Source of the DNA: Nemertoderma westbladi
Taxonomy: Eukaryota > Animalia > Xenacoelomorpha
Reading direction: 5' to 3'
Assembly: GCA_032718475.1 (NCBI GenBank)
Contig: JAUCBJ010002774.1
Location: 2,359-66,358, forward strand
Length of the DNA stretch: 64,000 nucleotides
Under the pieces are notes generated by a model that was not told the origin of the DNA, did not search any database, and worked only from the letters and a program-made list of their open reading frames with translations. Position 1 is the first letter of the stretch, and each line of letters starts with the position of its first letter. The position numbers and the translations under genes are program-made. This document shows, one piece after another, positions 1 to 64,000 of this stretch.

Positions 1-157
1 CGTCAAAAGTTGAGAAAGAATCGGAAGTTTTATCAAAAACGAACGAACGCAACGAGGCACATGAGGAGGACGAGTATTGTGTTGAAGAAACTCGTTAATG
101 GTACCCATATGCTAAAGGCTTTGCTCACTTCGTGCTGTGCGAAGACCCCACGAATGT
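1..157 (-). mobile_element. End of a hairpin-ended non-autonomous element (same family as 20581-20837 and 60393-61942)
   Basis: tcgtgctgtgcgaagaccccacgaatgtgt is the reverse complement of the left end at 20581 and 60393. Bases 30-90 match the reverse complement of 60835-60880. Confidence 0.6.
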
Positions 158-1120
158 GTTATTCCTATGTGAATAATAGTGCATAGAAATAATATAATAG
201 GGATGACAAATGACATAGTAAAGATTAATCGGTATGTATCGTTTCCTATTTGTGAAATCGGAGTTTCGGTTTTTATTTTTATAGTTTTTTACTAAGTTAA
301 TATCGTATTTACCATTTTCCGGAAAAAACATTATTTATACGTTTTGATTTTAAACTCTCATCGTAATACAATAAGTTTGGTAAGTGAGATTCAAAAAGAG
401 ATTTAAAATTATCCGAAGTACGGATTGAATGTGAGCAGTGATTATTTTATTACGATAATTATTGTTACCTGTGATTGCATTATTGATATATATAAACCCA
501 CCCACACTTGTAGTAAAAATTATTAAATATTTAGCATCAATAATTAATTTGTTTGGTATTTGAATTATTAATTATCTTCATACTTAATAGAGATCCACAG
601 ATTATTCCATCAGCGGCGGTGCTGTCCCGATAAATCATATCTAACCAAGTGAGCCACACCATACCAGCTGCACTCCTGCACGCACTGTTAATAATTATAT
701 AAATATATTTGGATATATACAATATATACAATATATACAATATATATATACTGAAAATAATAATATTGCGTTGTTATATATCGAACTGTAATAATAATAA
801 AACGGTTAGTAAAATATAACACCGTTATTGAGATGTGTAACATAATATTATTTAGTTTATTTACAATGTAAACAATATAATACAATACTAATAATCTATA
901 ATTAATATTATATTATTTTTATTGGCTGCTTAGCGATTGAATGAAAGAAGCGCTGAAGTGTGATACTAAAAAGCTGTTACCAACTTAGTAGCTTTATAAC
1001 AAAGCAGCTCTTTTATTGTAAATAATCACTGCACTGATTTTAATTTCATTGAAATTCATTATAATGCTGATAATGAAACTAGTTTGTTAATTTATTTACT
1101 TATTGACCTTCTAATAGTAC

Positions 1121-2017
1121 AACCCTTAATACAACAACAATTTTTAGGGGGTCGGAGCCCCCCCCCCCCCCCCCCCCTAATTTTTTTCAAATTTCAATAA
1201 AATGCTACGAAATTCGGTATGATGATAGATCGACACCTTTTCTTACTGGTGGTCTGGCCGGATTTATCAATTTCTCAGTTATTTCCATACAACAAGCCCT
1301 TAAAAATGTCTATTTAGCAATGTTTAACCACCTCCGTAGACTTTATTTTACGTCTTTGAAATGTAATCTACAGTAGATATCATTCGAAGCGCCTTTGTCT
1401 GTAGATTCCGAATCTGAAAACCGTTTTAAATTTAACCGAAAATTGGTAAAGATATTATCAAAATTCTAAGGTGTAAATTTAGAGACATAAATCGCTATAA
1501 TTCTGATGTTTTGTTGTCTTTATTCTAGAATATTAATTATTATTTAGCTCAGCGTTTAAAACTTTCCATCTTGTTTTTTCATTATCCATAATTAATATTC
1601 TAGAATTGAATAAAAAACACATTAGAATTATAGCGATTTACGTCACAAAATGTACACCTTAGTTTTTTGATAATATCTTTACCAATTTTGGTTAAATTTA
1701 AAACGGTTTTCAGATTCGGAATCTACAGACGAAGGCGGTTCTAATGATATCTAGATTACATTTCAAAGACGAAAAATAAATCCGACGGAGATGGTTAAAC
1801 ATTGCGAAATAGACAATTTTTAACGGCTTGTTGTATCGAAATAGCTCATAAATTAAAAAATCCGGCCAGGCCACCTGTAATAAAAGGTGTTGATCTATCA
1901 TCCATACCAAATTTCGTAGCATTTTATTGAAATTTGAAAAAAATAGGGGGAGGAGGGGGGGGGGGGGGGGGGGGGAGGAGCTCCGACCCCGTAAAAATGG
2001 TTGTTGTATTAAGGGTT
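1121..2017. mobile_element. ~900-bp foldback/MITE-like element with very long terminal inverted repeats
   Basis: AACCCTTAATACAACAAC at the left end and GTTGTTGTATTAAGGGTT at the right. Arms are complementary for ~420 bp, including a poly-C tract (1158) paired with a poly-G tract (1945). No ORF. Confidence 0.85.
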
Positions 2018-2181
2018 ATGGTGTATTGAAATTTTATAATAAATATTTACAGCTACCGTTAATTCCTTTGTTTGTATGGGAACAATACATATTTATGTTA
2101 AAATAAGTCGTTTTCGTTAGGACGTAGTAGTAAGCACTAAACAGTACCCCTACAACTAAACATTTTAATGCTAACCTTATT

Positions 2182-2906
2182 AGGTGCTAGTGTGTTATAG
2201 GTACACCCCCCTAAAAAAAATTTTACTAGCTAGTTTTTGCTATTTCTTCTTATGAACATTTTCCAGAACATGTTAGCTAATTTATAAAAAATTCATGAAT
2301 GTTCTAGAACAAATATTTCAATTAAAAAAAAAAAGAAAAAAAGAAAAAAAATGTTCTAGAACAAATAATTTTTGTTCTAAAACATTTTTTTGAAAAATAT
2401 AAATATATATATTTTTTTTTAATTTTTGTAAAATTTGATTAATCTAATTTTTATCGTTGCTGGCAAGGTGAGTGGGTGGGTGGGGTGTAGCTAGTATTTT
2501 TTTAATAGCTAATTTTAAAAGAAGGATTTCACTGTATTGAGGTCATATATTCAGAAATTAATTACATAGAAGACTTATAGGCCTACTGCATAAGACTTAT
2601 TAATTCCTCTGAACTCAAATCAGTCATTTTTACAACATGCAATTATTATTCTTAGCTATAGAAATTAAAATAATCTTGAAAATATAATTACCTTGATATC
2701 AAATACAACATCACTAATAAAAAATATAATATGTAAGTTTTTTAAAAATTGGTTCTAGAACAAAGAATATTTGTTCTAGAATATTTTATTATATAAATTA
2801 TTAAATATATGACATGTTCTAGAATATTTACAAAAAAGTCGGCAAAAATTTGCTACAGTATAATAAAAAATTGAGGGGGGTGTATACCTATAACACACTA
2901 GTACCC
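2182..2906. mobile_element. MITE-like element with ~30-bp TIRs and an AT-rich interior with TGTTCTAGAACA palindromes
   Basis: ggtgctagtgtgttataggtacacccccc ... gggggtgtatacctataacacactagtaccc. Confidence 0.75.
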
Positions 2907-3158
2907 TTTATTAATTATTATTACGTAATTACTGATATAGAATAAATAATGCGAAATCAACACATTTATCTTTTAGATCGTTGATTTGATTAATATTATA
3001 TTATCAGCATTATTTTTGGAAGATTTATTGGTTTAATTACTATTATTGTCCGCGAACATTAAAGTCTTTATTGTCGGCACCTTTGCGGACAATACAGGGG
3101 ATATTTTGAAAAAATATACCTGTATGTAGTGGCCACTATTCGCTAAACTCAACTTAAA

Positions 3159-4361
3159 ATGAAATTACTGAAAGTGTTGCTATGTATACTGGTTACCTTA
3201 ACAACAATATCAACTATATATTATACCTCTTTTGGAAAGACAATGGATAGTTTTTATATAAATAATTTAATATATAAATACAGTCCCAACCCTTCACCGA
3301 ACAATGCAATATATAAAACTAATCCCAACACTACTACTCCAGCAAACTATGACATCACTAACATTGATAACTCTACGCCTCTCAACCGTTCCAATGTTAT
3401 ATATTTCTTGAAGCAACACAAATGTGGCAGCGAGACAGTTAGCACGGTTCTCACGTGGTTCGCTATTCGGAATCATCTGAGGATAGGAGTCCCGAAACCA
3501 TGGCATCTTCATTTCGTGATATGGACATCTCGTTTTTTGCCTCAACTATTGATGGGCAACGGGAAAGGTTACACAGCAACATCCTCCAGCAACAAAGTCG
3601 ACGTTATCTACCTTCACACGGTATACAACGCAACCACAGTGGAGCGAGTAATGAAACCGGGTTGCAAACGTGTCTCTATCGTAAGGGAGTCGGCTCGCCA
3701 ATTCGACTCCATTATGGCCCATTTCTGTGTGTTTTTTCCTCCATGTCTGAATGTTTTTAAGAACCGCAGCAATGTTTTGGCTTATTTTGTAGCCAATCCA
3801 GACGAATTTTATATTAATGGAAACAAACAATTTCCTCTGAGAGACCCAATGATGTTGAATTTCGGTTTTCAGTTTAGTAAAAATGCCGAAGTCGGTGAAA
3901 TTAAAGCCGCCATTAACTACATTGATAAGGAATTCGACTTAATAATGGTCCTGGAGCGTTTCGATGAATCGATGGTTTTATTAAAGAAGTTGATGGGCTG
4001 GACGTTCGACGATATAATATATATTTCCATTAACGCCAGGCAGAAAATAGTTGTACATCCTCTATCCGCAAACCTAACGGAACAACTCAAAACGATCAAC
4101 AAGGCGGACGCCATGCTTCACGACTACTTCAGCAGTAAACTCGAGGACCACATAAAGGTCTATGGTGTGGAAGAAATGGAGGCGGATGTTACCGAGTTCC
4201 GTCGACTTAGGGGAGAATTCATCGGTGGTTGTCCGCGAAGAGGAATGAGGGATATATTTACGGCTTCGGATATCAACGACAGATGTAAGGTACTTCAACA
4301 AGCGAACCCCGCAATAGTTCGACTTATACAACAAGGCAAATACAAATATGATCCAGAATAG
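3159..4361 (+). CDS. Galactose-3-O-sulfotransferase (GAL3ST) family type II Golgi membrane protein, single coding exon, 400 aa
   Basis: N-terminal signal anchor and P/T/N-rich stem. 5'-PSB-like motif FLKQHKCGSETV and 3'-PB-like motif SIVRESARQFDS. Family motifs FDLIMVLERFDESMVLLKKLMGW and NKADAMLHDYF. Confidence 0.85.
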   Translation: MKLLKVLLCILVTLTTISTIYYTSFGKTMDSFYINNLIYKYSPNPSPNNAIYKTNPNTTTPANYDITNIDNSTPLNRSNVIYFLKQHKCGSETVSTVLTWFAIRNHLRIGVPKPWHLHFVIWTSRFLPQLLMGNGKGYTATSSSNKVDVIYLHTVYNATTVERVMKPGCKRVSIVRESARQFDSIMAHFCVFFPPCLNVFKNRSNVLAYFVANPDEFYINGNKQFPLRDPMMLNFGFQFSKNAEVGEIKAAINYIDKEFDLIMVLERFDESMVLLKKLMGWTFDDIIYISINARQKIVVHPLSANLTEQLKTINKADAMLHDYFSSKLEDHIKVYGVEEMEADVTEFRRLRGEFIGGCPRRGMRDIFTASDINDRCKVLQQANPAIVRLIQQGKYKYDPE

Positions 4362-4439
4362 TTAAATAATAGTTTCGTTAAAATAATGGCTTAAAAGTTT
4401 TTTTTACGAAACTTTATTTCAATAAAAATTGCGGTGAAT

Positions 4440-5361
4440 TTGGGCTGCAAATCAGTTTTCACTTGCGTATAGCGGCAGACCGATTAAATCTCCCCCCCCC
4501 CCCCCCCCCCCCCACAAAGACGCAGCATGTGGTCCAGAATATATGGCAAGATTCAGCTTAAACTGATTAAAATCAATGAGACGGGAGAATCTATTCACTT
4601 TCAGGCATAAAGTAGTAAATATATATATATATATATAAATAGCGGGTGACTGTTGAACTGTTTTTCAACAAAACAAATTTTCAACTTGGCAGCTTTAAAT
4701 TCGACAAAGTTATAAGCATGTCAATATCATAACGACGACAACGATTTCACTTTCAGACATTTGGCCCTCTAGCGGCAGACTGGAGAACTGCAGATGGATT
4801 CGCCTCCTTTGAAAGTCACAGCTAATGGTCTAATACATATCTGCCAAGTTTCAGCTTAAACGGATTAAAAGCAAAGAAATGGGAGGGCATTTAATGTTTA
4901 GACATGTGGCCCTCTAGCGGGAGACCATTGCACTGATGGTGTCTGAAAGTCTCTCAAAAATCTCAACTTTAGCTCATATTGATACCTACAAATTTTCAAC
5001 TTGGCAGCTTTAAATCCGACAAAGTTATTAGCATGTCAAAATCGTAACGACGACAACGATTTCACTTTCAGACCTTTGGCCCTTTAGCGGCAGACTGGAG
5101 AACTGCAGATGGATTCGCCTCCTTTGAAAGTCACAGCTAATGGTCTAATACATATCTGCCAAGTTTCAGCTTAAACGGATTAAAAGCAAAGAAATGGGAG
5201 GGCATTTAATGTTTAGACATGTGGCCCTCTAGCGGGAGACCATTGCACTGATGGTGTCTGAAAGTCTCTCAAAAATCTCAACTTTTGCTCATATTGATAC
5301 CTACAAATTTTCAACTTGGCAGCTTTAAATCCGACAAAGTTATTAGCATGTCAAAATCGTA

Positions 5362-5402
<41 letters not shown>

Positions 5403-5498
5403 AACGACGACGACGACGACAACTATTTGCATAAATTGACCCACCCCCTAACAGTGTCAATTCGCTAAGGCTCCGCCAACTTCGTGGCTCGCCCCACA
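4440..5498 (+). mobile_element. Non-autonomous element with 315-bp internal tandem repeats, a (GAC)n microsatellite and a terminal hairpin (HINE/DINE-1-like architecture); left end not found
   Basis: caacttggc recurs at 4682, 4997 and 5312 (315-bp period). (GAC)n at 5362-5420. Ends in cttcgtggctcgccccaca like the other family copies. Confidence 0.65.
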
Positions 5499-5554
5499 TT
5501 CGATTTAAATGATTACCTTAATTCCTTTTACAAGTTTGTATTTTGCCAGTCGCT

Positions 5555-5652
5555 CTGACCAATGAGGCTTTTCTCTGTGCATCAATATTTCTTATTGGCG
5601 GGAATTTTCAAGATAGATTTCTGGGCTTTATTTGCTGGCGGGGATTTCAAAT
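5555..5652 (+). promoter_or_regulatory. Candidate SF3B3 promoter motifs: a CCAAT box and two E2F/CDE-CHR-like elements
   Basis: CCAAT at ~5559. GGCGG-gaat-TTTCAA at 5597 and GGCGG-ggat-TTCAAA at 5637, both with the 4-nt CDE/CHR spacing. The transcription start is unknown. Confidence 0.3.
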
Positions 5653-7004
5653 AGGCCTACTGTAATACTCAAAGGTGTGGTAATACTGCAAAGTCTAGCT
5701 AGAGTCAGAGAGTAGATGCAACTTACAGACTTACATTGCTGCCGATACCTATTTCAGTATAATTTGGCGTTCCCATTCCCTCTGCCCGACTGGCTAGCCC
5801 AGTAGCCTATATTACAGTCCTGCAGTATTACTGCTGTACTGTATTGCACCAGTCAGCCGGTAGGAGGTCAGGCTTTTTTAAATACCGGTACATCCTTGTG
5901 GTGTGGCTTGCCTTACAGCTGTACAGGTTGCAGCCTTGATATGAGTACGACAGTACGGTACATCGTACTACAGTCAGACAGTACTACACTTACCTGCTTA
6001 CACTACCAGACTACAGGTACAAGGTACAGACAGCACTACCGTCTGACCGTCACGTTTCACTGTCAGATTGTTGCAGTTATCAGACTGTCAGAGATTGGCA
6101 TTGACACGCAGCCGCAGCGGTTCCCTGGTTGCCATGCCAATACTGACTGACTGAATACTGTAATAGGTGTCGTTCAGTCGTTGTCAGTTACCGCAGTACC
6201 GGTACAGCGGTAGGTCTATCAGTTGCAGTTAGTCATTCCAGTTCAGGCTGATCCGGATCCGTGCTCTCCCTGTCTCGTGTCTCCTACCACCTCTGCACCT
6301 GTACGGTACCGGTACCTGCCTTAGGCTGTTAGGACACAGTAGGCCTAGTCTGTTAATATTATGATGTATCGTACAGTCAGACAGTTGTACTATAAGTAGT
6401 GTAATCGTAATGCGTAATGCAGCACCGGTACCGGTAGGCCTACCTAATAAATGAATGATTAATTGTAATGTAATTAAAACTGTCATGTTACCCTGTACTG
6501 CTTTAACCCTACCGGTAACAAAAAATGCCTAATTAAATACCCCCAAAACCACAATATAGTGCGCTAGGATCAGGATGGCTGTCGTCGGCTGCTGAGCTGT
6601 GTCTGGTACACTGGATGACTGGTACTATATATTAAATACATGCACCCAGTCAGCCGAATGTGGAATGTGTGGAAGCTGGAAGGAGGGCCTTGAAGCCGCA
6701 TTGTAGACTTTGTTCTTGGCTTTGTTCAAGATTGGCAGATTGGTGTTGAGTTATTTTACTGTTATTTTTAGCTATTTGATGGTATACAGACAAACTGACC
6801 GAGAGTAACTAAGTCGATACAACTACCGGTGGGCCGTAGGTTTAATCCTATTATTAATTATTGATCATCCTAAATTTAGATTAAAATGTTATTAAAAGTA
6901 GGCCGATTGATAATTCGAGCTAAACCTATCGATCTATATAATATTTTGTAATATATTCAATTCCTCATTCATATCCGCAAGATCATTTATCAACATTAAG
7001 TGAA

Positions 7005-7230
7005 ATGTATTTATATAACCTGACTCTGCAACGGGCAACTGGAATAACTCATGCAATTCATGGAAACTTTAGTGGAACTAAACACCAGGAGATTGTCATT
7101 TCCCGGGGAAAAATCATCGAGTTGTTGAAACCGGACACAAACACTGGTAAACTGTATACACTGCTGAGTGTAGAAGTGTTCGGAATAATTCGTACTTTAA
7201 TGCCATTCCGACTGACAGGGGCAAACAAAG
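7005..7230 (+). CDS. SF3B3: Splicing factor 3B subunit 3, coding exon 1
   Basis: MYLYNLTLQRATGITHAIHGNFSGTK...FRLTGANK matches the SF3B3/Rse1 N-terminus. Donor G|gtaaac at 7231, phase 1. Confidence 0.97.
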
Positions 7231-8151
7231 GTAAACTCTATTTTGGAACTGTTATTAAATAAATCTATATTTTTCTAAAATACGACAAGAAAAAATAACA
7301 AACAAATTAATTAAATACAATAATAACGTACACTGATGTGTACCGGTACCAAACAAGAAAAAATATGAATATATGATGAATGAATATAATAGTTGTTGTT
7401 AGCTGTATCAATATTATTATTCACAGTGGTTCTTGAAATCATTAAAACGTTTTGAATTTAAATTTTAGTCCTTGAATTAATGTATTCTAATTATTATTTT
7501 AAATATTGTCACTGTGTAATAATATTAATAATCACTGCTAACACTACTTGCAGAGACGAAGAAGAGTAAATGGGTTGCACAACATGAATGGGCATACAAT
7601 CCTTCCTGGCTTCTACACGGCTATTTCTGCGTTTACTATTAATGAATAGTAATAATACTCCAATTTATATATTTCAAATTGAATTTAAAATATATATTTT
7701 CATATTTTTTTTTATTGTTTAGCTTCTTGCTCCGTTTCCAGTTTGAGTATATTTTTTTGACCAACATATTCGATTTTGTTGCCAAATAGGGTACTATGAA
7801 TAATTATTGGACCTATTGAAAATTGTGAGTTAAATTTTCGTTTTTTTTTTTCAATTTATTTTACAGCTAAATGTTAAGTCAAGGAATTCCTCTCATAAAA
7901 TATAATAATAATACGGTGTAAACTAACTTTATACCGGTTCGCAAATCCCACCTTGGAGAATTAGTATCTCTCCTCAATGTTAACTTGTCAATAATATTGT
8001 CAATAATTAACATATTGCAATACCTAGATATTACTTAAACACTATATTAATTATTATTATTATTACTATTATTAATTATCTGTTGTTATTAACTACAACA
8101 CGTATTATTCAATAATACAATCCTAATTGAAGAAGCTTTTAATTATTTTAG

Positions 8152-8322
8152 ATTACATTGTATGCGGTACCGATTCAGGACGAATATCTATTCTAGAATA
8201 CGACGCTAAAAAGAATGTGTTTGAAAAAGTTCATCAAGAAACTTTCGGGAAAAGTGGCTGTCGACGAATTATTCCGGGACAACATCTGGCGGTCGATCCT
8301 AAAGGGAGAGCCTTGATGCTTG
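8152..8322 (+). CDS. SF3B3: SF3B3 coding exon 2
   Basis: ttttag| (D)[16 protein letters not shown]...[31 protein letters not shown]|gtaggt. Phases are compatible with the neighbouring exons. Confidence 0.97.
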
Positions 8323-10365
8323 GTAGGTGGGGTAACTGGAAGGTGTGGTACATGGTAGGTGTGGTACATGGTAGGTGTGGTACCTGGTATGTGTGGTACC
8401 TGGTAGGTTTGGTACATGGTAGGTGTGGTACATGGCAGGTGTGGTACATGGTAGGTGTGGTACCTGGTATGTGTGGTACCTGGTAGGTTTGGTACTTGGT
8501 AGGTGTGGTACATGGTAGGTGTGGTACCTGGTAGGTTTGGTACATGGTAGGTGTGGTACATGGTAGGTGTGGTACATGGTAGGTGTGGTACCTGGTAGGT
8601 TTGGTACATGGTAGGTGTGGTACATGGTAGGTGTGGTACATGGTAGGTGTGGTACATGGTAGGTGTGGTACATGGTAGGTGTGGTACATGGTAGGTGTGG
8701 TACCTGGTATGTGTGGTACCTGGTAGGTTTGGTACATGGTAGGTTTGGTACATGGCAGGTGTGGTACATGGTAGGTGTGGTACCTGGTATGTGTGGTACC
8801 TGGTAGGTTTGGTACATGGTAGGTGTGGTACATGGTAGGTGTGGTACATGGCAGGTGTGGTACCTGGTAGGTGTGGTACATGGTAGGTGTGGTACATGGT
8901 AGGTGTGGTACATGGTAGGTGTGGTACATGGTAGGTGTGGTACATGGTAGGTGTGGTACATGGTATGTGTGGTACAGGGTAGGTGTGGTACATGGTAGGT
9001 GTGGTACATGGTAGGTGTGGTACATGGTAGGTGTGGTACATGGTAGGTGTGGTACCTGGTATGTGTGGTACCTGGTAGGTTTGGTACATGGTAGGTGTGG
9101 TACATGGTAGGTGTGGTACATGGTAGGTGTGGTACTTGGTAGGTGTGGTACCTGGTATGTGTGGTACCTAGTAGGTTTGGTACATGGTAGGTTTGGTACA
9201 TGGTAGGTTTGGTACCTGGTAGGTGTGGTACATGGTAGGTGGGGTAATTGGTATGTGTGGTACATGGTAGGTGTGGTACCTGGTATGTGTGGTACCTGGT
9301 AGGTTTGGTACATGGTAGGTTTGGTACATGGCAGGTGTGGTACATGGTAGGTGTGGTACCTGGTATGTGTGGTACCTGGTAGGTGTGGTACCTGGTATGT
9401 GTGGTACCAGGTAGGTGTGGTACCTGTAAGTGGTACCAGGTAGGTGTGGTACATGGTAGGTGTGGTACAGGGTAGGTGTGGTACATGGTAGGTGTGGTAC
9501 ATGGTAGGTTTGGTACATGGTAGGTGTGGTACATGGTAGGTGTGGTACCTGGTAGGTGTGGTACCTGGTAGGTGTGGTACATGGTAGGTGTGGTACCTGG
9601 TAGGTGTGGTACATGGTAGGTGTGGTACATAGTAGGTGTGGTACATGGTAGGTGTGGTACATGGTAGGTGTGGTACCTGTAAGTGGTACCAGGTAGGTGT
9701 GGTACCTGGTAGGTGTGATACATGGTAGGTGTGGTACATGGTAGGTGTGGTACCTGGTATGTGTGGTACCAGGTAGGTGTGGTACATGGTAGGTGTGGTA
9801 CATGGTAGGTGTGGTACATGGTAGGGTTGGTACATGGTAGGTGTGGTACCTGGTAGGTGTGGTACATGGTAGGTGTGGTACATGGTAGGTGTGGTACATG
9901 GTAGGTGTGGTACATGGTAGGTGTGGTACCTGGTAGGTGTGGTACCTGGTAGGTGTGGTACATGGTAGTTGTGGTACCAGGTAGGTGTGGTACAGGTACC
10001 TGGTAGGTGTGGTACATGGTAGGTGTGGTACATGGTATGTGTGGTACATGGTAGGTGTGGTACTTGGTAGGTGTGGTACATGGTAGGTGTGCTACCTGGT
10101 AGGTGTGGTACATGGTAGGTGTGGTACATGGTAGGTGTGGTACATGGCAGGTGTGGTACCTGGTAGGTGTGGTACCTGGTAGGTGTGGTACATGGTAGGT
10201 GTGGTACATGGTAGGTGTGGTACCAGGTAGGTGTGGTACATGGTATGTGTGGTACCGGGTAGATGAGTGTGTAGATTTCTTAAGCCCAGTGCTGACTGAC
10301 TGCTTGGCCTACTGCTTGCCTACCGCTGTTACTGCTACTGACCACAGGCTACTTTGATTTTGCAT

Positions 10366-13300
10366 ATGGGAAGGTGTTGTGGCTGCAATTTTACGTCGGG
10401 CAAATGCAAGACATGCGTTTGCGTTCGCGCAAAACGGGCCTGCGAAAACTGCGGTCCTGGTACAGCAGGGCGGTGCGAAAATCTATTCAGGAATGGTCAT
10501 TCCTGTTCGCAGCCGACATCGTCGTCAACTGCTGACAACCAGGTGGCGCCGGCGCGCATATCTTCATCGCAACCGTTGGATCTTGACGTTAGGTCTCCAG
10601 ATGAAACTCTAATTGATCTAGACTCGACCCTTGTTCCCAATGGGGCTGATCAAACAGACATCACAGCGTCTGACGTTGTGGTGAGCGAGGTCGTGGGATT
10701 CACAGCGGAGTTGAATGGCGCCGCAACGTCTACTGCACCCCCGTCAGGCGCCACCACGCCTTCGACGCCCCCATCAGTTGCCGCCATGTTTACGGCGCCC
10801 GCGTCAGGCGCCGCCATGTCTACGGCGCCCGCGTCAGGCGCCGCCGTGTCTACGGCGCCCGCGTCAGGCGCCGCCATGTCTACAACGCCCCCGTCGGACG
10901 CCGCCATGTCTACGACGCCCCCGTCAAGCGCCGCCATGTCTACGGCGCCCGCGTCAGGTGTCGCCATGTCTACGACGCCCCCGTCAAGCGCCACCATGTC
11001 TACGACGCCCGCGTCAGGTGCCGCCATGTCTACGACGCCCCCGTCAAGCGCCGCCATGTCTACGACGCCCGCGTCAGGTGCCGCCATGTCTACGACGCCC
11101 CCGTCAAGCGCCGCCATGTCTACGACGCCCCCGTCAGGCGCCGCCATGTCTACGACGCCCCCGTCAGGCGCCGTCGCCGTCATGCCTACGACTCCCCCGT
11201 CTCGCGCCGTCCCCGACCTACCAGGATATCAACCCCGCGGCCTGGCGTTTAGTTGGAACGGAATACCCGGCGAGTTATTTGAAAGTCAATTAAAGGATGC
11301 GTATGACGAGGTTGTCCACTGGAAGCCGCATCTCTTCAATATTCCTCGTACACAGGTCGGTCGGCAATTTATTTGCTCAATTACCAAACTTTTAAAGGCC
11401 TTCAGCGAGAAATCCAATCTAGAAGGGGTTGCTTTGCTAGCAGTTATGACAGCACCTAAACTACTATTACATGCCGCAGTCAAGGAACCAGATGGACATG
11501 GTGCCTTGGGTAGTATCAGCCAAACCCTTCGGAGACGACTCGAACTTTGGAACGAGGGCGACATTGGCGCTCTCTTAGACGAAGGGAGAGCACTCCAGGC
11601 CCGGAGTGTAGGAAATGGTGCTGTTAGGGTGGACTCTGATAAACCCAGGAGGGACTTCGTGTCTCGGATGAACACGGGACGGATTTCCGCTGCAATGGAT
11701 ATACTAACGGATGGTAAGGGCGGTTCGGTTATGGGATTAACGGAATTGGTTGGGAATAAAACCGTTAAGGAGATCCTAAGGGAGAAACATCCAGCGCCTG
11801 CAAGTGTCGATCCGTCACTAATCGAATCAGCATGGGGGGACACTGTCAGTTTTCACCCGGCAATTTTCGACGCGATTAGGGGTGAGGCAATTCTGTCCGC
11901 ATCCCTCCACACTCGGGGAACACCTGGTCCATCTGGCATCGACGCCGATGGATGGAGACGCATGCTTACGGCATTTGGATCCACATCAAACGACCTGCGA
12001 AACGCGGTGGCCGCGGTTACGAGACGCCTTTGTACCGAATACGTTGACCCCAAGAGTATTTCCCCACTCAATGCATGTCGACTGGTGCCCCTGGATAAAA
12101 CACCCGGCGTCCGACCGATTGGTGTAGGAGAAGTACTGAGAAGGATAATAGGGAAGTCGATAATGACATGTACCAGGGTAGACCTGGAAGCAGTGGCCGG
12201 TAATACCCAGTTGTGCGTGGGGCAGCTTGGAGGAATCGAGCATGCCATTCATGCTTTGCGTGACCAATACAACACCACCGAGTGCGAAGGAATCCTATCG
12301 ATAGATGCAACAAACGCATTCAATGCATTGAACAGACAACTCGCGTTGTTAAACATTAAACATGTATGTCCTGCATTGTCAACAGTCCTGGTGAACACCT
12401 ATCGAGAACCAACCCCACTGTTCGTGGACAAAGAGATCATGTGGTCTGAGGAGGGTACCACCCAGGGAGATCCGCTCGCCATGGCAATGTATGGCTCTGG
12501 TACACTGCCAATGGTAAAGAACCTCGTAATGATAGGCGCACAGACCGTATCAGCGGAGAACGAGGGCAAGCAGTCCATGGAAACAATGGGTGCGGTTGGA
12601 GACCCAGGGGACAGACAGGCGGACCATGACTACCCATGCGGTGGAGACCAACAAAATGCCAATCGAAGGGGTGGTTCTCTCATCCAAAAATGGTTCGCAG
12701 ACGATGGGAATGTCGCCGGCGGACTCATAAGGCTAAGAGAGTACTGGGAGAAGGTCAATGAAATCGGTCCAGGGTATGGCTACTTCCCCAACCCGGTAAA
12801 ATCCTATCTGATTGTAAAGGACGAGCACAGAGAGCAGGCTGAGAAGATATTTGCAGGAACCGGCATAAAATTGACTGATGGTCACAGGGTGCTAGGATCA
12901 GTTATTGGTTCAGAGAACGCATGCAACAAATTCATATTGGAGCGTGTTGACAAACTGTGTGAGCAATTGGCGCGATTAAACGAGTTCGCAGTTACTGCTC
13001 CCCATCCAGCATATAGTTGCCTCATAAATGGTCTACAGTCAAAGTCTACTTACCTCTCCCGAACCACCCCACATTTCGTAGATAACTTGGACAACGTGGA
13101 GAAATACATAGTGGACCACCTCATACCTACACTGACCGGACGGGCCCCTCCAGGCGAAATCGAGAGGAAGTTGCTCGCTCTTCCTGTAAGGGAGGGCGGC
13201 CTTGCAATATACCAACCACAGGACCTGCGGGAGAGTTACCATTCATCGAGGAGGATCTGTGAACCTCTCGATTCCATCGGGGTCGGAACGGCCCGACCAC

Positions 13301-14211
13301 GCGAGGCACAGAGGCTTATTGTACGTGAAGTGGTGGGGGAAAGGGAGGAGTACGTGAAAGCGAAGACGGCGGATGTAAACAGACAGTTGTCAGACGACTC
13401 CAAGTACCTCCGGGCACTAACACAGGAGAAAGGTGCTTCATCGTGGCTAACAGCCTTACCAATCCTCAAGTACGGGTTCGCCCTACACAAAACAGCATTT
13501 CGGGATGCCCTGTGCTTGAGGTATGGTTGGTTGCCACCAAAGCTCCCCTCCCACTGTGTATGTGGAGTTGCATTCTCCATCTCGCATTCGCTGCACTGTC
13601 CGACAGGGGGATACCCCAGTATTCGCCATAACGAGGTACGGGACTATTTAGCTGAGTTGCTCAACGAGGTGGCCCATGACGTGGAGAGTGAACCCGGTCT
13701 ACAACAAGTAGAGAGCGAGGAATTTCGGCTGGCGAGCACCTCAAGGGACCCGGATGCGCGGCTGGATGTAGCAGCGTGCGGGGTCTGGGGCGGGAGGTTC
13801 GAGAAAGTATACGTGGACGTAAAGATATTCAACCCGCTGTGCTCCTCTAACCCCCGTTCCATTTCGTCCGCGTATCAGAAGCACGAGAGGGAGAAACGAC
13901 GAAAATACGAGGAGAGGATAAATGAGATCGAGCATGGAGGTTTCTGCCCGTTCATCATGGCTACCACAGGGGGCGCTAGCAGAAGCGCGCATGCGCTCAT
14001 AAATCGAATATCGCTCCTCTCAGTCAAGCGGGATTCTCCCTATTCGCAGACCGTGTCTCTCGTGCGGACGAAGTTAAACTTTGCCCTGCTGCGGTCCGCT
14101 CTAATGTGTCTGAGGGGCGCCCGCACACCAAAGACCCGGCGGTCCACACAATCGCTGAGGGAAACCGGTATCCTCTGCGCGGTAGCCGAAGGTCTGGAGG
14201 TGCGGGCGTAG
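10366..14211 (+). CDS. CRE-type polyprotein: Cys-rich N-terminus, 10-aa repeat linker, reverse transcriptase, CCHC knuckle, PD-(D/E)xK-type endonuclease (1281 aa from the first ATG)
   Basis: LVPLDKTPGVRPIGVGEVLRR, DATNAFN, EGTTQGDPLAM, WFADD, CVCGVAFSISHSLHC, RHNEVRD, RLDV...DVKIFNP, HEREKRRKY. The ORF track start at 10354 is a TTG. Confidence 0.9.
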   Translation: MGRCCGCNFTSGKCKTCVCVRAKRACENCGPGTAGRCENLFRNGHSCSQPTSSSTADNQVAPARISSSQPLDLDVRSPDETLIDLDSTLVPNGADQTDITASDVVVSEVVGFTAELNGAATSTAPPSGATTPSTPPSVAAMFTAPASGAAMSTAPASGAAVSTAPASGAAMSTTPPSDAAMSTTPPSSAAMSTAPASGVAMSTTPPSSATMSTTPASGAAMSTTPPSSAAMSTTPASGAAMSTTPPSSAAMSTTPPSGAAMSTTPPSGAVAVMPTTPPSRAVPDLPGYQPRGLAFSWNGIPGELFESQLKDAYDEVVHWKPHLFNIPRTQVGRQFICSITKLLKAFSEKSNLEGVALLAVMTAPKLLLHAAVKEPDGHGALGSISQTLRRRLELWNEGDIGALLDEGRALQARSVGNGAVRVDSDKPRRDFVSRMNTGRISAAMDILTDGKGGSVMGLTELVGNKTVKEILREKHPAPASVDPSLIESAWGDTVSFHPAIFDAIRGEAILSASLHTRGTPGPSGIDADGWRRMLTAFGSTSNDLRNAVAAVTRRLCTEYVDPKSISPLNACRLVPLDKTPGVRPIGVGEVLRRIIGKSIMTCTRVDLEAVAGNTQLCVGQLGGIEHAIHALRDQYNTTECEGILSIDATNAFNALNRQLALLNIKHVCPALSTVLVNTYREPTPLFVDKEIMWSEEGTTQGDPLAMAMYGSGTLPMVKNLVMIGAQTVSAENEGKQSMETMGAVGDPGDRQADHDYPCGGDQQNANRRGGSLIQKWFADDGNVAGGLIRLREYWEKVNEIGPGYGYFPNPVKSYLIVKDEHREQAEKIFAGTGIKLTDGHRVLGSVIGSENACNKFILERVDKLCEQLARLNEFAVTAPHPAYSCLINGLQSKSTYLSRTTPHFVDNLDNVEKYIVDHLIPTLTGRAPPGEIERKLLALPVREGGLAIYQPQDLRESYHSSRRICEPLDSIGVGTARPREAQRLIVREVVGEREEYVKAKTADVNRQLSDDSKYLRALTQEKGASSWLTALPILKYGFALHKTAFRDALCLRYGWLPPKLPSHCVCGVAFSISHSLHCPTGGYPSIRHNEVRDYLAELLNEVAHDVESEPGLQQVESEEFRLASTSRDPDARLDVAACGVWGGRFEKVYVDVKIFNPLCSSNPRSISSAYQKHEREKRRKYEERINEIEHGGFCPFIMATTGGASRSAHALINRISLLSVKRDSPYSQTVSLVRTKLNFALLRSALMCLRGARTPKTRRSTQSLRETGILCAVAEGLEVRA
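10715..11210 (+). repeat. 30-bp coding tandem repeat (MSTTPPSGAA-like, ~16 copies) inside the CRE ORF
   Basis: ccgccatgtctacgacgcccccgtcaggcg repeated in frame. Confidence 0.9.
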
Positions 14212-15990
14212 GCGAATGTGGGACTGGCTTACTTTTTTTTTATTGGTGGAGGGTACTACACAATTCGATGGCCTAGTAAATTTATCTATCTTATGTCCAA
14301 TGTGCAGAGCAGTATTATTGATATGAAAATATAAATAAACGTACGATGTGTAAAAAAAAAAAACCGGGTAGGTTTGGTACAGGGTAGGTGTGGTACCTGG
14401 TAGGTGTGGTACATGGTAGGTGTGGTACCTGGTAGGTGTGGTACATGATAGGTGTGGTACCTGGTAGGTGTGGTACATGTTAGGTGTGGTACATGGTAGG
14501 TGTGGTACAGGGTAGGTGTGGTACCTGGTAGGTGTGGTACATGGTAGGTTTGGTACATGGTAGGTGTGGTACATGGTAGGTGTGGTACCTGGTAGGTTTG
14601 GTACATGGTAGGTGTGGTACAGGGTAGGTGTGGTACATGGTAGGTGTGGTACCTGGTATGTGTGGTACCTGGTAGGTGTGGTACCTGGTAGGTGTGGTAC
14701 ATGGTAGGTATGGTACCGGGTAGGTGTGGTACCTGGTAGGTGTGGTACATGGTAGGTGTGGTACATGGTGGTAGGTGTGGTACTTGGTAGGTGTGGTACA
14801 TGGTAGGTGTGGTACATGGTAGGTGTGGTACTTAGTAGGTGTGGTACATGGTAGGTGTGGTACCTGGTATGTGTGGTACTTCGTAGGTATGGTACATGGT
14901 AGGTGTGGTACATGGTAGGTGTGGTACCTGGTATGTGTGGTACTTCGTAGGTGTGGTACATGGTAGGTGTGGTACATGGTAGGTGTGGTACATTGTAGGT
15001 GTGGTACCTGGTAGGTGTGGTACATGATAGGTGTGGTACATGGTAGGTGTCGTACATGGTAGGTGTGGTACATGGTAGGTGTGGTACATGGTGGTAGGTG
15101 TGGTACTTGGTAGGTGTGGTACATGGTAGGTGTGGTACATGGTAGGTGTGGTACTTGGTAGGTGTGGTACATGGTAGGTGTGGTGCATGGTAGGTGTGGT
15201 ACCTGGTATGTGTGGTGCATGGTAGGTGTGGTACCTGGTATGTGTGGTACTTGGTAGGTGTGGTACATGGTAGGTGTGGTACATGGTAGGTGTGGTACAT
15301 TGTAGGTGTGGTACCTGGTAGGTGTGGTACATGATAGGTGTGGTACATGGTAGGTGTCGTACATGGTAGGTGTGGTACCTGGTAGGCGTGGGACCTGGTA
15401 GGTGTGGTGCATGGTAGGTGTGGTATATGGTAGGTGCGGTACATGGTAGGTGTGGTACATGGTAGGTGTGGTACCAGGTAGGTGTGGTACATGGTATGTG
15501 TGGTACCGGGTAGGTGTGGTACCTGGTAGGTGTGGTACCTGGTATGTGTGGTACATGGTATGTGTGGTACCGGGTAGGTGTGGTACCTGGTAGGTGTGGT
15601 ACATGGTAGGTGTGGTACATGGTGGTAGGTGTGGTACTTGGTAGGTGTGGTACATGGTAGGTGTGGTACATGGTAGGTGTGGTACTTGGTAGGTGTGGTA
15701 CATGGTAGGTGTGGTACCTGGTATGTGTGGTACTTCGTAGGTGTGGTACATGGTAGGTGTGGTACCTGGTATGTGTGGTACTTCGTAGGTGTGGTACATG
15801 GTAGGTGTGGTACATGGTAGGTGTGGTACATTGTAGGTGTGGTACCTGGTAGGTGTGGTACATGATAGGTGTGGTACATGGTAGGTGTCGTACATGGTAG
15901 GTGTGGTACCTGGTAGATGTGGTACCTGGTAGGTGTGGTACATGGTAGGCGTGGGACCTGGTAGGTGTGGTGCATGGTAGGTGTAGGTGT

Positions 15991-16512
15991 CCTGCCTGCC
16001 AAGTACCTAACTGATCTAGACTTTGCTGATGACTTAGGAGTACTCTCAGAATCACTAGAGGGAGCCCAACGGCTCCTCAGCTCATTAGAACATGCTGCTT
16101 CTAGTGTTGGTCTTTTTATTAACTCCAGAAAGACCAAAATTTTGACAGTTAACTTTGAAAGTCCTCAGCAAGTCTCTGATCGGATGAGCATAAGCTCAAA
16201 GGATGGTATGCTTGAGCATGTGGATGACTTCTGTTACCTGGGATCATGGATCCGGAAAGTCAGGCGAGGACCTTCGAATACGTAAGGGAAAGGCATGGGC
16301 AGCCTTAAATAGGCTTTCCAGGATTTGGAAGTCACCGAGAATTAATCGGAAACTTAAGGTCCGGTTATTTAGAGCAGCAGTAGTTCCAGTACTCCTCTAT
16401 GGGAGTCTATGCTGGGCTCTAACTGCTGAGGACACCAAATCTCTGGATGGCACATTCACAAGAATGCTACGCCGGGTTCATTGTGCCAAGTTCAATGCAC
16501 ACATCTCCAACA
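15991..16512 (+). mobile_element. Internal fragment of the RTE LINE family found at 31269-33268, with no 3' tail
   Basis: Near-identical to the reverse complement of ~31600-32117 (PAKYLTDLDFADD...HISN). One extra A at ccggaaagtc causes a frameshift. Confidence 0.9.
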
Positions 16513-17249
16513 TGGTGGGGTACATGCACATGGCAGGTGTGGTACGTGTTAGATGTGGTACCTGGTAGGTGTGGTACATGGTAGGTGTGGTACTTGGTAG
16601 GTGTAGTACATGGTAGGTGTGGTACATGGTAGGTGTGGTACCTGGTAGGTGTGGTACATGGTAGGTGTGGTACATGGTAGGTGTGGTACATGGTAGGTGT
16701 GGTACATTGTAGGTGTGGTACCTGGTATATAGGTGTGGTACATGGTTGGTGTGGTACATGGTAGGTGTGGTACTTGATAGGTGTGGTACTTGATAGGTGT
16801 GGTACTTGGTAGGTGTGGTACATAGCTGTGGTACAAAGATGTAGTACAGCTGGTAGGTGTTGTACCTTGTAGGTGTGGTATATGTAAGGTGTGGTACGTG
16901 TTGTTAGATGTGGTACCTGCCTGGTAGGTGTGATACATGTTATATGTGTTATATCAAAAGTCAGTATATATTTAATGATTTCAAGATAACTGGCAACATA
17001 TAAGAAACTTAGCAAACCAATGTGCTTCAAACCGCAACAAATTCTGTAATACACTGAAAGCAGAAGATAGGATGGAAATTCCTATGTCAAATGGGGACAA
17101 TCTAGTTGGTCATTATAAAAACCGTTTCAGTCTCTTAGATTATTGGGCCTTGGATAGGACTCTTAGATTGAATGATTTGAGAGATCTCCAATGTGTTTCA
17201 ATGCAAAAAGTTTCGATGTATAAAGTGCTATACTCACACCTCACTTCAC

Positions 17250-17920
17250 AATGGGAAGGCGGCTGACAGTGACTGTCTTACATCTGAACACTTATCATTC
17301 ACTTTCGGATGTTCGTCAGGGTGGGGTACTCTCCCCGTATCTCTTCAATATTAATTTATTGGAACTCTTTAGCACCTTAGAAAAATCCGGGCTGGGTTTA
17401 CATAGGACGAGAGGGATACCCTGCACTATGCTATGGCGATGACATTTTATTAATGGCGAACCTCAGGAGTAACATTGAAGAACAATTGAGGATATGCCAA
17501 AAATATTTTGGAGAATTTAACCTACTTCTTAGGTTAGAAAGGTCACGATTTGTGATCTGTACCGCGCAGTCAGCTGGGAGCACCAGTGAAGCAAATGACG
17601 GCCTGAAGTTCAACGATGATAAAGCCGCGATTCTGTCGGTTTTTCGGTCTGCCATTTCCGGCGACAAAGCAAAACATCATGGACCACTTTTTGCACAAAA
17701 TCCCGTCGAACGTAGCCAAAGTTAATACACGTGGCGAGAGTGTTGATTCTGTTCCTCTATCGATCTCATCATTAATCTGGCGTAAAGTCTGTGCTCCTTC
17801 AATTCTATATGGGGTCCCATTTTTATTATTAGAAACGTTGAGTAAGAAATGGCGCAAATCGATGCGATCATTATTGGTTGTTGGTAATTTTGTATCTAAT
17901 GAAACACTTTCCAATTTTTA
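17250..17920 (+). pseudogene. Degenerate non-LTR reverse transcriptase remnant
   Basis: VRQGGVLSPYLFN (RT domain 4) and later PSILYG, broken by frameshifts. Confidence 0.6.
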
Positions 17921-18508
17921 AGACTCGCAATTTCGATACACTCATATACATCATACCTATATGCGGACCATATACTCAGCTTTCAACTCTTCAAATAGAA
18001 AGATGACATTTGTATTCAGCTATCTACTTGTGCGACATATATAGCAGGTGTAATAAAAGATGAAAATGTTGGATGACTATGAGATTGGCGCTTTCAAACT
18101 CGGAGCGCCATGTTTACTCTCATTAGCAAACAATAGAAAATCTAATGTAAAATAAATTGTGAAAAATTTTCATCCACCAAGTTTATCTTTTCTAGATAAC
18201 TTTAATTGTTCATAATTTAAATTTAGTCCTAAATTATAGGACTCACTAAAAAATCTCACGAAATTCAAATATTGTTACAATTCTCAAAACTTTGATTTGA
18301 TATTAAAATACAGACAGATATAGGTTTTTGTAGAAAGATTCTCTGATTAACGCATTTCATAGGGAGTAAAACCCTTTGAAAGGTTGATGTTATTGTGTTT
18401 TTCGGTTAAACACAATATTCGGACATTTCGTCATAATTTACAACGTAGTTTCTAAACAATCTTTGAATAATAATTTATAAAAATAGTATATTGTATTAAC
18501 AATAATCA

Positions 18509-19420
18509 TGTATACCGACCCGTAATATAGTGTCATTTTCTGATGACACGGACACCCCCTAAATTTTTCTACAGATCTTTATCATATTGCATGAAATTTG
18601 AAACACCACTAGTTCAACTCACCGTGGTTGTTACCATGAAGCCGGAATTTTCGATTTCGCCTTTAAATTTTTTTATATAAGCGTTTTAAAAAAGTGTCTT
18701 TTGCGAAATTGCACATCTCCTATCATCGCCATTCTTCACATTAACCTCGCTTTATAGATATCATCAGAAAGCTTTCGTTACAAGGATTCCAAATATGTAA
18801 CAATGTCTAAATTTCGTTGTGAAAGAGCTGAGATATAGGCGTTCAAAGATTGCAAGAAGTATTGTTCGCTGCAAGCCATTTATTCTATTTAATAAATATA
18901 CGAAATTCTAGAACATGTTGTTTATTTTATGAGTTGGTTGGCAACAGCGGAATGCCTATACAATATATATATATTGTGTAGCTAATCATACATAAACAAA
19001 TTGTTCCAGAACATCGTGTATTTGTTAAATAGAATAAATGGCCTGTAGCGAACAATAATTCTTGCAATCTTTGAACGCCTATATTTCATCTGTTTCTCAA
19101 CGAAATTCAGACATTGTTACATATTTGGAATCCTTGGAACGCAAGCTTTCTAATGATATCTATAAAGTGAGGTTAATGTGAAGAATGGCTATGATAGAAG
19201 ATGTGCAATTTCGCAAAAGACCTCTTTTTAAAACGCTTATATAAAAAAAAATGTAAAGGCAAAATCGAAAATTCCGGCTTCATGTTAACAACCACGGTGA
19301 GTGGAACTAGTTGGGTTTCTAATTTCAAGCAATATGATAAAGATTTGTAGAAAAATCTGGGGGGGGGGGTGGTCCGTGTCATCAGAAAATGACACTATAT
19401 TACGGGTCGGTCGGTATACA
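18509..19420. mobile_element. ~910-bp foldback MITE with long TIRs (TA-flanked, possibly Tc1/mariner-derived)
   Basis: tgtataccgacccgtaatatagtgtcatttt ... aaaatgacactatattacgggtcggtcggtataca. Arms are complementary to ~18920/19000. A diverged partial copy lies at ~20870-21110. Confidence 0.85.
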
Positions 19421-20253
19421 ACCTGCAATTCATACAACGTTACTACAGTTAGGCGTACTGAAAGTTAAAGAATTGACTGAATTTCAGATATACTGCCCTC
19501 GTGTATGCCTTTTGAGTTTTGCACTCAGTGGCATTTTAAAATAACTATTTAACAGTAAAATAACTGGTAATAATTATTTACATACTTGTGTGTAAAGTAG
19601 CACTTTACAGTGTGATGATCCGAGTAGCTTTGTTACAAGAACGAACGTTAGTGAGTGAGTGAAAATAAAGCAACGAGGATCAGAACACTGTAAAGTACTT
19701 TGCAACACGTATGTATGTAGTTTTATTCCAAAATTTTAACATTACGAAATGATTGTACATATACATTATAAGTGATAGAAACTGCACAAATTATATTAGT
19801 TGCTGTATAAATAAATGTAAAAATGACATAAATTATGTTATAAATAAGTTAGCTTATATTTATGGTGGCGTTTGGAGCCATGTTATAATAATATAGCTAG
19901 GCCCTACTGGTTATTAATAGCTATATCCCGCCTACCGGTAGGTAATGTAGTAGGCCTATCTGGCTGTCAGTCAAATTTCCACCTATTGTTTACGTGGTAT
20001 CAAATGACGGCGTTAAGTAATGTCCCCTTAGTGGATATTACTTAACGCCGTCATGGGTTACCACGTAAACAATAACACCAAATACAATACTAAATGAACA
20101 GGCCAATACAATGCTGTAATTTCCTCTAAAGTTGTAAAGTCTCTTTGTTTTCATTTTTATAATTAATTATGCCAGTCATTAATGTTGTTTTATATTTAAT
20201 TCGCGCTCTACCTGTGTTTAGTGTTTTGATTATAATCAACGTTGTCTCTGTAG

Positions 20254-20426
20254 GCGCAGTTGAGAAACAGAAACTCGTCTACATATTGAATCGCGATAGC
20301 GAGGCGAGATTGACAATCTCCTCGCCCCTGGAGGCCCATAAAGCCAATACCATCATCTACTTTACTCTGGGGGTAGATGTTGGGTTCGACAATCCAACGT
20401 TCGCCACTCTCGAGATGGACTATGAG
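20254..20426 (+). CDS. SF3B3: SF3B3 coding exon 3
   Basis: tgtag| (G)[31 protein letters not shown]...LEMDYE |gtgagt. Confidence 0.97.
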
Positions 20427-20580
20427 GTGAGTTCTGTATTTCACTTTTCACTTTATGTGCATTCGTTTTAGTATCTGGCTCTCTCACTCGCTTTGTTTCA
20501 ATCCGGCATCATTCCTGTTCGAGAATGTGTAAAATGTACGGTAATGTCGTTATTATTACAACAAAACACTATTTTAAATA

Positions 20581-20837
20581 CGTTCGTGAGGTCTTCGCGC
20601 AGCACGATACTCCATACGTACCATGTTTGGTTTAATTTCCGCAATGATTGACCGACTTATTTTGGATTTTATCAAAAGCCTGAACTACCAGTTCCGACGG
20701 ACAGACTGTCTGACTATGACTGTCACGGACTACATACACAAAGTTTGGTTTGAATGACTGGTTTATTGGCGCTATCCAAAAGTAGACCGTTAATGGTACT
20801 CCTATGCTAAGACTGCGCTCACTTCGTGGCTCGCCCC
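20581..20837 (+). mobile_element. Short copy of the hairpin-ended non-autonomous element
   Basis: Left end cgttcgtgaggtcttcgcgcagcacga and right end cacttcgtggctcgcccc, the same ends as 60393-61942. Confidence 0.75.
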
Positions 20838-22450
20838 ACAATCTTTACTAATCGTTTGTATACCCATGGATTTAAATGAGACATAATGCCTCGCACAGAA
20901 TGAAACTTTCGAACACCAATATCTCAGCTGTCTTTCAAAGAAATTCAGATTGTGTTACATATGTGGAATCCTTGCACGGTCAGCTTTCTAATAGTGCCAA
21001 CAAATCACTAATTAAGTTTAAGAATACCGGCGCTGTAACTATGGTACAATATCGACGGAGACACTTTTTTAAACGCTTGTAGCTAAAGAATGAAAGCAAA
21101 AATATAAATTCTGGCTCACCAATGTCACACTAATGAATGATTCAAACTATATTTTGCTTCTTTTTCATTAAAAAGTTGGCATTGTATTCAACTCGTAGAT
21201 TGTATTACTGTACGATACTTTGGTATCTAAGAACTTTTAGGGTTTTATTTAGTTGGTAATAGTGAACGTGACATTCTGCTGCCCCCATAATCTAATGACT
21301 GTCCTGGGCGAAATCATATTAATGCCGTCCATTAGCAGACAATAATACATCATTAATAATAATATTGTAAACCAAGGAATATTATCGAATATATTATTTA
21401 TTACACGTCAAGGTTGTCTCTTTCGTGCACTCACTACTCCTCTCAACAGAACACCATGGTTTAATAAAATTACATCAAGCCGCTCTTGATGGAAACCGGT
21501 CTTGGGGGGGGGGGGGGGGGGGGGGTCACACAGATTGAGTTTAACGTAATTATAAAATTTTGATGCAATCTTCGGAGAAGTTTAACACTTTAACTCTTTT
21601 GTGGTTTGACATAAGGGTTTACTTTGTCGTGGCTTGTGGTGACAGCGGTTATAAACCATTAGTATTTTGCCATATTACATTCCGATGCATAACCGCAGAA
21701 TTTGAAAATGTGGAATTTTGTAAAACAAAATATTATCACTTTTTTATTTTAATTTTGAAAATTGAAATTCCTTTATTATTGTAGAAAAATGAAGAATGGA
21801 TGGAAAAATTAACCGCATTTCTCGACCGCGTAGTCGAAAAAATCTTCATTTTATTTGTACATCGCGTTTATTATATACACCTTTTAGTCTCCGGTGCGTA
21901 TAATATAAAAAAAACTAAAATTATGTCCCTTTAATATAAAAAACCTGACGCGTCCAAAAAGTAGCATCAAAAAATGAAACGCCTCAGAATAACAAATGCT
22001 AACAAAAATCCGGCTGAATCAACAAAATGATTCGCCAATTGGCAGGTGTTTACGGTTTAATTCACGGAATCTGACGTCTGTATGCGATAGAACAACGCCT
22101 GACAATGAACATGTTGTCCCTCGTGAGATTCTATTTTCTGTAACAACATGTTATCAGTTAGTATCGATCATCCTTCAGTAATTTTTACAACCCAAATATG
22201 ATGATATACAGCCTCGAAGCAACCATCGCGGTTCGCGGCACCGCCCAATTACCCCAAATTCCAAAGAGAATCTGTCAAGCAGAAGTCGCTTGTCAAATCA
22301 ATTCTACATCCGCGTAAATAATCGAACTACCAAACCCCTTCAGTAATATTAATTACGGTGATACTGCTTTCGGGCACTTGATGAATAAAACACGGTTTAA
22401 TGTTAATTCCTGAAATCATAACACCTGATGTTGTGGATATGTGAACGTAT

Positions 22451-22683
22451 GGGGCGAGCCACGATTGGGGAGTGGGTGGGCCTTTAGCGTAGCGGTATCA
22501 TTAGTAAACCGTGTGTCGTTGTCATTGTGTCATCTGCGTCATTGTCGGAAATTTGTTAACACGATTTACTCTGTCAACTTTTAACGAAATTAAATAAGGG
22601 AAAGTTTATATTTATATTAAAATTATATTGGGCGGACGAATACGAGTTTGCACGTCTCGTGTTGCGCGATGGCCCCACGAACG
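22451..22683 (-). mobile_element. Short copy of the hairpin-ended element in reverse orientation
   Basis: ggggcgagccacga at 22451 and tcgtgttgcgcgatggccccacgaacg ending at 22683. Confidence 0.7.
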
Positions 22684-22941
22684 TGTTGGATTGATAAATG
22701 TATCCGAGACTCCGGATCAATAATTTGTTTAAGTCGTTTAACATTTTTCGATATATTCAATACTAAAGATATCTTTTCTTAACAAAATATTTTATTTTGG
22801 CGTAATTTGTTGTTGGTTATATATTTAGTGTATTTTAATGTTAACTAACATTATTTTAGCTCCTAGAGTCAATTTTTTTTAATTTTAAACTATTTAATTA
22901 AATAATTACTGACTGGATTATTTCTTTATTTGATTATTCAG

Positions 22942-23089
22942 GAAGCTGATAACGATCCATCTGGTGACGCAGCCCAGGTCAGCCAACAGAGTCTAACTTT
23001 CTACGAGTTAGATCTCGGACTCAATCACGTAGTCAGAAAGTACAGCGAGTTGTTGGAAGAACGGGGGAATATGTTGATAGCAGTACCAG
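22942..23089 (+). CDS. SF3B3: SF3B3 coding exon 4
   Basis: ttcag| EADNDPSGDAAQVSQQSLTFYELDLGLNHVVRKYSELLEERGNMLIAVP G|gtgagt. Confidence 0.97.
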
Positions 23090-26000
23090 GTGAGTGAGTG
23101 TGGGAGAACGGGGGAATATGTTGGTAGCAGTACCAGGTGAGTGAGTGAGTGTGGGAGAACGGGGGAATAAGTTGGTAGCAGTACCAGGTGAGTGATTGTG
23201 GGAGAACGGGGGAATATGTTGGTAGCAGTACCAGGTGAGTGATTGTGGGAGAACGGGGGAATATGTTGGTAGCAGTACCAGGTGAGTGAGTGTGGGAGAA
23301 CGGGGGAATATGTTGGTAGCAGTACCAGGTGAGTGATTGTGGGAGAACGGGGGAATATGTTGATAGCAGTACCGGGTGAGTGAGTGTGGGAGATGGGGGA
23401 ATATGTTGATAGCAGTACCAGGTGAGTGATTGTGGGAGAACGGGGGAATATGTTGGTAGCAGTACCGGGTGAGTGAGTGTGGGAGAACGGGGGAATATGT
23501 TGATAGTAGTACCAGGTGAGTGAGTGTGGGAGACGGGGGAATATGTTGGTAGCAGTACCGGGTGAGTGAGTGTGGGAGAACGGGGGAATATGTTGATAGC
23601 CAGTACCAGGTGAGTGAGTGTGGGAGAACGGGGTAATATGTTGATAGCAGTACCAGGTGAGTGAGTGAGTGTGGGAGAACGGGGGAATATGTTAGGTAGC
23701 AGTACCAGGTGAGTGAGTGTGGGAGAACGGGGTAATATGTTGATAGCAGTACCAGGTGAGTGAGTGAGTGTGGGAGAACGGGGGAATATGTTAGATAGCA
23801 GTACCGGGTGAGTGAGTGTGGGAGACGGGGGAATATGTTGGTAGCAGTACCAGGTGAGTGATTGTGGGAGAACGGGGGAATATGTTGATAGCCAGTACCA
23901 GGTGAGTGAGTGTGGGAGAACGGGGGAATATGTTGATAGCAGTACCGGGTGAGTGAGTGTGGGAGATGGGGGAATATGTTGATAGCAGTACCAGGTGAGT
24001 GATTGTGGGAGAACGGGGGAATATGTTGGTAGCAGTACCAGGTGAGTGATTGTGGGAGAACGGGGGAATATGTTGATAGCAGTACCGGGTGAGTGAGTGT
24101 GGGAGATGGGGGAATATGTTGATAGCAGTACCAGGTGAGTGAGTGAGTGTGGGAGAACGGGGGAATATGTTAGGTAGCAGTACCAGGTGAGTGAGTGTGG
24201 GAGAACGGGGTAATATGTTGATAGCAGTACCAGGTGAGTGAGTGTGGGAGAACGGGGGAATATGTTGATAGCAGTACCGGGTGAGTGAGTGTGGGAGATG
24301 GGGGAATATGTTGATAGCAGTACCAGGTGAGTGAGTGAGTGTGGGAGAACGGGGGAATATGTTAGGTAGCAGTACCAGGTGAGTGAGTGTGGGAGAACGG
24401 GGTAATATGTTGATAGCAGTACCAGGTGAGTGAGTGAGTGTGGGAGAACGGGGGAATATGTTAGATAGCAGTACCGGGTGAGTGAGTGTGGGAGACGGGG
24501 GAATATGTTGGTAGCAGTACCAGGTGAGTGATTGTGGGAGAACGGGGGAATATGTTGATAGCCAGTACCAGGTGAGTGAGTGTGGGAGAACGGGGTAATA
24601 TGTTGATAGCAGTACCAGGTGAGTGAGTGAGTGTGGGAGAACGGGGGAATATGTTAGATAGCAGTACCGGGTGAGTGAGTGTGGGAGAACGGGGGAATAT
24701 GTTAGATAGCAGTACCAGGTGAGTGAGTGTGGGAGAACGGGGGAATATGTTAGGTAGCAGTACCAGGTGAGTGAGTGTGGGAGAACGGGGGAATATGTTG
24801 GTAGCAGTACCGGGTGAGTGAGTGTGGGAGAACGGGGGAATATGTTGTAGCAGTACCAGGTGAGTGAGTGTGGGAGAACGGGGGAATATGTTAGGTAGCA
24901 GTACCAGGTGAGTGAGTGTGGGAGAACGGGGGAATATGTTGGTAGCAGTACCGGGTGAGTGAGTGTGGGAGAACGGGGGAATATGTTAGATAGCAGTACC
25001 AGGTGAGTGAGTGTGGGAGAACGGGGGAATATGTTAGATAGCAGTACCAGGTGAGTGAGTGTGGGAGAACGGGGGAATATGTTAGGTAGCAGTACCAGGT
25101 GAGTGAGTGTGGGAGAACGGGGGAATATGTTGGTAGCAGTACCGGGTGAGTGAGTGTGGGAGAACGGGGGAATATGTTGTAGCAGTACCAGGTGAGTGAG
25201 TGTGGGAGACGGGGGAATATGTTGGTAGCAGTGCCAGGTGAGTGAGTGTGGGAGAACGGGGTAATATGTTGATAGCAGTACCAGGTGAGTGAGTGAGTGT
25301 GGGAGAACGGGGTAATATGTTGATAGTAGTACCAGGTGAGTGAGTGAGTGTGGGAGAACGGGGGAATATGTTAGGTAGCAGTACCAGGTGAGTGAGTGTG
25401 GGAGAACGGGGTAATATGTTGATAGCAGTACCAGGTGAGTGAGTGAGTGTGGGAGAACGGGGGAATATGTTGATAGCAGTGCCAGGTGAGTGAGTGTGGG
25501 AGAACGGGGAATATGTTGGTAGCAGTACCAGGTGAGTGATTGTGGGAGAACGGGGGAATATGTTGGTAGCAGTACCAGGTGAGTGATTGTGGGAGAACGG
25601 GGGAATATGTTGGTAGCAGTACCAGGTGAGTGATTGTGGGAGAACGGGGGAATATGTTGATAGCAGTACCGGGTGAGTGAGTGTGGGAGATGGGGGAATA
25701 TGTTGATAGCAGTACCAGGTGAGTGAGTGAGTGTGGGAGAACGGGGGAATATGTTAGGTAGCAGTACCAGGTGAGTGAGTGTGGGAGAACGGGGTAATAT
25801 GTTGATAGCAGTACCAGGTGAGTGAGTGAGTGTGGGAGAACGGGGGAATATGTTAGATAGCAGTACCGGGTGAGTGAGTGTGGGAGACGGGGGAATATGT
25901 TGGTAGCAGTACCAGGTGAGTGATTGTGGGAGAACGGGGGAATATGTTGATAGCCAGTACCAGGTGAGTGAGTGTGGGAGAACGGGGTAATATGTTGATA

Positions 26001-29000
26001 GCAGTACCAGGTGAGTGAGTGAGTGTGGGAGAACGGGGGAATATGTTAGATAGCAGTACCGGGTGAGTGAGTGTGGGAGAACGGGGGAATATGTTAGATA
26101 GCAGTACCAGGTGAGTGAGTGTGGGAGAACGGGGGAATATGTTAGGTAGCAGTACCAGGTGAGTGAGTGTGGGAGAACGGGGGAATATGTTGGTAGCAGT
26201 ACCGGGTGAGTGAGTGTGGGAGAACGGGGGAATATGTTGTAGCAGTCCAGGTGAGTGAGTGTGGGAGACGGGGGAATATGTTGGTAGCAGTGCCAGGTGA
26301 GTGAGTGTGGGAGACGGGGGAATATGTTAGATAGCAGTACCAGGTGAGTGAGTGTGGGAGGCGGGGGAATATGTTAGGTAGCAGTACCGGGTGAGTGAGT
26401 GTGGGAGAGCGGGGAATATGTTGGTAGCAGTACCGGGTGAGTGAGTGTGGGAGAACGGGGGAATATGTTAAGTAGCAGTACCGGGTGAGTGAGTGTGGGA
26501 GAACGGGGGAATATGTTAGGTAGCAGTACCGGGTGAGTGAGTGTGGGAGAACGGGGAATATGTTGGTAGCAGTACCGGGTGAGTGAGTGTGGGAGAACGG
26601 GGGAATATGTTAAGTAGCAGTACCGGGTGAGTGAGTGTGGGAGAACGGGGGAATATGTTAGGTAGCAGTACCGGGTGAGTGAGTGTGGGAGAACGGGGAA
26701 TATGTTGGTAGCAGTACCGGGTGAGTGAGTGTGGGAGACGGGGGAATATGTTGATAGCGGTACCAGGTGGGTGAGTGTGGGAGACGGGGGAATATGTTGG
26801 TAGCAGTACCAGGTGAGTGAGTGTGGGAGACGGGGGAATATGTTGATAGCAATACCGGGTGAGTGAGTGTGGGAGAACGGGGGAATATGTTAGATAGCAA
26901 TACCAGGTGAGTGAGTGTGGGAGACGGGGGAATATGTTGGTAGCAGTACCAGGTGAGTGAGTGTGGGAGATGGGGGAATATGTTAGATAGCAGTACCGGG
27001 TGAGTGAGTGTGGGAGACGGGGGAATATGTTAGGTAGCAGTACCGGGTGAGTGAGTGTGGGAGAACGGGGGAATATGTTAGATAGCAGTACCAGGTGAGT
27101 GAGTGTGGGAGAACGGGGGAATATGTTGATAGCAGTGCCAGGTGAGTGAGTGTGGGAGAACGGGGGAATATGTTAGGTAGCAGTACCGGGTGAGTGAGTG
27201 TGGGAGAACGGGGGAATATGTTAGATAGCAGTACCAGGTGAGTGAGTGTGGGAGAACGGGGGAATATGTTGATAGCAGTGCCAGGTGAGTGAGTGTGGGA
27301 GGACGGGGGAATATGTTAGATAGCAATACCAGGTGAGTGAGTGTGGGGGACGGGGGAATATGTTGGTAGCAGTACCGGGTGAGTGAGTGTGGGAGAACGG
27401 GGGAATATGTTAGATAGCAATACCAGGTGAGTGAGTGTGGGAGACGGGGGAATATGTTGGTAGCAGTACCAGGTGAGTGAGTGTGGGAGATGGGGGAATA
27501 TGTTAGATAGCAGTACCGGGTGAGTGAGTGTGGGAGACGGGGGAATATGTTAGGTAGCAGTACCGGGTGAGTGAGTGTGGGAGAACGGGGGAATATGTTA
27601 GATAGCAGTACCAGGTGAGTGAGTGTGGGAGAACGGGGGAATATGTTGATAGCAGTGCCAGGTGAGTGAGTGTGGGAGAACGGGGGAATATGTTAGGTAG
27701 CAGTACCGGGTGAGTGAGTGTGGGAGAACGGGGGAATATGTTAGATAGCAGTACCAGGTGAGTGAGTGTGGGAGAACGGGGGAATATGTTGATAGCAGTA
27801 CCAGGTGAGTGAGTGAGTGTGGGAGAACGGGGTAATATGTTGATAGCAGTACCAGGTGAGTGAGTGAGTGTGGGAGAACGGGGGAATATGTTAGGTAGCA
27901 GTACCAGGTGAGTGAGTGTGGGAGAACGGGGTAATATGTTGATAGCAGTACCAGGTGAGTGAGTGAGTGTGGGAGAACGGGGGAATATGTTAGATAGCAG
28001 TACCGGGTGAGTGAGTGTGGGAGAACGGGGGAATATGTTGGTAGCAGTACCAGGTGAGTGATTGTGGGAGAACGGGGGAATATGTTGGTAGCAGTACCAG
28101 GTGAGTGATTGTGGGAGAACGGGGGAATATGTTGATAGCAGTACCGGGTGAGTGAGTGTGGGAGATGGGGGAATATGTTGATAGCAGTACCAGGTGAGTG
28201 AGTGAGTGTGGGAGAACGGGGGAATATGTTAGGTAGCAGTACCAGGTGAGTGAGTGTGGGAGAACGGGGTAATATGTTGATAGCAGTACCAGGTGAGTGA
28301 GTGAGTGTGGGAGAACGGGGGAATATGTTAGATAGCAGTACCGGGTGAGTGAGTGTGGGAGAACGGGGGAATATGTTAGATAGCAGTACCAGGTGAGTGA
28401 GTGTGGGAGAACGGGGGAATATGTTAGGTAGCAGTACCAGGTGAGTGAGTGTGGGAGAACGGGGGAATATGTTGGTAGCAGTACCGGGTGAGTGAGTGTG
28501 GGAGAACGGGGGAATATGTTGTAGCAGTCCAGGTGAGTGAGTGTGGGAGACGGGGGAATATGTTGGTAGCAGTGCCAGGTGAGTGAGTGTGGGAGACGGG
28601 GGAATATGTTAGATAGCAGTACCAGGTGAGTGAGTGTGGGAGGCGGGGGAATATGTTAGGTAGCAGTACCGGGTGAGTGAGTGTGGGAGAACGGGGAATA
28701 TGTTGGTAGCAGTACCGGGTGAGTGAGTGTGGGAGAACGGGGGAATATGTTAAGTAGCAGTACCGGGTGAGTGAGTGTGGGAGAACGGGGGAATATGTTA
28801 GGTAGCAGTACCGGGTGAGTGAGTGTGGGAGAACGGGGAATATGTTGGTAGCAGTACCGGGTGAGTGAGTGTGGGAGAACGGGGGAATATGTTAAGTAGC
28901 AGTACCGGGTGAGTGAGTGTGGGAGAACGGGGGAATATGTTAGGTAGCAGTACCGGGTGAGTGAGTGTGGGAGAACGGGGAATATGTTGGTAGCAGTACC

Positions 29001-32000
29001 GGGTGAGTGAGTGTGGGAGACGGGGGAATATGTTGGTAGCAGTACCAGGTGAGTGAGTGTGGGAGACGGGGGAATATGTTGATAGCAATACCGGGTGAGT
29101 GAGTGTGGGAGAACGGGGGAATATGTTAGATAGCAATACCAGGTGAGTGAGTGTGGGATACGGGGGAATATGTTGGTAGCAGTACCAGGTGAGTGAGTGT
29201 GGGAGATGGGGGAATATGTTAGATAGCAGTACCGGGTGAGTGAGTGTGGGAGACGGGGGAATATGTTAGGTAGCAGTACCGGGTGAGTGAGTGTGGGAGA
29301 ACGGGGGAATATGTTAGATAGCAGTACCAGGTGAGTGAGTGTGGGAGAACGGGGGAATATGTTGATAGCAGTGCCAGGTGAGTGAGTGTGGGAGAACGGG
29401 GGAATATGTTAGGTAGCAGTACCGGGTGAGTGAGTGTGGGAGAACGGGGGAATATGTTAGATAGCAGTACCAGGTGAGTGAGTGTGGGAGAACGGGGGAA
29501 TATGTTGATAGCAGTGCCAGGTGAGTGAGTGTGGGAGGACGGGGGAATATGTTAGATAGCAATACCAGGTGAGTGAGTGTGGGGGACGGGGGAATATGTT
29601 GGTAGCAGTACCGGGTGAGTGAGTGTGGGAGAACGGGGGAATATGTTAGATAGCAATACCAGGTGAGTGAGTGTGTGAGAACGGGGGAATATGTTGATAG
29701 CAGTGCCAGGTGAGTGAGTGTGGGAGATGGGGGAATATGTTAGATAGCAGTACCGGGTGAGTGAGTGTGGGAGACGGGGGAATATGTTAGGTAGCAGTAC
29801 CGGGTGAGTGAGTGTGGGAGAACGGGGGAATATGTTAGATAGCAGTACCGGGTGAGTGAGTGTGGGAGACGGGGGAATATGTTAGGTAGCAGTACCGGGT
29901 GAGTGAGTGTGGGAGAACGGGGGAATATGTTAGATAGCAGTACCAGGTGAGTGAGTGTGGGAGAACGGGGGAATATGTTGATAGCAGTGCCAGGTGAGTG
30001 AGTGTGGGAGAACGGGGGAATATGTTAGGTAGCAGTACCGGGTGAGTGAGTGTGGGAGAACGGGGGAATATGTTAGATAGCAGTACCAGGTGAGTGAGTG
30101 TGGGAGAACGGGGGAATATGTTGATAGCAGTGCCAGGTGAGTGAGTGTGGGAGGACGGGGGAATATGTTAGATAGCAATACCAGGTGAGTGAGTGTGGGG
30201 GACGGGGGAATATGTTGGTAGCAGTACCAGGTGAGTGAGTGTGGGAGACGGGGGAATATGTTGATAGCAGTACCAGGTGAGTGAGTGTGGGAGAACGGGG
30301 GAATATGTTGGTAGCAGTACCATGTGAGTGAGTGTGGGAGAACGGGGGAATATGTTGATAGCAGTACCAGGTGGGTGAGTGTGGGAGAACGGGGTAATAT
30401 GTTGATAGCAGCACCAGGTGAGTGAGTGAGTGTGGGAGAACGGGGGAATATGTTAGATAGCAGTACCGGGTGAGTGAGTGTGGGAGAACGGGGGAATATG
30501 TTAGATAGCAGTACCAGGTGAGTGAGTGTGGGAGAACGGGGGAATATGTTGATAGCAGTACCAGGTGAGTGAGTGTGGGAGAACGGGGTAATATGTTGAT
30601 AGCAGTACCAGGTGAGTGAGTGAGGGTGGGAGAACGGGGGAATATGTTAGATAGCAGTACCGGGTGAGTGAGTGTGGGAGAACGGGGGAATATGTTAGAT
30701 AGCAGTACCAGGTGAGGGAGAACGGGGGAATATGTTGATATCAGTACCAGGTGAGTGAGTGTGGGAGAACGGGGGAATATGTTAGGTAGCAGTACCGGGT
30801 GAGTGAGTGTGGGAGAACGGGGGAATATGTTAGATAGCAGTACCAGGTGAGTGAGTGTGGGAGAACGGGTGAATATGTTGATAGCAGTACCAGGTGAGTG
30901 AGTGTGGGAGGACGGGGGAATATGTTAGATAGCAATACCAGGTGAGTGAGTGTGGGGGACGGGGGAATATGTTGGTAGCAGTACCAGGTGAGTGAGTGTG
31001 GGAGATGGGGGAATATGTTGGTAGCAGTACCAGGTGAGTGAGTGTGGGAGAACGGGGGAATATGTTGGTAGCAGTACCAGGTGAGTGAGTGTGAGAGAAC
31101 GGGGGAATATGTTGATAGCAGTACCAGGTGAGTGAGTGTGGGAGACGGGGGAATATGTTGGTAGCAGTACCAGGTGAGTGAGTGAGTGTGGGAGAACGGG
31201 GGAATATGTTGGTAGCAGTACCGGGTGAGTGAGTGTGGGAGAACGGGGGAATATGTTGGTAGCAGTACTACTACTACTAGGATCGGCATGCTGCATTGCA
31301 GCTGCATTTTTAAGAATGCTGTGCCGGCTTGTCAACAAAATTGCACCGCCACAACTCCCTATCACCCATGACATTTGCTAGATCATCCGCATCTTTAAGG
31401 CCAGTGTCCTTTAAGATGCGTCTCAAGAAAGTCATGGGCTGTCCACCATGCTTATTCACTCCATGAGGCTGCCAAAGTACAAGATTATGCACTGGCTGGT
31501 CCTCACGGCGAAAGCAATGTCCTGCAAAGCGGAGGCGATTTTGTTCTAGTGTCAAGCTTGGGGGAACCAATGAGACACCTCCAATGTTATATAGTGTCTG
31601 GTTGGAGATGTGTGCATTGTACTTGACACAATGTACCCGGCGTAGCATTCTTGTGAATGTGCCATCCAGAGATTTGGTGTCCTCAGCAGTTAGAGCCCAG
31701 CATGGACTCCCGTAGAGGAGTACTGGAACTACTGCTGCTCTAAATAATCGGACCTTAAGTTTCCGATTAATTCTAGGTGACTTCCAAATCCTGGAAAGCC
31801 TATTCAAGGCTGCCCATGCCTTTCCCTTACGTATTCGAAGGTCCTCACCTGACTTCCGGATCCATGATCCCAGGTAACAGAAGTCGTCCACATGCTCAAG
31901 CATACCATCCTTTGAGCTTATGCTCATCCGATCAGAGACTTGCTGAGGACTTTCAAAGTTAACTGTCAGAATTTTGGTCTTTCTGGAGTTAATAAAAAGA

Positions 32001-34450
32001 CCAACACTAGAAGCAGCATGTTCTAATGAGCTGAGGAGCCGCTGGGCTCCCTCTAATGATTCTGAGAGTACTCCTAAGTCATCAGCAAAGTCTAGATCAG
32101 TTAGGTACTTGGCAGGATTTCCTCGACTTCTGGAGCCAGTAGGTGGAGTTATCATCACCCCATCATCATTATGATGATCTAAGGACATGCGTAGAACATA
32201 GTCAACCACAATAATGAACAAGAATGGTGCAAGTGTGTCTCCTTGGAGGACGCCCCATAACACTTCAAATGGTTCTGTGTCACCGTCAACAGTAGACACA
32301 AATGTTGTCGAACCATCGTATACTGATCTGATTGCTGCAATAATTTCATCAGGAATCCCATATAATGAAAGTATGCTGAACATACGTGAGCGAGAGACTG
32401 AATCAAAGGCCTTGAAGAAGTCAACAAAGATAACAGCCAGATGCCTGTCTTTCTTTTTTGATAACTCTTCAATTATCCTTCTAAGTGCCAAAATGGGCTC
32501 CATGGTCCCACGACCTTTACGGAACCCATTCTGATTTCCACGTAGCAGTCTCTCAATGGGATCTCTGATGCGATTTAATAGAATTCTATTGTATAGTTTT
32601 GCAGCAATCGAGATCAATGAGATTCCCCGAAAAGAACCATAGAGTGTTAGGTTGCCCTTCTTGGGAACTGGCACCAACTTATTTGTTTTCATTTCTTGTG
32701 GGACTCTTGTTGTACGGTACATGTCTACTATGATGGGATAGATGAGCTTTAAACACTCAGGTATTTTAAAGACCTCAGGGGGAACACCATCTACTCCACT
32801 GGCACGATTGGTCTTAATGCTCTTTGCAGCAGCCTTCACTTCTGCAAAGGAGATATCGCCAATGGGAATATCTGGGAGTACAGACTCAGACACTTTTACT
32901 TCTATAAAGTTATCAGGCAATACCCTGTCATTATTGAGGAGCTTTTCAAAGTGGGCTTTCCAACCATTAAGGCGATCGGCTGGTGATTCAGCCTTAACCT
33001 TGGTGGTTGGTTGGCTTTTCCGCCCAGTAAGCAGATTGATCGATTTCCATGCCTGGGATGATTGCCTGCTGTCGTCAGCATCATTGATGGCATCAACCTG
33101 TTGGTTTATTAGCTCCTGTAGATTAACAGAGTACTGCCTGTTCAGGGACCTAGATGCAGCTTTAACTGTATTCTTGGCCGCTGTAGTCTGTTTGAGTCGG
33201 GACTCTTTCTGCGCCTTATGAAGGTCATTTCGGCACTTCTGAATTTTTTTTTGAATTTTTGGAATAACTTGGTAGCAGTACCAGGTGAGTGAGTGTGGGA
33301 GATGGGGGAATATGTTGGTAGCAGTACCAGGTGAGTGAGTGTGGGAGACGGGGGAATATGTTGGTAGCAGTACCAGGTGAGTGAGTGTGGGAGAACGGGG
33401 GAATATGTTGATAGCAGTACCGGGTGAGTGAGTGTGGGAGATGGGGGAATATGTTGGTAGCAGTACCAGGTGAGTGAGTGTGGGAGAACGGGGGAATATG
33501 TTGATAGCAGTACCAGGTGAGTGAGTGTGGGAGACGGGGGAATATGTTGGTAGCAGTACCAGATGAGTGAGTGTGGGAGATGGGGGAATATGTTGGTAGC
33601 AGTAGCAGGTGAGTGAGTGTGGGAGAACGGGGGAATATGTTGATAGCAGTACCAGGTGAGTGAGTGTGGGAGAACGGGGGAATATGTTGATAGCAATACC
33701 GGGTGAGTGAGTGTGGGAGAACGGGGGAATATGTTGGTACCAGTACCGGGTGAGTGAGTGTGGGAGAACGGGGGAATATGTTGGTAGCAATACCGGGTGA
33801 GTGAGTGTGGGAGAACGGGGGAATATGTTGGTAGCAATACCGGGTGAGTGAGTGTGGGAGAACGGGGGAATATGTTGGTAGCAATACCGGGTGAGTGAGT
33901 GTGGGAGAACGGGGGAATATGTTGGTAGCAATACCGGGTGAGTGAGTGTGGGAGAACGTGGGAATATGTTGGTAGCAGTACCAGGTGAGTGAGTGTGGGA
34001 GACGGGGGAATATGTTAGATAGCAGTACCAGGTGAGTGAGTGTGGGAGAACGGGGGAATATGTTAGATAGCAGTACCAGGTGAGTGAGTGTGGGAGAACG
34101 TGGGAATATGTTGGTAGCAGTACCAGGTGAGTGAGTGTGGGAGAACGGAGGAATATGTTGATAGCAGTACCAGGTGAGTGAGTGTGGGAGACGGGGGAAT
34201 ATGTTAGATAGCAGTACCAGGTGAGTGAGTGTGGTAGAACGGAGGAATATGTTGATAGCAGTACCAGGTGAGTGAGTGTGGGAGAACGGGGGAATATGTT
34301 AGATAGCAGTACCAGGTGAGTGAGTGTGGGAGAACGGGGGAATATGTTGGTAGCAGTACCGGGTGAGTGAGTGTGGGAGAACGGGGGAATATGTTGATAG
34401 CAGTACCGGGTGAGTGAGTGTGGGAGAACGGGGGAATATGTTGATAGCAG
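23058..34450 (+). repeat. 47-bp minisatellite (~200 copies) made of the last 32 nt of SF3B3 exon 4 plus the first 15 nt of intron 4; interrupted by an RTE LINE
   Basis: Unit AGAACGGGGGAATATGTTGATAGCAGTACCAG|GTGAGTGAGTGTGGG with 46-51-bp variants. The first copy is the real exon end. Confidence 0.97.
31269..33268 (-). mobile_element. 5'-truncated RTE-clade LINE with an uninterrupted RT frame and a (TAG)n tail
   Basis: QNGFRKGRG, FVDFFKAFDSV, GVLQGDTLAPFLF, LDFADD, RLRFAGHC; stop at 31310. Tail tactactacta. 13-bp TSD TTGGTAGCAGTAC at 31256-31268 and 33269-33281. Confidence 0.92.
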
Positions 34451-34784
34451 CCGTAACGGGAAAAATTGAATTTACGCAATGACTATCATTTATTTAAATA
34501 GTTTGTTAACTATGTTTTATAATTTGATGTAATAATGTTCATTATAACTGTTGTTATCGAGAAGGTAAATAAAGTGTTTTATTTACTGTAAAATATGCAA
34601 TTTTATTGGTAAATTTTAAATAACCTTGGTTCCCCCCGTTAAACAACTATGAGTTACAGAGTCAGCGATAAATTAAATTATATAATTTTCAGTCTATCTT
34701 ATATTAAGTCTGTATAATTTCGCGCTGTGCCATAAGGTCAGCGGTAAATTCGGTATATTTGATCATTTTTTTTCACCGATTTAG

Positions 34785-34891
34785 GCGGAGGCGATGGTCC
34801 CAGTGGGGTTCTTATCGGAGCGGAGAACTACATCACTTACAAAAACTTTGGCGACCAGCCAGATATCCGGATGCCAATACCTAGACGGCGG
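34785..34891 (+). CDS. SF3B3: SF3B3 coding exon 5
   Basis: tttag| (G)GGDGPSGVLIGAENYITYKNFGDQPDIRMPIPRRR |gttagt. Missed by the ORF track. Confidence 0.96.
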
Positions 34892-34937
34892 GTTAGTTTG
34901 TAGTTAAATACCTGGACGATGGATTAGTTTGTAGTTA
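34876..34937 (+). repeat. Two-copy 31-bp tandem duplication spanning the exon 5 donor
   Basis: aatacctagacggcgg|gttagtttgtagtta followed by aatacctggacgatgg|attagtttgtagtta (27/31 identical). Confidence 0.85.
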
Positions 34938-35082
34938 GATTCTTATTATACAAAATAGCTTGAAAGTCTCAAAAGTTCTTTACATTAAATTTATTTACCG
35001 TATACAGTTGCGCGTGATCCTATATTTTGACCACCACAAATAAAATGACGTCATCTATTTGATTTTTTTTTCTACCGTCCAG

Positions 35083-35179
35083 AATGATTTGGATGACCCC
35101 GACAGAGGAATGCTATTCGTTTCCTCGGCAACCCATAAAACCAAAGCCATGTTCTTTCTTCTGCTGCAAACTGAGCAAG
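35083..35179 (+). CDS. SF3B3: SF3B3 coding exon 6
   Basis: tccag| NDLDDPDRGMLFVSSATHKTKAMFFLLLQTEQ G|gttagt. Confidence 0.96.
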
Positions 35180-35969
35180 GTTAGTTACATTATTGAGCTG
35201 CAAATTCAGTCTGGATTCTAAAATGTTTGATGGTTTGAGTTTTTGTTGAATCAAAATGATTTCGCCCTTGAAATAATTTATTATATTCCTGTAACACACG
35301 GCAGAGCCGAATATTTACACGAACGAGCGAAGCGAGTTGATTCTCGCAATGTTTTTCGCGAACTCTGATTGAATATTATAATATCTTATACGTTAAGAAG
35401 AAACTACTCTGGTCATTTTATGCCAATCACAATTAAGCTAAATTATGAAAGTGAATAACGTAATAGTTAGTTACTTTAAGCAACAAGTTCTCATTAACTG
35501 CAAGCCGTTAATAAATATGGTGAGAGCTCAAGGGAATGCATGGATCACTTCACTATAGAGTCGCGTTCATAAATCGAGAAATTTATCGTAAAAAATTAAT
35601 TATTCTTTGATAATTGCTACATTTATTAATATGATATTTACACATCCCGCGCGAGCTTATACTTTATAAATACAAAAAATACACAAATTAGGAAATTCAA
35701 ATTATATATCAGGAAGAAATATTAAGCCTACTTTACATTTGATGGCACACAATGCAGAAATCCCTAGAGGTTAATAAATTAATTGTAATTAAATTAATGA
35801 AAATTTAAATCATAACCAATAATTGTGTACAAAAACAGACTTTTCAAAACTAAGTGCTCCTTTATAGTAAAACCCATAAAACCACAGGCTTTTACCATGG
35901 AATTGTATACAAGTTTCTCCATGGCAACTGCCAACGACTGGGGGACTGGTAGCCTTGACGACCACCGCA

Positions 35970-36272
35970 TTACGATGGAGATATGAAAATGTAGTAAAGC
36001 AATGAAACTACTAGAATGCAGTAACGGTTGCTGTGAGTCTGGAGTGTGGGTGCGGCGCTGGGTTTGTTACACAACGTCGTCGCGCAACAGTTAGCCGAAC
36101 AGATGTCGGCGTCGCCTCCCCCGTCGCCTAGGAACGGACCGTGTCCTTTGTTTTGTTCCACGCAACTGGTAACCAAGGAACACGGCGCTGGGGGTAGAGA
36201 TGATTTCTCGCAATTCATCACGCTGACCACAGTTATCTCCCCGTTGGAGTTGCGTGAACGCATTGTTTGTTC
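35970..36272 (-). CDS. Nested antisense Ly6/uPAR (three-finger)-like GPI-anchored protein, exon 3 (last)
   Basis: tttcag| EQTMRS...NCEK...PCSLVTSC...ICSANCCATTLCN (LU-type CCxxxxCN), then an SAA omega-like site, a hydrophobic tail and TAA. Confidence 0.82.
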   Translation of the reverse strand, partial: EQTMRSRNSNGEITVVSVMNCEKSSLPPAPCSLVTSCVEQNKGHGPFLGDGGGDADICSANCCATTLCNKPSAAPTLQTHSNRYCILVVSLLYYIFISPS

Positions 36273-36679
36273 CTGAAATATAAATAACAATCGGTTGACC
36301 GAATGATACTAGTTATTATTTCAAATTTTATATTGATTTACTAATCTGTTTTTAAGGTCTTTTAAAAATGCCCTGAAAGACGCTATAAATTTTGATATTT
36401 TCTTTATAATTTTTCGAGCATAAAATTATAAAACAGACGTACAAATAAATTATCGAGATTTATATTGTGCAACACCGGCGTTCTTGGTAGCAATACCCCC
36501 ACACACGTGTCTGATACGTTAGTGAACAAAGTATCTTCGCAAATCACGGGAAGGTTTTCACACTACATAATCAATAACTCCTATTTAAACCTTGTTATAA
36601 CAATAACACGGTATGGTCGAAGATTTCTTGTGCCACGTGGGAGGCCCCAACAAGGTGTCCGTATGCTTAAGTCTACTTA

Positions 36680-39600
36680 CACTACTCTACACTTCATATT
36701 AACTCACTAACCACTACACTACACTTCATTTTAACTCACTAACCACTATACTACATTTCATATTAACTCACTAACCACTACACTACACTTCATATTAACT
36801 CACTAACCACTATACTACACTTCAGATTAACTCACTAACCACTACATTACACTTCATATTAACTCACTAACCACTACACTACACTTCATATTAACTCACT
36901 AACCACTATACTACACTTCAGATTAACTCACTAACCACTACATTACACTTCATATTAACTCACTAACCACTACACTACACTTCATATTAACTCACTAACC
37001 ACTATACTACACTTCAGATTAACTCACTAACCACTACATTACACTTCATATTAACTCACTAACCACTACATTACACTTCATATTAACTCACTAACCACTA
37101 CACTACACTTCATATTAACTCACTAACCACTATACTACACTTCAGATTAACTCACTAACCACTACATTACACTTCATATTAACTCACTAACCACTACACT
37201 ACACTTCATATTAACTCACTAACCACTATACTACACTTCAGATTAACTCACTAACCACTACATTACACTTCATATTAACTCACTAACCACTACACTACAC
37301 ATCATATTAACTCACTAACCACTATACTACACTTCAGATTAACTCACTAACCACTACATTACACTTCATATTAACTCACTAACCACTACACTACACTTCA
37401 TATTAACTCACTAACCACTATACTACACTTCAGATTAACTCACTAACCACTACATTACACTTCATATTAACTCACTAACCACTACACTACACTTCATATT
37501 AACTCACTAACCACTATACTACACTTCAGATTAACTCACTAACCACTACATTACACTTCATATTAACTCACTAACCACTACACTACACTTCATATTAACT
37601 CACTAACCACTACACTACACTTCATATTAACTCACTAACCACTATACTGCACTTCATATTAACTCACTAACCACTAGACTACACATTATATTAACTCACT
37701 AACCACGACACTACACTTCATATTAACTCACTAACCACTACACTACACTTCATATTAACTCACTAACCACTACACTACACTTCATATTAACTCACTAACC
37801 ATTACACTACACATCAGATTAACTCACTAACCACTACACTACACATCATATTAACTCACTAACCACTACACTACACTTCATATTAACTCACTAACCACTA
37901 CACTACACTTCATATTAACTCACTAACCACTATACTGCACTTCATATTAACTCACTAACCACTAGACTACACATTATATTAACTCACTAACCACGACACT
38001 ACACTTCATATTAACTCACTAACCAATACACTATACTTCATATTAACTCACTAACCACTACACTGCACTTCATATTAACTCACTAACCACTACACTAGAC
38101 TTCATATTAACTCACTAACCACTACACTTCAGATTAACTCACTAACCACTGCATTACACTTCATATTAACTCACTAACCACTACACTACATTTCATATTA
38201 ACTCACTAACCACTACACTAGACTTCATATTAACTCACTAACCACTACACTACACTTCATATTAACTACTAACCACTACACTACACTTCATATTAACTCA
38301 CTAACCACTACAACACTACATTTCATACTAACTCTCTAACCACTACACTACACTTCATATTAACTCACTAACCACGACACTACACTTCATATTAACTCAC
38401 TAACCAATACACTATACTTCATATTAACTCACTAACCACTACACTGCACTTCATATTAACTCACTAACCACTACACTAGACTTCATATTAACTCACTAAC
38501 CACTACACTTCAGATTAACTCACTAACCACTGCATTACACTTCATATTAACTCACTAACCACTACACTACATTTCATATTAACTCACTAACCACTACACT
38601 AGACTTCATATTAACTCACTAACCACTACACTACACTTCATATTAACTACTAACCACTACACTAGACTTCATATTAACTCACTAACCACTACACTACACT
38701 TCATATTAACTCACTAACCACTACACTACACTTCATATTAACTCACTAACCACTACACTGCACTTCATATTAACTCACTAACCACTACACTACACATCAT
38801 ATTAACTCCCTAACCATTACACTACACATCAGATTAACTCACGAACCACTACACCACACAACATATTAACTCACTAACCACTACACTACACTTCATATTA
38901 ACTCACTAACCACTACACTACACTTCATATTAACTCACTTACCATTACACTACACATCAGATTAACTCACTAACCACTACACTACGCATCATATTAACTC
39001 ACTAACCATTACACTACACATCAGATTAATTCACTAACCACTACACTACATATCATATTAACTCACTAACCACTACACTACACTTCATATTAACTCACTA
39101 ACCACTACACTACACTTCATATTAACTCACTAACCATTACACTACACATCAGATTAACTCACTAACCACTACACTACACATCATATTAACTCACTAACCA
39201 CTACACTAGACTTCATATTAACTCACTAACCACTACACCACACTTCATATTAACTCACTAACCGTTACACTACACATCAAATTAACTCACTAACCACTAC
39301 ACTACACATCATATTAACTCACTAACCACTACACTACACTTCATATTAACTCACTAACCACTACACTACACATCAGATTAACTCACTAACCACTACAACA
39401 CTACACTTCATACTAACTCTCTAACCACTACACTACACTTCATATTAACCCAATAACCACTACACTACACTTCATATTAACTCACTAACCACTACAACAC
39501 TACACTTCATATTAACTCACTAACCATTACACTACACATCAGATTAACTCACTAACCACTACACTACACATCATATTAACTCACTAACCACTACACTACA

Positions 39601-40878
39601 CTTCATATTAACTCACTAACCACTACACTACACGTCATATTAACTCACTAACCACTATACTGCACTTCATATTAACTCACTAACCACTAGACTACACATT
39701 ATATTAACTCACTAACCACTACACTACACTTCATATTAACTCACTAACCACTACAACACTACATTTCATACTAACTCTCTAACCACTACACTACACTTCA
39801 TATTAACTCACTAACCACTACACTACACTTCATATTAACTCACTAACCACTACAACACTACACTTCATATTAACTCACTAACCACTACACTACACATTAT
39901 ATTAACTCACTAACCAACCACTACACTGCACGTCATATTAACTCACTAACCACTACACTACACTTCATATTAACTCACTAACCACTACATTACACTTCAT
40001 ATTAACTCACTAACCACTACAACACTACACTTCATACTAACTCTCTAACCACTACACTACACTTCATATTAACCCAATAACCACTACACTACACTTCATA
40101 TTAACTCACTAACCACTACAACACTACACTTCATATTAACTCACTAACCACTACACTACACATTATATTAACTCACTAACCACTACAACACTACACTTCA
40201 TACTAACTCTGTAACCACTACACTACACTTCATATTAACTCACTAACCAACCACTACACTACACTTCATATTAACTCACTAACCAACCACTACACTACAC
40301 TTCATATTAACTAACCAACCACTACACTACACTTCATATTAACTCACTAACAAACCACTACACTACACTTCATATTAACTCACTAACCAACCACTACACT
40401 ACGCGTCATATTAACTCACTAACCACTACACTACACTTCATATTAACTCACTAACCAACCACTACACTACACGTCATATTAACTCACTAACCACTACACT
40501 ACACATTATATTAACTCACTAACCACTACACTACACTTCATATTAACTCACTAACCACTACAACACTACACTTCATATTAACTCACTAACCACTACACTA
40601 CACATTATATTAACTCACTAACCACTACACTACACTTCATATTAACTCACTAACCACTACACTTCATATTAACTCACTAACCATTACACTACACTTCATA
40701 TTAACTCACTAACCAACCACTACACTACACTTCATATTAACTCACTAACCACTACACTACACATTATATTAACTCACTAACCACTAGACTACACATTATA
40801 TTAACTCACTAACCACTACACTACACATTATATTAACTCACTAACCACTAGACTACACATTATATTAACTCACTAACC
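36680..40878 (-). repeat. 32-bp minisatellite (~130 copies) beginning at the donor of Ly6-like exon 2
   Basis: Minus-strand unit G|GTTAGTGAGTTAATATGAAGTGTAGTGTAGT. The first copy is the real junction ACG|gttagtgagttaatata at 40878/40877. Confidence 0.95.
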
Positions 40879-40978
40879 GTACAATGACCACAGTCGTATT
40901 TAATTTCAAGTTCGTCAACATTTATTTCTTCTATATTTTCATCGAGGAATTTGTATGTTCCTTTGTAGCAAGTTACCC
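40878..40978 (-). CDS. Nested Ly6/uPAR-like gene, exon 2
   Basis: ttttcag| (G)VTCYKGTYKFLDENIEEINVDELEIKYDCGHCT |gttagt. Phase 1 start and phase 0 end fit both neighbours. Confidence 0.78.
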
Positions 40979-41577
40979 CTGAAAAAGAAATTACCAACAA
41001 AGGGCGTAACTTTGGCATTTCAATGTAATATAATAGAGTATTATTTGACATTTCAATGTGATTGGATTGCTTGGCAGGTTGCATTTCAATATAAAATTGC
41101 AGTATGAAATATTTGAAGTATTTGACTTACATCATTATTACTTTATAATAATCGAATCGTCATTTTTTTACTCAATTACCTCATGTAGTTGTCCTCCACT
41201 GCCTGGGGACTATCCATTCAACGAACCTTGTATTGTTCTATGCTAAAGAGTTTAATCGGATTTTAGTAAAATAATTGTAATTTAATTATTTCGGAGGGGA
41301 TGTTGTTAATGGACGATGTTTTGTGCTGAGGAAACTTTCCCAAAAGCATTAGGAACTGGCTGCATTGGCTCCACCCTGATGGCCGCACCTGCTACTGCGG
41401 ATGTACGCCGGTATACGAGGCCCGTGTGATTTACGCTGTTTATAACGGCTGCCGGTGGATCTTATGGGAATTAATCCGCAGTTTGATGGACTACATTTAT
41501 AATCGATAACGATGTAATTCTCCTACCCCCACTCCACCCCTGGTACGAACTATATCTCATCCGTTCAATAATTTATT

Positions 41578-41822
41578 GGAAGGGATCTAGGGGTCTTATT
41601 TTCGAATGATAAGTTTATTTTACCGAAAATAACTTATCTTTTATTGGCGCAATTGTAGGATTAATCCCATCACATGCGTACTTTTTAACAGGGTAGTGTA
41701 CAAATTTAGGAATCGCGTAATTTTTATTGAAATTAATATCTCATATCTCTCCAAACCACGTACGCGTTTCTTTTGCTTCACGTAAACTTATCATTCGAGG
41801 TTAAGACCCCTAGATCCCTTCC
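41578..41822. mobile_element. ~245-bp MITE with ~40-bp TIRs
   Basis: ggaagggatctaggggtctta...tcgaatgataagttt versus aaacttatcattcga...taagacccctagatcccttcc. Confidence 0.8.
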
Positions 41823-42904
41823 TACATATAAATGTATAATAACAAACACATCGAAAAACACAGCTTGTCAACACATTGTTACCGTTCAATAATAACTCAT
41901 TCTGTCAGACCTGTGTGTATTTTTGCAACTTTTTCCATAAAACATTGATACCCTCCCTATATGAACTCTTTGTAAATTGATTCGAATGCCAGTTTTTGTC
42001 ATCATAAATGACGATGAAATTTGGTTGAAATTTGGCAGTAAATTCATTTTCAACATAAATAGTTATTGTGAAAAGAAAAGCAGAATATCGATGCAGATAC
42101 AGAAATCAGAGAATACTTATTAAATTTAACGTGTATTTTTGAAAAGTTTGAGAAAAATTCCGCTAATATAGCTCACATTTACTTTATGACATTATAGAAA
42201 CCGACTTTGCCTCCCACAAACCCGATGATATAAAGTTGATTCAATTTATGGATGTCACAATTTTGTATTAATTAACTCTGTTTTTGGACGACCAAACGCC
42301 TTCTGTATTCTAGCCCAGGGCCAACCAGGCCTTAATCCGCCCCTGTAGGCTGTTCAAGTCATGGTGATGGTGTCAATACCATATTGTGAGTTATTTCACT
42401 GAAAAAAATACTTACATTTACCACACCAAATTAACAAGCGGCTCAATTAGAACCTTAATGATTGATTTAGTGAGTGTATGTGCTGTGCAGTACCTTGAAT
42501 ATAAAAGCTGGGTAATTGGTGCTCGAGATATTTAACAATACCTGCATTGTAGTTACATCTAGGATAAATAGTTAGTATCAATGCCATTTCTTTTGTCTAC
42601 TATCACGAAAACCAATGATGTTACTGTCTGATGTTTTTTTCACAATATCGCTTTGTCTCGCAACCATTATTTCGACGATTTCAGATCGAATGAGCATATT
42701 ATTATTATTAATATTATTGCGGTATGTGCAGTGTCGCGCTAGACATAAACCGTCTCGCCGAATTGGTATAATTGTGAGAGTCTTTAGCTCAGCTTACAGT
42801 TTAATTTTTAAACGTAATCAGCTGTTATTTGCGTCAATTTTCCTACTGGAGAGGGATACATTTTGACCACCACACACCGCCCACCTATCTGGAATGGCGT
42901 GGAC

Positions 42905-44098
42905 GATTCACCGTACTTAGTTCCAATTTAAGCCTCATGCGAATTTAGTTCCAATGGAAACGAATTTAGTTTCAATTTTGGCGAACTTAGTTCCAATAAC
43001 TAGAGAAAAACGAAAACGAATTTAGTTCCAATGGATGCGAATTTAGTTCCAATGGAAGCGAATTTAGTTCCAATGCAAGCGAATTTAGTTCCAATGCAAG
43101 CGAATTTAGTTCCAATGGAAGCGAACTTAGTTCCAATGTTTCAGGTGTGGGGCGAGCCACGTAGTTGGCGAAGAATCTGTTTAAGGACACCATTAGGTGG
43201 ATGGTTAAATAATAATTGTAAATAACTAACCCAAACAACGCCCAACCTCCTAACCAAAACAATTTAATTAGATTCATTTCTATTTAATCATTTAAAATTA
43301 TATTCATTGTAAAAAACAACGCCAAAGGTCTTAACCCAAACTACGCCCAACCTCCTAGCCCAAACAACTGGTAAATATTGTATTTGGTGTGAAAATGGCA
43401 CAATGTGTATGACTTGAGTATATAATACTACAGACTCAGTCAGTCAGTATCAGTATACTCGTGATTAATATATATTTCAAAATGTGCAATTATACATTTT
43501 AATTCATTAAATGACAGAAGGGTTTTACAATTATTTACAATTATTGTTGACCCTGACCCACCCCAAATAGTGGCAATACGCAATAGGCTTCGCCTACTAC
43601 GTGGCTATCCCCACGATTGAAACATTGGAACAAAGTTCGTACCCATTGGAACTAAATTCGCTTCCATTGGAACTAAATTCGCATGCATTGGAACTAAATT
43701 CGCTTGCATTGGAACTAAATTCGCATGCATTGGAACTAAATTCGCTTGCATTGGAACTAAATTCGCTTGCATTGGAACTAAATTCGCATGCATTGGAACT
43801 AAATTCGCTTGCTTTGGAACTAAATTCACATGCATTGGAACTAAATTCGCATGCATTGGAACTAAGTTCGCATCCATTTGGAACTAAATTCGCTTCCATT
43901 GGAACTAATTTCGCATCCATTGGAACTAAATTCGCATCCATTGGAACTAAGTTCGTTTTGATATTCCGGGATTGGAACTAAGTTCGCCTTGATTGGAACT
44001 AAGTTCGCTTTGTAAAATTTATTTTGGAACTAAATTCGTTTCAATTGGAACTAAGTTCGCATTTGAAAATGTGCGATTGGAAATAAGTTCGTTCTACC
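42905..44098. mobile_element. Foldback element whose arms are inverted arrays of a 21-bp repeat (TTGGAACTAAATTCGCTTGCA)
   Basis: Left arm 42915-43140 is the reverse complement of right arm 43625-44095. Possible 8-bp TSD GCGTGGAC (42897-42904 and 44099-44106). A terminus fragment also occurs at ~60611-60640. Confidence 0.75.
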
Positions 44099-44110
44099 GC
44101 GTGGACTCAC

Positions 44111-44180
44111 CTTCGCATAATTGAGGTGTTAAAATTCCGCAGAACAATATGATAATGTCATATAACGTGGCTCGATTCAT
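44111..44180 (-). CDS. Nested Ly6/uPAR-like gene, exon 1 (signal peptide)
   Basis: MNRATLYDIIILFCGILTPQLCE G|gtgagt with a phase 1 donor. The spliced CDS is 70+101+303 = 474 nt, giving 157 aa. Confidence 0.72.
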
Positions 44181-46070
44181 CCTTGTAGAGAAATCTTTCA
44201 CCCATAAATCGACGGTATTTGTCATATATAATTATGAAATTAAATTCATAAAATGAATTCGTGAAACAATTCAGAAATATAAACTATTTATTATGCACTA
44301 ATGTAAATATACTACAACGCATGTAAACGTAACTGCAAACAAAACATCATAAAAGCAAATGAGACAGAGTTTAGGGTAATGACTAACTCAATGATTTTAA
44401 TAAAAGCGTTAGATGGAGGTGTACTTTCTATTTACTATATTATACTCAAAGGATATATCAATTCTCACGAGGTTTATCTATTGAGTAGAATGTTGCATTA
44501 TTTATAAAGGGAGGTTGGTATTGCACTAGTTAATGATGAAATTAATGTTTTAACACCCACCTTCTTTTGGTCTCCTGTGGGGGCGGCTTCCTTTTAAACT
44601 ATTTATGTGCATTTTTATTTAAAGGTGATTTCAGTGTTGACATATATAGACGTTGAAATCATGTTGAATTTAATTTGTGTCGGTTAGGATTGTTTATTTT
44701 AGTCTGTGTAATTAGACAGACAATAATTATTAGTGATGCAAAATCAAACTGAAATTGAACTGAAATATAAATCAAACTTAAATTTAACTGAAACATGAAT
44801 CAAACTGAAATTGATACCATAAATTGAAATTGATATTTAAGGGTGTCAACGCTACGCCGACAACACAGCTATGAACAATTAGTGTTAATTAACGTGAATT
44901 ATCAATTGAGGGAAAGGTACAGGTAGCAGTGGTAGGCTATTCTAACCAAAACAATAAACGGGAATTAATCACACAGGTTACAGAATAGATCTTGTTCGTA
45001 ATAAAAGTTGTTAGTTGTTATCTTTGGATGAAATGCTGTCCAATTTTTGATGAAGGTAAATGTAAAAGCAGCGTAAATGTTACTTTTAAAAAGTAAATGT
45101 TTGATTGATACGATAGGGGCGCCATAGCAACCGTTATTGCAGCAATTATTTAATGGACCATAGTATCGATCGCTAATGGCTGTTGTGTAATATTTCTTTG
45201 TGTAAGCTTATAAACACTAATACACTGTGTGTATGTGTAATCGCGTCGCTCCTATCTTATATCTCTATCACGGGCCGGCTCAGTGCTGTGTTTATCCAGT
45301 AGGGACTGAAACCCACAACCACGGATAGTTTGCCTGAGTCGAGACCACCTGCCCCTTCTACCTGTATCCGATGGCATTGCGAGCGCGTTTTCCAGTCCAT
45401 AATTCCAGGCAATAACTAAACATACCCATACCGTGTTGTCACCGCACCGATGATACTGTCACCAGTTCTTTATCTTTACTCCCAGCTCGAATTCCTACAT
45501 CTACTCTATACTGAAATTTCAAGTGGCTCGCCTTGTATTTGTCTATTCTGTGGTACATGTTGCCGTTATTGGTTCGCTTGCCCCCATTCCTTCTTGGCGT
45601 GTAAGTCTTATCTTAAGATCGTTTGTCGTACTAATGTCTCTCTCTGTTCTTCTTACTTTTGCGTGTATTTGTGTTTACTTTATAGTGAACAAATTATGTA
45701 ATATTAAAATACTTTTTTTTCGGAAATTGAAATATTATATCATTACGTGATACATGCTATGCCGAAATGTATGAGTCGATTTACTATATGAGACCGGTGA
45801 GATGGGATGGTTTTATGAGACCGGTGAGACACACATCACCACTATTGGGCCTGTCAAGGCATATAAATCATTGTAAAGCTCATTTGTCTCGTCTTACTTT
45901 TCGGTAGAAACTAAAAGTAAGATTTTTCGCAAAAATATGGGAATAGTTGTTGTGTCTTTTTGGACAAAATTTAATTTTCGATCCTTTAATGTTATACATA
46001 ATATATTATGATTATACTAATCATGGCTCAGCATTAAAATACCGAATCCTAAAATACGGGGATTCAAATT

Positions 46071-46840
46071 CTGAAACAAACACACTGGTAACAGAATACT
46101 GAAACAAACAGACTGGTAACAGAATACTGAAACAAACAGACTGGTATCAGAATACTGAAACAAACAGACTGGTATCAGAATACTGAAACAAACACACTGG
46201 TATCAGAATACTGAAACAAACAGACTGCTTCAGAATACTGAAACAAACTTACTGTTATCAGAATACTGAAACAAACAAACTGGTATCAGAATACTGAAAC
46301 AAACAGACTGCTTCAGAATACTGAAACAAACTTACTGTTATCAGAATACTGAAACAAACAAACTGGTATCAGAATACTGAAACAAACAGACTGCTGTCAG
46401 AATACTATACTGGAACAAACTTACTGTTATCAGAATACTGAAACAAACACACTGGTATCAGAATACTGAAACAAACAGACTGCTATCAGAATACTGAAAC
46501 AAACTTACTGTTATCAGAATACTGAAACAAACACACTGGTATCAGAATACTGAAACAAACAAACTGGTATCAGAATACTGAAACAAACATAATGGTATCA
46601 GAATCCCTGAAACAAACACAATGATTTCAGAATATTGAAACATACACGCCGATATCAGAATACTGAAACAAACACCCCAGTATCGAGTATCAAAATACTG
46701 AAACAAACTCACCGGTATCAGAACAGACTGGTATCAGAATACTGAAACAAACACACTGCTATCAGAATACTGAAACAAAGGCACCTGTATCCTAATGCTG
46801 AGACAAACATCACACCGGTATCAGATTACTGATACAAAGA
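46071..46840. repeat. 28-bp minisatellite AATACTGAAACAAACAGACTGGTATCAG (~27 copies, degenerating to the right)
   Basis: Direct reading. Confidence 0.9.
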
Positions 46841-48444
46841 CAAAAAGCAAAAAGAACACTGAATTAATTTCTTCAGTTTCAGTGAGGGACTAAAGTATGA
46901 TAGCGTATAATAGCTTAATAAATTACCTGTCCGAAATTAGAGAAAAAAATAATTGATTTATCCTTAAATTTAAGTATATTTAAATTTAAGTAATAATGAA
47001 GTAATTTAGTAAACAATTTATATATTAAGTAACACACAATTAATTGTAATTATACGTCAAAAATTGTCATTTTTTATTTTTTTTTATTTAACAAATTTTT
47101 TATTTAATATATACCATGCTAAAAGAAATGATTAAACTCTGAAATGTAATTATATTGACTACATAAGTTATTATAAAATGTTATAAAACAAATGCCACAT
47201 TTATCTACATAACTCAGCTATTTTGTTGGTAGGCTATGATGTGCCGTTACAGTATGAATTGGTATGTTGAATATTCCAGTGATTACTATGCCTCGGCACG
47301 TTCGCGTAACCACCACCTTCTGTCGGGACTCATACTTAGAATAATTTATTTAACGAAATTCCCTAAGTTATGCCGACATATGGCAGCATCACAGCAGAAA
47401 AAATGCATAATTCTAGGCCTTGTTATTCACTGTATGGCTGTTTGACTTGACTTTTGCTGCATTTTAAGTACTTGCCATAATACACTACTATAATACAAGT
47501 ACGCAAAATAAATTGTTGTGTCTCTATATATAAGAACTAAATTGTTGTTGTACACCGTATTATTATACCTCCAGTAAATGTGTCTCAGTTTGTTCTGAGT
47601 CTCTGGAATAAGCAACCAATGGTTACATTTTCATCCTAAGAAATGCCTGTTCCATTGATGATAGCATTCTCATCATCCTTTCCTAAACTTTTCAACCAAT
47701 GCAATTCCTACAATCTGTCAGGTTATCCATGTAGGTAGAGATTGCCATTTGTTACAAAGAGTAGTTATGTATATCATTGCACGATAATTTGCAATCACAC
47801 ACACACGGGTGGTACTGAGCATTCCCTTAAAATTCCATACCGTTCGCAAATTGAAGTTACAGGTTGGAGAGATATTGGCAAATACTCCAAAATTATATTT
47901 ACATTGAGGAAATAGTGAATTGATTGGGTGGATTGAAAATTGTAACTAATTGAAATTGTGAAAAATACGTGCACCCCATTGACGCCTGCCGGCCCTTGTG
48001 AAGAATACCAGACCTGGTATTCTTCACATGGGCGCGCCTGCCTATGCACAGAACAAAAAGTTAGTGCTATTTGTTTTGTCTGCCCCTATTGTGAAATACG
48101 CATTATTCGCAAATATGCTTTTCATATTTTGTGAGCTATTTATTATTTTATTTGATAAAAGTGTTGGAGTGGATACAGTCTCTTGTATAATTAGTTCAAA
48201 TAGGGTTCTAATACTGACCTATACCATTTACCTCATATATCCGCACTATTAAAAATTAAATCACCGCAAATGGTGTCCAAGTTAACGTTGATGGGATGTT
48301 ATGACAGACCTGTACCACACTTATTTATGTTCGTTCTTGCCGTCTCATACTCATATCGGTGGATCCCGTATATATATTGTTAAGTTTTTAAAGTAAATAC
48401 GTTGTCTATATCCATACCATGCATATCTACACCTATATATGGTT

Positions 48445-51400
48445 ATTTCACTCATAAGTGCTGTTTATTTTACCACTATGTACTATTATATTATTTCTCA
48501 GTGTTGTTTATTTTACCACTATGTACTATTATATTATTTATCAGTGTTGTTTATTTTACTCCTATGTACTATTATATTATTTCTCAGTGTTGTTTATTTT
48601 ACCACTATGTACTATTATATTATTTCTCAGTGTTGTTTATTTTACTACTATGTACTATTATATTATTTCTCAGTGTTGTTTATTTTACCACTATGTACTA
48701 TTATATTATTTCTCAGTGTTGTTTATTTTACCACTATGTACTATTATATTATTTATCAGTGTTGTTTATTTTACCACTATGTACTATTATATTATTTCTC
48801 AGTGTTGTTTATTTTACCACTATATACTATTATATTATTTATCAGTGTTGTTTATTTTACCACTATGTACTATTATATTATTTCTCAGTGTTGTTTATTT
48901 TACTACTATGTACTATTATATTATTTATCAGTGTTGTTTATTTTACCACTATGTACTATTATATTATTTCTCAGTGTTGTTTATTTTACCACTATGTACT
49001 AGTAGATTATTTCTCAGTGTTGTTTATTTTACCACTATGTACTATTATATTATTTCTCAGTGTTGTTTATTTTACTACTATGTACTATTGTATTATTTAT
49101 CAGTGTTGTTTATTTTACCACTATGTACTATTATATTATTTCTCAGTGTTGTTTATTTTACCACTATGTACTATTATATTATTTATCAGTGTTGTTTATT
49201 TTACCACTATGTACTATTATATTATTTCTCAGTGTTGTTTATTTTACCACTATGTACTATTATATTATTTATCAGTGTTGTTTATTTTACCACTATGTAC
49301 TATTATATTATTTCTCTATTTCTCATTGTTTTTATTTTACGACTATGTACTATTATATTATTTCTCAGTGTTGTTTATTTTACTACTATGTACTATTATA
49401 TTATTTATCAGTGTTGTTTATTTTACTACTATGTACTATTATATTATTTCTCAGTGTTGTTTATTTTACCACTATGTACTATTATATTATTTCTCAGTGT
49501 TGTTTATTTTACCACTATGTACTATTATATTATTTATCAGTGTTGTTTATTTTACCACTATGTACTATTATATTATTTCTCAGTGTTGTTTATTTTACCA
49601 CTATGTACTATTATATTATTTCTCAGTGTTGTTTATTTTACTACTACTATGTACTATTATATTATTTATCAGTGTTGTTTATTTTACCACTATGTACTAT
49701 TATATTATTTCTCAGTGTTGTTTATTTTACCACTCTGTACTATTATATTATTTATCAGTGTTGTTTATTTTACTACTATGTACTATTATATTATTTATCA
49801 GTGTTGTTTATTTTACCACTATGTACTATTATATTATTTATCAGTGTTGTTTATTTTACCACTATGTACTATTATATTATTTATCAGTGTTGTTTATTTT
49901 ACCACTATGTACTATTATATTATTTATCTATTTCTCAGTGTTGTTTATTTTACGACTATGTACTATTATATTATTTCTCAGTGTTGTTTATTTTACTACT
50001 ATGTAGTATTATATTATTTCTCAGTGTTGTTTATTTTACTACTATGTACTATTATATTATTTCTCAGTGTTGTTTATTTTACCACTATGTACTATTATAT
50101 TATTTCTCAGTGTTGTTTATTTTACCACTATGTACTATTATATTATTTCTCAGTGTTGTTTATTTTACCACTATGTACTATTATATTATTTCTCAGTGTT
50201 GTTTATTTTACTACTATGTACTATTATATTATTTCTCAGTGTTGTTTATTTTACCACTATGTACTATTATATTATTTATCAGTGTTGTTTATTTTACCAC
50301 TATGTACTATTATATTATTTCTCAGTGTTGTTTATTTTACCACTATGTACTATTATATTATTTATCAGTGTTGTTTATTTTACCACTATGTACTATTATA
50401 TTATTTCTCAGTGTTGTTTATTTTACTACTATGTACTATTATATTATTTCTCAGTGTTGTTTATTTTACCACTATGTACTATTATATTATTTATCAGTGT
50501 TGTTTATTTTACCACTATGTACTATTATATTATTTCTCAGTGTTGTTTATTTTACCACTATGTACTATTATATTATTTATCAGTGTTGTTTATTTTACCA
50601 CTATGTACTATTATATTATTTATCAGTGTTGTTTATTTTACCACTATGTACTATTATATTATTTCTCAGTGTTGTTTATTTTACCACTATGTACTATTAT
50701 ATTATTTATCAGTGTTGTTTATTTTACCACTATGTACTATTATATTATTTCTCAGTGTTGTTTATTTTACCACTATGTACTATTATATTATTTCTCAGTG
50801 TTGTTTATTTTACTACTATGTACTATTATATTATTTCTCAGTGTTGTTTATTTTACCACTATGTACTATTATATTATTTATCAGTGTTGTTTATTTTACC
50901 ACTATGTACCATTATATTATTTCTCAGTGTTGTTTATTTTACTACTATGTACTATTAGATTATTTCTCAGTGTTGTTTATTTTACCACTATGTACCATTA
51001 TATTATTTCACAGTGTTGTTTATTTTACCACTATGTACTATTATATTATTTCTCAGTGTTGTTTATTTTACCAAATGTACTATTAGATTATTTCTCAGTG
51101 TTGTTTATTTTACCACTATGTACTATTATATTATTTCTCAGTGTTGTTTATTTTACCACTATGTACTATTATATTATTTCTCAGTGTTGTTTATTTTACC
51201 ACTATGTACTATTATATTATTTCTCAGTGTTGTTTATTTTACCACTATGTACTATTATATTATTTATCAGTGTTGTTTATTTTACCACTATGTACTATTA
51301 TATTATTTCTCAGTGTTGTTTATTTTACCACTATGTACTATTATATTATTTCTCAGTGTTGTTTATTTTACCACTATGTACTATTATATTATTTCTCAGT

Positions 51401-53260
51401 GTTGTTTATTTTACCACTATGTACTATTATATTATTTCTCAGTGTTGTTTATTTTACCACTATGTACTATTATATTATTTCTCAGTGTTGTTTATTTTAC
51501 CACTATGTACTATTATATTATTTATCAGTGTTGTTTATTTTACCACTATGTACTATTATATTATTTATCAGTGTTGTTTATTTTACCACTATGTACTATT
51601 AGATTATTTCTCAGTGTTGTTTATTTTACCACTATGTACTATTATATTATTTCTCAGTGTTGTTTATTTTACCACTATGTACTATTATATTATTTCTCAG
51701 TGTTGTTTATTTTACCACTATGTACTATTATATTATTTATCAGTGTTGTTTATTTTACCACTATGTACTATTATATTATTTCTCAGTGTTGTTTATTTTA
51801 CCACTATGTACTATTATATTATTTATCAGTGTTGTTTATTTTACCACTATGTACTATTATATTATTTCTCAGTGTTGTTTATTTTACTACTATGTACTAT
51901 TATATTATTTCTCAGTGTTGTTTATTTTACCACTATGTACTATTATATTATTTCTCAGTGTTGTTTATTTTACTACTATGTACTATTATATTATTTCTCA
52001 GTGTTGTTTATTTTACCACTATGTACCATTATATTATTTCTCAGTGTTGTTTATTTTACTACTATGTACTATTATATTATTTCTCAGTGTTGTTTATTTT
52101 ACCACTATGTACCATTATATTATTTCTCAGTGTTGTTTATTTTACTACTATGTACTATTAGATTATTTCTCAGTGTTGTTTATTTTACCACTATGTACTA
52201 TTATATTATTTCTCAGTGTTGTTTATTTTACTACTATGTACTATTATATTATTTCTCAGTGTTGTTTATTTTACCACTATGTACTATTATATTATTTCTC
52301 AGTGTTGTTTATTTTACCACTATGTACCATTATATTATTTCTCAGTGTTGTTTATTTTACTACTATGTACTATTAGATTATTTCTCAGTGTTGTTTATTT
52401 TACTACTATGTACTATTATATTATTTATCAGTGTTGTTTATTTTACTACTATGTACTATTAGATTATTTCTCAGTGTTGTTTATTTTACCACTATGTACT
52501 ATTATATTATTTATCAGTGTTGTTTATTTTACTACTATGTACTATTATATTATTTCTCAGTGTTGTTTATTTTACTACTATGTATTATTATATTATTTCT
52601 CAGTGTTGTTTATTTTACTACTATGTACTATTATATTATTTCTCAGTGTTGTTTATTTTACTACTATGTACTATTATATTATTTATCAGTGTTGTTTATT
52701 TTACCACTATGTACTATTATATTATTTCTCAGTGTTGTTTATTTTACTACTATGTACTATTATATTATTTATCAGTGTTGTTTATTTTACTCCTATGTAC
52801 TATTATATTATTTCTCAGTGTTGTTTATTTTACTACTATGTACTATTATATTATTTCTCAGTGTTGTTTATTTTACTACTATGTACTATTATATTATTTC
52901 TCAGTGTTGTTTATTTTACCACTATGTACTATTAGATTATTTCTCAGTGTTGTTTATTTTACTACTATGTACTATTATATTATTTCTCAGTGTTGTTTAT
53001 TTTACCACTATGTACTATTAGATTATTTCTCAGTGTTGTTTATTTTACTACTATGTACTATTATATTATTTCTCAGTGTTGTTTATTTTACCACTATGTA
53101 CTATTAGATTATTTCTCAGTGTTGTTTATTTTACTACTATGTACTATTATATTATTTCTCAGTGTTGTTTATTTTACCACTATGTACTATTATATTATTT
53201 CTCAGTGTTGTTTATTTTACTACTATGTATGATTATTTTATTCGTCAGTGTTGTTTATGT
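48445..53260. repeat. 43-bp AT-rich minisatellite TCAGTGTTGTTTATTTTACCACTATGTACTATTATATTATTTC (~110 copies)
   Basis: Direct reading; 43-aa periodicity of spurious ORFs in all three plus-strand frames. Confidence 0.97.
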
Positions 53261-55332
53261 TACTGCTACGGTAATATAATATCGGCTTAACTGAGCGGCC
53301 TCTTCGAAACGAAATGAATAACGTGTTGGGTGGTTTCAAATTATATATCTGTAACAATTATCTATTATTGTGCATCGCCATATATTTTGCTACCATTCAC
53401 AATTTAACCTTATAATTATTACTTTTTTACGGCTATATATCTGTTTTTATTCGTGCTGTGCACTTTTTACTTCATAATTATATCAATTTAATTCAATTAT
53501 AGATACAATGAATGAAAATCAGAGTATTTAATATTTTATAAATAATTATTACCTTATAAATTTCAACTGTCGTGTCACACCTAGTGACACTCTTTAGACG
53601 TTAGTGTTACACAATTGTACAATGGGAACTTTGCTTCTACTGGGGGAGTAAAATAAGGGTTGGTTTTGTTTTTGCTACGGAGTTTTCAGCCTGCCCGCCT
53701 TTCATGCAACAGCCAAGAGAGAGGCGCCTTCGGTTTGACTCCGCTCTTTCTTGGTTCAGTTTCATTGTTAACTTTACCTAACTTAAACTCTAAAAAGCAC
53801 AAAAATTCCTCATTACCTAATAATACATTTATTTTATTAATGGATTTGGTGGCGTGTGATCTTGGTTATTTTGAAGCAATCATGTTATTAATATCAAAGG
53901 CATGTGAATGTATATTATGTACGCTCAACTGCATCATGATTTACGAAATCTATGCGGTTTACGATTTAAAACGGTTGCTTGTCAATGCAAGTAGGGAAAT
54001 TCCCTTTGATGCAAAAACAGCTGAGAATACTATTTAGGTTTAGGTCGGCTTATTTGGCGGATGGAGGGAGTTAGCTTTGGCACAGTCCAGGCTGAGCTGA
54101 ATTACTTGCAGATTTGCAAACACCTGTTTTTTGCACCTAATCTTTGCCTATTGTAACATAATGAATATAATCCCATTTAGTTTCAGCCACTTTGAATTTC
54201 TATTTATCTTTTTGTTTCTATTTATCTTTTTATTATTTATCTCATATGATCGAGTTGACAACTGGTCAAGATTCGAGCGCGGACCTTCAAGTTCTCAACT
54301 GAAATATCGAATTTCGTAGTCCTGGGCCTTAATCACATCAGTGCGATCATCGGAGTACTGAAGGGGCGCTTCGTGTAGCAGTATTGATTTCTCCCAAAAA
54401 TATATCTGTAACCTAATCTATTGACTTTTGTTTATTGTTTTGTTTGGAATAACTTGCCACTGAAACCTCCGCCTTCCCTTAACTGCTAATTACACATTGT
54501 GACGAGATATTAATTGACCGATATGGGATTCCCCCCCCCCCCCCCTCCCCCCCTTCTCCCTCCAGGAAGGGACTCCTGATCCAAAGAAAATTGAACCTCC
54601 CATTTATGTTACCTCAAGGGGAAAGCGGTTCATTTTTTTGAATCCTTTAATTTATAATTGTGGGTGGATTACCAATGTGAGATTTGGTGGGTCATTACCG
54701 CCCAATCCTCCTATCTCTACTCCTCATACTCGTGCCTCTCCCACCCCCTGACCGGGGAGGGGAGGGGGGGGGGGGGGGGGGGTCACGAATAGGCCAACCA
54801 ATACACCCAAAACCGGAAAATAAATGTCACCTGCAATAAAATAAAAATTATTAATACCATATTTCATGTCAAAGTTCTGTAATTAGCCGACATTTTTTAT
54901 GTCCCTGTACTTTACGCCAATTTTTATTGTGACAAACATGTTTATTGATACCAATGCAGTTAATGGAAAGAAATCTCATTATGTCCGCCGGAGCGATGCG
55001 AGATTAGATCCGACAGTTTCGGATTGTCCTTTCTCTTACTAATCTTTGCAACAGTGAATCCGGGTTGTCAGATTTTAATTGTGAGATCTCAACACAACCG
55101 CGGTAACAATAAAATCCTCCCCCCGCCGCCACTTTAGTTCGGTTACACCGCCTAACATAAATATATTTGATAAGTAACAACCTCATGAATCTGACATTTT
55201 TAAGCTGACTGAATCGCTCATTTATATAGCCAACCAACCATGCTCGGAAGTTATTTTATAATTAAACATCTGAAATTCTTTCATTTGCACCGATACTGTA
55301 GTTGAGTTGAGGGTTTGTTGATGGCATGTTGG

Positions 55333-55515
55333 ACTTTCGAGGATTTGGAAGTCACACAGGATTCATCGGAAATTTAAGAATCATCGGAAACTTAAGGTCC
55401 GATTATTTAGAGCAGCAGTAGTTCCAGTACTCCTCTATGGGAGTCCATGCTTGGCTTTAACTGCTGAGGACACCAAATCTCTGGATAGCACATTCACAAG
55501 AATGACAAGCCGGCA
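55333..55515 (+). mobile_element. Third, short internal fragment of the 31269-33268 RTE family
   Basis: cggaaacttaaggtccgattatttagagcagcagtagttccagtactcctctatggg...cacattcacaagaatg matches 16346-16466. Confidence 0.8.
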
Positions 55516-55604
55516 TTTAATGGTGGTTACAAAATGATTTTTTTGTTAAACCGGCATAGCATCTCAATGTGCCGTTTCTATGCAGCACGCGGATTATAGT
55601 GGAT

Positions 55605-55960
55605 AAGTATGGCGAGCCACAAATTCTAGGTGAATCTTGGCATAGCGCTGTAATTAATGGATGTCGTCGTTGGAAATGTTTGAACGCCAATAAGTCGGTC
55701 AATATTTGATGAAATTGAACCAAACTTGGTACAAGTGGTCAAAAGCTTTAAATTCTACACACGGATAGACTTCTATAGTCCCTTTGTCGGCCGCTAGGGG
55801 GCGAATGACCAGTGGAAAAACCTGCAGGGGAAACACATTATTTCTAACTCTATAAGGTCTCTTGATATGGGGGGTGGTGGGCAAGGTTCCTTTATTACTA
55901 TTAACCTTTAATAATATTAGTACTATAGGTTGCCTTGGGGGGGGGGGGGGGGGGGGACCC
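55605..55960 (-). mobile_element. Diverged reverse-orientation copy of the hairpin-ended element
   Basis: tatggcgagccac end; ccaaacttggtaca is the reverse complement of tgtaccaagtttgg at 61798; carries gccgctagggggcg. Confidence 0.5.
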
Positions 55961-56892
55961 GCTTGGCCGCCTGAACCAATACTATATGTTTCTGGGCGTG
56001 GTGTATGAATTAAAGTTGAAAAGGCGATTGTGAACCAACAGTATTTATAATTATTTTACAAGATTGTTGCGATTCAGTTGTTCCGAAATTAGATTTGTTA
56101 ATCCCTCTCACTCAATCGATATCTCCTTGTCATTTATTTACCAATTATCTGATTGTTCGCAAAATTGTTGCGAAATTGAATGTAATAATAACAAATTCTA
56201 GTATAGTCCTCATTAGTTTACAAATCGAGTGACAATGTCATACCGGGCCTTGCAACATATCTCAGGTTGTCATTAGGTGTAGGATTACCGCACAAACTAA
56301 TGTCTAATCATCGCAGTTTGCCTTCGGACTTCCTGCCCCGTATATGAGACTCACACGCAGAGTTTCCCTTATCCCAACACACAACAACTAATCCTTCTCA
56401 AGTACAATACGCTTAGCCTAACCCCAACACGCTACATCCCCGGGGATATACAAGTCGAGATTACGTTTTTAACATTTTTCCATCATCGGCCATCTAACAT
56501 TAATACTTGCCTTTTTCATGTATATCATATCCGTTTTACAATGTTATTCTTTCATTATATGTAAAAATCTATGCATAATATTTGTTTCATCGAACTCAGG
56601 TCATTATAACTCAGATCTAATTGTTTGTTCGTCTTCTTCTGTGTGGATATATGGCATCCCCAAGTAGTTTGTATCAGCAGTATAGTTGCATCCATACGAA
56701 TCAAGCAAGCTATCTCGTAAACTGCAGTTCCATATCATCCAATTAATTTACATTCGAATAGCAGTTTAAATAAGAGAGGAAGTTGTCCTAATTGTCCTAA
56801 CTAGTGACCGACCTAAAGTACCTGTTTTCTGGAAGGTATTTGTGTGGCTTTGCGCGTGCTCCGTATCTATCTTGGGAACTAACATCCGTTGT

Positions 56893-57440
56893 TTACTACT
56901 ACTACTAGTAATATGTCCAACCAGCTTGGACAGTGCTTACGAGATTCTTCCAGGCTTCCCGATTCTCCATAGTTGTCGCAATTTCGTTTCTCTCAAGTTC
57001 AGTATCCCTTTCAAGTTGATCTATATATGTTATGGCCGGTCGTCCACGACTACGCTTTCCATGAGTTGGTTGCCAGAAAAGTAGATCTGGTATGACCTCG
57101 TCTTTACTTCGCCAGCAGTGCCCACTGAATCTTAATCTGCGTTCACGGAGGGTGGTTGATACAGGCGGTATTGTACCATAAAGCTCGGCGTTTGTCACGT
57201 GTTGTCTCCAGCTGATGTTTAGAACTGCCCGTAGTAAGTAGTCTTGTGTAGCAACCATCAATTCGGTGTTCAAGTGATTTCGTCAGTGCCCAAGCCTCAC
57301 TCCCGTAGCACACTTGCCACTGTAGCTCGAAAGAGCTCTGATTTTCGAATGGCATCCTTTTTTGATATAGTCCTACCCATGCCTTTGTTTTCCTAACTTC
57401 AATATTTTTCTGCCGCTCTCTATCCTACACCCAAAGTAAG
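56893..57440 (-). mobile_element. 3' fragment of a second RTE-clade LINE family with a (TAG)n tail, frameshifted
   Basis: YGSEAWALTK and LRERRLRFSGHCWR...LLFWQPTHGKRSRGRP; tactactactacta tail at ~56894. Confidence 0.8.
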
Positions 57441-59382
57441 TGATGAAGTGAATTTAGGACTAACAGCTTTAACGCGCCCCTTAACACAACTTTTCCGACC
57501 ACCAGATACCTAATTTACAGTTTGCCAGGTAAGTCTCGACTATTGCCGTATGTGAGGAGATGTAATTATTTAAATTTTGCCATCTATGTACTTCTCCTTG
57601 TCGGTGTTGTAAGCCTCTACTTTGTAGGCGGTCTTATGATCTTCGATCTTACAAGTAACATCAGTGTTCTACGTTATGGGATTGTTTTTTTGCAAATAAT
57701 AGTTCTGTCATACTTTTTTTCCACCTTTCGCGCATGGATTTTATAGTTTCTGACACCTAATTTCTGCCCAAACTTTTAATTTTTAACTTAACATGTAGCT
57801 TGGAAGATAATTAATAATTATTTTCAATTGTTTTAATATTAAATCCACGAAAGTAAAAACAGGACTAACCCCAGCACCAGTTTTCACACCCCGTGAGAAC
57901 AAACACCCCGTGTGGACTTTCTTTGAGAAAATTATGCATGAAGAAATTAGCTTCTAATTTCCAATGTTAAAAAAAAGTTCGACCCTTTGGCAGGGGGAGG
58001 GGGGGGGGGGATTTACTGTTGATATTCTGCACTAAATTCACTTGTAGCTCAAGTTACAAAAAATAGTATATATCTACATTGAGTTTCATTATTTGAATAC
58101 TTCCTGTCCGCACCCTCCAGGGACCACGTCCTCCCACACTTTACTTTCTTACTTAGGATTATCTTACCGCTAGTTCGAGTTGTGAGTATGGAGTTAACCC
58201 TTAGGTAAGGGAGGGCAAGGCGTTTCGCACTGCTTCACATTCAAGTTTATGTTTATCAACTAGAAGCTGAGGCACTCGTTTATTCGTAATTTGGGTAAAG
58301 TTTGTTGGGAGTGGATGAATTACATTATTAATCTCATGTATTTTGTATTGAGATTGTCAACAACTGCACTTCATCGCAGAAATCGTATTTATTGGTCAAT
58401 TTTAAAGTGAAAAATAAATATTTGTTTTTTATTGCATCTAGAGCAATAAGAGTTTTTTACCCAAAAAACACTACTTCTGCGACATTTTTAACCGTTTTTT
58501 TTTTGTTATTTTTGCTTTATATGAAAGGTAATTTCATAAGCTTTTATAAATTTCGGATTGTTTTATTGATTTCATAATATTTCCCCATTTTTTTTATAGA
58601 ATAAAATAGAAAAAAGTTTCGATTTTTTCATATTGTTGGCCAAATTATCAGATAAAAATACAAAAGGTGGCCGTAAATATTATGAAAATGAACAAGCTGG
58701 GTCCAAAAATAATGTCGAAAAATGGAAATGGAAAGTAAGGGGAGTATTGTTCTCAGTAACATTTTTAAAATCTCACGCAGGCCGCTAAGTGGCGCTATAA
58801 AAATTGTTTTACATCTTATGATGTTCTTTTTGGTGGTATATCGTTTTCTATGCATTTTTCATCCACATTGGGGAAATACTTTAAATACAAAAAATAATAC
58901 TCTATATTCAATAGAGAAATAATATGATTTTTAACGATTAAACACAATTGAAAGTTTTCATATCTGCAGAACTTGAATCCTTTACAAAGTAACTGAACAA
59001 TCCCGGTGTCTTGGTTTCCCCAAAAAATTACTATTAATGTATTTAAGACGAAAATAGGGAAATAGCAAAAACTTTAAATTACTTTAAATTTATAAAACCT
59101 ATGGATTTTAAAAGGAATAAAAATATGATTACAAAAAAATATTATAGAACTTTTACACTTTTATTGCTTAAAGAACAAAAATTTCGTATGTGAGATTTGA
59201 TATTTTATATCGCTTTACGAAACTAGAAATTGGATGAAATTTTTAATAGATAGTAAATAATATGTATTATATTATATGATCTCTTTTGTTATTACATTCG
59301 TCGATACTTGAATCGAAAGAGCATTGAAGTGAAACCGTTTGGGGAAAAATCAACCACGCATTCAAAAAAGAACTATCTATCT

Positions 59383-62300
59383 GTCATATTCTACAGACAC
59401 CTGCCTTATTAACTTAACTGATACAATTAGATGTAATAACGCAAAGGGTTTATATACTGGTATGGTAATGTTGGACCTACAAAAGGCTTTCGATACTGTA
59501 GATCACGAAATTCTGCTTGGTAAGTTAGGCCTGATGGGTGTAGGTTCTATAGACTGGTTCAAGTCCTACCTGTCAGACAGAGGTCAAACTGTAGTCATTA
59601 GCAAATCGCTGTCTACTGTACAAGAGATTACCTGTGGTGTCCCGCAAGGTAGTATATTAGGTCCTCTGCTTTTTGTATGCTATGTAAATGATATGATAAG
59701 TAGTATAGATCCCGATTTTAAACTCATTTTATATGCCGACGACAGTGCTCTTATTTTCTCTCATAAAGATCCTATCCATATTTCCCAAAAGTTAAGTGCA
59801 GTTCTAGAATCCTGTAATGAGTGGTTGGTTGATAATAAGCTATCCATTCACTACGGTAAAACTGAAAGTATTTTGTTTGGTTCCAAAAGAAAGTTAAAGA
59901 AGGTAACTAAGTTTGAAGTCACTAGTAATGGACATAAGATTGAAAATAAAAAGGAAGTTAAATATTTAGGCGCCACATTGGATAACTGCTTATCAGGAGA
60001 AAGTACAGTGAAAAATATTTTCTCGAAAGTTAACAGTAGGCTTAGGTTTCTATACAGAAATAAAAATAGTTTGAACACCGACTCCCGCAAGTTACTTTGC
60101 TCTTCTTTAATACAGTGTCACATGGACTATGCGTGCTCTTCCTGGTATGAAGGCTTAACCAAACAGCTTAAATGTAAATTACAAGTAGCTCAGAATAAAG
60201 TAGTACGATTTATTAAAGACTACAAACCTAGGCACCACCTAACTCCAGATGACTTTTCTGAATCTGGACTACTTAACTTAGATAGTAGAGTTAAGCAGCT
60301 ACGCCTTAACCATGTGCATAAAGTGTATAATGGTAAATGTCCCAATTACCTAAAACAAAAATTCAACAGAGTACGCGATACACACTCTTACACGTTCGTG
60401 GGGACTTCGCGCAGCACGAGGCCTAGTTATTATATACAAATTAAAATGCAGCGACTGTATCACAAAATCAGGTTTTGAGAAATTTACCCACACCACCAAT
60501 CAATCAAAGAAAGGTGGACAGTACGTGTTCACCCCTTTTAATCTCCCCCCCCCCCCCCCCACCCTTCCCAACCACCAATACATAACCGCGACATCTACCA
60601 CCCACGGAAGGGTAGCACGAACTTATTTCCAATCGCACGTTAAATATGCAAAGCCAGGTGGTTTATAGGAATATAATAAACGCAGTACTCGTTTTCATTA
60701 TAAGCCTCTTTGCGTTCGTCCTGTTTTGTATTTAAATATATTTCTTAAACGCAAGCTAGGACGATCTTTATAATAATAATAACTAGGGATGCGATCAATA
60801 TGTGAAGCCAGGTGGTTTATATAATAATTTAGTCAACGCAGTACTCGTCTTCATTATATGCCTCGTTGCGCTCGTCGCTTGTCCTGTTTTGTCATAAAAT
60901 ATTTTTCCTAAACGCAGACTGACGATCTTTATACAGTTATAACTATGCGAAGTTTCGAAACTGTGCGAGTAACTGTTGATACATCTATGTGGAGATGTGT
61001 GATATGTGGAGATGTGTGATACAACGCCAACGCATCTTATGCCGATGTAGTAATATGGGTATTGAAATAATATTAAATCAATGTACACTCTTAAAGCTGC
61101 AGCGAAAAAATGTAGCTAATTTCCTAGGTTACATATAAAATAATAATATTATTTTTAAGAACATTAATTTTACTACTTTGCAAAAATTCAATTAAAAAAT
61201 AACCAGACATATACATTGTGGAATAAACTATTTCAGAAGCCTACAACAGCCATGCCATGGATTGTATTTATGTTATTATATCTGTCATTTAACTGAGATA
61301 GCAATAGTAGTAATAGTCGAACGGTTATGCGGCCCGTCCAGCCTATAATAAACACAATTCAGTGATTGGGCTGGAATAGCAATACTGGTTGCCTCTATTA
61401 CAATTCCTCTCAGGTTAGTCTACAGCCACAACTCCCAGCAGCTAGCTCCACACCAGCAGAGACTTGACCAATAATGGGAAGGATTAAATTTGTACTCAAT
61501 AATTGTGCGGTTTAATTACGTTTAGATCAATTAAAGACACATTTATTAAAGCAAATCACTTAAACTAATTAAAAACTATAATAGAATGGCGTATGGGGAT
61601 TATATCTGTATAATTTTTAAGTATAATTATTTAAATCTTATACTGTAAAACAATTAATTTCCTTTAAAAGGCAGGTTGAAAATGGCGTTTTCACCGCAAT
61701 CAACTTAATTAACTAATTAACTGCTATTATCTTAGCTTCTCGAAGGCCACACGGAAATTCTACTTGGAAAATTTCTAAACTTTTGCCAAACAACATGTGT
61801 ACCAAGTTTGGATAGATTTCATCAAAGATTGGCCGAGTTATTAACGTTTAAAATTGAACACGACAGAACGACAGAACGACAGAACGACAGGTTGATTAAT
61901 GGTACCACTACGCTAAGGCTCACTCACTTCGTGGCTCGCCCCACAGTACCAGAGCTAGTGCTTCAAACTTCTACCTCCCGAATTGTAAATCCTTTGAATC
62001 TGATACTTTCTTTTTTAACGGCATAAAAAATTTGAACGCTCTGCCTAATGAAATTAAAAACCTAAATAATCAACATTCTTTTAAATCTGCAGTTAAATCT
62101 CATCTCCGTGTGCAATGTAAAAATAGGTACAATAGTCCTACAGTAAGTTATTAGTTTATTAATTATTTACTATTTATACTGTAATTACGTTTTATAATAA
62201 ATTGTTCTGTACATTATATCTTTATCGTTGAGTCGGGCATTGTCACGCTCTCGGTAAAGTTGTACATGTACATAGTGTAATTACGTTTTATATTATTTTA

Positions 62301-62480
62301 GGTTAGCGTAGTTTAATATTGTATTTGTAACCAAGTAACATAAAGGACCCCCTTGGAAATAAGCTGCAAAGCTTTAGGGGTAATCCTATATGTTATGTTG
62401 GACAATACCTTTATACCGGTACATTGTTTGGTGTATTTGTTATTGTTTTTACATAATGTATAAATAAATCTATCTATCTA
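59383..62480 (+). mobile_element. 5'-truncated CR1/L2-group (Crack-like) LINE split by an insertion at 60393-61942
   Basis: [37 protein letters not shown]. The frame resumes after the insertion (HSY|STRASASNFYLP...FKSAVK) and stops at 62154. AATAAA plus a (TCTA)n tail; CTATCTATCT also at the 5' junction (59373-59382). Confidence 0.88.
60393..61942 (+). mobile_element. 1.55-kb copy of the hairpin-ended non-autonomous element nested in the LINE
   Basis: Family ends, ~155-bp internal repeats (60645 and 60799) and (ACGACAGA)n at 61860. Removing it restores the LINE codons TAC AGT. Confidence 0.85.
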
Positions 62481-62673
62481 TTAGAAAGATGTTTGCGCGA
62501 AGTACAACAAAACAGATAGATATTGGTTTTCTGTAGTTTAACTCCTATCAAACTTATATCATCATAAATATTAATAATAATTTAATGTAATATCATAATT
62601 TTTCTTGAGCATTGAGCAATGCAATAGCCGGAGTTAAAAACGTCATAAATATTTGTAAACCGAAATATTTCAG

Positions 62674-62818
62674 GTGATATATTCAAAATTACTATGGAGG
62701 TTGATGAAGACATGGTCACTGAGATTAAGATGAAATACTTCGACACGGTACCGGTTGCTACTTCCATGTCTGTACTTAAAACTGGTTTCTTATTTATCGC
62801 ATCGGAATTCGGAAATCA
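62674..62818 (+). CDS. SF3B3: SF3B3 coding exon 7 (gene continues beyond the window)
   Basis: tttcag| (G)DIFKITMEVDEDMVTEIKMKYFDTVPVATSMSVLKTGFLFIASEFGN CA|gtaagt. Confidence 0.97.
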
Positions 62819-62824
62819 GTAAGT

Positions 62825-64000
62825 CCAGTTGTTCCTTATACTTCCAGTTATTTGTACCAGTTGTTCCTTATACTTCCAGTTATTTGTACCAGTTGTTTCT
62901 TTTACTTCCAGTTATTTGTACCAGTTGTTCCTTATACTTCCAGTTTTTTGTACCAATTGTTCCTTATACTTCCAGTTATTTGTACCAGTTGTTCCTTATA
63001 CTTCCAGTTATTTGTACCAGTTGTTCCTTTTACTTCCAGTTATTTGTACCAGTTGTTCCTTATACTTCCAGTTATTTGTACCAGTTGTTTCTTTTACTTC
63101 CAGTTATTTGTACCACTTGTTTCTTTTACTTCCAGTTATTTGTACCAGTTGTTTCTTTTACTTCCAGTTATTTGTACCAGTTGTTTCTTTTACTTCCAGT
63201 TATTTGTACCAGTTGTTTCTTTTACTTCCAGTTATTTGTACCAGTTGTTCCTTATACTTCCAGTTATTTGTACCAGTTGTTTCTTTTACTTCCAGTTATT
63301 TGTACCAGTTGTTTCTTTTACTTCCAGTTATTTGTACCAGTTGTTTCTTTTACTTCCAGTTATTTGTACCAGTTGTTTCTTTTACTTCCAGTTATTTGTA
63401 CCAGTTGTTTCTTTTACTTCCAGTTATTTGTACCAGTTGTTTCTTTTACTTCCAGTTATTTGTACCAGTTGTTTCTTTTACTTCCAGTTATTTGTACCAG
63501 TTGTTCCTTATACTTCCAGTTTTTTGTACCAGTTGTTCCTTATACTTCCAGTTATTTGTACCAGTTGTTCCTTATACTTCCAGTTATTTGTACCAGTTGT
63601 TCCTTATACTTCCAGTTATTTGTACCAGTTGTTCCTTTTACTTCCAGTTATTTGTACCACTTGTTCCTTATACTTCCAGTTATTTGTACCAGTTGTTCCT
63701 TATACTTCCAGTTATTTGTACCAGTTGTTCCTTTTACTTTCAGTTATTTGTACCAGTTGTTCCTTATACTTCCAGTTATTTGTACCAGTTGTTCCTTTTA
63801 CTTCCAGTTATTTTTACCAGTTGTTCCTTATACTTCCAGTTATTTGTACCAGTTGTTCCTTATACTTCCAGTTATTTGTACCAGTTGTTCCTTTTACTTC
63901 CAGTTATTTGTACCAATTTTTCCTTATACTTCCAGTTATTTGTACCAGTTGTTCCTTATACTTCCAGTTATTTGTACCAGTTGTTTCTTTTACTTCCAGT
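62825..64000 (+). repeat. 32-bp minisatellite (at least 36 copies, running off the window) made of a 3' splice site plus the first 13 nt of the next SF3B3 exon
   Basis: Unit ttgttccttatacttccag|TTATTTGTACCAG. Exon 7 CA plus T TAT TTG TAC CAG gives H-Y-L-Y-Q, the conserved SF3B3 continuation FGNHYLYQ. Confidence 0.93.

What the first reader, a model, noticed from the sequence alone, without database searches (positions are those of the whole stretch)
8321..64000. Splice-junction-seeded minisatellites: introns expanded by tandem amplification of their own splice sites
Seen: five unrelated repeats have units built on a real exon-intron boundary. They are 16 bp at the SF3B3 exon 2 donor, 47 bp at the exon 4 donor, 31 bp x2 at the exon 5 donor, 32 bp at the nested Ly6 exon 2 donor (opposite strand) and 32 bp matching the exon 8 acceptor. 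That is 4 of 7 SF3B3 introns and 1 of 2 Ly6 introns. The units share nothing except being the local junction, so they are not a dispersed satellite family. Inference: a lineage-wide process generates or retains repeats specifically at splice junctions, for example transcription/splicing-coupled breaks, R-loops or slippage followed by unequal exchange. It inflates introns with hundreds of decoy splice sites that must be ignored. I cannot check whether this has been described for this taxon.
Basis: partly seen in the sequence, partly recalled or inferred. Interest (0 to 1): 0.92.

Follow-up and report, generated by a model that had tools for sequence, protein, structure and literature searches.

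The report
Minisatellites copied from splice junctions
In an unidentified invertebrate, five unrelated tandem repeats have copied splice signals of the SF3B3 gene and a nested gene hundreds of times into their introns, yet the assembled RNA uses the genuine signal at every junction tested, so this is a dense new example of a known oddity (lancelet "mirages") that is likely harmless.

Summary
Five unrelated repeats (16, 47, 31, 32, 32 bp) include a splice site: SF3B3 donors 2, 4, 5, the exon-8 acceptor, and a donor of a nested Ly6-like gene. A spliced contig confirms four of the five junctions and uses the exon-proximal site each time; donor 2 rests on homology. Three units carry 12-36 exon bases; the Ly6 unit carries one, the 16-mer two. 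The arrays hold about 530 decoy sites and 33% of SF3B3 intron DNA in the window. Four of the five are seen in an independent DNA sample. Within the window, 5 of 14 arrays hit a junction against 0.25 expected (P 3e-6), but the window was picked after the fact and the excess fades if introns were short when the repeats arose. The type is published: amphioxus mirages (PMC3087553, PMC3902484) and human F7 (PMC1557585). This scan has noted it on other DNA, including two multi-intron windows. Best reading: ordinary tandem duplication and minisatellite amplification, tolerated through exon definition. A lineage-wide, splicing-coupled mutational process is untested: no genome is held and the taxon is unresolved.

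The parts
7005..7230 (+). SF3B3 first coding exon
   Evidence: PDB SF3B3 match E 2.5e-34; reading frame
8152..8322 (+). SF3B3 coding exon 2; donor at 8323
   Evidence: frame and gapless homology; not covered by reads laid
8321..16939 (+). 16-bp array starting at the exon-2 donor, about 243 units in three blocks, 182 decoys with the donor's G plus six intron bases; second copy has lost GT
10263..14362 (+). Intact non-LTR retroelement (1281-aa frame 10366-14211, poly(A), 8-9 bp target duplication) inserted in the 16-bp array
15985..16509 (+). LINE fragment in the 16-bp array, 97% identical to the element in the 47-bp array
20254..20426 (+). SF3B3 coding exon 3 (no repeat at either junction)
22942..23089 (+). 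SF3B3 coding exon 4; authentic donor at 23090 is the one used
   Evidence: spliced contig carries unique exon-4 sequence before a single unit
23054..34450 (+). 47-bp array (36 exon + 11 intron nt), about 198 copies in two blocks, 124 exact copies of the donor 9-mer
31269..33260 (-). Truncated LINE (RVT_1) inserted in the 47-bp array
34785..34891 (+). SF3B3 coding exon 5; first donor used (191-nt GT..AG skip)
34876..34937 (+). 31-bp two-copy duplication (16 exon + 15 intron nt); decoy GT mutated; present in sample S2
35083..35179 (+). SF3B3 coding exon 6
35759..36272 (-). Last exon of nested Ly6/uPAR-like gene (CC...CN motif, hydrophobic tail)
   Evidence: spliced contig; Atlas lead 0.86-0.89; no Pfam hit
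36680..40878 (-). 32-bp array starting at the Ly6-like donor (1 exon + 31 intron nt), about 130 copies, 118 decoys
40878..40978 (-). Ly6-like penultimate coding exon; donor at 40877 used; 5' limit uncertain
   Evidence: loose end of spliced contig; frame
62674..62818 (+). SF3B3 coding exon 7, spliced to exons 6 and 8
62828..64000 (+). 32-bp array copying the exon-8 acceptor (20 intron + 12 exon nt), at least 36 copies, starting 9 nt after the exon-7 donor; runs off the window

Best explanation
These are mirage-type minisatellites: five separate short tandem duplications each caught a splice site and four were then amplified to tens or hundreds of copies, likely by ordinary slippage and unequal exchange, and they are likely tolerated because the spliceosome picks the site closest across the exon. 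Shown: the junction copies, their local origin, use of the first donor and the last acceptor in the assembled transcript, and later retroelement insertions into two arrays. Inferred: the DNA-level origin; exon definition as the reason decoys are skipped; nonsense-mediated decay of rare decoy-spliced RNA (no unit length is a multiple of 3); and the cause of the local excess at junctions, which I put mostly on short host introns plus retention of repeats anchored to a constrained exon edge in a genome with active minisatellite turnover.
For: Exon-proximal site used at 4 of 4 tested junctions. Three units hold both exon and intron bases, which a spliced RNA cannot supply. Non-array sequence in host introns 4, 5, Ly6 and visible intron 7 is 334, 145, 407 and under 10 bp; a seed landing in such introns overlaps a junction with chance 0.13-0.97. 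Large arrays also form away from known junctions (28 and 43 bp). Decoy GT/AG is not purged in the long arrays (224 of 243, 80 of 80, 125 of 127, 36 of 36 tiled units), as expected if harmless. A 3-base microhomology flanks the acceptor unit. Same anatomy and normal splicing reported in lancelet and human genes. Proximity across the exon rules in long introns (PMC9225289 abstract).
Against: The local excess is about 20-fold on present-day lengths. Shrinking the long array-free introns to 10% still leaves P 0.012, and repeats 69-80% alike in introns 2 and 3 suggest those introns have long been large, so short introns alone do not explain it; the retention effect is not measured. The 16-mer sits in an intron with over 2 kb of other sequence. 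Two of five units start within 2 nt of the donor (expected 0.39, P 0.05). Contigs drop rare and degraded isoforms, so low decoy use is not excluded. One RNA-type run only.
Confidence: 0.55

Rival explanations
1. Junction-targeted mutation: transcription- or splicing-coupled breaks, R-loops or chromatin edges make tandem duplications arise preferentially at splice junctions throughout this lineage.
For: 5 of 14 arrays and 4 of 6 large ones at junctions, P about 3e-6. The three large donor arrays are strongly G-skewed on their sense strand (0.66, 0.68, 0.93). Two units start at the donor. Several lancelet genes show the same.
Against: One window chosen from very many; no genome-wide test possible. 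The acceptor array is C-skewed (-0.27) and the 28- and 43-bp arrays are AT-rich, so G-rich RNA is not needed. 12 of 17 splice sites have no repeat. Junction position in the unit varies (2/16, 36/47, 16/31, 1/32, 20/32).
Confidence: 0.2
2. Selection for expansion: in a short, intron-defined intron a duplicated site would win by proximity across the intron and be harmful, so a seed survives only by losing the decoy or by growing until exon definition takes over. That would enrich large arrays at junctions.
For: The only two-copy case lies in a 191-nt intron and has a dead GT; the four arrays with live decoys are in introns over 1.1 kb. The proximity rule flips with intron size (PMC9225289 abstract). 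Intron 7 reduces to 29 nt if collapsed to one unit.
Against: Five cases; one dead GT among 4 substitutions in 31 nt is not unusual. The rule was derived in human data. Intermediate sizes would have to pass through a fitness valley.
Confidence: 0.12
3. The arrays are functional: decoy donors recruit U1 to strengthen the exon or shield long introns from premature polyadenylation, or decoys give regulated unproductive isoforms of a splicing factor.
For: Decoy GT is kept in nearly all units; an inserted retroelement brings a sense-strand AATAAA at 14334; SF3B3 is a core splicing factor.
Against: Retention is no higher than at other unit positions. The nested non-splicing gene has the same feature. 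Units are unrelated. No decoy-spliced contig was seen among those listed.
Confidence: 0.06
4. Assembly artefact: the arrays were created or inflated by the assembler.
Against: An independent sample (S2, runs X2 and X3) has contigs joining unique DNA to the acceptor array and the 47-mer, holds the 31-bp duplication, and shows raised depth on the Ly6 array (rough ratios 115 and 132 against 130 copies). Units carry structured variants and retroelement insertions with target duplications.
Confidence: 0.03

Closest known systems
Amphioxus 'mirage' minisatellites (globins BflGb6, BflGb9; Adh3; troponin C; PGBD5). Read: passages of PMC3087553 and PMC3902484. The original Adh3 paper (PMC117041) is not held and is known here only through those two.
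   Same: Tandem copies of a gene's own exon-intron boundary, both donor and acceptor types, unrelated units (10-72 bp in Adh3, 60-160 bp elsewhere), several genes in one lineage, normal splicing, origin stated as unclear.
   Different: Copy numbers here reach 100-240 against 2-7 in the globin and PGBD5 cases read; four introns of one gene; arrays host retroelements; the organism is a long-branched animal of unresolved taxon (82% best identity).
Human donor-spanning VNTRs: F7 intron 7 (37 bp, 5-9 copies), 6-16, CBS intron 13, LMNB2, PDGF intron 4. Read: abstract, Introduction and Discussion of PMC1557585.
   Same: First unit spans the donor; F7's unit has only 4 exon bases, like the 16-mer here; the most upstream donor is used although pseudo-sites are functional.
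   Different: One array per gene, at most about 25 copies, donor side only in that paper; 6-16 and CBS also use nearby pseudo-sites, which was not seen here at contig level.
Intron gain by tandem duplication of AG/GT-containing segments (Rogers model; as summarised in PMC3087553)
   Same: Duplications that include splice signals and are removed by splicing; intron 7 appears to be almost wholly array.
   Different: The donor of intron 7 is not part of the repeat and no new intron or exon was shown; orthologous intron positions were not compared.

Membership tests
Mirage-type junction minisatellite | Head-to-tail repeat whose unit contains a real splice site of the host gene | tested here: met
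   5 of 5; junctions confirmed by spliced contigs for 4, by homology for 1
Mirage-type junction minisatellite | Unit holds both exon and intron sequence | tested here: inconclusive
   Met for the 47-, 31- and terminal 32-mers; weak for the 16-mer (2 exact, perhaps 8-9 diverged); only 1 base for the Ly6 32-mer
Mirage-type junction minisatellite | Locus-specific unit, not a dispersed family | tested here: met
   Within the window only: 0-2 stray 14-mer hits; rough depth ratios of the order of in-window copy number. Genome not available.
Mirage-type junction minisatellite | mRNA spliced at the authentic site | tested here: met
   4 of 4 tested junctions in run X4; exon-2 donor not tested; minor isoforms invisible in contigs
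Mirage-type junction minisatellite | Copy-number polymorphism or somatic instability | not testable with these tools
   Short-read contigs do not span the arrays
Dispersed satellite or transposon-derived repeat | Same unit at unrelated loci or within a mobile element | tested here: not met
   Units match their own junctions and nothing else in the window; tested in 64 kb only
Ly6/uPAR family (nested gene label) | Cysteine-rich three-finger domain ending CC-x4-CN with a hydrophobic C-terminal signal | tested here: inconclusive
   Motif and tail seen (motif definition recalled); no Pfam hit for the last exon; Atlas leads at 0.86-0.89 to QVR/UPAR_LY6 clusters

The most novel reading that the evidence does not exclude
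In this lineage splice junctions are genome-wide hot spots, about 20-fold over other intron DNA, for the birth or survival of minisatellites, and junction arrays with their retroelement cargo are a main route of intron growth, possibly because a duplicated site in a short intron must either die or expand until exon definition silences it. Intron 7, where at least 36 acceptor copies starting 29 nt from the donor are skipped, would be a natural test of exon versus intron definition in an invertebrate.
Probability: 0.27. Interest if true: 0.7.

Novelty: new member of a known kind. Interest (0 to 1): 0.4.

Why it matters
The type is known, but how it arises is stated as unclear (PMC3087553), and my ten literature searches returned no genome-wide count of repeats at splice junctions against a matched null. 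A genome this dense in them would make that test easy and would show whether junctions are mutation or retention hot spots. The locus also shows in one gene that first donors and a last acceptor win over tens to hundreds of near-identical rivals, which favours exon definition. In practice such arrays mislead gene prediction and short-read assembly.

Tried and rejected
Genome-wide test: no whole genome is held. Taxon: the sulfotransferase gave 2 distant hits; SF3B3 is about 80% identical to all animals found, and in a 37-row tree the window's protein is a long branch outside a supported 19-row clade of annelids, molluscs, nemerteans and flatworms, with unsettled bootstrap; unresolved, so the 'described for this taxon' question stays open. 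No RNA holder was listed; run X4, labelled 'DNA?', is treated as RNA-derived because its contigs skip GT..AG introns and leave unique intron DNA uncovered. Are the 28-bp (46067-46842) and 43-bp (48457-53263) arrays at hidden junctions? Their acceptor-like motifs score 2.4-7.2 and 2.0-3.2 bits against 6.1 for the true exon-8 acceptor, and such scores are common in background; not supported, not excluded. Purging of decoys in long arrays: not seen. Longer exon share in the Ly6 unit: not significant (one row was out of register and redone in 58). Searches had the Ly6 donor off by one base; one search corrects the null (unchanged) and the decoy counts, and the donor scores are not used. Unit lengths all non-multiples of 3: P 0.13, not significant. 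Earlier findings in this genome or on look-alike DNA: none; one word look-up empty. Paper searches gave no genome-wide study of junction-spanning repeats; one search did not classify the retroelement.

Full report
Gene map. The window holds the first seven coding exons of SF3B3 on the + strand (7005-7230, 8152-8322, 20254-20426, 22942-23089, 34785-34891, 35083-35179, 62674-62818). Joined, they give 355 aa with no stop. The first exon matches solved SF3B3, and 66 of 78 relatives aligned over at least 340 aa have no gap, best identity 82%. A small cysteine-rich gene lies on the - strand in intron 6; Ly6/uPAR-like is a lead from its motif and Atlas neighbours at 0.86-0.89, with no Pfam hit. No genome is held and the taxon could not be fixed.

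The repeats. Tandem Repeats Finder gave 36 rows. I merged overlapping and interrupted rows, and left out three upstream of the gene and one inside a retroelement frame, leaving 14 independent arrays in the transcribed span. Five overlap a splice site. The 47-mer is 36 exon plus 11 intron bases, about 198 copies; the 31-mer is 16 plus 15, two copies, with the second GT mutated; the 16-mer starts 2 bases before donor 2, about 243 units; the Ly6 32-mer starts 1 base before its donor, about 130 copies; the terminal 32-mer is 20 intron plus 12 exon-8 bases, at least 36 copies. Decoys with the donor's G and six intron bases number 182, 193 and 118; acceptor decoys 35. The arrays fill 18,714 of 55,929 SF3B3 intron bases in the window. 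Their recurrent 14-mers occur outside the own array 0, 2, 0, 0 and 0 times. So three units truly straddle a junction, one probably does in diverged form and one merely begins at the donor.

Independent data. Six runs were listed, four holding the query, from three samples; I laid those four on two stretches (62300-62920 and 34355-36750). X1 may be the source of the assembly. In sample S2, a contig spans 62490-62854 (exon 7, donor, first acceptor unit), another 34409-35111 (end of the 47-mer through the 31-bp duplication, with no gap listed there), and depth rises over the Ly6 array by rough factors of 115 and 132 against 130 copies (the tool warns that depth is not copy number, and the 47-mer's distal bin gave only about 12). 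Run X4 behaves as RNA. Its 3536-nt contig has unique exon-4 sequence before a single unit, joins exon 5, skips 191 nt from the first exon-5 donor, joins exons 6 and 7, and continues with 12 bases identical to the terminal unit followed by unique sequence that fits the conserved protein (57 of 78 relatives share the next residues exactly); record positions leave no room for an extra unit between exons 4 and 7. A second contig joins the Ly6-like exons at the first donor. Thus 4 of 4 tested junctions use the exon-proximal site. Contigs drop rare forms, and decoy use would shift the frame or meet stops, so minor use is not excluded.

More than chance? With arrays collapsed and seeds placed at random outside exons, 0.25 of 14 should touch a junction; 5 do (P 2.9e-6). 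Requiring 10 exon bases gives 3 of 14 (P 4.6e-4); among six large arrays, 4 (P 3.5e-6). Two cautions. The window was chosen for this feature from a very large scan. And the null depends on intron length when the seeds arose: P is 0.15 if all introns were 200 bp and 0.66 at 100 bp; keeping the short introns and shrinking the long ones to 10% or 2% gives 0.012 and 0.11. Host introns 4, 5, Ly6 and visible 7 have 334, 145, 407 and under 10 bases of other sequence, which favours a role for geometry; old dispersed repeats in introns 2 and 3 argue that these were long before the arrays (inference from 69-80% identity). I read this as a probable real local excess of unknown cause.

Mechanism. A duplication over a donor leaves the true donor first; over an acceptor it leaves the true acceptor last. 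In long introns the spliceosome prefers the sites closest across the exon (PMC9225289, abstract), and F7 experiments show that downstream pseudo-donors are functional yet unused (PMC1557585). That accounts for tolerance at both kinds of array. Intron 7 is the sharpest case: decoy acceptors lie 29, 61, 93 nt and onward from the donor, and all are skipped for one over 1.1 kb away. Origin by slippage or repair between short direct repeats, then unequal exchange, is inferred from general knowledge of minisatellites (recalled) and a 3-base microhomology at the acceptor unit. Decoys are not purged in long arrays. Retroelements then used the arrays as landing sites: an intact 4.1-kb element with poly(A) and target duplication, and two pieces of one LINE family 97% alike.

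What is known. [quoted passage not shown] Passages of PMC12783039 describe intron repeats and exon duplications in earthworms but not this layout. Other papers were seen as search listings only. Ten searches found no genome-wide enrichment test; subscription journals are mostly missing from the library and no supplements were read. The scan's own notes list many single cases in sharks, rays, urchins, annelids and abalone, and two other multi-intron windows; these are unchecked.

Verdict. Real, well supported locally, a dense new member of a known kind. What remains worth doing is the genome-wide matched test. Interest 0.4.

Noticed in passing
window 10263-14362 (+): Intact single-frame non-LTR retroelement (1281 aa, RT motif, C-terminal nuclease-like region, internal 30-bp coding repeat, poly(A), 8-9 bp target duplication) inside the 16-bp array; 438 relatives at E<=1e-30, best 39-45% identical and almost all unnamed. 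A CRE-like clade is recalled, not tested.
   Followed up: partly
window 62819-62847: Collapsed to one unit, intron 7 would be 29 nt from donor to acceptor, very short for an animal; either the ancestral intron was tiny or unique sequence was deleted or lies beyond the window.
   Followed up: partly
window 15985-16509, 31269-33260, 55383-55513: Three pieces of one young LINE family (94-97% alike), two of them inside junction arrays; the minus-strand copy ends in a short triplet tail that matches its target.
   Followed up: partly
window 46067-46842 and 48457-53263: Two large minisatellites (28 and 43 bp) away from known junctions; each unit holds a weak pyrimidine-tract-AG motif. They could mark unannotated exons.
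   Followed up: partly
window 42912-44091: Inverted pair of 21-bp arrays around a 500-bp core, like a foldback or MITE element.
   Followed up: no
window 3159-4361 (+): Intronless galactose-3-O-sulfotransferase gene (PF06990, E 2.4e-45), only 31% identical to its best named relative.
   Followed up: partly
window 4673-5374: 315-bp tandem duplication (97% alike) followed by a triplet microsatellite, upstream of SF3B3.
   Followed up: no
window 62314-62481: Very high-depth dispersed repeat end next to a LINE (frame 59462-60478); 3 indels and 4 substitutions separate sample S2 from the window in 62536-62652.
   Followed up: no

What the first reader, a model, noticed from the sequence alone, without database searches (positions are those of the whole stretch)
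62819..64000. Intron built almost entirely from copies of its own 3' splice site plus the next exon's first 13 nt
Seen: six bases after the start of the donor (gtaagt) the array begins, and each unit is polypyrimidine-CAG|T TAT TTG TAC CAG. Established: SF3B3 continues FGN-HYLYQ, exactly what this junction encodes. With one unit the intron would be only 29 nt, and CCAG microhomology (gtccag/gtaccag) bounds the unit. The unit has no stop in any plus frame, so acceptors 3n units early give in-frame 32-aa insertions. Inference: the last of at least 36 near-identical acceptors must be selected by exon definition, with the branch point inside a repeat. This occurs in a gene for a branch-site-recognition (SF3b) subunit, so autoregulation is conceivable.
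Basis: partly seen in the sequence, partly recalled or inferred. Interest (0 to 1): 0.88.

Follow-up and report, generated by a model that had tools for sequence, protein, structure and literature searches.

The report
Repeated splice acceptor in SF3B3 intron
An intron of an invertebrate's splicing-factor gene (SF3B3) begins with at least 36 head-to-tail copies of a 32-base piece that carries the start of the next exon and its likely splice signal, yet an intron-free contig, likely messenger RNA, joins the two exons with none of the copies, so it is most likely a harmless "mirage" repeat of a kind already known from lancelets.

Summary
The array is real: 32-bp units, 36.8 copies, 96% alike, from donor +7 of SF3B3 intron 7 to the window end. 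DNA runs of two samples carry the donor-to-repeat junction. An intron-free contig (run X4, likely mRNA) joins exon 7 directly to exon 8, which reads YLYQIAHLG, with no repeat unit. So the unit copies the start of exon 8, and the main transcript ignores the decoys. Corrections: the match is 12 nt, not 13 (Gln is CAA); the microhomology is CCA; most units hold a second AG at -20; a stop-free unit is unremarkable (P about 0.18). The array's far end lies outside the window and was not seen. The same gene has donor-spanning arrays at exons 2, 4 and 5. This fits the 'mirage' minisatellites of amphioxus (PMC3087553) and human F7/CBS boundary repeats; this scan has noted such arrays in several other genomes. 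Nothing supports autoregulation or 32-aa insertion isoforms. Verdict: new member of a known kind, interest 0.22. Still open: whether intron 7 was once a 29-nt microintron, and why arrays cluster at this gene's splice sites.

The parts
62674..62818 (+). SF3B3 exon 7 (145 nt), ends in the first two bases of the His codon of EFGNH
   Evidence: tblastn and GT/AG fit; Pfam PF10433, E 1.8e-14; matched without difference by the X4 contig
62819..62824 (+). Intron 7 donor GTAAGT (phase 2; intron position shared with other species)
   Evidence: Sequence; X4 contig leaves the genome at 62818; 37 of 222 homologues read EFGNQ, the read-through expected of a CA|GT intron here
62825..64000 (+). 32-bp acceptor-spanning minisatellite, at least 36.8 copies, cut by the window end; unit = end of intron 7 plus start of exon 8, bounded by CCA
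   Evidence: 12-nt identity with the exon 8 start in X4
62829..62859 (+). First decoy acceptor (AG at 62846-62847) followed by a 12-nt copy of the exon 8 start; use of it would mean a 29-nt intron
   Evidence: DNA contigs of X2 (identical to the window) and X3 (4 other letters, 16 gap letters upstream) run from intron 6 to 62854
7005..35179 (+). SF3B3 exons 1-6: 7005-7230, 8152-8322, 20254-20426, 22942-23089, 34785-34891, 35083-35179; with exon 7 an open frame of 355 aa, about 81% identical to animal SF3B3
8321..16939 (+). 16-bp donor-anchored array starting at the exon 2 donor (unit -2 to +14; 183 GGTAGGT copies), split by two insertions
23054..34450 (+). 47-bp donor-spanning array = last 36 nt of exon 4 plus 11 nt of intron 4 (194 GGTGAGT copies), split by a reverse-transcriptase element; 334 nt of intron 4 is left once these are masked
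34876..34937 (+). 31-bp two-copy duplication across the exon 5 donor (-16 to +15), 87% alike

Best explanation
The array is a 'mirage'-type minisatellite: a 32-bp piece matching the start of SF3B3 exon 8 and its likely acceptor, probably duplicated at a CCA microhomology and amplified at the DNA level, and likely spliced out as plain intron with no function. Shown: the anatomy, the 12-nt identity with the exon 8 start, and an exon 7-exon 8 join free of repeat units in the one intron-free contig seen. Inferred: (1) a first duplication by slippage or microhomology repair, not through RNA, because the unit ends do not coincide with splice sites in any of the four junction arrays; (2) growth and homogenisation by slippage or unequal exchange; (3) choice of the authentic acceptor by exon definition, since only it is followed by the rest of exon 8 and that exon's donor, while the array holds no GT[AG]AG donor to pair with a decoy; (4) a branch A at -30 or -24 inside a repeat, if the array abuts exon 8, so that the second AG at -20 is too close to be used; (5) leaky decoy use would shift the frame two times in three and otherwise put a hydrophobic insert into the first beta-propeller, so it would be waste; (6) the array is flush with GTAAGT because the donor is the only constrained sequence on its left.
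For: X4 contig (3,536 nt, depth 662) matches exon 7 exactly; its loose ends are the exon 6 end and an exon 8 start reading YLYQIAHLG. DNA runs X2 (sample S2) and X1/X3 (sample S1, with other letters and indels upstream) carry the donor-to-repeat junction, and summed contig depth is far higher on the repeat than on the flank. Unit variants come in blocks (18 runs in 37 units, P=0.04 against 100,000 shuffles). No GT[AG]AG in the array. 126 of 126 complete homologue junctions have no insertion. 4 of 15 array families in the gene span start within -50..+10 of one of 7 donors. Amphioxus BflGb6 repeats the 3' end of an intron with the 5' part of the exon, Adh3 units are 10-72 bp, and splicing is reported as regular (PMC3087553, passages; PMC3902484, passages).
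Against: The far end of the array was not seen, so adjacency to exon 8 is inferred. X4 is recorded only as 'DNA?' and comes from another sample than the DNA runs, so it does not prove that an array-bearing allele splices cleanly. Contigs drop rare isoforms, so decoy use is not measured. The one-unit intron of 29 nt is far shorter than the shortest intron of this gene (191 nt) and needs either a deletion or a microintron ancestor. The clustering of arrays at splice sites is not explained by neutrality alone; PMC3087553 calls the generating mechanism unclear.
Confidence: 0.82

Rival explanations
1. Same kind of repeat, special history: intron 7 was a true 29-nt microintron, and amplification of its acceptor turned it into a long intron. 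This gene's introns were short and were inflated by junction repeats plus retroelements, which is why arrays sit at splice sites. This is a sub-case of the best explanation, not an alternative to it.
For: The array starts exactly after GTAAGT and one unit gives a complete GT...pyrimidine-CAG intron in the right frame. Intron 4 shrinks to 334 nt and intron 5 is 191 nt without arrays and insertions. Some animals have microintrons: a peak at 37 bp in a liver fluke and microintron fractions in other flatworms (PMC6530080, passages). The window's protein is a long branch drawn next to two flatworms.
Against: That tree placement has support 34 only, is a quick tree, and concerns a long branch. None of the six complete introns in this gene is under 191 nt; introns 2 and 6 keep 3.3 and 15.4 kb after masking. 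29 nt is below the 37-bp fluke peak. A deletion between the donor's CCA(G) and an array unit gives the same picture.
Confidence: 0.2
2. The array no longer touches exon 8: unique or inserted DNA lies between them and supplies the working branch point and acceptor, so the visible units are stranded decoys.
For: Two other junction arrays in this gene are split by insertions of 0.5-4.1 kb. The window ends inside the array. The unit differs from X4's exon 8 at base 13.
Against: The unit's 12-nt exon copy is preceded by a pyrimidine tract and CAG that score like the gene's real acceptors (rough score 4.3-6.8 against -2.1 to 4.9). High unit identity (96.5%) points to a young array still next to its source. 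An insertion inside the array would leave units on the exon side.
Confidence: 0.1
3. Functional decoy array: low SF3b fidelity or a change in its dose shifts splicing to upstream acceptors or to the AG at -20, giving frameshifted messages for decay or 32-aa (main AG, 3n units) or 17-aa-plus (second AG) insertions, and so autoregulates SF3B3.
For: The gene encodes an SF3b subunit. All 37 main AGs are intact and no plus frame has a stop. An AG about 20 nt upstream of the acceptor is the layout of SF3B1-sensitive cryptic acceptors (recalled, no call). Many splicing factors autoregulate by unproductive splicing (search listing and abstract starts).
Against: A stop-free unit has P about 0.18, and having no stop among the 8 distinct variants has P about 0.19. 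126 of 126 complete homologue junctions lack an insertion. Three donor arrays in the same gene and published arrays in globin, Adh3, troponin C, F7, CBS and ABCA7 show that no splicing-factor link is needed. A young, fast-turning array is unlike the conserved poison exons in the listing. I found no report of SF3B3 autoregulation in that listing (20 of 108 papers shown) or in the SF3B3 passages of PMC12427521.
Confidence: 0.04
4. Assembly artefact, or chance likeness between an unrelated satellite and the exon start.
For: Long tandem arrays are often mis-sized in assemblies; no listed contig spans the array.
Against: Two samples carry the donor-to-repeat junction and show raised depth on the repeat. 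Units differ in a patterned way. A 12-nt exact match in the right register behind a CAG has a chance of about 64 x 4^-12, or 4e-6 (my arithmetic).
Confidence: 0.02

Closest known systems
Amphioxus 'mirage' minisatellites: Adh3 (Canestro et al. 2002, not held, known to me only through citing papers), globins BflGb6 and BflGb9 (Ebner et al. 2010, PMC3087553, passages read), troponin C and PGBD5 (PMC3902484, passages read)
   Same: Head-to-tail copies of an intron-exon boundary; BflGb6 is acceptor-side like this one. The unit length lies in the Adh3 range (10-72 bp). Splice signals are kept in the copies, regular splicing is reported, and both 5' and 3' boundaries are hit.
   Different: More copies (at least 36, against 3-6 in BflGb6). 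The array starts flush with the upstream donor. Four junction arrays occur in one gene, about 26% of the gene span in the window (14,608 of 56,996 bp). The host is not placed with Branchiostoma in the tree. Length instability was not tested here.
Human boundary-spanning minisatellites: F7 IVS7 37-bp (5-9 copies), interferon-inducible 6-16, CBS intron 13, lamin B2, PDGF (PMC1557585: abstract, introduction and passages read); ABCA7 25-bp VNTR (PMC5954066, passages read)
   Same: A splice site is reiterated in the intron and the site next to the exon is used; neighbouring pseudo-sites are used in some cases (6-16, CBS, ABCA7). This gene's exon 2, 4 and 5 arrays are direct counterparts.
   Different: These repeat donors, whereas the intron 7 array repeats an acceptor, where branch point and AG choice also matter.
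Human CBS 844ins68 (PMC2630376, passages read)
   Same: A duplicated intron 7/exon 8 junction, where splicing to the distal copy removes the extra exon start and gives normal mRNA.
   Different: One 68-bp duplication, not an array.
Autoregulatory poison exons or unproductive splice sites of splicing-factor genes (search listing and abstract starts)
   Same: The host gene is a splicing factor, and decoy use would often shift the frame.
   Different: No conservation, no unproductive isoform seen, and no feedback shown.

Membership tests
Mirage minisatellite (PMC3087553) | Tandem head-to-tail duplication that spans an intron-exon boundary of the host gene | tested here: met
   32-bp period, 36.8 copies; the unit holds pyrimidine tract, CAG and the first 12 nt of exon 8 as seen in X4; not found elsewhere in the window
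Mirage minisatellite (PMC3087553) | Copies keep AG or GT splice signals | tested here: met
   37 of 37 main AGs intact; 33 units also hold the upstream AG
Mirage minisatellite (PMC3087553) | Minisatellite unit size (10-160 bp in the published cases) | tested here: met
   32 bp against 10-72 bp for Adh3
Mirage minisatellite (PMC3087553) | Regular splicing is not disturbed | tested here: met
   For the main form only: the X4 contig joins exon 7 to exon 8 with no unit; one run, contigs only, rare isoforms not measurable
Mirage minisatellite (PMC3087553) | Array lies against the authentic exon it copies | not testable with these tools
   The window ends inside the array; no genome held; no contig from array into exon 8 among the rows shown
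Mirage minisatellite (PMC3087553) | Length instability between haplotypes or cells | not testable with these tools
   Only short-read contigs; none spans the array
Mirage minisatellite (PMC3087553) | Homogenisation and local turnover of units | tested here: inconclusive
   96.5% mean identity; variant order blocky at P=0.04; one haplotype only
Recursive splice sites (AG|GT; definition recalled) | Acceptor AG directly followed by a GT donor | tested here: not met
   Both AGs of the unit are followed by TT; no GT[AG]AG in the array
Autoregulatory unproductive splicing of a splicing factor | An unproductive isoform is made and responds to the factor's level | not testable with these tools
   No raw RNA reads listed
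Autoregulatory unproductive splicing of a splicing factor | The regulatory element is conserved across species | not tested
   No close relative's gene was available; best protein identity 82%; no insertion isoform among 126 complete homologue junctions

The most novel reading that the evidence does not exclude
The acceptor array is a built-in sensor of SF3b fidelity. Each unit offers a main AG plus a second AG 20 nt upstream, so weakened branch-site proofreading diverts SF3B3 pre-mRNA to decoys and to decay, a feedback loop evolved from a minisatellite that grew out of a 29-nt microintron.
Probability: 0.04. Interest if true: 0.75.

Novelty: new member of a known kind. Interest (0 to 1): 0.22.

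Why it matters
As it stands, this is a large, clean example of a known repeat type. Its modest value is as a natural test of 3' splice-site choice among 37 or more near-identical acceptors, the acceptor-side mirror of the F7 donor model. It also offers a gene where four of seven introns begin with junction-anchored arrays, which bears on the open question of how mirage repeats are seeded (called unclear in PMC3087553) and whether they inflate short introns. It would matter much more only if decoy use proved to be regulated by SF3b.

Tried and rejected
Whole genome: none held, so exon 8's genomic position and the array's far end stay unseen. Sequencing runs: 6 listed, no RNA holder on record and no raw reads; this is no evidence on expression. 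X4 has no contig cover on 62820-62890; contigs drop rare forms, so this does not show that decoys are unused. The summed depths over the repeat (X1 1343 against 25.9 on the flank, X2 166 against 4.6, X3 729 against 9.9) are not copy numbers and were not used as such. Stop-free frames as a sign of coding function: rejected. Recursive splicing: rejected, no AG|GT. RNA-mediated origin (reinserted intron or lariat): unlikely, because unit ends fall at -2/+14, -36/+11, -16/+15 of the donors and across the acceptor, never at splice sites. Processed pseudogene as the source of the X4 contig: unlikely, because DNA-run depth is flat across the exon 7 border. Host phylum: quick tree of 44 rows (window protein, 30 named and 13 unnamed homologues chosen from the 120), long branch, no supported placement; the careful search did not finish. 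No identical protein turned up among the best 120 hits listed for exon 7 or exon 1. A nested minus-strand gene as seed of the 36680-40878 array: the candidate exon had no Pfam hit, no homologue and only Atlas hits under 0.9. My rough splice-site scan for nested exons returned 0 candidates with cut-offs that several of the gene's real sites would also miss, so it is uninformative. Literature searches; none listed a paper on this SF3B3 array. Canestro et al. 2002 is not held, and the supplements of PMC3087553 (BflGb6 alignments) were not opened; they could show how closely the published acceptor mirages match this layout. The scan holds no notes for this genome.

Full report
Gene context. tblastn with eight named homologues found seven exons of SF3B3 on the + strand. 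Fitting GT/AG ends gave 7005-7230, 8152-8322, 20254-20426, 22942-23089, 34785-34891, 35083-35179 and 62674-62818, an open frame of 355 aa about 81% identical to animal SF3B3. Exon 7 hits Pfam PF10433, the first beta-propeller. The organism is an animal of unresolved phylum: a quick tree shows a long branch with no supported placement. No genome is held.

The observation. Intron 7 opens with GTAAGT at 62819. The array starts at 62825 and runs off the window: period 32, 36.8 copies, 96% matches, 36 full units at 96.5% mean identity. Each unit has a pyrimidine tract and CAG followed by TTATTTGTACCA; 36 such acceptors were counted and a 37th ends at 63999. 33 units carry a second AG 20 nt upstream of the main one. 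One unit would make a 29-nt intron, and the junction would read FGNHYLYQ. The intron position is old: 37 of 222 homologues end or diverge at EFGNQ, the read-through expected of a CA|GT intron here (53 of the 222 lacked the motif and 6 diverge after YLYQ). The unit is not found elsewhere in the window.

Outside evidence. Four public runs hold part of the gene, and their contigs were laid on 62300-62890. X2 has a contig identical to the window from 62453 to 62854. X1 and X3 (one other sample, 4 other letters and 16 gap letters upstream) reach 62837 and 62854. So the donor-to-repeat junction exists in two samples, and summed depth rises steeply on the repeat. X4 has a 3,536-nt contig at depth 662 that matches exon 7 exactly, with the end of exon 6 before it and a sequence reading YLYQIAHLG behind it. 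X4 is recorded only as 'DNA?'. I read it as mRNA-derived because it lacks introns and the DNA runs show flat depth across the exon border. It also corrects two details: Gln is CAA, so unit and exon share 12 nt, and the microhomology is CCA. Limits: X4 is a third sample, contigs hide rare isoforms, and no contig from array into exon 8 was among the rows shown.

Testing the functional claims. No plus frame has a stop, but 18% of shuffled units are also stop-free, the chance that none of the 8 distinct variants makes a stop is about 0.19, and the unrelated 43-mer array in intron 6 has only 13 plus-strand stops in 112 units. In-frame decoys would be main AGs 3, 6, 9... units early, and also second AGs at k = 1, 4, 7.... 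All 126 homologues with a complete junction have the same spacing there, with no insertion. The array has no AG|GT and no GT[AG]AG, so it offers no recursive sites and no internal exons. A search on SF3B3 autoregulation (20 of 108 papers listed) and the SF3B3 passages of PMC12427521 gave no precedent; this was not exhaustive.

The wider pattern. The gene has three more junction arrays: a 16-mer from the exon 2 donor (183 donor-like copies), a 47-mer made of the last 36 nt of exon 4 and 11 nt of intron (194 copies), and a 31-bp duplication across the exon 5 donor. Together with the intron 7 array they make up 14,608 of 56,996 bp of the gene span. 4 of 15 array families start within -50..+10 of one of the 7 donors (binomial P 4e-6, or 1.2e-4 after masking arrays and insertions). 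I chose that window after seeing the data, the studied array is one of the four, and the null is too generous if the introns were short when the arrays were seeded; intron 4 keeps only 334 nt after masking. Unit ends never coincide with splice sites, which points to DNA-level duplication.

How it most likely works. A 32-bp piece across the exon 8 acceptor was duplicated at CCA and amplified; variant order is blocky (18 runs in 37 units, P=0.04), as local expansion predicts. Extra copies fall into the intron and are removed as long as the authentic acceptor is used, which exon definition favours because only that copy is followed by the rest of exon 8 and its donor (inferred). If the array abuts exon 8, the branch A should be at -30 or -24. 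The best-looking motif, at -42, would put the -20 AG in a position to be chosen first (inferred from the scanning rule, recalled; positions). The flush start after GTAAGT is either a deletion stopped by the donor or a former 29-nt microintron. Microintrons near 37 bp exist in flatworms (PMC6530080, passages), but this gene's shortest intron is 191 nt.

Comparison with what is known. I first found the human donor-side cases: F7, 6-16, CBS, lamin B2 and PDGF in PMC1557585 (abstract, introduction and passages), ABCA7 in PMC5954066 (passages), the acceptor-junction duplication CBS 844ins68 in PMC2630376 (passages), and repeats at exon-intron borders in PMC2812944 (passages). Earlier notes of this scan pointed to amphioxus 'mirages', which I checked. 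PMC3087553 (passages) describes tandem duplications of the 3' end of an intron with the 5' part of the exon in BflGb6, Adh3 units of 10-72 bp, regular splicing, length instability and an unclear generating mechanism. PMC3902484 (passages) adds troponin C and PGBD5. Four defining features were met here, one is inconclusive and two could not be tested. The scan's notes list similar arrays in annelid, urchin, mussel and elephant-shark-type genes, two of them splicing-factor genes; these are unchecked AI notes and are not counted as support.

Verdict. A real feature and a new member of a known kind. The acceptor-duplication reading is right in substance; the insertion-isoform and autoregulation ideas have no support and are left at about 4%. 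Interest 0.22.

Noticed in passing
window 36680-40878 and 40879-40979, minus strand: A 32-bp array (130 copies; 115 with GGTTAGTGAGT on the minus strand) starts at a GTTAGT directly after a 101-nt open, acceptor-bounded, exon-like stretch: possibly a donor mirage of a nested antisense gene in SF3B3 intron 6. No Pfam hit, homologue or Atlas hit of 0.9 or more.
   Followed up: partly
window 48457-53263: 43-bp AT-rich array (111 copies) that reads like a pyrimidine-rich CAG acceptor on the + strand and is nearly stop-free there (a stop-to-stop frame of 1334 codons). No exon was found at its ends.
   Followed up: partly
window 10256-14366: 4.1-kb insertion with a 1289-aa open frame (10342-14208) and an A-rich tail inside the 16-bp donor array. 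It looks like an intact non-LTR retroelement, but Pfam gave no family at E 0.001.
   Followed up: partly
window 31269-33260, 15985-16527, 55290-55520, 59333-60475: Reverse-transcriptase elements: one (PF00078) inserted in the 47-bp array on the minus strand, with 93-97% identical fragments in the 16-bp array and in intron 6; another RT frame at 59333-60475.
   Followed up: partly
window 42939-43138 and 43623-44091: Two 21-bp arrays in opposite orientation around a roughly 480-bp core, like the sub-terminal repeats of a foldback or MITE-type element.
   Followed up: no
window 3201-4358: Uninterrupted galactose-3-O-sulfotransferase frame upstream of SF3B3 (PF06990, E 2.6e-45).
   Followed up: partly
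window 62314-62481: High-copy dispersed repeat just upstream of exon 7 (summed contig depth above 100,000 in three DNA runs).
   Followed up: no
window 62954-62958 and 63914-63918: Two units carry CAA instead of CAG after the exon copy and so match X4's exon 8 for 13 nt; this could be exchange with the real exon or chance mutation.
   Followed up: no
proteins P0009, P0010, P0046, P0059, P0061, P0062: Six unnamed homologues diverge right after HYLYQ, suggesting a different intron position 13 nt further on in some other lineage.
   Followed up: no
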